DNA of 64,000 nt from the NCBI GenBank assembly GCA_963924565.1, contig OZ004609.1, forward strand, positions 9,548,001 to 9,612,000, read 5' to 3'. The translations under genes were made by a program, and so were the position numbers. This stretch comes from Ascidiella aspersa. Taxonomy: Eukaryota. Below, piece after piece: positions 1 through 64,000 of the stretch. The notes beneath the pieces are model-generated. The model saw only the letters and a list, made by a program, of their open reading frames with translations, did not search any database and was not told where the DNA came from. How positions within the stretch are numbered: the first letter of the stretch is position 1; every line of letters starts with the position of its first letter.

Positions 1-628
1 TAATATACTTATTACTGAACAGGAATTTAAAGACTATTCTTACACATATGACATAGGTTCAGTGTCTCTAACAGATTGGAGCGGGTTGGCGAAAATTTGC
101 GATAATTCTATTTCACATTTAATAAAGTTAGAGCTACAGTATTTCACACAAGTATCCACGATAAGCACTTGTTGTAAAACAAATATAACAAAACTAACTG
201 TTTTCAGATGCATGGACTTTTCTATGCTTGGTAAAGTGATTATTTTTCGTGGTCCAAAGACAATTTTACGTCAAGGATTTGATTTCCTAACACAGCCAGC
301 TGAACTGTAGTTGAATATATAAATAAATAATCGCCCCAAACATACATAAATATCCTAGGCAGGCCTGAGAAAAGAAAGCGATTTATGATTAAACGCGCCG
401 AAGACGTCTATAATTTACATTTGTTATCCTGTTATTTTGCGGTTTTACTGTCTGTTTAAAATATCTTAAGTCGGACAAAGTCCTGAAAATATCACTTGCA
501 TTTTTGCCCAGTAAAGCCGACCCTTATTTACGTAAAAGAAAACCTGAAAATTTGCAAAACTCGTCGATTTGTTAGCTTAAAACACGGAAGGTTCTGTGAA
601 CAACTAACCGAAATCGGCATTCTCTCAC

Positions 629-739
629 CTCCTGTATGTCTCTGGCTTTCTTCGCGTCATCTGCATTGTACCGGTTGCAGTTGTACCAAGAGGCGCCATG
701 CGGGTCCCAAGCGCCCAAACATACCCAGCAGAACTCGTG
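629..739 (-). CDS. ARIH1: ARIH1 exon 9 (end of RING2)
   Basis: 111 nt, [37 protein letters not shown]. Confidence 0.95.
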
Positions 740-3700
740 CTAAAATATGAACAAATGAGAAGTTTATTTCTCGTTAAAGATGTTCGATAATAATTTTGGA
801 TCGGAGCTGATACTAGATTCCAATTGGCTATACTGGACTTTTTTGAAACTAGGTTAGTATCGGTACAATACCGCTTTTTTTAGTTTAAAAAACAAATCGC
901 TGGAAAAAAAATAACATAATTTTTTTCCTGAGTTAAAAACCATGAAATTCACATTAAAATCATCAATTTAGCATTTTAGAATCTTTATTAAGGACGTTAT
1001 ATGTTGCCGGATAGGACGGCCGTACTTTTTGCACAGAAGTCCAAAATTATATGAGAAAAAACGTGATGGCAAATTAATAATTAAACGAAAAAGGATGCAA
1101 GATTGTATCATCGTTTAGGTCCATCAAGTTTAGACCTTGTGGTAAAAAATATGAGATAATAAACGTAACAATGGTGGAAAACACACCCTTAACTATTATA
1201 ATAATGCATACTAGCGAAATGGCAATTAAAAAAAATTAAAAAAAAGCTGCTAACATAATTTATTGGCCTATCGTTTTGTTTAAGACATCGTAATAATAGA
1301 AATGTTCGGCGTCGTATATGCACTATGCAGTGTCTTAAAAGGTGTTTTCAAAACCAAAACAGTCTTTTACATGCCTCGAATGGTCCCCATAAATATAGCC
1401 TACTTCTTCAGCAATGAATATATATCTACATACTAATGAAAAAAGGTGGTGACATCAGAAACCCAAATACAAATCTTTGAACAATACTCAAATGTTCGAT
1501 AAAAAATTACTGATATATTTGAGAAAAAACACTTGTATATTTACACTTATTGTGGCATGGGGTATTGCCGAAAAGTTTGTAAACAACGAAATGACGATTT
1601 TAACGAATATAATGACTAGCATTTTTTTGAAATTAAAGAGTTGTCACTAGTAGTACCGTGTTTCACCTGAAAAGCAGACCTGTGAAGTGATTTCCATGAT
1701 GCAACAAAGAAAAGTGTTACACTGGCGAAACTAAATTATTTATAGCAGTGGTTCTCAAACTTTTTTTAAAATATTGCGCAACGGTCCCTCAGCAACTTTT
1801 TAAATTGCTCACGGTCCCTTAAAAATATACACAAAATAACATTTGTGTTTGATGGTATCAATGGGATTGGTGCACTTGCTTCTTTACTATTAGCTCGGCT
1901 ATGTTAACCTCTAACGAATCATTTATTTGAGTGAAGCAATCACGAACAGTTTTAAACCCGTGACCGTACAGTACAGCCCACAGTGGCAGCACAGCAAGCT
2001 GTAAAAACGTGATTCTCGTTAGCTGCACAATGCAAAACCATGACGTCACAATGGACAATTCAATTAAAGCGTACAATAACGTGAAAGAACAACTAATCAG
2101 CTCGGTTTGGAAAACTAAGTTGCCTGAAAGATTTATTGCACAAAAAGCGTTCTTCTTCAGGAGCGTCGTGTTGATTTTTTGTTGGGTTCTTCGCGGTCCC
2201 AGAAAATTGTCTCGCGGACCCCAGTTTCAGAAACACTGATTTATAGTAAACAACAACGCCTAAAACCTGCCGACGGCTTGTCGGAAGAATCTGGGATTGG
2301 TCGAAATTCATTTAAAAGTTATTGAGAGAAAAACACGCGTTTGTTTGACTAATATTTCGCAAATAACATTTATACAAAGTATTCTCGATGTTTAAAATTT
2401 TGTTACTTAAAGAAATGCATTACATATTCCTACTAAACTTATATTTAGGCTTTAAGGTTTATTCTATGCAAGAGAGGACAACATTTTTCGACAACTTATT
2501 GTAATGTCAAACAAAAGTCACTGAAAACCAAAACAAACTCAGAATATTCAGATTAAAAATTAGTAGTAATATTCAAAGTCGAAATTACAGGTACAACGGC
2601 CTATCTGTTATTATAGGGATTATAAAGATAAATATTGCAAAAATTACAGCAAAATAATGGAACACACCTGATAAAGCCAATTAGTTTGAAAAAGCAAAAC
2701 CTTTTTTATAGTTGTTTTTGTTTGTTTCTGAAAAAAAATTCAAAAATATTTTTTGTTTGTTACCTTACAAGCCTGGTTGCGGCACACCATATGATTGCAG
2801 CCGCCGTATTTTTCAATGGTAGCCGAGCACTTCGGACATTCCTTTGTATTGGCCGAAATCCAGTTTGACGTTTCGCTGTCATCGTCACACTTCTTCAACC
2901 ATTTGCGCAAAGGCTATCAAAAAAGTATTTTTGTCTTTAATGAATGTGCTGTTGCTGCCAGACATTGTTTTCTTCCGGTAAAATTTTAATAAAATGCAAA
3001 CGTTTCGACCACCAACTCTGGCAATCTTCTTCTAGAGAAATATAATTGCAACCAAAGGCGAAAACATATATAATATGTATAGCAGGCAAACAATAAAAGA
3101 AAGAAAAACAACAATGAACCACGAGGCGCGAAAAAAGATAAATACGTTTTTGTTTTTAATTATAGCAGACAAATCAATGACGAAAAATACAAGAAAAATG
3201 TAGGCCTGGAAAATGCCTTTCAAAAAGCCCCAAAAATGCTGTTTTGCTACATCAATGAAACAGAATGTGTTATTTTTTTTATTTGTTGGTTTATTTGACT
3301 TTTGGGGCATAAAGGCTGTAGTTTGCGGTTCAGTAGTACTCCCAACTTTTTCATCCCGTGGACCCCTTTAGTCGCTATTCAAACTCAATCCACTGGTAAG
3401 AAAAACAGTGCCTGCAAATTTAACAATATGAAGAGAGCGAATCGCCTCTTTAAAATCCCAAGAATTTTGTTTGTAAAAAATTACTAGTATTTGCTGAATA
3501 CCATTTTAATGAAAACAATAGATTTTGGCTACTTACGCAGAGCTCATTGTGACGTAATAATAATGAAGTGTACACTTCAGTAAAAGTTTTGTCTCGCGTG
3601 CGAAAAATACCTGCACTGTTCAAGGACGGATTAACCAATAGGCTAATAAGGCTATAGCCTTAGGCCCTGGAAAAATTCGGCCCTCAATTTTCACTATTTA

Positions 3701-6700
3701 CGGTATGTGCTATTTACGTTTTGTGCTATCACTTTTAAGAGGAACATAAAACCAAAAAAGCAACAATACCTAAAGCAGAAAAAATTATAAACCCACAGAA
3801 TAAAGACCAATGACTTAAGCTTAACTTAAATACGCAGATTACTGCCCAGTACAGAATGAGATCAAAATCGTCTGAAAAAGACCTATATCTGTCAAAATAC
3901 GTCCTAAGTTCATCTTAGCATTGTCTTAAATGGGCAAAATAACACCTGAAACTGTAGGGAGAGAGTATGGGTCGATCGGGCGCTGCGTTAGGTCTGGCAT
4001 GGGTTGTTTTGGTGTCGACGTTCGGACACCCTAGTTTGACCTGCGCCATCAGGGCGCCGCTGTTTTTGCATTGGATTTTTGGCCCTGTTTTGGGTTATTG
4101 GTGGGGTTAGAAAATGGATAGGGTTTAAAATTATTAGGGAAGTTAGTGATGTACTTAGGGGTGAGATTTGAGGATAGGTAAAGTGCTGTTTAGACCTTAT
4201 TCTGGCTATTTAGGTCTTATTCTGACGGGTTTTGGACTTATATTTATGTCTTATGGTAGGAGTCCGTTTTAAGCATAGATAGTGATGTTCTTAGAGGTTT
4301 AAATGTCGATGAAATCATTCATAAGGTTGATTCACACTAGACGCGTCTGGCGTTGCGGAAGTTGAAACAGTTTAACTTTGACGCTTTTGGTTCGGTACGA
4401 GGAAATTTGCCGTGAACGGTGGCAACCGTTTGCCGTGAACGCTGGCAAAATTTGCCGTGAACGCTGGCAAAGTGTGAACTGGACAACGCTGGCGTTTTGC
4501 GACAGACGCTAATGCTTGAAGCAAAGCGCATTTAGTGTGAACCAACATATACGTATGCTAGCTGTAAGACAAGGAAAATGTAATTTTACATATAATCTAT
4601 TGTAATAGGGGAGATGTGGGACCGGTGACTCGAAAGCTGTTTTCCTCTTTCCATTTAAAATCGTTTTTGAGGATTTAAGACAATTAAACGATTTTTGAGG
4701 CAAAAAGGAAAATTATGTCATATAATGGAATTTGTATTTTGTTCTAGAATCTAGAACAGGCTTTCTCAACCGTGGCCGTGGGTCCCCTTGGGGGGCCACG
4801 GGCATAACTCTCTAGCTAGGCCGTAGTTTGCAAAACCCAACTACACAAGTGTCTTTGTTTATAAAATTTGCCTGTTAACTCAAATTTGTGATTTTAATTA
4901 CGACCTTTCTTGTAACGTATTGTAACTCATTTTTCTGACACGTTTTTTGATTTACTCGCAAGTAGGGATGTTTAAAGTAGAATGTTGTATCCTTTTATTA
5001 CGTTTTTGCGCGAAGTTTTACGTACGTTTGCGAGTGGCAAGATTGGGGGATAAAGGTCTGTCCATTACTGTGTTGCTTTATATGTAGCCATTCACAGCGT
5101 TTTTTCGGGCAGCCAATTACTTGACGATAACCTTCGCCTAATCTTCAAGTTTCCGTCAAATGCTTTTGGGCAAGCAACTTGTAATGCCTGGTGCAGAAAT
5201 TTTCCCAACTTCAAGAGTTTGCAAAAGAACACTCCATCGTAAAACGCGCAAGGTTGCTACGGGGTTACTCAATGTCAACTTTTATGCCAATATTCAGGTA
5301 GGCCAATATAATGGATCCAGCCCGCCGCCTCTTCGACAAACTAGACACGAGTTCATTTCAAATAGGCTTATTATTTACTTTTTGACTATACGTAAGTGCG
5401 AAATATTTTTTTTTAATGTTCTTTCTACGTCCGATTTGTTTACGTTTTAATGCTGTCTTTTCAAGTAGATCTGCGCTTAAAAAAGGTTAACAAACGCTGA
5501 ATAGATTAACTATTATGGAAATTGCCTTTCCTGAAAGTAGTTTTATCACACTTTTCATAAGTAGTATGGATGACTAGATTTGGACTCGAATTTTAATTTG
5601 CACCAACACTTCACTTCCCCCGTAAACGTAATTAAACACATCTTTTGGTGCAAAAAAAGATCCGAGACCCGCCTGATTTACAGTTGTTTGCTTGGTTTCG
5701 GCCCGCGACTAGAAATAGTTTGCTGCCCCTGAGCTAGCTTATGCACATCGAATTTGCCAAACAATATTAACGCATTACTAAAATACAAATCTAGGAATCA
5801 TCAACGCGAATGTAGTGACAAAACATTAGTCGAATACAAAAAAAAACTCGTCGGAGTCCAAAAATAAGCTTTGGAATGAATAACTAAGTTAGTTTAATTT
5901 AAAACGACTGATTTTGTTAAATAATTAGAAAGTAGGCGCACTTATTCAACTTTCTCTTTTTTTTACATTTTGAGTTAAGTGCTGTGGTATGTTGAAGGGT
6001 AGATTAAACACGTTATGTTATGTTTGTGTTATTTTGCAGTAAATAATTTCAAATTTTAATGTATGTATTTTCACTACTTTTTGTGGCTTCGTTTGCAAAA
6101 TTAGGCCCTTCCCTAGTAAATAACCTTAGGCCCACAGTACCCTTAATCCGGCCCTGGCACTGTTTAGATTTTAAAATGAATATTTCACTAACACAGAATA
6201 AAAAAAACAGTATAGTTTACTACACAGCATCACTGGACAATATTTTCCACATTAACCGGATAAACAGAAGTTACTGAGTACCACGTGTGTGCAGTGCTGG
6301 TCGCCTCACATGTGTGCAATGGAGGAAAGTACTCTTTAACTTATAAAACCCAAGTTAACCGCGTTTAACCTTAAAATTTAGATTCAAGTTTTAATTCAAC
6401 TTGAAACTTGACGGCGTTAATTTTTCTTTAAAAAATTATAGGATGAAATCAGCACCCACCCCACATTTAACAGGGTCGTGCCAGAGCTCACTGCACTCGG
6501 CGCAGAACTCGCGCCCGCAGTCGCACTTCACCGGACTCCAGCCCTTGTACTCCAGTTTGATCACATGGTGGCAGTCGGGAGCAGGGCACCACTTCAGCAA
6601 CGAATTGCACTGCAAGAAAGTTATTCGTGAGTGGCTGAGAAAATATTTGTTAATTTAATCAAAAACATGTCTTTTTTGCTGTTAACTGCTTAATAGGTGA

Positions 6701-9700
6701 AACGATGAATCAAGTGCTCCGTAACCTTTTGTCACTTGCGGCACACCAATAGGGTTTAAAAACTCTCGGCGACACACCTACAAAAATATAACTAAAACAA
6801 AAAAATCCAATGCAGCCGAGCGCTAATAGTGTACTGAGGGTTATATTGACCAAAACCACAAACATTGTGACGTATAATTTTCCCTTATCATATGATGTAA
6901 GGCTTTCATAGTGTTAAAAAAATCCGCTCATAGTCCTGATCTGGTTAACCCTCGCATACAACCAAAATGCAGGGCCTAAACTGTACGCTTTTGGAATTAT
7001 TAGTGCTAAATTTTGGACAATGCCTTGGGAAAAACGGGCAAGTAAAAAGTATTTTTACACCGCGGCACACCTGTCATGGCCTTGCGGTGTACCAGTGTGT
7101 CGAGGCAAAACTTTTGCGCAACACTACCCTATACCTCTTGAGCCCGTGTAGCTCTATTGGTAGAGCGACGGTCACGGTATGGCCAAGGTTGTGACTTCGA
7201 AACATACGGCAGGCTATAGTGTTTTTTTACCAGCCTGGCCTTGCCTGCATGTAAATCCCTAATTGATCGACTTATTCGCTTAGTCTGTCAAATGCTTTTG
7301 GTGTGCTAGGCCGATACGTAGGCAGTTATAGGTAGGCTGTTATCGTTAATAAAAAAAAAACGACTTTGGGAAAGTGAGATCACAGTTGTATCTTTATTAG
7401 GTGAAAAGTAGGTTACACTTCCCTAGGTATTATCTAATACTGAAATGAGCTCGGGAATATTAAACATTTTGTTTATTTAGCCATGAATTCCATTGGTTTA
7501 ACTTAAAAACGGCTTATTAAAAATCCTGAAAAATAATTATAATGAACTCATGGTTTGGCGTAGTTCAAGCTCTTACATATAAATAGCGTAATAATAATAT
7601 CAAAACATAACTATATGGTACCTCAACGAAACTGTTTGTGATCAAATGCTGATACTTTTGTTGGACTCTTCGTTCAGTGACCAGTTGCCTGTTGGGAGAA
7701 TATAGAATTTATTACCCAAATAATATGATTATAATTGTTGAAGGGTTAGAAAAGCACAGTTCTTGATTAAATTAACACCCAACTTTATTTAGTAAAAATG
7801 ACATATTTTGATGTTTAATCACTAATGCAAGCAGCACATTAGTGTAAATTAAATGTATCAATTTGTTGTTTACATGGCAGGATAGGATTGTTAATTACAA
7901 AAATATGCCAAAAACAACACAGGAAGATATCTTACTGGATAACAAATTGCTTCGAAATTAGTAGGATATTTATGTTGCAATGTCACGACTGTATTGCAAT
8001 GTTTTACTTACATTACGACAGCATCGTCAACAATTATATCACATCCAAAAGCCGGACAAGAGATCATCTGAAAAATATAAACTGCTTAATAAATGCTGTT
8101 AACATTAGATTAGAGGTTCTTCAAACAAGCAAAGATACTACACTCCAAATCTAAAGTGATTCTCAAGCTATGTAAAACGGCAATTTAGTTTGTCTCAAAA
8201 GAGAATCTCCAGTGCAGGGATTCTTAAACTGGGGTCCATGGACCCCTCGGGGGTCTGTGACCTAGTTTTATGAGTCCATGAAGGCCTACTTACAATATTA
8301 GCGTATATCTAAGGCATCGTTTCTCAACCGGTGCGCCATGGAAGGCTGCTAGGTGCGCCGCGAGCGAAAGGAAAAAATAATGCAGGTATAATAATGCCGG
8401 TGCGCCATGGAAGGCTGCTAGGTGCGCCGCGAGCGAAAGGAAAAAATAATGCAGGTATAAATGCCTTCTATATAAATCATACTATATAAATCATATATTT
8501 TTTACTTTCCCATTAAGCTTAGCCCGTTGATTCCACAAGCCTTTTAAGTAGAAAACAACAAGAACTGCAAAGCAACAATATCTAACATCTATAATAGGCT
8601 ACCATAGTATGGTATTAAGACCACCGATATAATAACCGTAAATTCGCAGTAATAACCACGCCAAAATAAGATCTAAAATAGTCCAGATAAGACCTAAACA
8701 TGTCGAAATTAGTTCAAAATTAATCCAAATAAGACTTAAATGGACAAAATAACGTTTTTAGTCTTAAAGGCTGGAAGTCTCTTTAAAGCAGACCTGGGCA
8801 ACATACGGCCCGCGGGCCGAATCGGCCCGCCAAGGGATTTAATCCGGCCTACGGCTTATTTTGCCTAATATACATATCAGCAAAAACAAGGGCGAGTTTC
8901 TACATGTTTGGTTGTATCGTTAACTCTCTTTTAATTAATGGATCTAGTCATGACCAGACAAAACTTAAATACTAAAATAAACTTAATTACGCGCTTTGCG
9001 CGATATTGTCTTTCTCGTAAGTGCCACACGTTTTTTGACATCTTTACAGACCGAAAGCGTCCTCTGCTTATGGTGCTCTCTCAAACGAAATTTTACCAAA
9101 CTTATCCTAATATTTATATATTTTTGGCGCTTCGGGCAAATGTATTCCGTCCCTAAATTATGAACTAAATACCAGCCGTTTTCTAAACTCTGAAACATAC
9201 CGATTTACGTTTGGTCAACATAATTTATTTAATGAATAATTTTATACCGTCTTTGCAAAATTGCCGTTTTACCGCAAATAACATATCGGTAACTTAAAGC
9301 CTCAAAAAGGAAAAAAAACAAGTTTTTTTGTTAGAAATTTTCACGCATTTTAATCTTAACTGTAGTGTTGGGTCAACGCGCCCCACAACTTGATAAATGC
9401 CCATATATATCAAAGAGATAGGTACATTTTTTATCTGTGCTCAATGCGTCACGCCCCCCTCTAAATATAAATTAAAGTTGGCATTTTAAAAGAAATATAG
9501 TGGCAATTTTTTCGCGCTTTTTGCGACGTCTTCTTTAAATTCGACTTAAATTGCAAACTTTCGCACAACTAAACGTAATAAGGAGTTTGGTAGCTTATTT
9601 GTTTTATACAGTCAGAGTAGGACGTCCTATTGCATATAATTGAGATCCTATTTTTGACCCGGCCCGCCACAACATTTTGTGTTTATCATGCGACCCGCGG

Positions 9701-12700
9701 TTAACAATAATTACCCACCCTGCTTTAAAGATATGCAACTATAAAACCTATATAATACAAAATTGCAGGCAATTTAAGAGAAATATTGGTACACCTCAAG
9801 CATTTCGCGCTTGTATTATGACGTAATCTTATGACATCATCTCTAAAAAATTCTTGCCTACACTGGTCCATCTGAAGCAAAAAATTTTTTTAGGAGTCCT
9901 TAATAAAAAAAATTTAAGAACCACTGCTCTAGTCTGACATAAAACTTGGCAGACTACATACAGGACTACAGGTTATTATTGTTAACAAATTATTTTTGTT
10001 AACAAATAATAATATGGTATTTACACATTTACTTGCCACTTATCATGAGAGATTGTTAAGCCATGGATGCTATTACTGTTTTGTTAAAAGTCTGCAGCAA
10101 ATATTTTTGTGATTTTCTTAGTGTGCCACAACTACAAAAAAAAAACCAATGGTCTAAATGCTTTACTACTGTTGACTTTACAGGAGGAGACAACAAAAGT
10201 TTTTATTTCTTGGATTCACTTATCCCAGTGTGATGACCATGAAGGTATTAAACACAAGTGTGAACGGATGAGTTATAAGTGAATATTCTTAATTCTTAAT
10301 ATTTAGCTCATTTTTTTGTTTTTCATGTGTATATATATGTTAAGAATTTATAAACAGTTTGTACGCTTTATTAGATAAAAAATACTAATGTTATTTTGCC
10401 TTTTATAAATCACCTGTGACATTCCTTCATCCATTATCTTTGTTGCGAGATATTGTTGCCAACAGTCCTTGCAGAATACATGCCTGCAGTCTAACCCTGT
10501 CATAAGCTGTAAGAAAACACAACAATTAGCTGTAATACAACTAAAAAAACTACTATTTTAATGAAACCTGTCAAAATGCAAGTCTGTTCTAACAAAAAGA
10601 GTATCAACATTCAGTAAATGGATTTTGGGGAGAGGGGTATACTGTATAAAACTGATATTGATATGTTTTATCGCTATGTGTACTGCAAGTAGTGATAAAG
10701 GAGTATGAAAAGGTTTGGAGGTTCACCACCCCCCTTTATTTTGTTTTTTTAATGTAATTGGGTGGCACATCTTGATCTAATGTGAAACCACAATTAATCG
10801 CAAAACGCCGTTTTTTGTGTTTTGTTTGCACAAGGGTCAACTGTAAACGCAGAATATTTTTTCTCTTTGGCCTTTTGTTATTTGTTTAGGTTTGCTGATT
10901 AGCAAGTGTGTATTCCACAATTGACAAGGCTAAGTCAAGCCTTCTTCCCTTTTTCCCTAAAACTGTTGAGTTGGGCACATTTATTGCTCCTCGCTCTTCG
11001 CTGTCTGCGCTAATATCTGATGTTCGTGTATCAACATTTTTTAACAGAAGCAGATTTTCTTAAAAAAGGGTCTAATTGTGACTGTCATGCGCGTTTCCAA
11101 GTCGCTATTTTTTATGCAATGATGGTTACCACAAAATTATTCTCCATAAGTATATTATAGGACCACATGTTTAGTGTGCAACTTATTTTCCCTCAATCGG
11201 ACTTGTATTTTAACTGACTTGGCACACAGCTCAGTGCAGATGTTGCACCGATTGTGGCATAATAATACCCGGGAAAAACGACCTTCGTTCAGAATTGGTG
11301 GCGAAGGGCAGGCTTGTAATTTAGCGTAGTCCCGTTGATGGAACTTCGGACAACTGCGCTGTTGATAGTCATAACATGATTCTACCAAAAGCAATTACAC
11401 ATATTTCACGGTCTTGGTTAGATTTTGTCGCCTGAAGTTAACGATTGCAAACTAAGTGGTTTTGCAGCTGGCGGAGTGTCGGTGACGCACATGCTTACAA
11501 ATCACTATATATTTTATGATGTCATTATTAATTGCCTTCATACGACAAATAGGGGAATTGCCCAAGTTGAAAGGTCAGGAGAACCCAACTTTTTTTATTT
11601 CTAGATGCGCCCTGTGTATAGTGATAAAAAAAACGTGTTGACGCTCATACAGAACATCAATTTAACAACTTGACAACAGTTTTTAATAAAAAGCAAAACA
11701 ATAGGTAAATAAATAGGATACATTTTATTCTTTAAAATACAAATATTTTTTAAATGACAAAAATATCTATATCGATTTGTAAACAGGAATGACAGGTCAG
11801 CAAAGTAGCAGAAAGACTCTGGGCACACTAGGGCCATTTCATTTTATTGCCTTGAATTAACCTCTAATCAAATTTATTTGCTATGCTGACTGCTACTTTA
11901 AGGAGTTATCACAGCCTTGCATGTAACCTGGATCTTATTAGGAGTTAATTTGGAACAGATGTCTCTGATTTGGAACAGATGTCTGTCTCCAAGTATCTAT
12001 CACAGTTTGACACAGATTCAGCTGTAAGTGGTACAATGGCTGTTTCTTGATTTGCACCCCATAAGCCTATGTTTTAAAACCTTACCATGCTAGGACTGTT
12101 AGGCCAATGCCTTGCCTGGAAATGAACCCTTGTCAGTCAAAGGTTTTTTCCTTAACTAAGCTGTAAAATGAGTTTTAATGAATTAGGTGACATCAGGGCT
12201 GCGGAGTCGGACTTGGGACTCAGGACTCGAGTAAGACCTCGTGAAACTACCCGAGTCCGACATGCGCATGCGCAGTACCGAAATTAAAAACTGAAATGGC
12301 CGCCAAATGGAAATTGTAAAGGTGGAATATTATATGGTGGATATTTTCCAACCATGTATTGTGAGTGAATAAATTATATGACACCCCTATAAGTGGATTG
12401 CTGAATATCCACGCTATTTTAGTTACGTAAGTTGGTGAAATACAGGCTGTAGAGTCCGGGCCGGACTCGGGACTCGACAAAATCGCACATTTGACCGGAG
12501 TCGGACTCGGGAGTCTGACTCGTGTTACTTTTAACCGACCCCGCAGCCCTGGGTCACATAACTTTTTCAAAAGACTTGGCTAAAGTCTCTCGACCAAAAC
12601 GACTTGATTTGAAATAAGTGTTTTGAATGAATGACTTGGGATTTATGTTATCCTGTAATACAACTTGGGTTTGAAAGTGTTTTCATCATTAAAGCTGACT

Positions 12701-15700
12701 TTTGTTTTTCACAGATGTGCTCAAACTTCTCTGCTAAATATAATGTCATCATTACTATGATCCTTTTTTATATATAATGTGGAGTAATATTCATTTAGCT
12801 TTTGGTAGTTAATCAACACTTTCATTGTTTTATTAATGCAAAATAATGCTTTTTCGCATGTTATGGACTGAAAGTCTGAAACTGTAAACATCTGTATTAA
12901 TAACCCAAAGGAAGTAAATGTTTGTTTGCTAGACAGGTATTTTGCTGAACATTAAAAAAATTGCTAATTAGTAACTGTGAGAGACCTCGATTTCAACAAA
13001 TATGAAGTATTTGACAAAAATATTTAAATCAGTTAGGGGGGAGGGGGGTTGAGCACCCGAAGTTCTGCTAAGGGTACTTCGAGAACACTAAGCACGTTAA
13101 ACTTGGCGTCCATGGGTAACATTTAGCAATTTACCAATTTTAGTAGTGTTGAGTTTTATTTTATATATCAAAGGCATGACGTGAAGTTGACTTGCTCTGT
13201 AATGATATAACTGGGATAGTCGGATTTTACTTGGGCAACTGATGACTTGGACTAGGACAGCTTGTTATTTTTGCAAAATAATTGACTTAGCCTTAAGTTA
13301 TCGAAAAATGACCTGTTTACAACACACAAAACAACTTACATAGGTGTGATAAGAACAGCAGCATATTTCACAAGAAACAGTTTTCACTTGGTCACTCTTA
13401 GAGGCCATCTGAAAAAATAAGTACACTTCATATTGAACTACAAAAACAACTTTTACACAAGTATTCGTATCTCTTTCTATGATTTATTATTTTTCAGTGA
13501 ACAATTAATGGTAAAATCCCTGAAACAACAAAAAATCTGCTTATGGAGTATTAATGCCTTTAGCTCGTTAAAATAATAAAATTACTCTGAATTGGTTGAA
13601 AAGTAAATCTTTTTTAGAGTCAGTTTTTTATAATCTTTTAAACCTTATGCCGCACCTGGTTATTTTAGTTAGAACAGTGTTTTTTTATAAAATGCTTGCA
13701 GGTTCGTATTTATAGGTTTCATGGTTGCTTTACCGTTAAATAACTATGGGATGCATTGGCGAAGCCGAACATGAAAATAAAAGCTGATAAAAAGACCTGT
13801 TATATTTTGGAATATTTTTCCTACTTGCCCATGGTGCACCTGGAATTGTTAGGAAGCGCTGCTTTTAGAGTAGTTCGAAGACATAGTAAAAACAGTTTAG
13901 ATTTTATTGTTACATTTTTAAATGTTTTTACAATAAACATTATTTTAAACATAATAGTGTTTGCATCAAATAAGCTCCGAAGACATACCACTTCACTGCC
14001 TTTATTAGCCCTATAAGGGCTGATCACATGTGCTTCCTTGAATATTCTATCTTGGTTTCCTTCATACTCGTAAAATCGCTCCAGGAGCAGTTCCTTGTCC
14101 CAGTTGAAATGGGCGAGTAGAATTCGCAAAGTTGTGGATGGGATCTAAAGTTTAAATCAAAATTGTGAACTGATAATGTTGGCAAATTTTTCACACCTGA
14201 AGATATATTTCAGATCATTAAATTTAGGATGATATTTTTCGGCATCATGAAAATTTAATATACAAAAAACAGGTTGTATAATAAGCCATGGAAACTACAG
14301 CAGATCTCACTGAGATGTGAAGGTTGCACAGCCGTTAAACTTGGGGTAACCAGATGTGTAACAAAGGTCAAAAATGCACCCACTAGTACAATAACATGTG
14401 GAAAAATTGGGTACATTTATTTTTTTTGTAGTTTAGGTTTAGTGGATAATAGGATGACAAACTAGGCATAATATAGGTTTCATGGAGTTTGTCATGGTGG
14501 ACAAACTCAATGTAATTTGAATAAATTGTAGGTTCAATTACAAAAACTTATTGATACATATCTATATATAGAAAATCTGTTTTATCTGCATTGGTTTGGC
14601 AAAAACATAGATTTGTTATATATCAGTAGGCGTCGATGAAAGTGATATCGGTCAACCTCTACAGTAACGAGGTTTTAAAACTTTTTCTGTTGCACAACTT
14701 TTATAGGTAAATTCCATAATATTGTCAGTAAAAGTTAGGCTAAATCAAAATTTGACACAAACTTGTTACAGTTGACCAGTGAGCTAAAACTTTTTTAGCA
14801 TACAGCACATGTGATTTATGTCAACATGATCAACGTAACACTGTCAAATTTAAATGACAGTGGCGCAAGTGGATTTTTTTGTGAAAGTAATTATCCATTA
14901 TCAACAGTTTGAATGTTTCATCATGATTTGATGTGTAATAACTAGGGCGATTATTTTTTGATTTGTCAAAAAAAGTCGTCAAAATTTTCATGTTAGGTCA
15001 AAATTTGTCAAAATTATTTCAAATGAAAATCGATTAAAAATACATATAAATCGCTTATAAAATTAAAAATACAAATATATATTCAGCTTTTTGAAATTGT
15101 CTATCAGAAAAAAAAAGTTTTGAATTAAATTCAATGATATTTTAAGTGTATTCAATCTTCACTAAAGTAATATAGGATATACGCGAGCCAGCAGAATTAA
15201 CTACGCAGGCCTGGTTTATCGCATCAAGTTCAGCTCGAACTTCGTTTTTGCTTTATACAGTTGTGTGTCTCTGATTTTAAGCAATGTATTGAAAAAAAAT
15301 TTGACAAAATTTTAATTTTTCAAGTCAAAATTTCTACTTTATTTGGTCAAAAAATAATCGTCCTAGTCAGGGCTGGGGAGCCACCGTAAAATAGCATTAG
15401 CTCCGGCTCCAGCTCCGGAGCCATCAGGCAATTATTAAATGGCTCCGGCTCCAGCTCCGGAGTCGTAAAACTCAATCCGTTGGCTCCGGCTCCAGCTCCG
15501 GAGTAGAAAAACTCATATCCTTTGGCTCCGGCTCCAGCTCCGGAGCCATCAAACACACACCCAATGACTCCGGCTCCAGCTCCGGTGCCACCAGTCACTT
15601 ATTCAATACCAAGTTTTAAAAATTGCTTTTGGCTAACTAACGTTGGAGATGGAACAAAATATAATTTGTTAGCTTTAGCACCATAAATTGAAAAATGGCT

Positions 15701-16988
15701 CCAGTTCCAAAAAAATAATAAAAAGGGCTCCGGCTCCGGCTCCAGCTCCACAAAAATAATAAAAATGGCTCCGGCTCCGGCTCCAGCTCCACAAAAATAA
15801 TAAAAATGGCTCCGGCTCCGGCTCCAGCTCCACAAAAATAATAATAATGGCTCCGGCTCCGGCTCTGGCTCCAGAGAAAATGCTTGGCTCCGGGCTCCGG
15901 GCTCCAGCTCCGGCTCCGGCTCCCCAGCCCTGGTCCTAGTAATAACTAATAATACCTAAGGCTTGTTAAATAGAATTGTAATTGTGTGGACTTGTTGTTG
16001 CTTTTAAAGTATATATACTATGTAAAAGTCAAATATTTATGTTTTGATCTCATCCAAACAGGCAGGGTTCTAACATCAAGAAAAACAAAAAGTGCACAGT
16101 TTGTTTTATTTTTATTTATTTTAATGCAATAATATAAAGGCCCACTTGCAGGATTTTGAGAACCATACTTTAAAAACCTCTGCAGTAAATTATTAGTAAT
16201 TTTAGTAGGATTATCATTGCTTACTAAAAGAAGTCATTACTATGGTCATGCAAAATTTATCAAACTGAAATGTGCAAACATAAAGCTTGGGTTGTTAGGC
16301 AAAAAAGGCTTTCGTGTTTGAAAACTTGGTTCCCTAAATAAAGTTATTAAACTATTTTCCTGAAAAATCTGTAAAAATGCTTTTACAAGTGTAAAAAAAA
16401 AAGCCGAGTTTATTAACCCAACCAACCCACGACATATTTCCATGAAGATGAATTACAGTTGAAATGTTGTCAAAATGCAGTTCAAAACCAACCTTTGATG
16501 AAAACTGTGCAAGAATTTATCAAGGCTCAGTAGTTTTTATTGCATAGTTATTTATCTTTCTTTCGATTAACGACATCATCAAGGTGATAAAGCTTGACAA
16601 AAAAAAGGTTTACATCCGGCCTGCAATCGTAAATACTTATCTGGTCTGCGATGGTCAGGCCTTGGAAGTTATCCGGCCATTTTGAATAAAAGTTGGTGCC
16701 CCCTGACTTAGAACAATATCTACAAATCAGATTGAACAGCAAAATATTTAACGCAAGACCTACATTAACTATTTCTTTCACTTCTTTAATCATCGCGCCC
16801 ATCAAGTGAACGACCTCCTCCAGCGACAAACATCGGTAAGGGAAGATCTCCTGGTGGGCCGAAACTCCTTCCTCTTCGACAGAGGGATCCCCGAAACCCT
16901 CATCGACTTCCACTTGATCGATCTCATCAAGGTCTTCATCGTCTTGTTCCTCATCTTCCCCTTCATAGTAACAGTCATCCGAGTCCAT
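629..16988 (-). CDS. ARIH1: E3 ubiquitin-protein ligase Ariadne-1 (RBR family), first 9 coding exons; 3' part lies beyond the left edge
   Basis: Exons 16988-16764, 14144-13989, 13408-13340, 10506-10414, 8067-8012, 7688-7622, 6609-6460, 2913-2764 and 739-629 all have GT..AG boundaries and join in frame. They encode an acidic N-terminus, UBA-like [22 protein letters not shown]1, IBR ([25 protein letters not shown]) and RING2 ([42 protein letters not shown]), the ARIH1 signature. Confidence 0.96.
1746..2238 (-). mobile_element. Non-autonomous hAT (Charlie/Buster-like) element
   Basis: TIRs CAGTGGTTCTCAAAC / GTTTCAGAAACACTG and perfect 8-bp TSD ATTTATAG. Retains a transposase-like C-terminus, ..[17 protein letters not shown]-stop. 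Confidence 0.88.
2764..2913 (-). CDS. ARIH1: ARIH1 exon 8 (RING2/Rcat with the catalytic Cys)
   Basis: 150 nt, [50 protein letters not shown]. Confidence 0.96.
3621..6156. mobile_element. Non-autonomous hAT (Tip100-like termini) element containing nested insertions
   Basis: TIRs CAAGGACGGATTAA / TTAATCCGGCCCTG and perfect 8-bp TSD GCACTGTT. Confidence 0.85.
4325..4547. mobile_element. Small MITE (Harbinger-like termini) with three ~22-bp internal repeats
   Basis: GGTTGATTCACACTAGACGC .. GCATTTAGTGTGAACCAAC; internal TTTGCCGTGAACGCTGGCAAA x3. Confidence 0.6.
6460..6609 (-). CDS. ARIH1: ARIH1 exon 7 (IBR domain)
   Basis: 150 nt, [50 protein letters not shown]. Confidence 0.95.
7141..7360 (+). 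mobile_element. tRNA-derived SINE or tRNA pseudogene with a downstream A-tract
   Basis: Acceptor-like AGCCCG/CAGGCT, D-arm and A-box TAGCTCTATTGGTAGAGC, degenerate TTCGAA T-loop, broken anticodon arm; A10 at 7351-7360. Confidence 0.55.
7622..7688 (-). CDS. ARIH1: ARIH1 exon 6
   Basis: 67 nt, [22 protein letters not shown]. Confidence 0.93.
8012..8067 (-). CDS. ARIH1: ARIH1 exon 5 (end of RING1)
   Basis: 56 nt, [18 protein letters not shown](M); phase-2 GTAAGT donor. Confidence 0.92.
8328..8461. repeat. 69-bp tandem duplication inside a hAT end
   Basis: CCGGTGCGCCATGGAAGG..GCAGGTATAA repeated at 8328 and 8397. Confidence 0.9.
8789..9722. mobile_element. Nested hAT (Charlie-like) non-autonomous element
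   Basis: CAGACCTGGGCAA .. TTACCCACCCTG with GGCCCG subterminal repeats; perfect TSD CTTTAAAG. Confidence 0.82.
10414..10506 (-). CDS. ARIH1: ARIH1 exon 4 (RING1)
   Basis: 93 nt, [31 protein letters not shown]. Confidence 0.93.
11160..11400 (-). pseudogene. Possible frameshifted relic of a hAT transposase C-terminus
   Basis: LPFAT in one frame followed by ILNEGRFS in the next resembles the Charlie/Buster LPFATTYLCEAGFS motif. Confidence 0.35.
12194..12551. mobile_element. hAT MITE with GGACTC/GAGTC subterminal repeats
   Basis: TIR CAGGGCTGCGGAGTCGG / CCGACCCCGCAGCCCTG; TSD GGTGACAT/GGTCACAT. Confidence 0.85.
13340..13408 (-). CDS. ARIH1: ARIH1 exon 3 (start of RING1)
   Basis: 69 nt, [23 protein letters not shown]; TTTTCAG acceptor and GTAAGT donor. 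Confidence 0.88.
13989..14144 (-). CDS. ARIH1: ARIH1 exon 2 (UBA-like region)
   Basis: 156 nt, [26 protein letters not shown]..; AG acceptor and GTATGT donor. Confidence 0.92.
14943..15365. mobile_element. hAT MITE
   Basis: TIR TAGGGCGATTATTTTTTGA / TCAAAAAATAATCGTCCTA; TSD GTAATAAC at 14935-14942 and (displaced) 15939-15946. Confidence 0.82.
15368..15932. mobile_element. hAT MITE rich in GGCTCCGGCTCCAGCTCC repeats
   Basis: TIR CAGGGCTGGGGAGCC / GGCTCCCCAGCCCTG; perfect TSD GTCCTAGT; ~41-bp internal units. Confidence 0.9.
16764..16988 (-). CDS. ARIH1: ARIH1 coding exon 1 (acidic N-terminus, [15 protein letters not shown])
   Basis: ATG at 16988, 75 codons, followed by a GTAG donor. Confidence 0.93.
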
Positions 16989-19847
16989 TAAGTCGGCGTT
17001 CTTTTGCTCTCGCTTTCACGCTGAGCCTCACAACTATTATTTACTTATGTTGGGCATGATCTAAGTTGAAATTATTTGAAACTACCTGCTGGAGAAATAT
17101 AGGTTTTTTGTCAAGCATGCTAAGTATTTCATAAAAATAACGTTTTTAATAAAACAACAAAATACATCATTCAATATATAGGTTACATAATACAGAGTTC
17201 CTAGATTGGAAGCTTTAGATTTTGCACGGGGGAGACGATTTTGCAGCTTGAAATTGCCCATCTTAATCTGCCCAAATTTGCGCTGCTGTAATAGGGTTCC
17301 TCTCCGGAAATATTTCGACGGGAAAAACTGCGTTTTTTTGTTATATAAAAACCAAAAAAGGGTGCTGACTTTAATACGAGAAGGTCTTGTAAGATTGCAG
17401 AAGCAAGATTACAGAACATAAATGAGCTTAATTAAATCTTTGGAGCCAATATAAAATAATTTTATAGTCATAATGACGTAATTTTAGGTATAATTTTTTT
17501 GTCGGGAATCCCGGGAATTTTTATTTTTCAATCCCATTTCCCGGGAGTGAAAAAATCCACTATTTGTAAAATTTGCACGGCTGAAAAGCGAGTACTATAC
17601 TGAAAACCGTCATTACTTTCCAACCTGGCAGGGTTCACAATAAATTATATTTTAAACCAGCTAATCAGCACTCAGTTACACTTGCCTAAGAATAAAGGAA
17701 TTGCTGTCATATTTATTTGTTTTTGCCAATGGTTGAACCTTTTTTCGGTATGCAAATGGGTCTTCTAGGAAAAGTTCATGTTTAGTTATATGCATGGAAG
17801 GCCAAATGTAATTAACAGTAACGGTAAAGAAATTTCACTCCAAACTAAATAAACAACTCAACCAAGTTAATATTACTTTAAACTATATATATGGGGTATT
17901 CACAGAAATAGAAGATTTATCGTCGCTAGCAACATTATGTACAAATTAATAAAACAAATATATTTCTTTGTTAATTTGAGAAAAGCTTTCAGAATAGCCC
18001 AGCAACTCGTTAACCATTATTTATGAAGTAATTTGCCCACTCCACTGCATGCAAAAAACTTTATACTCTGGCATGTCTGCTAAGCTAATTAAATCTAATG
18101 TCATATTTTTAGGGAACCACATCGGAAGGTTATAGAGAGGCTGTAGAGGACGTCATATTATTTGTTCTTATTATCCGAAACTTAGTTTTATAACCAACTT
18201 TATGACGTGACCCAAACGCAGTCCTTTCACTTTAAAACATTGACCATGTGTACAACATTGTTCCCATAAAGCCAAACAAGACTTAACAAAACTTGACTAT
18301 CACTTAACTGAACTGAACGCAACTCAAAAATGACTCAACTCATTCAACCAAAAAAATCTAACGGGCGAAAGTTATTAGTGGACTGTTACTACTGCGCTAC
18401 GGACCTCTTTCGCTACAAGTTTAGCCGTGCAAGGCAACTGGTGCACCATTGAGACATTTTTGGCACTGGTCTACAATCTTACCACATTTTCATCCAAAAA
18501 TTCATAATTACTAACATTATTTTGGGTAAGATTGCCAGTAAGCGAAGTTTGGATGGGTTGGGTAGACTTATTAATATATTTATTCTCCCATTTTTATTAC
18601 AATGTCGACATCATCTTAATAAAGACGTTTCGATGAGCACTTCACCGGTGTATCATCATCACTGATGATTCATCAGTTCATGCGTTTAAGACTTTTTGTT
18701 CTCAAAAAGTTTAAACACTTAGATAAATCCAAACAGTTGTCAGACAAGGGTTATTTATTGATTTTTAAAGCGACACGCTTTGGAGTAATTGCAAGGGTTT
18801 AACGAACAAAGGCAAGCAACACTACTCAGCAACAACTTTGACATTAAACAAAATAATGTCAAAAAGCCAAACAAAGGTGTTGTCATGGATGAGTAGGTCA
18901 ATAGAAAACGGTCCATTCAATCTTACCATATTTAGAAAAGCAGTGTCTGTAAAATTTAATTTCGTTATTGCACCATTTGTCGCTATAAGCTACCACAACA
19001 AACTTTTTCAACCACTGGTATTTTGTTCGTTTCGATTCCCAGATTTAATTAATCAATCACAATTACGTAAAAAAAGATTACATTGTCAGGCGAAGTAAGT
19101 GGGGCGTAAAAAGATGTCAAGCGGAACATATCGTCATTTATGCAAATAAGGGTCATTGCAATTTGTTTATTGTTCCAAATCAACAACTCATAAAGAATGG
19201 TTGACTTAAAGACGATTTTTACTATTGCTGGATATTATATAATGAAATGTTTTAAGCTACATTATATACGACCAATAATAGTTGGGCATTGGGAAAAAAT
19301 TGTACCGTTGCCCTATTTTAGGCAACTTAGTGATATCTGTAGCGATATTGAATCACAAATACACCCCATTATTGCTAGATATCCAAATTTTATAGAAGAT
19401 TGATTTTAACAACTGGCAAATCAACACCATGGGAAAAAACAGAGTTTGCAGTTTTCTGCGCACATTTTTGTTGTGTTCACTGTTAGGTTTCAAAGGTTAA
19501 CATTTCTGTTTTTCTGATCAGCGCATCATATAAACACAGAGTTAGATGTACATGACTTAGGTAAACTTACCGACGAGAAAAACCTCTGGTCACGCTAGTG
19601 AAGTTGCAAAAGCTTACTACAAGCATCATAATTGGAACGTTACAATTAACCTCCTATGACAAAACTAGAAATTAATGTTTGTTGTGATGTCACAATCCAA
19701 CATTTATTAACTGCAGGAATAAATTTTATTTTTGGGGACTTTTTTGCTTTGTTGACAATGCAAAAATCTTTGTTGGCGAACTCCTAGTTCAAAAACCCTC
19801 GTAAAATCATTCGATTTTATCGAAAACCCTGCGAAAGCAAATCTACA

Positions 19848-21546
19848 ATGACGGTAAGTGCAACATCAAACGTTTACTATCCATTAAAAAGATAAAAACT
19901 TAAAAAAAAAAAATATATATGGACATTTGTTGCATGGTTTATTTGAAAATGTAGACATTTGTTCTGTTTTTCAGGTACTTGTATTTTGTATATCTGACAT
20001 TATATATCACTACTGTATTCGCATTACGCACCTATAGTTTAAAATATTCGAATTAGTTATTCGTAACTGTTATAATTGCATTTATAGGACCCGTTCGACC
20101 CTGTTGAGGCTGCAAGTCTCCCGGATGAACTTGTCTTTCCAACCGACCGAGCTAAGACTTCCAAGGTAAGACCGGGGCATGTTTTACAAATATTTTTTCC
20201 ATGTTTTTATATAATAACTACGATTTACGACACATATGTCATTTTTTTGATACAAAAGAATCCTTACCGCTTGTGGTCGAGACTATTTGTATTGTGACAT
20301 CACAAATGAAACTTTTTGCTGTTATTTTGCTATATTAATTTAATTTGTGCCATAACTGCATTGATAAATCCTTAAATATGTATTGTTTGTTTGTGACTGA
20401 CTACAGTTTTAATTTAATTTGGGTCCTTAAAGTGTTTTACCCATGCCATGGAAGTTTTTCAGCGTTGACATCACACAGCTACGTCATAAGGTGACATTTA
20501 AATTTAAAACTGAAAAACTGACCATAAAAAAGTAACCGGATGAACATCACACAGTTCGTTTATTTGGTTAAAGTTTTTGATTGTACAGGTGTGACTTTTA
20601 ATACAAAAGTTATAACAATGTAATCGATTAGCCATTAGTGCAAAGCGCTAAACGCCGCATTTGTATCGTTTAAGTTATCCAAACTTTATTTTCGATGTCA
20701 CAATAGGATGTACGACTAAACGATTTTATAAAAATGGAAAGAAATCCAGAAACTTAAAAGAGTCGTAGTTTTTTTTTTAATTTGCTTAGTTGAAATAGGC
20801 AAAAACTACAGTTTGGGGGGTGGGGCATTTCCAGGTACCCCCCACCCTGGATCCGCCCCTGCAAGCTACTGAAAACACTAATAAACCCGGTGCTGATGTT
20901 GTAATATCGCCCACTACTCTAGAAATATTTAAAAGGCCGTAAAAACATTCATCAGCTCACTTTAAGATAGACTTTTTTGACGCCCACCACAGTCGGAAGA
21001 CATTGTTGGGCCGAACCAATTATTATCTATTTATTAGGAAATTAGCAAAGTTTGACCGATATCCAACTTGTGTAGCGTTTTATTTGTGTTGATAGACGCA
21101 CAATGACAACAGACCTATAGGCATATATCACTCAGAAGCAGGGCTTTTAAGAGTTTTATTCAGGGACCGGAAAAAACATATTTTAGAACAGTTTTTCTTA
21201 GCCTTTTTACGCGGTGACTCAACTATGAATGCGTAAAATTATATTAGCAAAGCTTCGGCCACTCAGTTCCCCCACACTGAAAAATTTAGTAAGCGAACAT
21301 AAACATACAAAATTATCAATAATAGTTCGAATTTAATTGATATGACCAAAATTAAGTCGCGACCCTGAGAAAAACTCCTTTGGACCGAATATCAGCGAAA
21401 TATAAAACTTAAAAGATCCTGGCTATAAGCGTTGGAAATATTTATTTGATTTTGGTGGCTATCTTTAGAAGTCCTTCGATTCTGGTGAAGCAGTTGGTCT
21501 CTCGGATCAACTTGTCTTCATGGCAGACGAAGCTCAGCCTTTAAAG
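19848..21546 (+). CDS. 5' module A of the giant gene: start exon (ATG ACG, 19848-19853) plus 78-nt exons 20088-20165 and 21469-21546
   Basis: ATGACG|GTAAGT; exons encode DPFDPVEAASLPDELVFPTDRAKTSK and KSFDSGEAVGLSDQLVFMADEAQPLK; paralogous to module B. Confidence 0.72.
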
Positions 21547-24500
21547 GTTAGGCAAGCTTATGTTTACTTTTGTTTTACTATTGTTTAAATAAGCTATCTA
21601 GTAAAATTGGAGCTATTTAACCAGGTGTTTATGTATTTATAATTTTTTTGTGTCTCACATTTACTTTAGCTCTTTATCTCTATTCAGCGGTAGCAGTATT
21701 TAACTTTATTTCGTACACTTTATTTTTGTAACGTAGTTTATAATTGTGTTCTTACGTCAACAAATATGTGAATCGTGCGCTTAATTTAGCGTTATTTTGT
21801 TCGTATGCTGTCCGAATATACGTCATTAAATTTGCAATATGCTTTACTTTGTGTCTCACAGTAAATTTAGCTTTTTATCTCAGTTCAGCGGTAGAAGTTT
21901 TTAACTTTATTTTTTGACAAGCTAGTAAAAAATTTCCACATTGCTTTAATTAGGCATTTCTGATACTCAACATTTTATCTTGACGCCGGTTATTTTGTAT
22001 AGAAAGTGTTCTGACCTGATCTGATACCAAATGACATTATATAAATGTTATACAAAATCTATGAAATTATAACGTTTAAAGATAACTTTGTATTTTGCTC
22101 TAATTTGCGTTACTTTTACTTTACATAGCTTTAATTGCTAATTTTTATTTTCGATATATTTGCCACAAATCATGGATTTTTTTAATTAAACTGTTATCGG
22201 ATAACAGCTTTGAATCCTAATATTGAAACCATATTGGAATGTTTTTTTCTTCCGCGTTTTTTTAAGTCCGCGATTATAAAACAGTAAAAACAAAGTAGTT
22301 CTTAACGAAGCACATGTTTTCGTAGTGACTGGGTCCTGGCTATTCGACCTTAAACATAGATATTTCTGTATATTTTTTTGCCGATACGCTATAAAAGCCT
22401 ACAAATAATTATAATATTCCAAAGTTTTAAATTGCGTAATAACCAGCGCTGACTTGTCATTTTAAAGCTAGCCTGTAATGTATCAAACGTATTGTTTTTG
22501 TTGTTTAATAGTTTATGCTATTTTCGCTACGTTTAGATCAATGAATTTATTGTTGGTCGTGACAGCAAAAAAAATGGATTCTTTTAGTTTTTGGTTTATT
22601 TTTTGGTGTAAATTTCTAAAACGATTGGAATTATTGAGATGTTTTAAAAACTCGTATTTATGGCCTAATGTGACAAGCCGTATAGAAAAATAAGCTAAAT
22701 CGTTCCGAAAAAATTGGTGATTGTTCTGCTGTGCTTTTATATGTTTGTTCGGAAAAAAGTGTTTGTTTGGAAATTTTTAAATACGAAGCTCAAACAACGG
22801 TACCGTCTCCAGGCTAAGAAAACTGCTGTTTGCTGTTCTTTATGCAGTCAACATAACCAATAACAAGTGTTGTAGTCGATGTGCATTCAACACATTGTAA
22901 AAACAGTTATTGACAACCACTTTTATCTATTTTTGTGTTACCGTACTGCTTTGATTTGTTTCTGCTGTAGTCAGATAACGTAGTGTGTATCAGACATGGA
23001 CAACTAGATTTATTTTAGCTTTTTAAAATTAGATTAGAATTAAAATTAGGGCATTTTGAGTTTTCTCAAATTAGATTAGAATTAGAATTACCGAATTCTT
23101 AAAAAACGAATTTGAACTAGAATTTAAACTAAAATTACATTTCATTATTCACAATTAATTTCAATAAATCGAGAAGTATTTTAATAGGAATGTGCAAGTC
23201 AATTATGTGTGTGCTAATTTTTGAGCATTTTAGCATGGCATATGAATTTTAGTCCGTGAAAATTACGTTTCAAACTAAGAGTTTGAATTCAAATTCTTTG
23301 TTTTCACTAAGAGACTAAAAATGTCGTTGGACAAAGTAGGATTTTTAGTAAAATCCGAATTAGATTAGAACAAGAATTAGAGCACACAAGAAATTCACAA
23401 ATTAGATTAGAATTAGAATTAGCCGCGTTTTGCTCTAATTCATTAAATTAGAAAACTAGAATTATCTAGTTGTCCAAGTCTGGTGTGTATAGCTCCTATG
23501 TACGATAGGTGATATTTTATGTAAGGGATGCGGTCACCAATTTGCAGCCTCAAAGAAAAAAGCCTGTAATAATATATGTACGTTAGAACTCTAGTTCACC
23601 TGTTGTTTTATGTACAATCTTCACATATCCTAAAATATTTTTGTGCAGCTTTCTTTTTTGTTTATTATAATGTTAATTGGATTATCTTAATATGTTGTGA
23701 AACACCTTACACATATTGAAGATGTTGATACTAAATTAAGAAGTAATTTTTGAAGTGTGAATATACTATGGAATAACAATTATATGTATTCTTATGAAAC
23801 CGTATTATAATAATTAACAGAGTCATTTTTGTTATGCTTGGAAAAGTATCTTAATTGAGTCTTAGGCTATCCTTAGAAAAATAAACGCCTCATTAAGGAG
23901 TTTGCATTGGCCCCTACTAAATTTTACGGCTCGCGGTATATTTTCCTTATGAACAAAAGTTCGGTTTAAGTGTTTTTCGAATGAAAATGCAAACTAAATT
24001 ACAATGAAATGCTAACATGGAGTACAATTTCATAAAGTTCACTATAGGTATAGTTTTCAGGTTTAAATAAAAAAATACAATATTATTTCCAATTACTTAC
24101 ACCAGCGTTTTTCGCAAAAAAACAATTAATTAATTAAAACTTTCCTGCACCAGTACCTAAAAAGCATCAATATCTTAAAATAAATTATCTATAGACCATA
24201 TATATAGTATTAAGAACGGCGACAAGATACAGACAAATCCAAAGTAATATCTCGAGATATGAACTAAAATCAACGAGATATGAACTAAAATCGTGTAAAT
24301 AGGACCTAAAGTCGCCACAATAAGTCTTAAACCCCTCGGAATAACATTTGAATTGCCTATGTAACATCCAATTAGTTTAGGAAGTTGTGTATCGGGACGT
24401 TTGAGCGCCGCTGTTCTGGCATCGAAGTTGCGCCGTGGTTTTAACAGACACGTTATACGACGAGACGGGCATGCGACCATTTTTTGCACAATGTGCACCA

Positions 24501-27500
24501 AAATATGTGGGTTACGCGAAATGTGCAAAAACTGTGCGAACATTTAAAATGCCTTCGAAACTGTGAGCGCATTTTGAGATAGTTAAGGCGAGCACAATTT
24601 AGGGCCGCTTCTTCCAATTGATTTTTTCGTACTTTTTATCCGATAACTCTACTCCTGCAACGCCTGCCCTCTAACTTTACACCTCTAGCTTTTCTCCTGT
24701 AACCATTCTTCTCTAACTATTCGTCGCCAAGCCTGCTTTCAACTTCGACTCCAATTCTTCCACGAACTCTGCCTTCGACTGTTCATGCTCTTCCAACGAA
24801 TTTCCACCTCTAACTTCGAGTTTTTCCCCTCCGATTGTTTCTCCGACTCTCTATCTAAATCTCGCTATAACTTTTCCCCATCTCTAACTCCGAATATTTC
24901 TCAAAACTTCAACGCTACAACTCTAACTCTTTAAATCAATAATTTACACGCATTTTTAAAGGCAGTTTAAAATGTGCGCACATTCTAAAAAGAGTGCGTA
25001 CACTTTTTAAAGCATTTTAAATGTGGTTGTTCTACTGAACTGTGTTTTATTACGACGATGCGGTTTTTCCCACTTTGGTCTTATTGTCGTAGTTCGTTTG
25101 AAAATTATCAGCGGAACCTATTTCTCGGTCGGCAAGCTTATTTTAAAGCACTGTGCCACTCATTGTGGGATTTAAATTTGTTGGCTTATAAATACACAAA
25201 GTTTAATAAAGAAAAACTTTGTTGTGCACCGCTTGAAGGACTACACCCATAAGACCGAAGTTAGAACAACTCCAACGGCGGAATTAGATACAGTCTGGAA
25301 TGAAACCAAAATAGGACTGTTACCTAAAATTGGAATAAGTTGTAAATCGGTATAAAACCTAAATCATTTGGCATCAGACCTATACAGTCAGAATATGATC
25401 TAAATCAGAGTTTCTCAACTGTTTTGTAGCAGGGCCTAAATACTAGGCGAAAGTATAACAGCCAAGTTTTAGCTACCCAATTCCCTCCAATGACCTTTCT
25501 GTACGATTAAAGGGAATAAAACATAATACATAAATAGCATTAGCCACGACTTTCTATTGCTTTCGCAATTTTCAAAATTATAGATTAATATTTGCTTAGA
25601 AGCAATCTCTATATATCTAACTACAGGAAATAAAGCTATAGCAGTCGGCGATTTAACCAAATCAAACGACGCCCATGTTAATAGCACAGATTTTAAACAA
25701 AATTTGAAATATTACGCGATATCATGCGTGTCTAGCGCCACGTGCGGTACGGCCTGTGGGCCGCACTATTAATTTATGAAGGCACATTAGTGACCCGTTG
25801 TAAACATTCCTTTACAACAGGAGTTCTTAAACTTTTTTTTACCGCAGACCCCCAACAAATATTTGCGCTTCGCGTTGACCAGTGTATAAGGCAACGAAGT
25901 TTAGAGATGACGTGATAAATTAATGTCAAATAGACTTCAAAAATCTGCTGTTCCTAGGCAAAAAATGTGAAAGCGCAATAGAGTCTAAATATTCATTCAG
26001 TGCAAAAACATTTTATTTTAGCTTCACCACTTTTCTTAAATATATATAATTTACTTTCTAAATATAAACTATTATTTAAATTAGGGCTCCATGGACCCCC
26101 TAAACTAGCAATTGTTTGCTACAATATAACCAGTGGTAACAACAGATTCTTGTGGAAGGAAAATATTGCGAAAAATTGTCAATTGTCGAAACCAAAGGGA
26201 AGCACGCAGCTCGAAATTTCACTGTGCAATAACCCTGGGATTAAAATAAGATATTGGTCAGAAATGTTTACACATTAGTGAAAGCAATCTTAGCCAGTAA
26301 TGAGACTATTATCAAAATATAATATACCTAAATATTAATATTCATATTTATAAATAAAAATATTCGTCATATTCGACCTTAAAAATATGCGTACGACACC
26401 TACGAGACTACTCTTCAAAAAGAGCCACATGACTCGATCGCCAGTTATAGTTATTTAGAGATATATATTCGCACAAAAATTAAAATGTCAAAAAATTAAA
26501 ATTTGGCTGAAAAGCAACGGCCTCATAAATCGAGTAATAAGTAATAACAAAGATTTTTATTTAAAATTTACACGTTACTCAAACCAATCAAACTTAGACA
26601 TAAATGAGAAATATTTTGCCGGTCATGACTGGATCCGCACCTGGAAAGATGACCGGATTAAATTGCTTAGGTCAGCATTAGCCTATAGACATCCGTTCAG
26701 CGAGCGTAAGCTTGCACCTCATCCAAACAAAATAATTAAAGAAAATATACAAAAATACTGTAAAAACCCGTTGAAATAGTTTCGGTTTTTGGTGTCTGCA
26801 TTTAAAATTTTTTTTTTAATAAGTTCAATATTTATTTTCAATGCAATGCTGTGACTTGGATTTCACTCGCTTGGCCTTAACTTGGGACTTGATTTTCTAT
26901 TTGCTGAAAATGGGGGGCTATATGATAACTTAAGATATTTTGCAAATGAATGGTCTATAATATATTCTATCTATAACTTTATTTAGAAATGACTTGTTCA
27001 CAACATTGCTAATTATAGACTAAATTAGCCTATTGGTAGGCTACGCAACCGGGATAACACAGAAGTAGCCTACTTTCGGGGCTTCATGAGCAAGTGTTGA
27101 TAACAAGTCATTTTCATCACTAAAATAACAATTAAAATCCCAAGTTACTATTAGAACAAGTCTATTTTCAAGTTAAGTCAATCACACAAAAAACAAACGT
27201 TATGCTATTAAAATTGTAAATTTATGAGCAATAACTCATCTAAAATATATCGAAAACGCAACATATAGCGAGCAAACTGTTTTACAAAAATTGAGATAAA
27301 TAACTTTTGGTTTTGAAAAAAGAAAGTTTAATAAAAACATTTAATTTCAACCCAAGTTATAAAGTCAAGTCAAAATCATTTTGACGCAACTACTTACGTC
27401 AAGCCAAATAATTTAAAAAAATTGACTTAAAAACATTTGATTCAAGGCATTGTACAAGTCAAGAAATTAATTTTAGACTTAAGACGGTACAATACCGCCT

Positions 27501-30500
27501 TGAGCTTTGCATGCGCAAGATCAATATAAAACCGTAAAACTAAATTATGTAAATTTTAAATTGAATTTACTAAAAACGTTTTCCCGGATGACTCATTTCC
27601 TCCTAACTTTATGCACGAAGAACCGTTGAGTTTTTTAATTTAAGCTTGCATTTTGAAGAAAAAATATTGGCAGATAACTTACCATATAGGTTATTTCAAA
27701 AAGGGTTATTTGTGAAACCATGCTGCTGTTGTGTCAATACTCAATCTCCCTAACAACATCACTATGCGACGCACTCCAAAACTGAAACGATGTAAACTAC
27801 TAGGAGGTCGCAACGCACAGTTAAAAAACCTCTGGCTTAAGGCTTTATTTTGAATAAAAAGTTTTGTAGAATAACTCAAATAACCGCAATTATTTGCAAA
27901 TCTCGGCTCAGTTTCAGTTAAATGTCGATTTTTTGATGGACACCACACACCTGGAGCTTTCATAAGGGTTCTTGCAGAATGTCATAGTATGCCGTAACTT
28001 TGGGACATCATCTTTAAAAATGTTAATGGTCCCCACCAGGGTTTTTTACCCATGCAGTGGTGCTCGCACGTCCAAGAGGTGCAAGAACTGTTCTAAGGGG
28101 GTGCGAGGGTGCTGAATCAGACAGAAAATGTATTAGCCTACTGTAACTTATTTTTTTTGTTCGATAAATGTAGAACTACCTCCCATTTGGTATTGTGTTG
28201 CTGCGTTATCAATGCTTTTACTGTGTTATTATCAGTTGAATAAAATTACATAGGTTTTTTTATTTAAGAAATTCTAGAAGGGGGTGCGAGAATTTGGTTG
28301 GTGAGTTGGTGATTTGAAAGGGGTGCAGCAAGGGAAAAGGCTTGCCTTAAACAAAAGACTGAACCCACATCAGTTTTACTGGTATCGTTAAGGGGTTCTT
28401 CAGTAAAACCACAAAAGGACCACACATCAAAAAGGTTGGGAGCCACTGGACTATATGGTTTCAAACTGGGGTCGTACAATAAGTTGTAGGTGCCATAAGT
28501 GGGGTTACAACCTCACATACATATTATATAACGCTTAATAATGTCAAACGTGAAGGTTTGCTAGTTATAATAAAGCAACTGAAATCTATAGACTCAACAT
28601 TTTGGCAGTCTTATACATGAAAAATAAACTTCTGTGACGATACAATTTACATTGTGACGTCATAGTAAATCAGTTGCCCACAGCAATTTTTTTTTATTAT
28701 TTGTACTTTTTTGCCTTGTTTACATCGCAAAAATCTTGTTGGCGAACATTTTGTTCAAAAACCTTTGTAAAATCTTCCGATTTTATCGAAAACCCTGCGA
28801 AATCAAGTCTGTTATGACGGTAAGTGCAGCTTAACCTTTTCGTTTTGATTTCAAAGGTTAAAATAAAAAAAAAAATGATTACCACGTGGGATATTTCCCA
28901 GATTTTTTTAAAGTTAGTCAAAACACAGCATCTAACTAACTTGCTGGTTATGTCTACAACAGTAAGGCGTCGATATATAGATACTTATGGTTGATATGGT
29001 TATTCGTTAAGACAAATTACCTTTTTTAGGACCCGTTTGACTCTGACGAGGCTGTTAGTCTCTTGAATCAACCTGTCTTTCTAACCGACGGAGCTAAGTC
29101 TCCCAAGGTAAGAGTGTAATTTAACATATTTCGTTTTACTTTATATTGTAAATAGTTACTTTTGTGTTTCGTTGTGTAACAAATTGATGCCTTGCGCTGG
29201 TACAGGGTTGGTCTTGCCTTGGTCATAAATTAACTGCGCAAAAGTACGCCATTAAAAACTTATTTATTGTTACGTCACAAACGATTTTTTGTTCCTAGTT
29301 GGAAGTTTGTTAATTATGTTTTTTGAGCCACTTTTTATTGTTTACATCGCAAAAACTTGCTGGTAATCCTCAGTTTGGAAATATTTCATTATTATTTTAC
29401 ATATTTTCCAAAAGTTTGCTAAACCTCGCCTGACAAGAGCCAAAAAACACTTTAAAATGACACCTAGCTCGGAGATTTGCTGCAACGAAGTGACAAATAA
29501 CGAAGTGAAACATTTCCATGGAATTTAATTTAATTACAAACATAAACAAGCATTGATAATGTTGTACAGCAGGGTGTTGTTGTTCACCCCAAAAAAGTTA
29601 CTATGGGTAATAGTTGGTCGCACGTTTGTTTAACCTTGTATTTTAGAAGCTGTTTGGGTCTGTTGAAGACTGCGGTCACTTAGATCCACCAGCCTGCCTT
29701 ATGGATAAAGCCCATTCTTCCAAAGTAAGCAAATACATGTGTTGCAAACTGTGTTAACTGTAAAATGTTTTCATGCATGTGTAAAAACACAACGCGACGC
29801 ACTTACGGGCCATTTTATTCGAGCAGGGTTACCTTAATAAGGTAATATCAGGTAAAATTTGAGAACTTAAGTATAATACCACTGTAACTCTATTGATTTC
29901 TTAAGAGGCTTGTTAATACAAGACTGTAATACTGTCTTTTATCACTAAACGCAACTAGGCAATAAAAAATGCAACTATAAGCAAATAAATAATAAGCAAT
30001 ACTTAATGCAACTAAGCAAAAAAAAAATAAGCAATGCTATAATATCAATGTCGATACCGCGGGTATCGTTGCTTGTACAAGACGATACAATATCAAAATA
30101 AATAGGTATTTCAGCTATGTTTTACGTTCAATGCAGCTTTCTATACTATGAATTACAAGGATTTTGTTCAATTTTAACAGTTATTTAATTTTATTACTGA
30201 CATTATCGGTATCGGACAAGACTTCCGTAATATTTCACCAATTATGGAATAAAATATATTTATATTAATATGAATTTTTGCTTCTTATTTGATCCCGTGT
30301 TGCATTATTCGTTGCATGCCGTTATATGTTGTTGATTTGAAACAGTGTTTCTTTATTTCGCGGCGCCCAAACGCTAAGCGTAAGTATATAATATATAATC
30401 TTCTTCACTGAACTTTTGTAACACAACAGAAATAAAAAAAATAACTGCTGTAAACGGCGATCCAACAAATAAAGCGGCCTGTTGGTTGAGAAAGACTGTT

Positions 30501-33500
30501 TTAAAATGATTTTTTGTAACGCAAGAACAGACCGCGAACACACCGCGTTCAATAAAAAAAGTAAAGAAAATTATTTCTAAAAAAAAAAAACTTTTGTGCG
30601 ATGTTTTAGGCGCTTTTTACTATAGTTTATAAAATGTATTCACTCACTTCAGTTGAAATGTGCTGTAGTGGTTCTGCTAAAGCTTGCCTACGTGTAATTG
30701 TATAGGATTGTTATCTGTACTACTAGCTAGGAATGTCCGATAATAGAGTCGGTGCCGATACCCGATACCAAGTGGTAGGATTGGTGCTTGCCCGATACTA
30801 GAGTGATATCAGCGCCGTTCCAAAACTAAGTAAATAAACGAATTTAGGTCAAGATTTGCGATCCTCCTCAACAGTTTCTTCCTAAAAAGGCATATTTATT
30901 AAAACATAGTAGATTAATAACTCGTTGTAATTTAACTTTTTAACGATGATGTGAATGAATAACCTAAAAATTACCTCTAAAAACTTAATTTCATCTTTTT
31001 GCTTGTTAGAGCGTGCGGTAGTTTTGGTATCGGTATTTGCGCAAAGTATCGGGGGTATCAATATCGAAATAAAATGTCAAGTATCGGCCATTCCTGTACA
31101 AGTAACGGAATGGTCAGTATGCACCAATATTATTTTATATGCTTGACTTACAAAAAAACTGTCCCGAAACCCTGATTTTAAGCTTTTGTTTAAATAAATA
31201 AAGAAAAAGTTCTGCAATCCAACTTAAATTTGCCTACAAATTATAATCAAGATTTTAGTATCTTCTTCTGGTGATGGGAGTTTCTGCTTTACTTTGGCTA
31301 AAATGTTAACCAGGAAACGAATCAATGCGTACAGTATTGTCAAGCAAATCCTGAAATAAAAGAACAACAGTGTATATTAGACCTGATGGGGCCACTACAC
31401 CAAGCAATTTAATGGGGCCAAAAGAGAAAAGCCTTTACGTTCATTCTTGTCTTCGTTAAAAAGAAATGATTTAACAAACTACCAAAAATATACCACAATA
31501 TAATAAAAAGAGAAATCGGAAAATAAAAGCTCAAACACTCTGTTCTAGCCAACTGGTGCACCGCGTAAGCCATATGTGCTCCAACTAAATAAAGATCTAA
31601 TTACATCCACACAAAAAAACGCATAACATGCAAGATTTCGTTTGAAAAATCAGCAGTCGCGCAGAGCGTACCGATAATGTTGAGTGGGCGAGTGCAAGTC
31701 TTAACCCAGTGGTTCTCAACCAAGGTGCCGCGGCACTCTAAGGTGCCATGTTTAACGTTTAAGGGTACCGAGAGATATTTAAAATTCTCTAGGATTCCAA
31801 TTTTTGCTCTATTGGTAAGCTTTGTTATACAAATTTTGTGTACGATTGAAGTGCCAATAATTAAAAGGTATTTTCAACCTTGTTGCACAGGTAATGTGCT
31901 GTTTCAGTCTCGTTTATTGTAACGTTACAGTTAACCACTCAGCAAAAATACGAGCAAGGGTGCCGCGAACTACTATTTATAATCTCTGTAGGTTGCCGCA
32001 AGCCAAAAAAGATTTAAATGGAGATCTCTTTTGTAGTTTGTGTCACATTAAATGTAACGTGCAACAGCCGAGTATTCAGTTTTTTTTATTTTAGATACTT
32101 ACACTAGCGTTTTGATTACACGTTTAAACCTTAATAATAATTTTAAACATATAGGCTATAACACCCGGCTTCGACAAACTTACATGGGTATTGTAAAAAA
32201 CAGTATGCTATAGTGATTAAGGGACAACAGCTTGTTAGGTTCGATTAAACCTTTCGCCTTGTTTTCTTGTGTAAAATGACATAAGTTTAGTTAATTATGT
32301 CCGGCATTAAACGCTTTTTGGCGATATTGATTACAATTTGTGACGTTTTTTTCATTAAAAGACCGTTTGCGTTAGCACCTTTGTATTAAACCAATACTCG
32401 AAAAGATTTTCCACATGGATTGCGCTAGACGGGTATGCGAGTATTTTTTTGCATAAAGGGCGCAATTCTTAAATATTCTTCCAACTCCTATTCTCTTAAC
32501 TCATCCTCCCACAATTTTTCCAACTTTTCCTGTAACTCTTCCTCTAACATCTTCTCCAATTTTCCCTCCATCTATACATCCAACTCAATCCTTCCTTCAA
32601 AACGTTTTAACCTATTCCTCCTACTCTTCTTCCACCTCGTTCCCTAACTTCTCGTTCAATCCTCCAACTCTTTTTTCAACATTTCTTCCAAAACTCCTTT
32701 AACTCCAACTATATAGTCTTCTAATTCTAACTCTGAAACTAACTTTTCTAAATCTAACTAAAACTCTAACTCACTTCTGAAAAAAATGCGGACACTTGGG
32801 CGTGTACATTTTGTCGCACATTCTACAAAACCTCCTCGTCCTCTGTTGACCAGCGCCTTTGCAGTTTTGAAAGTACTACATAGGTGCTCTTTCTATTTGT
32901 TGTATACCTTTTACAACGGATTAATAACCTCGTACACCTTACAAAATAAAAAATAAAACGCGCAGGAAAATTGTAAAATATATGGACACAAATTTACGTC
33001 ATAACGTAACGCCATATAAAAATTGCCATTGAGAAATTGATATTCATTTTTGTTCAAACTCGTCTGCAATGTGATAAAGAAATGGTGTCTAAATCTCTTA
33101 AAGCGTTTGCGCGGAGCTCAGATTTTTTTTTGGCGTTTATTGGATTTAATCTACCCAAATTTTTGTTAATAGAATACGTGGCATATTGATCATATTCAAA
33201 TTGCAAACAAGTTGTTGGCCATTTTCCCACCAGCTGTTTGGTTTCACAAAACACATCGTAAAAGCTTCTTCCCAGGGCAAAACATTATATATTGCCATCT
33301 TTTTAAACTTTTTGTAAGGGTTTTAATGAACGATACAACTGTCGAATTCTAGCAAAAGCGAAACAAATTATGAAGTTAATTTGTACGCACAGCGCTATCG
33401 GCTTAACAAAATGTCAAAACATATAACTAGACATATTAGGTTCGCAAAAAATATTTGGTCTGCCCCCTCTGTATCTGCCTGCCTAATTAGACAAAACCAA

Positions 33501-36500
33501 TAATTAGCAAAGTAATTATATTGGTTGCTATATCTGCAAACTAAAAAACGAGGCAATTTTACATTGGAAAGGATACCGTGTCACCCCATGCAACATTAAA
33601 ACAAATACAACACAGGCCGGCCCCAAAAAATAGTCCGTTACATTTGTGACATACACTACTACGGACCTATTCTCTATATAGCAGGGGTTCTTAAACTTTT
33701 TTTACAGCGGACCCGTAAATTTTTTTTGCCTCTCGTCGACCATAGTAGGCAAAAAAATTAAAAAATTACGTCATAAATTTGCGTCGCAATCCAAATAGAC
33801 TTCATAAATTTGCTGATTTTGGTCCAAAAATTGGCAAGTGAAATGGAGTCCAATTACATTCAGTGAAAAAACATTTTATTTACAATTAAACTGTCTTCTT
33901 TGATAAATTGAATAAAATGAGTAAAATAAATAATATTTCAATTAGGCCTTCAAGGACCCCTAAAACTAGTTCACGGATCCTCAAGGGGTCAATGGACCCC
34001 AGTTTAAGAACCCCTGCTCTTTACCCTTCGTATTTACCCTTTGTCAGTTGTATATCCCAGCTTTGATCTGGTATGCACTTGGGTCTACCGTATACCCGGT
34101 TAACGATCACTGGGCTACATGTTTTTCATTTTTATTTAATATCTTTGATGACTGAGCTATGAGCCAGCGTACTAAACAGGTATTTTTAAACTGACTTAAA
34201 TACCTCATATTATTTTCGACACAACCTATAAGTCCAATTCAAATCCCTGGTAAAAATTATTTTGTCAAGTTCCAGTACAAGTCATTACATAAAAATAAAA
34301 CGTTGGAACACCGACGCGGTAAAATATTAAAATTTGGTAAAAATCGTCCAATTATGAGCAATAACTCAACTAAAAAACATCAAAATCACAGCAAATAGCA
34401 AGCAAATTGTTTTACGTGCAAAAGTTTAAAGAAATTCGGTTTAATAGAAACACATAATTTTAACCATGACTTAAGTCCGAGTTGTTTATTTGTTAAAAAT
34501 ATTTAAGTCAAGTCAAGCCATTTTTAACTAGTGACTTAACGCACTTCGTCAAGTCATTAAGTCAAGTCATTCCGACACTGATATGAGCGTTGTATGCGAA
34601 AGATGAATGCAAAATAGTAAAAATTAGATGAAACACTCGGCGCGCCCAAGTTTTTTTTAATGACCGTCATGCGTAACTTAGTAAATGTAGTAATATGCAA
34701 AAACAAGCTAAAGAGGACGTTTTTTATAAGATACGGCTTGAAGAACATGGACCAAAGTTAATTAGACAAATGAGTGTTCCAAATTTTTGCCAGGTTGTCT
34801 TATTTTGCTTAACTTTTTACACTAAACACAGTTTTCTGGCTTAAGTTTGTTTTACCTAGGCTTTCCCTGCCAAGGAAATAATTTTGCAGATGGTTTGACT
34901 TCGACTTTGGTTATAGGCTATTTCAAAATATTGTCTTATAATACTGGTTCTTTCCATTTAAAAAAATCTACCTATTACCCAACAGTCTTACTTCGAACTT
35001 TATTGTCCTTAAAACGCTCTCTTTGAATGTTATTGTCTGTCTTTTAAATTAATATATAATGTAATCTGCTCGACTGTATTTTAACTGCTATTTTCCAACT
35101 GTAGCCATACCAGTTATTAGATGATTTGTGCGGCCACATGGACAATACTCCTTTGTTATCGATAAGTGACATAATCGAACAATGTGCGAATCTTTGTTAT
35201 GTGCTTCATTCTTAACGCCTCGCTGTAAATAAAAAAATGATTAAACCAAATAAACGGATATGACCAACGTTCAAATTAGGTAAAATAAGGGGTTCGTGCT
35301 TAATGACATAATAAGACGTAACTTCGTGACGTAATTTGTCAACAGTTTTATGCTCCCACCAAAAAAAACACGCTGACATATAACTTTACTTGTTTCCTAA
35401 GAGGGTTCACAGCTCACAGCTCTTAGTCAAACCATAAAAAAGCTCTATCACATTAAAAAGGTTGAGAACCAAGTCTGTTAGTGAGATACAAAAATGTTAT
35501 ACCATTTAAACAATATTTTCGCATTTATAAGCATAATAACGATGTTTTGTTACTCCTATACCTTGCGTTCTTGCTACGCTTTAAATGTCGCAATCATATT
35601 TTGTAATCACCCGCTTTACCATTAAGGGTTTAGCATTGCTACCTGGACATCCGATAGAATATTATGTAATAGCGACTAAGGGGACACAGCTAGACAAATT
35701 TCTACATTTTCTTTTGTAAATTATTGTGCTTGTTGCAACGGTAATTACTTTATCATTTCGGGGACAACGTGAGAAGTCCAAAAAAAAAATATTTCAGGGC
35801 GACATTATGCTAAAATGAAAAATCCCATTTTCTACCTGAGCGCTTTCGGCATTTTCCAAAGTAATATTACAAAAATATAGTTGTGGTAGTTTGATTACAT
35901 TTTACAAGTCTAGAGAAGTAAATATCTGGCTATATTATATATGAACTTTCAACTCCATTTTCTTTGTACGTCTCGTCAAAGCAGTGGCGTGCATGATTAA
36001 CACGTCCTAATGTAAATCCACACGCATGAAAAAATAACGCCCAAACGTAATGCATAATGCCGTTAAGCTTTGATTCCAAATCTGTGTTTTGTTACTTGTT
36101 TCACCGAGCGGACCTCCTTTCCTTCCTTGTACAATTAGTAACCCATTACATTTAAAGTCTGAAAAAGTCACATTACTTTAAGATGCACATAAATGAGAGA
36201 ATAAAGCCCGAGCTAAACTAATTTAATAATGTATTTAAAAGTTATTGAGCGGCCATCATCGCTAAGTATATACGCTGATTCCAGTTTGATTACATATACT
36301 GTTTTAAGTGTTGCTTCTTTAATGTGTATGCCCAACATGGATCATTACTTACATTACAGGGCTCTCCCTCTGGTTCTGCTGAACCTCTGAACATCCAGCT
36401 CACCACCAGCGTTGAGGTAAGTTTTAACGTGATGGTAATTGTTAATAGTGCTGTATTATCCCCACCTTATCCGGAACTCCGAAGCCGTAACTTACTTTAA

Positions 36501-39500
36501 AAATTTACCGCTACATGGCCATTGAATATGTGTTTGAAAGCCGGGGCCCTGGATATGTTTTGGTTGCTGGAATCGAAGCCAATGCTATTTTACTGTGGCT
36601 CCCCAGCGCTGCTTATAACTCAAAGACGCGCAACCTTTTTTGTAGAATTATATTATGGTCACGCCAAACACAAGGACGCTTCGCTGAAGCACACTAAATT
36701 TATCGTGTTGAAATAGTGGACGACCCCAATTGCTTATAACTTTTGAAGACCCGCGTACACTATTTTTTTCCGTTATGTTATATTTAGCTTGTCGAAACCG
36801 TCGACGTTGACGCCGCATTGCCGCTTAAGGTAAGTGTTTAATGGTATCGTACAATTATCTAGAGAAAGATGGCTCCCCCCAAGAGTTAAATATCCTAAAC
36901 AAAGTTTACCTGTACGATTATAACGGTTATAATTGTACAGGTAAACGTATCGTAGATGGCTGCTTAAATGCTGGAAGCCTAAAACGCAAAACAAGACGCT
37001 TTTAGTGCCCAGCTTATAACCCCAGTTAACGACTAAAACCAGCACTATACAGCACCAACCGCAGCCAACTTATAAGTTAAAGCAACAGTCTATCGCTTTT
37101 TTAAAGCCACTTTACAGAAATCATTATCGACAATGTTACTAAAACTAAAGTAAAAAAAATGTTTTTCTATAGGCTTAGTTGTTTGTAAAGGTAAACATAA
37201 GATATTTGGATTTTTGACTTACGTATACGTTTGGTGACTTTTAGCAGGTTCCCCTGATAAGTGTGGGCAGTGTAAACGTTTCCAGCGAACAACCTCGGGT
37301 CGAACTTGTTGAAAACGACCGAATTGCTGGAAAACTGTTTGATTCTCATCCTTCGGTAAGTGGTCGGTGCCATTGCCACTAGGGATGCCCGATACTTGAT
37401 AGTTCATTCCGTTACCGATGCGCGATATTTTGAAAAAAAGCACCTCGATCCAATTTCAAACTACATGACGTCATTAATATGCTCAAACGAGCAATATAGC
37501 TGCCATTGGAACGTTGATTTTTCCCTTTAAGGCCAAGATTAACTTTAGCTTTAAAAAGTTTAGTTCTTTAGCGTTTAGAATTTCAGCTACTTTCTGTTGC
37601 TAACCTACAATATTTTTTGATCAGTTTATCTTTTATTATTAAATCGTTGCGTATCGAAAATTATGGCCGAAATTCCTATATCAATTTGGTATCGGATCGG
37701 CACCGATACCACCCTAGTATCGGACAAGTAGCAATACCAGCACTTGGTATCGGTAATCGGCTCTGATCCAATATAATCGGACATGTCTACCTACCCACAT
37801 TTTGTTTTTGTGTTACTTACACAAACGTTCCCCCCACAGACCAATGATCCGATTGTGGACGACATTGGTAAGGGTTTGAATGAACCCCTTCTCTTTGATT
37901 TTTCCGTGGACAAACCAAAATCAGTTCAACTGAATGATTCTGGTCCCCAGATGTTTGATTCTCGTCCCTTGGTAAGTTGTTACTGCAATTGTGATAATAG
38001 CTTTTGTGGCATGTTTCTTAAAGGTTACGCTTTCGCAGAATGACCATCATAGTGTCGATGGTATTTATAAGGGTTCGGATAAAAATCTTCGAATTGATTT
38101 TGGTGAAAGCGAATTCAAATCAGTTCCACTCGATAATTCTGTTCTCCTGGTAAGCCATCGGCGCCTTTACTTTTGTTTTTGTAACACCTTGTCTAACATT
38201 TACTGTCTCTGCAGACTAATCAACCGATTGTCAAGAGCAGTGGCAGATGTATCAATGCATCCCCGCTTTTTGACTTAGATGGAAACGAACCAAATGACGT
38301 ACAACAGGCTGATTCCGTTCTATTGGTAAGAGTCCATTTATTTGTTTTATAACTGCATTCTGCGGAGCAACGGACGAAAATTATTGTTTTTTTGAAAGAA
38401 CTATCAGTTTTTGAAGAATAAAAATATGTTTTTTTAGAATAATTATAAAATATTTTAAGAGATGCGAAATCCTGATGTCATTTAATTGAAAAAATCTGAC
38501 AGTTTAAATCACAATTCGCGTTAAAATAACCTCCTCAATATTTTTCGTGTTGAGAATTTACAATAAACAAAAATTTAACAATAAATAGCTGAAAAGGTAT
38601 GTATAGGAGTGAGGAAGGAATAGAGTGATTTTCACTTTCTGCTCATGGGTAAAGTGTAGTACTTTGCCTTCAACAAAGTAAAATATGCGTCTTTATGAGT
38701 GTCTGACTGGTTAGCCAGCCTTTCTATTGATATAGAATAGACAGATACACGCAACAACAGTAATATTGATTTGTTAGACCAACCGAACTGTTGGAGAGAC
38801 CAATGCCCAAGAAAGCATTGCATCTTTCTTCATGGCTTTTGTTGATAACGAGCCAGCGTTTGACCTCAAAGAATTGGTAAGTTGCCAAGTGTGTGTGTGT
38901 GTGTGTTTTAATTCGTTAGCGCAGCAGAAGCTAACGTTGGTTTGATTCGACAGAACAACGAAACCAACCAGGATTTTAATAAATCCCCTTCCCTGAATCT
39001 CATTGAAAATGCACCCGTGGCTGCGCAACCGATTAAGTCTGAAATATTGGTAAGTTCCTATCGAGTTAAGTAGAAACCACCCAGTTGCAATAACAGTTAA
39101 AACACTTGTTTGTATTCATAAACTGACCCACAATTTGTCCAGGGCGAAAGCCAAGCCAGCATTGCATCTGCCTTTATGGAATTGGGTATAAGCGAACCAG
39201 GACCTAAGCAGGCTTTAGACTCTGGCTTATTGGTTAGTTACATCGTGTGTGTGTTTTAATACCGCGATTTATACAACAGCAAATAACACTGGCTTTATTC
39301 CACAGACTAACCAAGCGATTCTTGGCAACGATGAACAAAGTTGCATTGAGTCCTTTCTCCTTGCCGTTATTCAAAACGTAACAACTGCTGCAGAAAATGT
39401 TGAAGTTGGCCTTTTGGTGAGTATAAATCAAGTCCGTGGTGAAAGATGGAAATTTTAACTACGGTAAATAACGTCGGTTTACAATAACAGAACGACAAAC

Positions 39501-42500
39501 CGATTGTTGAGAAAACTGACCTGGATTCCAACGAATCCTTAAATTTGATGAAAACCCAACCGACAGCTGAACAACCGATTATTTTGGACACCCTGGTTTG
39601 TTTACATTTAGTTTTTGTAAAATTAAGGAAAATTGGACATCACTAACCAGCAATTGCTCAATTTGACAGACCACATCGCCGATTGGTGATAGCTGTGGCC
39701 TCAATTCAATCCCAATTTTGGAAGGAAAATCACCGATAACTAAAGATGTGATTGATTCCCACATGTTGGTAAGTATTTATCTAGTTTATTATACAGTTTT
39801 ATTACGCCCCGGATTATCATACGCAAAATCGCGGTCCATTAGATGCACATTTTTACAAGGCACATTGTAAACCAGTGGCATGTCGTAATATATATCATGC
39901 TTTTTAAAGAATATTCGCTCCACTCGCGTAGCGAATGCATATAACTTGATCGCTGCATGGCCGAAAGTTTTTTGTTTGTTTCATCACTGACTCTTCAAAC
40001 AAGACATTATGCGATTCAGAATAGTAAACATTTTAGATTTGACAGACTGACCAGCCGACCAAATTAGTGTTTAAAGCAATTATCAACTTTCCACTAAATC
40101 CTCTCTTAAATGTCAACCTTTTTAAACACCATTGGGTTGATTTATCAAATCAAGCAAGCGATGGTTAGCAGCAAATGCCCGGATTTTATTAAATTTGCCC
40201 TAAGCCTAAGTAACAACCAATCATTCCAACCAAATGATTCTGGCCCCATGCTAAGTGTTTATCTAGTTAAGGTTGAAAGTAAGGAATCACTTTAACAAAA
40301 AACAGCGGGAACACACAATGAAACCTAAAAAGCAACATAACTAAACCCGGAAAATCGATAAACCATAGTTTTAAGATCAACGACATAATACAGCCAAATA
40401 CGCAGTGATATCCAGTACAGAATAAGATCGAAATTGTCTGAATAAGACCTAAATCTGCCGGAATATTCTGACTATTTAGGGCTTTCTCCGACGGATTTAG
40501 GACTTATTCCGATCTAAACGGTACTACGACCATTAGGTATTAGTCCTATTTCGGCCTTATTCGGAGTCCAAAACAGCATTGGTTTGATTTTGCAGACTGA
40601 CCAACTAGCGGTTGAGAGCAGTAGCCGAGAGTCTAAACAATTCTCGCTGGAGAATCTGATTGGAAACCAATCAGAGACTGACCAACCGATTGAATCTGAA
40701 ATCTTGGTAAGTTTACTTAGATTTGTGTTAAAATTAATAATAACATCAGTAAAACAAATTTGTTTATCTAAAAGATTGAACAACTGAATGTTGAAAGCAG
40801 CGATCAGAAGTCTTCGCTAAACGTGATTGAAAATCAACCAGTTACTGAACAAACGATTAACTTTGACAAATTGGTAGGTCACCTACGTTTTTTATTCTGC
40901 GCTTTAAAAATGCAAAAACACTTTGCAAATCGGTTTATCTAACAGATTACACGACCAAATGGTAAGAGCAGTGGCCAGGAGTCAGCTGTACTCTCTTCCC
41001 TTAATGTGACTGAAAACCAGCCTGCATCTGAGCAACCGAATGATTTTGACATCCTGGTAGGTTAACCTCGTTAGATGGATTGAGGTACCCAGTTGTGCAG
41101 TTGGTTTAAATCACGGATGGCAAAACATTTCTTACCAATGTGTAACTTTTTAGTGATTCAGATGCTTTGAATTTAAATGTACAAGACAAACTTTTAAACC
41201 CCTCTACCTTTAATCATTTAACATAAATACTTATACTTAGAGTAGTAGAACTTGTATGGGAGGGGATTTCACAAAAGACACACAAGATAACATCCTTCCT
41301 TTATTGGTATTTCTTATATCTTTGAGCCACTTAAATGTATTATATTAATCATAGACTAAGTTTCATAGAGACACAATCATAAAGATCTTCATGATTTTTG
41401 TTATTTATTAAAGGTATGCATTTTAATGTGTTATATCGTCGTAACATAAGTACGTTTTACAGCCCAACAATACGCTTGGAACAAGCAGTGGCAAGGAGTC
41501 CGTTCGAAGCTCTCTCAAGGATTTGAATAAAGGCGAACCATCAACCGAGGCGCTGTGTGATTCTGGCCTCATTGTAAGTGAATAACTCAACTGTATTTAA
41601 CGACTGTTAAATCGTGTTATATGCACCAATATTTGGTGCAATGCCCGATTCTAAATTCGTGACCTTAAGATACTTCTAGAAAGACAATTTTTGCCCACCT
41701 TTACAAAAGTAGTGGGCAACAATACAGCCCGCGGACCGAATGTGGTCTGCCAATTTAAATCATTCGGCCGGCGACCTTTTTTGCAAACTGGGCAGAAGGC
41801 ATTTCCTCATATTTTTTAAACAGTGATATATTTTAACTACACGTATAAATGCAAAAAAAAACTCCCGACGTCACATGGAAATTCTCTAAAGTGAAAATTA
41901 TTCGTGGTATGAAACTGTCTTAAATGAAACTTTCTCCAACTTAATCCATATTCATCTTTTCGCAGTTGCATATCTTAAGATAGACATATAACAATACAAG
42001 AAAATGTGTTTTGAGTTCCACTGCACGGTATAAAACTTTTAAAAGCAACACAACCCACCTACACATATTCTTTTAACGAATGCGCACCAAGGCAGACAAC
42101 AAGAAACGCCTGTTTGTTACTAACTGTCAAGCCCTAAATTATTAATAAATTCAAAGGCATGTAAGACTTAAAATAAATGTATGCGCAGTTGCGCACCTTT
42201 AAAACGCTTTTACTCAGCATTTATTTTCAACTTAGGCATCACTGTTTTTTGCAGGCCGGCCTTCAGATCGACGTTAATGGCGACAAGAGTCCCATTGCAG
42301 GCAACCTCGTCGATTTTGACCGAAACCCAGCCAATGACAACGCAGAGTCATCCTTGTTCGAACATGCTTTGAACGAAAATGCCGACGAAAAAAATACTGA
42401 TTTTGGCGTTTGGGTAAATTCTTTGCTATTCCTTTCACTAATGAATCGCCAAGCTTAGCGCTACGTGTACAAAATTTGATATGAACAAATTATACTTGAG

Positions 42501-45500
42501 TAAAATTTAATTAACTGAGAATATGATAAATTGATTAAAGCGTTGTGCTTGACACTCTTTTTTATTTTTTACATTTGCTTTTTTAAAGGCCGAATTGTCG
42601 CCCGCCAGCCAAGAGACAAAGCCTGATGCCGAGATCGTTTCATCGGCTGGAAAACCGTCTGACCATTCTAAAGCGGTAAAACATATAATTTTTCAATTGA
42701 ATTTATTTTTATTAAGATAATAGAGAATTAACTTTACAGCGTAAGTTATGCCCGCAGGCTGTAGTTTAATGACCCATGTGTTAGACCAGTGGTTCTTAAG
42801 CTTATCTTACCGCGAACCCCTCTTTTAGTTTTTGCTTCGCGTGGATTTGCAGAATCGACGTCACAAATTGACGTTAAAATATAAATAAACTACAAAAATC
42901 TGCTGATTTCGGTCTAAATAAGTGAAATGGAGTCCAAATACATTCAGTAATAAAACGTTTTATTTTTTTTTTAAACTTTTTTAAAAATTGATTACTACTT
43001 AAATATACACTAACATTTTAATAAGACCTTATTGAACCCCCTAAAACTAGTTCACGAACCCCCAAGGGGTCCATTGACCCCCGTTTAAGAACCCATGTGT
43101 TAGACCCTATCGCAAAATGGCGCCTCATTTGGCGATTTGGTGACCTCTCGTTAGCAATGGTTTTAAAAGCAACCCAGCAGTTAAGCAACTATCTCGCCTT
43201 GGGCTGTACAAAAATTGCGTTAGTAAATTTGCGTTACGTATTATAAGCGATCTAAGAAATATATGTCTAATAGCTACATAAGAAAATGGCGCGGCGTCGC
43301 CGATAGCTACCATACACGACTGTCAAAACGACAAGCACGCTGGCAGGGCAAAGCGACTAATAAAAATTCACTTTATTAAATTGCTATTTAATATAAAATG
43401 GAGTGTCCAAGTAGGATTATTTTCGTACTCACAAATATTCGAAAATAGCTTGCGTCTATTGAAGGGCCAAAATTCTACACCAATCTGTAGGCTATTTTTA
43501 GTTTAATATGGCGCTGGTTTTGCTCATGTGTGCGTTTGTACAAGGATATAGTTTTATTCTACAGGATAACGCAGAATCGGATCATTGCGAAAAGTTCGAC
43601 GGGCCCTTGACTGCCCACGATTTGACTGCCCACGATTTGACTGAGAGACTACAATTGATTGAGACATCGAATGCTGGTCATTCGGTAGGTTCCTAGCGCT
43701 TTTAAACCTTGTGTATGGGGTTTGACAATTTTTTATCTCAATGTGAGTTCTTAATTCATAGGACGAGCAGCAAAAGGATGAGACAGTTGCGAAAATTCCT
43801 TTGGAGGATTTGGAAGCTGTTGATCAATCGCCTTCTAGACAGCTTCTTGATTCCTCGCTCGCGGTAAAATATTTAAAATAATTGCCCCTGGTGGATAGAC
43901 GGCCTTAACCAGTGGTTCTCATAGTTTTTTTTTATATTCCGCCCTTACAAGCGCAAACACTGCCGATTTCTCCTCAGAAAAAACACGAACTATATCTAAC
44001 CTTATTAGAACAGGCAAAACTGCGCCAAAAGCCTAGACTTGTTACAAAATTTAGAAGCGCTAGTCGTCTTAAAATTGAGTTTGTTCAAACGTATAACGTA
44101 GGTATTACTTTTATACCTGTAAAAAGCCTGCATTTCGGTGTATATTTTTTAAATGGCTGTAACAACTGCGAAGAAACAATAAACCTATATTACGGATCTA
44201 AAAGACTCTTTACAATGCCGATGTTGTTGTTGTTTCATCCATTTTTATCCCCCACCTCCTCACTTGAACAAATTTCCTTCGGAAAATAAAAAATTTCCCC
44301 ATTAGAGAGCCAAGTGTTTCCCTTTAAGACCCAGTGGACCAACCGACATCAGGCAACCTATAATGCATCGTTGATGAAATAATAATATTATTAATTTCGG
44401 GATCTAAGCCTGCTCGGACATTTCTAGTTGTTGGTCTTTTTTCCATATCGCAAGATCCAAGCAAAACCACAAAGGTTGTTAAAAAGAAAAGAACAACTTT
44501 ATTCAACAAAAGCAGAATACTATATAATTACGTAAATAGCATCGTCAGTTCTGCTAAGATTTTTATTCAAATAGAAGCTATTTGTTGTCTTGGATCTTTT
44601 TTACAACCTTTGTGGCTTTGTTTGGATAAGGCATTGTACTAATGCAATATTACTTATAACTCTGCTGATCTTCGCAGAACAACGTGGAAAACCCGGAAGG
44701 CATGAGCCATGAGGAAATGGTCGAATATTACGTGAGTCTGGTTCAAGGCCAGAACGACCAACCACAAGCCTCTGGCGCACAGAAAAGTCAGCAGAAAGTG
44801 TCACACTTTCAACCTGATGTGTCCTTGCCCTTTGATTCATTTCCAGAGGAACGATTTCTTGGATCTCGTGAAGGCGGTAATTCGCCAGTTGTTCGCCAGA
44901 TTGGGGAACAACAGTCCTACGATTTTCCAGTGGAGCGGGACAACGAACGAGTCCAAGACACGTCGGAATTTCGAAAAGAGGAGAAACCGCCTAGGAAAAA
45001 AATTCGGCCCAAAAAGCTCATGGTAACCTTTGGTTAACAATTTTAAGTGAGATGTTCGTTTTTTTGTTTACGTTGTATACTGATTTTATCAGCATGCGTG
45101 TTGTTTTATATTTGTTCTTGTTCATTAATTGACACTAAAACCTACTTTAAGGTTTGTGGCGTGGGTTTGTAGGCTATAGCGCACATTTTACATAAATAGG
45201 CATTTTGCACGGGTCAGTTAACTGTAGATGTATATCATCACATCTAAATTACAACAGCACTATAGTTTGTTTCGGCTTGAACCTAATGTGTACTTTATTG
45301 CAAAGAAAAAGCGTTTGACTTATAGGTATATGCCTAAAGTAATTAGTCATTTGGGTAATCAAAGATAAAAACAAACTTCGCCACCATGAAAACACCAAGG
45401 AGGCCAATATAATATGTAAAGTGTACCCTGTTGTAAGTGCAACACCAACAAAATTGGGAACTTTTAATGAAATTTACAAGCTATATCGTTCCAGTATATA

Positions 45501-48500
45501 AACTGTCGCAATCAGGCATAATAATATTAATCAAAAACAGCTCCTATGGTAATTGTGTTGTAATTGTTACCAAACGTTTCGGCAACCCCAGCTTCGTCAG
45601 GGTGAATTTCATCACGGTGATGTTTGGCGTCATTCACCCTGAATAAGGCGATTTGAATAGGTTGCCGAAACGTTGGGTAACAATTACAACAACCTGAGCA
45701 GCTGTTTTTTAATATTCTATCGTTGGTAATGTTCACTCGCTGTATAGCAACCACTTTGCTCTCTTGAAATTTAGGCGTTTCATTGTAAATCGTTGCTCGC
45801 AGGCCAAACTGCAAACCACGATGAGCACCTTGCAATCCAACCGTGATGTGCCGAGCACCAATTGCGCGCAGGCGTTTCTGGGAAGCAACCCGTCCTTTTC
45901 GCCCTTCATTTGCGTGTCAGCAAAGCAGTTTTCCAGCAGAGCGCCCGTTGTAAGTGTAAACCTATTGCGAGTTCGTTTAATAAGGTGTGTTTCTGCATAG
46001 TATAACAAGTGCGGGCCGCGAACTATAAAGTTTGTACAGATCAATGCACTTTATCCAAGAAGTTTTGACAGTTTCTTTAGTATTAACAGCTTTGTTCCTA
46101 TTGACAGTTTGTATGGTGTGTTTCTACATTATAGTAGAACAAGTGCGGACCACAAATTATAAAGTTGTACAGATCAATGCACTCAATCAAAGATAATAAG
46201 TTCGTATAATTTAATTAGGGCGTTGCGTTTGCTTTTTTAGGAATAATGACTGCGTTTTTTAGCGGTAGATTCAGAGATAACCATATCAGTCCACTCGTAT
46301 TATTTAATATACGATGATCGAAATTTTTCGATAATCTTCCTAAACCTAACGTTGTACAGCAACTCTTTCGAAAAGTAATTACCGCAGAGTATTTATTAGC
46401 CTGACTTATAGCGCCAGTTTTCTCTAGTTCAGTTACTCCACTGGCGCCCTTGTTATTTTGCCTTATGTCAGCTTTATTTAAACCGAAATTAATATGAACA
46501 TCACCTCCTAACCAAAACTGGCAGTATGACAAAACATTTTACTCTTAGTCTGACTGAGCCCCATTTCTGTTTCTTGAACGCTACAATCGCTTTTGTTAAA
46601 TACTTTGTTGCGGCGCATTTAGGTCAAGTACAAAGTTCCAGCCGACAAACTGGAAAAATTGTCGAGCAAAAAGAAGCTGGTTTCCAACAGGGGGGACGTC
46701 CCAATGGAGCTTGCCTCGACGAAATGTTTCTCAGTCAAAAAGCCAATGGTAAGTGTGCTTTGATCGCTATTCGCTATTTGTCTTTTTTGATTGCCATAGG
46801 TCTCAATACGCATTTCGACAAGTGTAAATGTATGCCTTGTGAATCTTTACAACAGTTAAAGAAAACGAAATTGAAAATAATTATGCAAATGAATTCTCAG
46901 CAACCTAATGCGCTCTTTACCTTTTTAGATGCCATCGATTTTTGGAAGCAAGAAAAAAGTTAATGTTCCAGAAAAGGTAAAAATAAGACATACTTATTGA
47001 CAGCCATTCAATGTCGAAAAAAACCAAACTTGGTTTTTATTTAGAAATAATTGGCTTGCGTAAAATCATTTATTTGTTTGCAGGTCACCATTCCTGAACC
47101 AGTTTTACCTAAAACGAAAAACGCTATCAAACCGACTAAAAAGCCTTCTGTGAGTCTGTTGGAATTTTTGTTTTCAAACATGGTGCTTTTGCAGTTAAAA
47201 ACAATTTCTGGTTACGTTTAATTGATGCATGCTTTTCTACATTTGTTAAACCCGCGGTTTGTAGACATAATACGTATCTTGAGAAATGCAAGGCTACGTT
47301 GATTGACAAGTGCTCCTAATTTGGTGTGATGCATTTTTAGAATATTTAGTTTTCGTGCTTTTTTAATGTTGGAGTTGAATGCTAGGTTTTTGACGCGTTT
47401 TAAAAGGGGTGAAAATATTGTTTCCTAAAACGATTTTGTTATGTTTTTTTAAGCGTCCGTGGAATTTTGGAATTAACAAAAAAGTTGACCCAAAGCTATC
47501 AGTTAAGGTAAGAGGATTTTGTAAAAGCGATTTAGGCCGTCACATATAAATGAACGTTAGACAAAGAGTTAAGAGCAATGCTGAAAAACTTGAATTTATT
47601 TTTATTTAGCTGACCAAAGTACAAGCAACAGATTTGAAAGAGGAAAAAATCGAGTCTCCAAGAAAGTCTTCGGCTGCCAAAAAAGCACTGGTAAACGCTG
47701 AAGAATATTTACGAAAATTCTATTGTCGTCGAAGTTTTACTTAGAGCAAGTTACGATGACGAATACATTGAACTTTTTTTTTGTTATGTGTTGATGAATG
47801 TTTCCATTTTTGACTAGACTTATTTTTAAAAAAGTTAAAAGAAGTGTTTTTTTTTTCATTTTTACGTTACAGTGCGCTTCTACAAAAAAGGAAAGAGGCA
47901 ATTGTCAAAGATTTTGTATTATTGCTTTGTAGAAACTTTTTATGTGTTGTTTGTGCTTTAATAGATCCCCTGGAATGGAGGGAATTCGAGTAAAGAAGTG
48001 AAGCCTCCTCGCATCACAAAGGTAATTAATTTAGTGCCTGAAAACAACCTACTTCGTTCTCTTCTTACTTGTAAATAACAACGCAGAAAAAAGTACTTTA
48101 CGGTTGCTGCACGTGAGGAAAGGAGATACGATGTGTATCAAAGGATCTTTAAATACGTTAAAAGTATATCTTTTAAAAAATAAGGGTTGATGCTTTTCAG
48201 CTACATTCAGTACGTTTTTTCAAAACATTCAGTACGTTTCAGCTGTAATTTTCAAAACGTGTTTTGACACCTTCTCGCACTAATGCAGTAGCTCAAAAAA
48301 CATTCACTTAAATTTGTGTTCTATTAAAGTAAAGGAAGTTAAAATTGTAGTGTTTTTAAGTTAACTGTTGTGGATTTGGAGCTTCTCACATTCTATGCAA
48401 CTTGGCTTTATTTTCCAAATGTGTTTTGACGCTTTCTTGCACTAATGCAATGGATTATATGCGACTAAGAAATTCACCACAAATTCAACATGTTTCTTTT

Positions 48501-51500
48501 GCAAACAGACAAAAGTGCAAGTCCTTAAATTGAAAGAAAAGAAACTGGAATCGCCCAAAAAGTCACTAAATACTAAAATAGCAAAGGTAAAATAAAGCAA
48601 CACATTTTACATTGTCTCAGTAGTATTTTGGTTTTGAATTTGCCCTTAGGTAATTTGACTACACAGTGCAAAGTCATACTGCTATAAACGTTTTGCAAAA
48701 TGTATATTATATTTTTTAAGATTCCGCAGAAAAGTGACAATGAGGTGAAAGAAGTAGCATCACCTTGCATTACAAAGGTAAATCCAGTTGGATTAATGTG
48801 TTGTACCTTGGCTAGCAAAATGTAATTTGAAAACGCATGTAACTTGGGCATTTCTTTAGAAGCCTGTTGAAAAAGATGTGAGTTGACATTACAGCATATA
48901 ACAATATTTTATTTTCCTCAGGTTATCGGGTACATTTGTACGTTTCAGTAATCACGCGTTTTTTGTTTAGGCGTATACCTTATGTGAACATTTATATATA
49001 TATATTTCTAAAGATTTATTTATTCAATGTAGTTCGTTGCAAACTATCGCGAGGGTAGTTTTTTATGTTTCACTTTTATTGTAGGCAAAACCTCAAAACG
49101 ACCGCTCTGCCTTCGAATATACCTTCAAGCCCGGTGGCACTTTTTGGTCCCAAAATGAAGTGGTCTCGGCCGGCAAAAAGGCTTTTGTGAGTCTACGTTT
49201 TGTTTAAATGACAGTTGATAGCTTTCAGTTGTATACAAGTAAATTGCGAATATGATGAACCTTTTTATATAACAAAAATACTCCATTGTTGCTGTAAATG
49301 TTTTTAGTGTTTTGAAGCAACAAACAAACGTTTATCAGATTGAAATGACAACAATAACTTTGATTTTACAGTTTTTAAAGTCACGTTTTTTTATTCGTGC
49401 TTTACAAGGGACGATTGCGATAAATCATTTTTTTCCCAGTCTGGCACCAAATTAGGTTTCTTTAATATAAAAAATACTTTGTCAGTAAATTCATATCCAA
49501 GATTACACGCGAAACACACGACATTATGCAGTTTGGCAACGTATACGACGTCTATTTTTCCTAGCTAACGAAGCCACCATGACCGAATTATCACGACAAA
49601 ACGAATCAGCACTTTAACAAAATCATAATGCGGCGAATTTTAGACACCGCCACCTTAAAACAATAATAACTTACCCTTCAAATCGAAACGGGAATATTTG
49701 TTTTTCGTCCATTCAGGCCAACTCGCGAAGGTTGCCGGAACCCCCCGCGCCAACCAACAAAACTAAAGACGAAGTTCTGGCGGAAATTACTCGAGCCGCC
49801 GAATTGAAAGTACAGTCTTGGCTGGAGGCAACCAAGTCGGCCATCGAGACTGGAAAAGCGGACGCGGAAATGCGTTTCAGTCTGACTCAAGACGCTCCCG
49901 GAAACTCGGGGCTCGTTCAGGACAAAATCAACAACGAAAATAATTTACCCAACGGCGCTGAAAATTACTTTCAAAGGGCTGGCAACTCGAAGGAGTTTGA
50001 CCTGATTTGCAGCGAAATGATTTTAAATCCTGTTAAGCAAACAGCAGACCACGGAGTTCAGGAAGCTCTATTATCTTTGCCAGTTGCAGATAACAAAGTT
50101 ACCGAACCTAAAAGTCGCAAATTGAAGCCGCGTGTTGCCGCCCTTGCTTCTGGTGAAGACAAAACGTCATCCACTAATGATGAGGACATGTCGAAAGATG
50201 CTGGCGATAGTGAAAAGCTGGCATCTGTAGAGGAGCCAAGTCAAGTGGCCTTGCCTCCGTCGGACGCAGTACTTGAGAAAAAATCTCCCACCTGCGAATT
50301 TGATGAGACTAAGCTCCGCTCTTCGAAAAGCCTTCCACAAACCCACGCGTCACCAAATCTTTGCGATGAGAAACAAGGCAAGGCGCCTTCGAAATCCAAA
50401 CTTAACCCCAAAAGAGCTTTGGTGAATGAGCTTAAAGCAGAAGCTGCAGTGGCCCAAGAAAATGGCGAATCAGAGCTTAGCAGCGACGCATCGGATTCGG
50501 AAAGCGCAAGCAGCAGTGATAGCGCACCAGGCCATGACGTTGCATTGCCCAAGCAAGTCGCCAATGACCCAACGACAAAGAGTCGAGGTTCTCTTGGCGC
50601 TAAAAACACTGCAAAGGGAAAGAACGACGTCAATTCAGCTGCCGTCAAGCCGAAAATCAGCGAGGAAGGTCAATCTTGTGGCGACCCCGGAACAGCCGGA
50701 CAGAAGCCTATAGTCAAAAAATCAGCCGTAAGTTGGTTTGGTCTCTCAATTATGCAGTTTCGTTTATAACCAGTATGCAGGATTTTAAGCAGAATGTAGA
50801 CAAGCATTGGACGTGCCAAGGCAATTTTTTTATCAGAATGTGTGTTTAAATAGGTCTTTGTATTTTAGTCCGCTGAAAAAATAATTTGTGCTTTGTTGTT
50901 ACATCATGTTTATTGTTTTTATTATTCACAGAATTCGCTGACTTTGCCAAAAAAGAAAAAACGCAAGACCCCATTTTGGCGAAAGGTAATTGAGATTCCA
51001 TAAAATATAGTTGCCAAGCTCGATTTGTTTGAAAGCAACATTTTTTTATTGGAAAAGCACACTTTATTTTGTTAACTCAGGCTATATACGATATTAAAAT
51101 AGTAATTTGACTGCGGTTTATTTACCTAACGCTGCGTTGTGTTGAATAGCCTTTTATTTGTCTTTATAGTCCAAGCTGCTTAACCTTAACGAGGACAACA
51201 AAAAAACGGAAAAGCCTAAGAAAAAGGTAATTTTAAATATATCTATATTTATTTGTTTAATGTTTTTATATTTGTTCGTGTAACTGAGTCGTTGTATGAA
51301 TGGCGTTTGGATCATCACTAGGGATTTTTCTTTCTTACTATTTGCCTACAATTTTTCAAACCCAATAAGTTCGAACCATAATTGCTATGTTCACTTTATT
51401 TTAACAGCTACCGTGGAACTTCGGAATCAATAAGAAAGTTGACAAGCTGCTTGCAGAAAGGGTGAGAACTTGAGATAATGCTAAAGTTTATATCTTAAAG

Positions 51501-54500
51501 CTATCCAAGAATACCGTCCAGCGAGAATTTAGCTTCAAATTCTCGGTGGTGTGAGTTTATTTTCCTAATTTTAGTGCAAATAAAACATGTTGTCATAAAC
51601 GAACAAACCGAAAATTGGCACGTCACTAATTGAACGAAGGCGCAAAGGAATAGCGTTAACGGCAATACTACTTTTCGTTAGTGGTACACCAATTCAAAGA
51701 GTTGAAGGTGTAAACCTTTTATCTTGCGCCCTTATCATGTGACCACACTGTTTGAATTCTTATTTTATCCGATATTGTGTGTAATAAAATAAATACTTTC
51801 CTATCTACTAGTACAGGGGTCGGCAACCTTTTTTGCACTGGGACCGGTTTAAAACTAAAATTTTGTCGCGGACCGGCCTTCAGAAAACAACAAATGTTCA
51901 GGAAAGAAAAAATAATTACAACTTTCAATACGAACTTTATGCTTGTTTTGCCGCAAAGAGATGCTCCCATCTAAGAATTATTGAACTTACTGAAACCCGC
52001 GAGCGGCATCAGGCCAATCAAACAATTTAGTTTAACCCAGCCCGCGGCTCATTTCAATAAAACTTTTAGGCTTTTACGTTTTTTCTTAAATTACACTGGT
52101 GTAACATAATTACCAATTCCTATATTCTTACCAGCTTCTCAAAATAAGGATATTTAAGTTCGTTTTTCAACAAAATTTTAATCTTACAACCCTGCTACGG
52201 ACCGGCGCTTACCGACCACGGTACTAGTAGACTTTAATTTAAAAAAAATTCGAACAGATTAAAGTTTTACCGAATCCTGACGCGGACGACGTCGAATCGC
52301 CGAGAAATACATCTTCTGCCAAGGTTTGTGTTTTATCAATAATTTAAGATAGTAAACCTCCATTTAATTACCGAATCAAGTCTCTAATTTATAATTTTCT
52401 TATTAGTGTGATATCATGTCAGTATAATAAAATACTAATGTAATTAAACTAAAAATTTATCTTAACAAATAAAATCCAGTTTTATCGGTTGGTCATTGGT
52501 TACAAAATTACTTTCCGCGACATATTTCCTTGTTAAAGATAAGGTAGCCTCTAGTTAAAATGTCATCAAATGCGATTTAAAACTAAATTTTAATAACATT
52601 GTAAACAGTAGGACAGTTTTTTAAGGCTCACTACAGATTTTACTGCAGAATTATTTTTATTTCATTTATTTAACGTTACTTAAGTAGTAAAGTTTGGCGA
52701 AAATTGTTTTATATCCGCCCCGCGATAGACAGGGCGTGCAGCGATTTGGTTCTTTGTGAAAGGTTTGGTGGCCCCTTGGTTAGTATATGTTAAGATAAAT
52801 TCGGTTTTTATAAATATATTTTTATCAATTTTGTTGTCGCGTTCATTAGATCCCCTGGAAGTATGGAAAAGCAGATAAAGCTGAGTCTCCTCGCCTGGCA
52901 AAGGTAATTTTAATTTTTGTAATTTAACGTTTAAATAACTATACCGAGTCTAAGGTTTACTGATTTGTTTTTCGCGACATTAATTGCAGTTTCTCAAAAA
53001 CGTAAATCCAAATTAAAACGCAATTGGCTATTGTTTTATTTAGTTCACCTATTTTTGGAATTAACGTAGAACGTGGTATGTAGTGGTATATTGCTATAAC
53101 GTCAAACAAGTCGTATTTTTTTGCTTTAAACCATTGTGATTTGAATTAATTTTAAAAAAATCCTTGAAAAAATTAAAGTTCATGGACCTGCACTCAATTA
53201 ATAATACGACAATGAAATCAGACGCCACTAAAGTTTGTATCTTATAAAGCAGTGGTTCTTAACCTTTTTTTGCCGCGCCTTTTTGGTAATTGCCCTGTGC
53301 AATTGCATTACGCCCTCCTTAGATGGTAAATTATTATCATATTTCAAGAAATTCGGTATTTTTCGAATAATAGTACAAGCACCTGCGACAAAGTGTAAAT
53401 AAGTCTTATATTAGCAGGAATATAAGATTTTGACATATACTCGGCATTTTTTAAGTGCGACCTCATTTAATGTTGGTGTGCAAAATGTTGCACTTATGTG
53501 GGTAGGAATTGGCGGTAAAATTATAAATCTCGGGAAGAACGTAGTTTTCTAAACAATTGAAAATCTATTTGTACAATGTTCTTAATTGCAAGACTAACTA
53601 CATTTATGAGTTTGATACCATACTTTTGTTTGTTGGAACTCAAAAATCAATTCTTGTATTGTTGTCAAAATTAGTTTTGTTAAACCATCCAACTCTCCGT
53701 TTGACGTAATTAGGAGAAACTGCTGTAGTTTAAAACTTAAACTTTTTTACCTTATAGACAAATTCGTCGAGTAAGGCGAAAAATGGCGGTGATGCAAAAT
53801 CGTCAAACGTCAAACCGGAAAATTCCAATTTGAACTTGGAGGTCACGGCAATGGACGCCGAACGTCGCTCAAACGACCCAAAAAGCGAAGACAACAAAAG
53901 TGTCTGCTCGGATGTCGACATAGACGACGTGCAATCTGAGATGTCCTTTGCGGAATACGCGATGCTGCCACGTTTTAACGTACTGGGAGCCATAAGCGGA
54001 CTCCAAGCCGAAACCAGCAAGCACTGCAAACAGTCGTGGAGCAACGCGCTGCCGAAGCCTGCTTACTTGTACATGCCTGTGCTTGGTTTGGCGCAACCAA
54101 TGAACTTATCGGACGCTGAATCAAACATTGAATATCCAGTTAAAGAAGCTTCGGCGAAAGCTGAGGACTCAAAGGATGCTGAAACCGACTGTGACTTGGA
54201 GTCGCTGTTGCAGTCTGATCACTGCAACTCAGACGGAAACTTGGCTGAAATGGAATCGGAAACGTGCGATTTTGGACAGAAGCCGGCCAGAAAACGTCGC
54301 TCCGTTTTGAAGCGTGCGACCAAATTGAGGAGACGCGCACCGGACTCGGATGAAGACACATCCGATTTTGCCGAAGAGCTTGAATCGTCTAAATCTCTTC
54401 ACCTTAGAAACAAACTAAACTGCGAAAGCGAAACAAAGCGGTCGGCAGATGAACCAACGCACAACACAGAGGAAAAAGCTGAACTGCACTTGGAACTGAG

Positions 54501-57500
54501 TAGCGAAGAAACAGATTTGGAATCCGAATGCTGTGATCCAACCCCGAATGGGGAAAAACCTAGCTCGATTGAAGCCAAAAATGACATATTTAAAGTGAAA
54601 TCCATCAGTAACCTACCCTTATTGAAGGCTGGGCTCTCTGAACAAGATAGTTCCACTTCCTTCGAGTCGAACCCGGAATCCAGGCAAAGCGCCCGGCCCT
54701 CTTGCGAATCGTCGAGCCTCAAAGAAATCACGACGAACCTCAAACAGCGCATGCGTAATGACGTCATCAGGGTGGCCGCCGTTCCTGTCCACCGGTCGAC
54801 CAAACGCATCACCAGCACCAGCACACAAACCGTAAGCTGGAACGTCGACCTTCGCCTTCTTTATTTGCGTTACACCCACGTACAGTTTTATATAGGGACG
54901 TTTGATACTTGTCATGTTGATCCGATACCCGATATTTTACACCAAAAGTAGTAAAATACATGAAATTGAAGTCAAACGTTAATAGTTTTCTGCATTAGGC
55001 CAAAATTTGCTGTGTTAAGACATCCAACTGCAGTTTTATGTATTGCTTTACGTAAAGCTAACCAACTTTAGCATATACTAACATGTTTGCAAGCAGTATT
55101 ATATCTTGCCTGTTAAGTTATTTATTTTCACAAGTATAGAAAAAACGTTTTTACACTTAGACATAAAAGAACCACAAATTTGTGACAATATGCGCGTTTA
55201 ATTGCTTTTTTCTTTTTTAGACTTCGCTGAAGTTTGGCCGCGGAAAAGTCTTTGACCCATCACCTTCAAGAAAGGTAACGACCTTAAGTATAAAGTGTTG
55301 CGTTGCTGCACTGAATATGTGAATAATAGAAATCACCTTGACCCTTGCAAGATAAATGTCGACCTTAATTCCTGATCAGTAACAGCAAAATAATCTAGCA
55401 AAGCTAGCAATTCAGGTCAGACACATTAACCAGATCTTAAAAAGATATATATATATTTCGCCAACTAAGGCATCGTCAGTATATCTGAATAAACGCAACA
55501 GTATAACAATGAGTCAGAAAACATTAAAGTTTAAATAAAAACGGTGTTTGTGCCGTTATTTTGCGTTGCCGCGTTTCTCTCGACCCGTTCTTATTGCTTC
55601 TGTACAGGGGTTGTACAACTTGGATGCCATTACTATTTAACAGCTTTTATATTTTAGTTATTTTACTTTGTTTTATTTAAACTTTAATGTTTTCTGACTC
55701 ATTCTTATACTGTTGCGTTTGTTTTTATTCAGATATACTGACGATGCCTTAGTTGGCGAAATATATATATATCTTTTTAAGATCTGGTTAATGTGTCTGA
55801 CCTGAATTGCTAGCTTGGCTAGATTATTTTGCTGTGTTGCGTTGCTGTCAGCATATCTCGTTGTTTTCTAATTTCTAGTTCAATTTGCACAACGGATGGC
55901 AATTTTTTGAGGTAACACAGACTATCTTCAAGGTTAATTTATTTACAGGTTAAACCGCCTGATCTGATTGAGTCCGAAAACGAAAACACGGAAAACCCCA
56001 GCCGAAAGCAAACTGTAAGTTATTTGTTTTTATTTGCTTTCAAACACCATTATATAAACATTTTGTCTTAGGTTGTGAGAAATGTTTCAAATACGTTGTA
56101 TGTGTATTGTGATGCACAATTTAGCTTATTATAAATTGGGTTCAGTGTTTGTATGTACATTGTACAAGAATTGCGCAACAACTTCTCTGATTTGAATGTT
56201 TTATTTGTTTTCATAAAGATTGAGATCCCCATGTGTGGGACATATACATAATATGTGATCTACTAAAGTTGTTATTAAGCTTTTTAGTGTCATTACCACT
56301 AAGAAATTAGTACTATTTTGTTTATTATTTGGTACTATTTTGTCATTTATAAACTGAATCACACCTTTTAGAATAATTGCAATCACATCTTTTCGAATAA
56401 TTCGGTTCCTATCGTTGTAACTCAGTGTTCATTATTTATAAGTATTCAATTCTGTCGTCGATCATATCATTGTTCATATGGCTTTGATCAAAGTCACTTT
56501 TTAGTTCACATTTTTATTTTTTGTTCATTCCTTTTTTGTGTGTTTCAACAGTTTCCCTTGAAGCACGGAAAAGTGATTAAAGTGGCTTCTTCACTACCTG
56601 TGATGGTAAATTTTAAACAAATATTTTTCCATAAATTTAGAAATGGCGCACCACGACGCTATATGTATAACCTATTTAAGTTTCAGTGAAAGTGACACTT
56701 AGGTAACAATAACCATCAGCCAAAGTAATGGGTATCTTGAAACACCCCTTTGGTTGTAGTGTATATAAGATCCAATCGTTTCATTGATAATCTCAGTTAA
56801 CAATTGTATTTTTTCTTGTGGAAGAGACATGCCGTACTGCTTTAGTTATTCGATTAAATTTCTCATATTGGTTAGGTATAGGTAAAATCAAAGAACGTAT
56901 TTTTTTCTTCAACAAGCTTTTAACAAACAATATGCAATTTACTGTACGCCAGTCAATGCAAATGCCTGCGTTAAGTTTATACAAAAGGTTAACACATCCA
57001 TAAGGTCCTTTCGGGTATTGTAAAGCTTAAACAGTGCGCTTAGCAGCCAAAACAAACATAAATTACAACTATATAAGAATCGTTTATGCCTCTCGACAAG
57101 CACGTATGCCATTTTAAGTCCAAAATCAAAGATGGCGCAGGTAAATATAACCCCTTGTTATCGTTTTTGTTTTCAGACAAAGTCTCCGAAAAAATTAAAC
57201 GCGTCTAGTCAGTCTGCAAAAGGTAGATACACAGAAGGCAACGAGTGGCAATCTGGAGATCCCAAAGAAACGCACGCTTCTGTTGGCAGAAGTAGCTCGT
57301 CGTACGATGCAGCTGAGATTAAGTTGGTCGAATCGGTAGACAACCTGATTCTGGAGAAAGAAGCTGAGTTGTCACGGTCCGCTGAGTATGCGTCTAACGT
57401 CACATGTGACGTGGTAGAAGCGGGACCTTCCGTCGAAGGCAGAAAGGAGCAATCTCCCATCGGCAAAGAGTGCCTTTCGGTTGTCGAAATTTTAGTTGAA

Positions 57501-60500
57501 CAGGCTGCGACCCAATTGAGTTCGGAATCTATTTCGCAAGTGAAAACCCCTTCTGGCCACGATGGCGTTTTGAATGTTGGAGCTGACGAGGTCCAACCAC
57601 GAGATAAACCGCTTCGCGAGGATGCTTCGCTTTTGGTCGGAGATCCACAACCGGTCGAGTCCGATGTGGCTGAACTGAACTCGGAACCTGATGGCGAGAC
57701 CCTTTTCAGCATTGATGGGTTCTCGCAAGTCGGAGTTGAAAGGGTCATGCCAAACGACGGTCCAGTTCATGAAGCGTCGCAACTGGATTCGAACCTGTTC
57801 GTACCTAACACAAACGAAGTGAACTCGGATTCCGCTTTTAACGGGGAGACCTTATACGACATTGATGGCTTCAACGAAGTCGGAGCCGATTTGGTTGAAC
57901 CTCAAAGTGAACCGGTTCATGAAGTTTCGCAGTTGGTTAAGGATCCGGAGTTAGCTGAAACGAATGCAGCCGAATCGAATTTGGAGTCCGGCTTAGAAGT
58001 GAAAGCCACGCACGGCATTGATGGCACTTCGAGTGTTGGAGTCGATGTGGTCGGAATCCGAGCCCACCCGGTTCGAGAAAGTTCGCAGACGGACTTGAAG
58101 CTAACTGCACCGAAGCGCGCCCAACTGAAGTCGAGATTAATCTCGCATGGGGAGAATCTACTCAGCCTTGATGACGATTCTAATGCCGGAGTCGAAGGGG
58201 TTCATCTGCCAGTGGATACGACTCAAGGCAAATTGCAGTCGGTTGACGAAGCCAAGTCTTCCGAAACCAGTTCAACTGAACCGATATCCGAACACAACTC
58301 AAACGTCACAGCTCCTGTTAGTAACTACGTCACAGCTCCTGCTAGTAACGACTTCACAGTTCCTGCAAGTAGCGACGTCACAGATCCTGCAGGTAACGAC
58401 GTCACAGCTCCTGCTAGTAAGGACGTCACTGCTCCTGCAAGTAACGACGCCACAGTTCCTGCTAGTAACTACGTCACAGCTCCTGCTAGTAACGACTTCA
58501 CAGTTCCTGCAAGTAGCGACGTCACAGATCCTGCAGGTAACGACGTCACAGCTCCTGCTAGTAACGACGTCACTGCTCCTGCAAGTAACGACGCCACAGT
58601 TCCTGCTAGTAACTACGTCACAGCTTCTGCTAGTAACGACTTCACAGTTCCTGCAAGTAGCGACGTCACAGATCCCGCAGGTAACGACGTCACACCTCCT
58701 GCTATTAACGACGTCACTGCTCCTGCAAGTAACGACGCCACAGTTCCTGCTAGTAACGACGTCACAGTTCCTGCAAGTAACGACGTCACAGCTCCTGCTA
58801 GTAACGACGCCACAGCTCCTGCTAGTAACGACGTCACAGCTCCTGCAAGTAACGACGTCACAGCTCCTGCAAGTAACGACGTCACAGATCCTGTAAGTAA
58901 CGACGTCACAGCTCCTGCAAGTAACGACGTCACAGCTCCTGCAAGTAACGACGCCACAGTTCCTGCAAGTAACGACGTCACAGCTTCTACAAGTAACGAC
59001 GTCACAGCTCCTGCAATTAACGGCGTCTCAGCTCCTGCAAGTAACGACGCCACAGTTCCTGCTAGTAACGACGTCACCGATCCTGCTAGCAACGACGTCT
59101 CAGCTCCTGCTAGTAACGACGTCACAGTTCCTGCAAGCAACGACGTCACAGATCCTGCAAGTAACGACGTCACAGTCCCTGCAAGTAACGACGTCACAAC
59201 TCCTGCTAGTAACGACGTCACAGCTCATGCAAGTAACGACGTCACAGCTCCTGCTACTAACGACGTCACAGCTCCTGCAAGTAACGACGCCACAGCTTCT
59301 GCTAGTAACGACGTCACGGCTCCTGCAAGTAACGACGCCACAGCTTCTGCTAGTAACGACGTCACAACTCCTGCCAGTAACGACGTCACAGCTCCTGCAA
59401 GTAACGACGCCACAGCTCCTGCTAGTAACGACTTCACAGCTCCTGCTGATAACGGCGTCACAGCTCCTGCAAGTAACGACGCCACAGCTCCTGATAGAAA
59501 CGACTTCACAGCTCCTGCAAGTAACGACTTCACAGCTCCTGCTAGTAACGACGCTACAGCTCCTGCTAGTAACGACGTCACAGCTCCTGCAAGTAACGAC
59601 GTCACAGTTCCTGAAAGTAACGACGTCACGGCTCCTGCAAGTAACGACGTCACAGCCCCTGCTGATAACGACGTCACAGTTCCTCCTAGTAACGACGCTA
59701 CCTGTTGCCTCACGGCGAATACCGCTCACTCATCAGAGGCAAATTCAGCAGCTATCGGCCTTTCGCAAGAGATGACAAACCCACACCCAGCGGCTGGTTC
59801 TAACAGCGACCAATCGCTCCAAGAATCAGAGCTGCCAATCCACAATTCAGCCGAATTCGACGAATTTTCGTGCGGCGAAGCGACAGCCGATAACGCAGAA
59901 TCTATGGGGTTATCGGTAAGCTGCTGCACTTTTTAAACTTTCAAACGATTTGGTGAAATGCTTACTTAAGGGCCAGTTTATATCTATATGTCAGCTATTA
60001 GTTCGGTTCAAGTAGTGTTTTTTAGCAGCTATATGCCAGGGTTGTTGTTTTATTTTAAGAAGCTGTGTAAGCAATTTTCCAGCGAAGTGCTTACTTTTGG
60101 CTGAACATATATGTTAACTTTTGTTGCAGTAAAATTTTCCCGACTCTTATAAGTAATGTCTGTCACACAAACCAACTTTAGTTTTCAGGGCTTTTAAACC
60201 TCGTGCAGCTTTTTTATGTTAAATAACTATAAATTTGTTCGCAGGACCAAACCGATTTTTTCGACAAACGGAAGAATATCGATGCTGCTTTTAAAAGATT
60301 AAACGTAAGTGCATGAATATTAGCGTAACAGTAAATATATGTTGCACGCAAAGCCGCAGCGACCATTAGCACAATAATCTTGCTGTTAAGAAAATCGACA
60401 ATAAGTTGATTTGATTCAATTTAAATAACGTAAAATATATGTTAAGAAATCTGATTACGGCGTTTTTTTTCAGATGTCCAACTTGTTCAAACAGGTAAGC

Positions 60501-63500
60501 GAGCAGTTGTTTATTTGCTAATTTGTTTACCATTACTTAACTGCACAACTCAAGACTTTAGGGAACGGCATTACGTTACGTAAAAACATATGCATAACAC
60601 GTTATCCAGGGTAATTAAAAACAAAGGCAGTGAATTCTTCTCATGATAGAACAGTCGATGTCCTCAACTTAGTATAGCTTTTCTTAAACGAGTCGAACTA
60701 CAATATTTTCTCGTGATGCGGCATTAAAAATGTTTTGATTTGATTTTACCCGCTTTTGGGGGTATGTCTAATTTTATACCAAGTAAGTCAGGACACAGGG
60801 TGGCAATGGTATTTAAGGTCCTTGTAAACTACAACGTGAGGTATTAACTAACACGACAACGCACGTTAAAGTATATGTAGGTATTTTATTGAGTTCCTGT
60901 AATAGACCACAAATTTGCAAGCATTAACAACTTGCATCCATATTATTGGCCTGTGTGTTTGTATAACCTCGATTTTTACTTTACAGTGGTATTATTAAAA
61001 GCATCACATAGAAGACTTTCGCAAAACTTATATTTTTCCATTAAACATTTCAGGTCACGTTCGATGGTAACCTGCTTGCGGCCATGGGCAGCGAAACTGA
61101 AGTGCCGGTAAGTAGATTTATCAATTTGACCTTTAATAACCTTCGACCTGTAGTAACCCTTCAACTTCGATATAGTTAACCTTTGTCTGCCAGCACCAGT
61201 AACCATATATTTTTGTGTAGACCCTTCTGAACAGCAACATCACAATTGGAGCTCGACAGCTGCTACTTGACAGACTTGGGGTGAGTTGTTAGTTTTCCTC
61301 CTTATGCATAACGTGTTGTGTATTATTGGACAGTGTGAGGTTTAGCGTTAGCCTTTACAACTTTAAGTGTTGCAGTTTGATTGTACAGTGCAATACATAG
61401 GATCGAAGTTAGAAACTGCCGCATGTGATTAACGGCAAACATGGTTTTAATTCTAGCTTGTATGTTTGCTGTGGCGATAATTTAAAGTAATAAACCAGTT
61501 GAACGAACCATAAGAACACTTAGCTCGCGCCATTTTTGCAGAAGTTTTGTTGCAATTTATGAAAGTATATACTCTTACCTGTTTCGGTTCGGTGTCATTC
61601 ACCCTGACGAAGGCGACTTGCACAGGTTGCCGAAACGGTAAAGAAATACAATTACCAGAAGAGCTGTTTTTCGATTACTATTAGTATGCCTGATAGCAAC
61701 AGTTTATATACTCTTACCTGATTTCTAAAATAGGTTATGTTTGCAAAACCTCGTTTAAAAGTATTTTTACTATTGGTTAAAAAAAACTAACAAAAAATTA
61801 TGTTGTTTGCAGATAGAAGATTGCTACGAGGCAGAGGTTTGACTTTTAACTTTAAAGTTGTTTAAAGAAAAAAATGCATGATTGTTCAAATAATTATAAC
61901 TAATACATAATTGTTCAAATAATTATAACTGATACATGATTGTTCAAATGCTAATATGCGTTATACTTTGTAAAATGTACATATTATGTTTTAACCCTTG
62001 TAAGGTTCATTTGATACGATTAGTTTTCTAAAAGTAACTGTTTTGCAGGTTAAAAAGACGCTAAAGAAAAAGGTAAGTTGGCAACACTTTATTCACACTT
62101 ATTGTAAAAAAACAGCTTAGCAATAAACCAACCATTTATTTTTAGGGACCACCGAAAGGTAACCTAAGGATCAAGTTCTGTGAGAAAATAACGAAGTGCC
62201 TCTTTCAACATGAGTCGTCAATAGAGGTAAGAAGGTTGTGTACAAACATTTAAATAAAAATAATATAAAATGTATATATAAAAAAAAATGTAAAAAGTGT
62301 TCAACACAAAACACAAACAGTTCTGAAACGAACGTTCGCCGTTTTTTTCTAAAGAATCTAATAAAGTTCTATGTTTAGTAAATTTCTTTTTAGTTTTTCA
62401 ATACGGCCTTTAAGGCATTTTATAGGAATATCCGAAATATTTGACAGAAGAGTTTTTCTATATTATGCTTGTTCGTATAAAAGCGAAAAACCTAAACTTG
62501 TTTTTAGGACATTCATATTAACGAAATCGTGGAGGAATGTGATTGCTACTTGGAGGACAAAGTCCCAGCGGTAAGCGAAAATAAATTAAACCTAAAATTC
62601 TGTTTTATATGTGCTTTTAGGATGCTGCTTTTCGAGATACTTTTGGTTGTTTTAGTTCTTGTGATGTTTTTAGCAGGCTTTTACCTATACGAAAAACGAT
62701 ATTTAAGACTGTGAATTGTTACTTGTAAGGAGTAGATTGGAAAAGCTATTTTTTGCTGTTTTGTAAGGTAAAATCAGGGAGTTTTTGTTGTGTTATGTGG
62801 AAACAAGACTACAGAAACACGTGTTTTTAATTTGCTCCACTATATGTTGTTCTATTTCAATTTCCCATGCGTTTTCCACGAAATATGTTTCCCTCAAGGT
62901 TGAAAGCGTCTTAAGTTACACCGATTTTATTTTTTGCAGAAATATCAAAATTCCGAACTCGAACGATGCAAACTGTTGGATATGGTAAGATTTGCACTAT
63001 TTCGTTATTATTGTTCTGTAAGCCCCTTCTGTAAGCAAAATAACAAAGCTGCATTTAACAATTTCTATAAATGAATTATAGTTAACAAATTGATAAGCAA
63101 ATTCCGACTCCATAAATAGAACCCACATTGTTTACATATTTTACCTTGATCAATTGCGTGTCTTAATTTTGCCTCATGTTTGTCTACGAGTAGTTTTCAA
63201 CCTTTTATGTATTGCACCCCCCAGAAATAAGAAATAGATTGCTAAGTGGTTTGTTCTAACCTAACTTATTTGAACAAACCTGGCACAACACAAACAACTC
63301 ATCACATGTGGGTTGAATTAATTCATATATTTTACTCTTGCATAAAGAGTTTTGTCAATCGGCTTACCGATAGAGCAAAAATCAAATTTGTAGAGTTCTT
63401 ATACCTTTCGGCACCCTTAAGCATTGTAAATGGCACCCCGGCTTTGTACCTGTACTCTAGTATTCCTATAGGTTGTTTTCAGCAGCATATGCAACGCTTA

Positions 63501-64000
63501 TTACCAAACTGGGGTCATGCACTGAGTTTACAGGTCTTGAGAAGGACGCACGAACTTCACACAAAGTCCTACTTTTATACAAATTGTACTTATATTGACT
63601 TTCGATTGGCGTATACCTCTACTAATGCAAAACGCATTTCTTCAACTGAGTTGCACACTTTTACACAAAGTTTAATGGAAACCAATATTGCTTTTATTTA
63701 GACAAGCGTGTGTTAAATTTGCACTTCACTCAGAGACACGACTTTAGGAAATCGTTATTCACTAATTTTTCTACCCAAACCGTTCGCGCGTTTGCGCTTC
63801 GAAAGCCTAAGCTGTGCCGGCCACGTTAAGGACGCAGTTCTATTTTTTTCCTTCGCTCGTTTGTGCTTCTCCTTATACGTGACAAATAGAACTTCTACTT
63901 AGTCAACAAGTTCCGATTTACAGAACGACCAAGAGGATGAAAATGAAACAGAGTTTGGCGACGATGACGAGGCAGAAGCCAGAAGGCTCTGGTTGGAAGA
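19848..64000 (+). CDS. Giant uncharacterised low-complexity, repeat-built protein (>3000 aa, ~54 phase-0 exons, 3' end beyond window)
   Basis: A chain of stop-free AG..GT segments, GC-richer than their flanks, each a multiple of 3 and many mutually paralogous. Summed coding length in the window is about 9.06 kb by hand count. No recognisable folded domain. A single transcript is inferred, not shown. Confidence 0.78.
22991..23482. mobile_element. hAT MITE with TTAGATTAGAATTAG repeats
   Basis: TIR CAGACATGGACAACTAGAT / ATCTAGTTGTCCAAGTCTG; perfect TSD GTGTGTAT. Confidence 0.88.
27093..27485. mobile_element. AAGTCA-rich MITE-like repeat (relatives at ~34230-34578, ~26850-27008, ~12570-13326)
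   Basis: Shared ATGAGCAATAACTCA..TAGCRAGCAAAYTGTTTTAC core and AAGTCAAGTCA subterminal repeats. Confidence 0.55.
28652..28665 (+). promoter_or_regulatory. CRE-like TGACGTCA palindrome ~160 bp upstream of start exon B (variant copies at 19682, 20292, 29267)
   Basis: TTGTGACGTCATAG; the equivalent position in module A reads TTGTGATGTCACAA. Confidence 0.4.
28814..29724 (+). CDS. 5' module B of the giant gene: start exon (28814-28819) plus 78-nt exons 29030-29107 and 29647-29724
   Basis: ATGACG|GTAAGT; exons encode DPFDSDEAVSLLNQPVFLTDGAKSPK and KLFGSVEDCGHLDPPACLMDKAHSSK. Confidence 0.75.
30728..31096. mobile_element. MITE with CCGATAC/GTATCGG repeats (related copy at ~37380-37789)
   Basis: TAGGAATGTCCGATA .. 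TATCGGCCATTCCTG; no clean TSD. Confidence 0.6.
33682..34016. mobile_element. hAT MITE (multi-copy family in this window)
   Basis: TIR CAGGGGTTCTTAAAC / GTTTAAGAACCCCTG; internal sequence aligns with 42787-43097 and 25819-26110. Confidence 0.82.
36360..41573 (+). CDS. One 57-nt exon followed by a tandem array of 14 paralogous ~33-37 codon exons
   Basis: Exons 36360-36416, 37248-37355, 37840-37971, 38039-38149, 38215-38325, 38778-38876, 38954-39049, 39143-39232, 39306-39416, 39491-39595, 39670-39768, 40596-40706, 40775-40873, 40946-41056, 41463-41573. Consensus T[ND]QP....S.....S.L..L.EN.P...Q..DS.LL; most end in TTG/CTG|GT. Confidence 0.82.
40149..40250 (+). pseudogene. Dead copy of the array exon (pseudo-exon)
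   Basis: IKQAMVSSKCPDFIKFALSLSNNQSFQPNDSGPM matches the array consensus but is flanked by TCAA (not TCAG) and CTAAGT (not GTAAGT). Confidence 0.65.
40412..40570. repeat. Fold-back interspersed repeat built of ~20-bp GAATAAGACCTAAAT units (relatives at ~3849-4265, ~8640-8765, ~24225-24345, ~25250-25410)
   Basis: 40414-40465 aligns with 3849-3900; the right half carries the reverse-complement units. Confidence 0.6.
42255..45022 (+). CDS. Giant-gene exons 42255-42413, 42589-42675, 43565-43684, 43762-43863, 44678-45022 (acidic)
   Basis: 159, 87, 120, 102 and 345 nt; all AG..GT and open in phase 0; overlap listed ORFs 42177, 43508 and 44684. Confidence 0.8.
42787..43097. mobile_element. hAT MITE (same family)
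   Basis: CAGTGGTTCTTAAGC .. GTTTAAGAACCCATG; perfect TSD TGTTAGAC. Confidence 0.87.
45491..45717. mobile_element. Second palindromic Penelope-like remnant with two degenerate hammerheads
   Basis: Inverted arms 45493-45607 and 45631-45716 contain CCCTGACGAAG..GCCGAAACGTT (minus) and CCCTGAATAAGGC..GCCGAAACGTT (plus). TATCGTT at 45484 and 45718 is a possible TSD. Confidence 0.62.
46623..49186 (+). CDS. Short Lys-rich exons of the giant gene
   Basis: Exons 46623-46748, 46929-46976, 47084-47149, 47454-47507, 47610-47690, 47965-48021, 48509-48586, 48721-48777, 49085-49186; examples RPWNFGINKKVDPKLSVK and LTKVQATDLKEEKIESPRKSSAAKKAL. Confidence 0.8.
49717..50727 (+). CDS. Large internal exon (337 codons, S/E/K/A-rich, disordered-looking)
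   Basis: TTCAG acceptor and GTAAGT donor; matches ORF 49732..50769. Confidence 0.88.
50932..52903 (+). CDS. Short basic exons 50932-50985, 51170-51226, 51408-51461, 52258-52323, 52850-52903
   Basis: NSLTLPKKKKRKTPFWRK; SKLLNLNEDNKKTEKPKKK; LPWNFGINKKVDKLLAER; IKVLPNPDADDVESPRNTSSAK; IPWKYGKADKAESPRLAK. Confidence 0.8.
51814..52221. mobile_element. hAT (Charlie-like) MITE
   Basis: CAGGGGTCGGCAACC .. GCTTACCGACCACGG; perfect TSD TACTAGTA. Confidence 0.82.
53758..54831 (+). CDS. Large internal exon (358 codons, acidic/Ser-rich with basic patch RKRRSVLKRATKLRRR)
   Basis: TATAG acceptor and GTAAGC donor; matches ORF 53830..54951. Confidence 0.88.
55221..56605 (+). CDS. Short exons 55221-55274, 55949-56014, 56552-56605
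   Basis: TSLKFGRGKVFDPSPSRK; VKPPDLIESENENTENPSRKQT; FPLKHGKVIKVASSLPVM. Confidence 0.75.
55443..55486 (-). ncRNA. Minimal type I hammerhead ribozyme (identical copy, opposite strand)
   Basis: Exact reverse complement of 55731-55774. Confidence 0.82.
55731..55774 (+). ncRNA. Minimal type I hammerhead ribozyme
   Basis: Helix I AGAUAUA/UAUAUCU; core CUGACGA (55738-55744); bulged U; helix II GCC-UUAGUU-GGC; GAAA; palindromic AUAUAU in place of helix III; predicted cleavage after A55767. Confidence 0.82.
57177..59915 (+). CDS. Giant internal exon (913 codons) with ~50-aa repeats and an NDVTAPAS VNTR
   Basis: TTTTCAG acceptor and GTAAGC donor; matches ORF 57132..59936. Confidence 0.9.
58302..59702 (+). 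repeat. Coding 24-bp minisatellite, ~58 units (AACGACGTCACAGCTCCTGCWAGT = NDVTAPAS)
   Basis: Directly visible tandem array, with a 144-bp higher-order unit starting at 58323, 58467 and 58611. Confidence 0.97.
60245..64000 (+). CDS. Downstream small exons, including 21-nt and 24-nt microexons; last exon truncated by the window edge
   Basis: Exons 60245-60304, 60474-60494, 61221-61280, 62049-62072, 62146-62226, 62508-62570, 62940-62984 and 63924-end give DQTDFFDKRKNIDAAFKRLN-MSNLFKQ-TLLNSNITIGARQLLLDRLG-VKKTLKKK-GPPKGNLRIKFCEKITKCLFQHESSIE-DIHINEIVEECDCYLEDKVPA-KYQNSELERCKLLDM-NDQEDENETEFGDDDEAEARRLWLE. Confidence 0.75.
61582..61704 (+). mobile_element. Short retroposed pLTR fragment with a hammerhead motif and 16-bp TSD; same family as the 45.5 kb element
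   Basis: TATATACTCTTACCTG at 61566-61581 and 61705-61720. Contains CTGACGA-A-GGCGACTT-GCAC-AGGTTGCC-GAAA. The 3' part aligns with the reverse complement of 45493-45556. Confidence 0.7.

Follow-up and report, generated by a model that had tools for sequence, protein, structure and literature searches.

The 64,000-nt stretch of Ascidiella aspersa DNA analysed here (the window) holds, from position 19848 to its end, what is best explained as one expressed, single-copy gene with about 60 phase-0 exons. It would have been built by the gain and loss of whole exons, is likely spliced mostly constitutively, and encodes a predicted, largely disordered and probably nuclear scaffold of ~3,500 residues. 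We give this reading a probability of roughly two in three.

The gene model comprises 63 exons, 58 of which start in the window (57 of these are complete), and the gene ends ~3.7 kb past it; after the exon starting at 63924 come five more exons, the stop and an intron in the 3' UTR (Table 1). The original prediction gave the same exon lengths (6–2739 nt in the window) and a count of ~54, but had the gene stop at the window's end. Counted from the second ATG, in the exon at 28814, 60 exons separated by 59 coding introns encode 3,523 aa with no internal stop. All 59 introns are phase 0 in the model, with RNA support for 12 of the 15 predicted 3' junctions, and the complete coding exons all have lengths divisible by 3 and an open frame 0, as had been claimed. 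The more than 3,000 aa predicted are reached inside the window, where reading from the ATG exon at 28814 gives 3,058 aa and including the 19848 block brings the total to 3,112 aa. The exons at 45803 and 46929 were detected via RNA coverage.

Table 1. Features of the window and the evidence for each.
Feature	Position	Strand	Evidence
ARIH1, divergently transcribed neighbour	629..16988	-	PDB match E 8e-26; IBR domain; exons
First 5' block: ATG exon 19848-19853; family-A exons 20088-20165, 21469-21546	19848..21546	+	sequence only
Second 5' block: ATG exon 28814-28819; family-A exons 29030-29107, 29647-29724	28814..29724	+	predicted from sequence
Three 0-0 exons: 36360-36416, 36788-36829, 37248-37355	36360..37355	+	RNA depth ~9
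Diverged family-B relative	37248-37355	+	nhmmer E 1e-6
Family B: 13 tandem copies of an acidic exon of 90-132 nt	37840..41573	+	RNA depth 9-20
Truncated dead copy of the family-B exon, carrying an 8-nt insertion but an intact acceptor	40031..40107	+	nhmmer E 1e-5
Dead family-B copy; both splice sites gone (AG->AA, GT->CT)	40126..40260	+	nhmmer E 9e-12
Seven single-copy 0-0 exons, starting at 42255, 42589, 43565, 43762, 44678, 45803, 46623	42255..46748	+	
Lysine-rich region, 18 exons	46929..56605	+	RNA depth 4.5-13
2739-nt exon	57177..59915	+	donor spliced to 60245 in 13 RNA reads
Nine small exons, 21-81 nt, 144 residues	60245..62984	+	RNA joints
Start of predicted 903-nt acidic exon	63924..64000	+	

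Exon boundaries had earlier been chosen by eye with the frame in mind, a caveat that frame-blind scoring now removes. Trained with 123 donor and 137 acceptor sites of unrelated genes, a splice-site matrix selected the model boundaries in 60/60 exons within ±15 nt and in 56/60 within ±30 nt, where 57 were still 0-0; the test bears on where boundaries lie, not on which exons were chosen. An artefact of frame-aware picking is thereby ruled out as the source of the boundaries. Of 138 intronic AG..GT pairs of comparable kind, only 11 combine an open frame with a length divisible by 3. In control introns of myosin, kinesin and HECT genes from the same genome, phase 0 occupies 44 of 74 distinct positions (~59%), with a share of 0.54–0.61 across the unfiltered (81/150) and strict (23/38) sets. 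Given this background, the all-phase-0 layout exceeds chance (P ~0.002 for 12/12 introns, ~2e-6 for 25/25), and a genome-wide phase-0 bias as the entire explanation is rejected on the figure for 25 independent introns.

All-against-all alignment groups the exons into four or more duplicated families (sizes 4, 13, 3, 4 and 2 exons), in agreement with the at least three foreseen, while 24 of the 57 small exons are singletons with no detectable duplicate, among them the majority of those in the nine-exon ordered region. Family B is the most informative. Its tandem copies differ in length by 6–21 nt, always in multiples of 3, and in the copy at 39143 the ancestral AG has been lost and a new AG 21 nt downstream is in use, so that the frame is kept. 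Two further copies are dead, both lying outside the nhmmer training set. In one DNA run, seven family-B exons were without any contig. Tandem copies, the doubling of the 5' block, dead copies and an in-frame acceptor shift bear out the proposal that the gene grows by exon birth and death.

Whether this symmetry also serves splicing was approached with a single RNA run, of which 6% was read (depth ~10), with coverage examined from 36.3 kb to the gene end; exon skipping confined to other tissues, or to less than roughly a quarter of transcripts, would go undetected at this depth. Depth is even on one strand over that range, placing expression on the + strand, with 4.5–19.7 reads per exonic base in 20 repeat-free bins. 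It is reduced to 4.5–5.5 at 46972-48305 and drops again in the last two large exons, where GC is 58–64%; neither dip is taken as a finding. From 59915 to the last exon, 12 of the 15 predicted coding junctions are among the RNA joints listed, 8 of them in the window, and 3 are absent among them. Eleven of the 12 sit exactly at the predicted GT..AG; the remaining joint skips the predicted length but is placed 3 nt to the left. The best 15 of 17 RNA joints in the 3' third comprise 13 that connect consecutive exons and 2 repeat artefacts, and even a 21-nt exon has its joining supported by 17 reads where depth is 19. Between 36.3 and 56.3 kb, the 15 joints listed of 226 are DNA-run repeat joints, with no RNA joint visible among them.

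These data bear on the possibility, which we consider unlikely, that selection maintains exon symmetry so that exons can be skipped in many combinations, giving numerous isoforms in certain tissues or stages. All exons are skippable in frame, the presence of two first-exon blocks points at the least to alternative starts, and the two depth dips would fit; in addition, Schad et al. (2013, PMC3632108) report that in human, disorder tends to be highest in those symmetric exons that are alternatively spliced. The same paper gives 0-0 exons as 22.4% of alternative but 24.9% of constitutive human exons. In our sample, no exon-skipping joint occurs among the best 15 of 17 joints in the 3' third, and the 13 family-B duplicates lie at depth 9–20 in four repeat-free bins versus 8–12 in large single exons, which excludes a one-of-13 choice in this sample. 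Combinatorial splicing as first proposed therefore found no support in this one shallow sample. Splicing is likely to be mostly constitutive, and the phase-0 layout probably records the copying and loss of exons in evolution rather than mix-and-match splicing.

The region after 60245 had been assigned to the same gene, and RNA reads joining 59915 to 60245 and continuing to the stop confirm this. A single transcript starting at 19848, as also assumed, is doubtful because there are two ATG first-exon blocks: 19637-20274 and 28615-29201 share 72% identity (417/581), which suggests that the first block probably either serves as an alternative start or is the remnant of a duplication. It is very improbable that the span as a whole represents two or more separate genes or includes a dead 5' fragment. 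The two ATG blocks, with introns of 7.3 and 6.6 kb behind them, might be read this way, and the junctions from 19.8 to 57.2 kb are those of the model rather than observed joints; no exon before the last contains an in-frame stop, however, the introns hold no open terminal-exon candidate, and the one-strand depth is even from 36.3 kb onwards. Such a reading is plausible only for the 19848-21546 block.

The predicted protein is mostly disordered, as had been expected (FoldIndex, a crude predictor, is <0 in 69% of 51-residue windows). Its N-terminus is acidic, its most hydrophobic 19-mer (residue 79) averages 1.28, and by composition it contains no signal peptide, membrane anchor or hydrophobic segment. 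It has three K/R runs of four or more residues versus 0.3 ± 0.6 in shuffles. The K/R runs, together with the lack of a hydrophobic segment, make a nuclear location plausible, and a role as a disordered nuclear scaffold is likely, judging from composition. Two of the K/R clusters lie in the lysine-rich region, where short duplicated exons (48–102 nt) are interspersed with two long ones, measuring 1011 nt (49717-50727) and 1074 nt (53758-54831). Endocytic, SUMO, LIR, CDK, S/T-Q, PP1 and dynein-light-chain motifs are not enriched relative to shuffles (lowest P 0.06).

The absence of a recognisable domain stands with one exception. Of 28 pieces compared with Pfam, 27 of them from this gene, the only match within the gene was to Cornifin (PF02389; 52 bits, over the cut-off), on a tandem repeat of a 24-nt unit (8 residues, ~58 copies, 58303-59697) in the 2739-nt exon. 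We read this match as compositional and reject Cornifin/SPRR homology; the 374 residues of that exon before the repeat have no match. The nine small exons downstream encode the part of the gene highest in order-promoting residues by composition, possibly a small helical domain that is not a canonical SAM domain. A presumed likeness of 60245-61280 to SAM failed as an assignment: a profile built from 30 own-genome SAM hits gives -1.3 bits, a score reached by 163/1000 shuffles, compared with 11–64 bits for 30/30 leave-one-out controls, and hhalign gives a probability of 0.45%. A divergent SAM-like fold is conceivable for this segment.

Searches returned no homologue for exon 53758 among proteins of 628–2000 aa, for the last exon among proteins of 77–2000 aa, or for exon 49717 in 1.84 billion representatives. 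Two query pieces gave no usable match in the ESM Atlas, one 35-residue piece had none in the PDB, and metagenome contigs contained no homologue of the gene. A positive control, the N-terminal part of ARIH1, likewise returned no match, so the case for orphan status is weak. No paralogue was found elsewhere in its own genome, and the gene is hence single copy; open-licence literature yielded no paper on it or on an ascidian case. Its reading frame is under purifying selection: 36 exonic differences comprise 18 non-synonymous, 18 synonymous and no stop changes (pN/pS 0.30–0.37; P 0.0005–0.004 versus neutrality), in a best-supported subset of 40 of 655 plus 40 of 98 rows from which 44 intronic, repeat or UTR rows were dropped. 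It is quite improbable that the gene is the orthologue of some large disordered protein already known, that it has diverged fast, and that its phase-0 layout comes in part from intron gain biased locally or in the lineage. Single-copy status and constraint would suit this reading, as would the failed homology control, the restriction of the exon 53758 and last-exon searches to proteins of at most 2000 aa, the phase-0 background of 0.54–0.61 and the 3:1:1 intron phases in Ciona huntingtin given in PMC1636649. Against it are the homologue searches without a match and the ~2e-6 for background bias alone, and the exon copies and relics are a direct sign of exon gain. ARIH1, which lies outside the gene and is useful as a synteny anchor, has 9/10 introns in phase 0 (by eye; Fisher P 0.04–0.13 versus controls), and a local or lineage phase bias may therefore contribute.

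Titin PEVK and elastin are disordered regions of short symmetric exons, heavily alternatively spliced and with known mechanical function; neither trait is shown for this gene. Closer parallels come from SCPP genes. According to PMC6732285, the introns of AMBN are all, and those of SCPPs nearly all, phase 0, and their exons are duplicated and deleted; PMC3632108 describes disordered proteins built from symmetric exons via tandem duplication. The present gene shares phase-0 coding introns throughout, a mostly disordered product and frame-safe tandem exon gain and loss. In contrast to SCPPs, which are small secreted vertebrate proteins, its product is 3,523 aa long, is encoded across 59 coding introns and has an N-terminus that is not hydrophobic. 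No sequence relation to SCPPs was found, and family membership is rejected on the absent signal peptide and acidic N-terminus. The gene matches the known all-phase-0 disordered type exemplified by AMBN and SCPPs, as a larger and likely intracellular member. Calpastatin, MAP2 and MBD1, the last nuclear and almost wholly made of 0-0 exons, also show same-phase exon runs, adjacent look-alike exons and high disorder (PMC3632108), whereas the unbroken run here is much longer, both the dead exon copies and the doubling of the start block can still be seen, and there is no known domain. Schistosome micro-exon genes (MEGs) likewise have symmetric exons that are skippable in frame, but as described in PMC4015677 their proteins are small and secreted, micro-exons make up as much as 75% of the coding sequence, and skipping has been demonstrated. 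Here, the median exon is 79.5 nt long, the four exons of ≤36 nt contribute 0.7% of coding sequence and the four of ≥900 nt contribute 54%, and skipping was not seen in the 3' third of one shallow sample. A schistosome-type micro-exon gene is rejected, since very small exons do not make up most of the coding sequence and a signal peptide or membrane anchor is absent.

We hypothesize that the early introns were phase 0, so that any exon to be inserted, copied, shifted or lost had to be 0-0 if the reading frame was to survive, and that the disordered product would have tolerated the resulting length changes. For these two reasons phase 0 may have spread through the gene. The 24 singleton exons could be old copies or exonised intron DNA. 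A more speculative and rather unlikely extension is a cassette gene whose exons can be dropped both between individuals (presence/absence alleles) and between cell types (tissue-specific skipping), which would make it a giant intracellular, 3,500-residue disordered scaffold tuned at two levels.

The mechanism of growth by exon gain and loss has itself been described before; what sets this locus apart is an unusually long and clean all-phase-0 gene in which births, deaths and a frame-keeping splice shift are legible together. It is a good test case for exon symmetry as a record of turnover versus regulated skipping, and the evidence favours turnover. If the gene is truly lineage-specific, it would mean that a constrained protein of 3,500 residues can arise largely by the copying of exons.

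Within a 308.6-Mb genome in 75 contigs, of which the window is part, the giant plus-strand gene and its neighbour ARIH1 are divergently transcribed in a head-to-head arrangement, with ~2.9 kb between the start codons (see table). The exon list of the giant gene was drawn up from DNA alone and recorded ahead of the RNA comparison; offsets in boundaries set by eye were then corrected, three exons were added (two from RNA coverage), and four candidate exons that did not hold were removed. The resulting model has 63 exons, 58 of which start inside the window and 57 of which are complete there, and the gene extends ~3.7 kb beyond the window to its stop codon. Counted from the ATG exon at 28814, there are 60 exons and 59 coding introns, and the 3,523-residue reading frame has no internal stop; all complete coding exons have a length that is a multiple of 3 and are open in frame 0. 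A frame-blind splice-site matrix, trained on unrelated genes and applied to the acceptors and donors, agreed with both in the model for 60/60 exons within 15 nt and 56/60 within 30 nt, and comparable AG..GT pairs inside the introns are seldom both a multiple of 3 and open (11 of 138).

Coordinates of the neighbouring gene, the family-B array and its relic exons
Feature	Window position	Strand	Evidence or state
ARIH1 neighbour	629-16988	minus	PDB match E 8e-26 and IBR hit
Family B (13 tandem acidic exons)	37840-41573	plus	
Family-B relic	intron 39769-40595		both splice sites mutated; profile E 9e-12
Family-B relic	intron 39769-40595		truncated; profile E 1e-5

The gene is expressed, and its 3′ third is spliced consecutively. 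In raw reads of RNA run X3 (same species label, ~6% read), which derive from the plus strand, 17 joints fall on the 3′ 10 kb. The 15 listed include two repeat artefacts and a 3′ UTR intron; the other 12 match predicted coding junctions, of which there are 15 here, three of them absent from the listed joints. Of the 12, 11 lie exactly at the predicted GT..AG, and one has the predicted length and is placed 3 nt to the left. The joint 59915-60245, present in 13 reads, ties the region after 60245, which the original prediction had singled out for homology searches, to the 2739-nt giant exon. The 3′ UTR intron (L001:3679-5063, 7 reads) begins one base past the stop codon, and further downstream a plus-strand multi-exon transcription unit (L001:7800 to L002:2640) shows several AG..GT exons in which no long frame is evident. 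About four sense-strand reads lie at 63091-63424, within the intron after exon 62940-62984, and may stem from a repeat, from RNA that had escaped splicing or from an alternative 3′ end. RNA depth drops to 0-5 beyond the window, across the 3′ part of a 903-nt exon and the next exon (L007:4680-5780), a GC-rich stretch with in-frame GT sites upstream of the drop.

Control phases were obtained by spliced alignment of 90 myosin, kinesin and HECT loci from the same genome, giving a phase-0 share of 44/74 distinct positions after filtering (81/150 unfiltered, 23/38 strict), near the 3:1:1 intron phases reported for Ciona huntingtin (PMC1636649). This otherwise intron-rich genome also carries myosin-head, kinesin and HECT domains free of introns (G000:C6:6282635-6284827, C2:26793436-26794320 and C5:3594583-3595461), which served only as alignment references. 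At the control rate, P is ~0.002 for 12/12 phase-0 introns and ~2e-6 for 25/25, the cautious count of independent introns in the giant gene, whose all-phase-0 pattern is thus more than chance. A local phase bias may contribute, as 9 of the 10 ARIH1 introns within the window are phase 0 by eye, but this share does not clearly exceed that of the control genes (Fisher P 0.04-0.13).

All-against-all alignment of the 57 small exons yielded families of 4, 13, 3, 4 and 2 members, three weak pairs, 24 singletons and one extra weak link, from exon 60245 to the 13-member family; two larger families of lysine-rich exons are our own grouping, for which profile scores are circular. Length differences among the 13 family-B copies are multiples of 3 nt, and in one copy the ancestral AG is gone and has been replaced as acceptor by another AG 21 nt downstream, in frame. 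The family-B profile also detects two relics, neither of them in its training set, and the gene start is duplicated into two ATG blocks, with 72% identity between 19637-20274 and 28615-29201. Copies, relics, acceptor shift and duplicated start support the proposed growth by exon birth and death. DNA run X2 has no contig across seven family-B exons (~37900-39400), where run X1 has ~47-fold depth; this hole possibly marks an exon-number allele, although X2 has further holes elsewhere and holes prove nothing by themselves.

The combinatorial splicing that had also been proposed is not borne out in the X3 sample. No exon-skipping joint is found among the 15 of 17 joints listed for the 3′ 10 kb, and joints to a 21-nt exon are present in 17 reads, where the depth is 19. 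The RNA comparison starts at 36.3 kb, and 36.3-56.3 kb was judged by depth alone, in 20 of 30 bins (nine removed for repeat reads, one without exons) with 4.5-19.7 per exonic base. Depth in the four family-B bins is 9-20 vs 8-12 for large single exons, which excludes a one-of-13 exon choice in this sample; skipping that affects fewer than roughly one in four transcripts, or that occurs in other tissues, would be invisible here.

The protein was expected to be disordered, and 69% of 51-residue windows are so predicted. It starts acidic and has a basic middle; other features are an 8-residue repeat in ~58 copies, a stretch of 144 residues in which order-promoting residues are more frequent, an acidic tract and, at the C-terminus, an amphipathic helix. 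Cornifin, the sole Pfam match above cut-off, falls on the 8-residue repeat; the underlying 24-nt repeat (58303-59697, ~58 copies) leaves several frames open on both strands. What we took to be a SAM-domain resemblance in part of the protein failed against a SAM profile whose controls passed. The C-terminal helix, encoded by the last exon (L001:3547-3675), is the strongest amphipathic helix in the protein (moment 0.73 vs 0.50 for the next) and is possibly a membrane-binding tail. Three K/R runs, above shuffled sequences, and a predicted protein with no signal peptide or membrane segment suggest a nuclear location. The 36 exonic differences listed for the RNA individual (18 non-synonymous, 18 synonymous; pN/pS 0.30-0.37) indicate that the coding sequence is constrained, but loosely. 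The gene is single-copy in its own genome, and no homologues were found in protein, PDB, ESM Atlas and metagenome-contig searches, in which disordered single exons were the queries, part was limited to proteins of ≤2000 residues and the ARIH1 N-terminal exon control likewise had no match.

The phase-0 observation of the original prediction is confirmed and its interpretation partly supported. We hypothesize that the introns of the gene were at the outset phase 0 and its product tolerant of length change, a state in which only 0-0 exons could be added or lost, so that the gene would keep its all-phase-0 structure while growing. Symmetry would then be a footprint of germ-line turnover, and selection for skipping would not be needed. 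Human 0-0 exons are, according to PMC3632108, no commoner among alternative than constitutive exons, and the giant gene resembles the disordered symmetric-exon proteins described there. It also resembles ameloblastin (AMBN) and other SCPP genes, in which, according to PMC6732285, exon duplication and deletion occur and the introns, all of those in AMBN and nearly all in SCPP genes, are phase 0. Membership of the SCPP family was rejected, as was a schistosome-type micro-exon gene as portrayed in PMC4015677, and no published description of this gene or of an ascidian case was found in the open-licence literature. The giant gene is a large case of an already known all-phase-0, disordered, exon-duplicating architecture.
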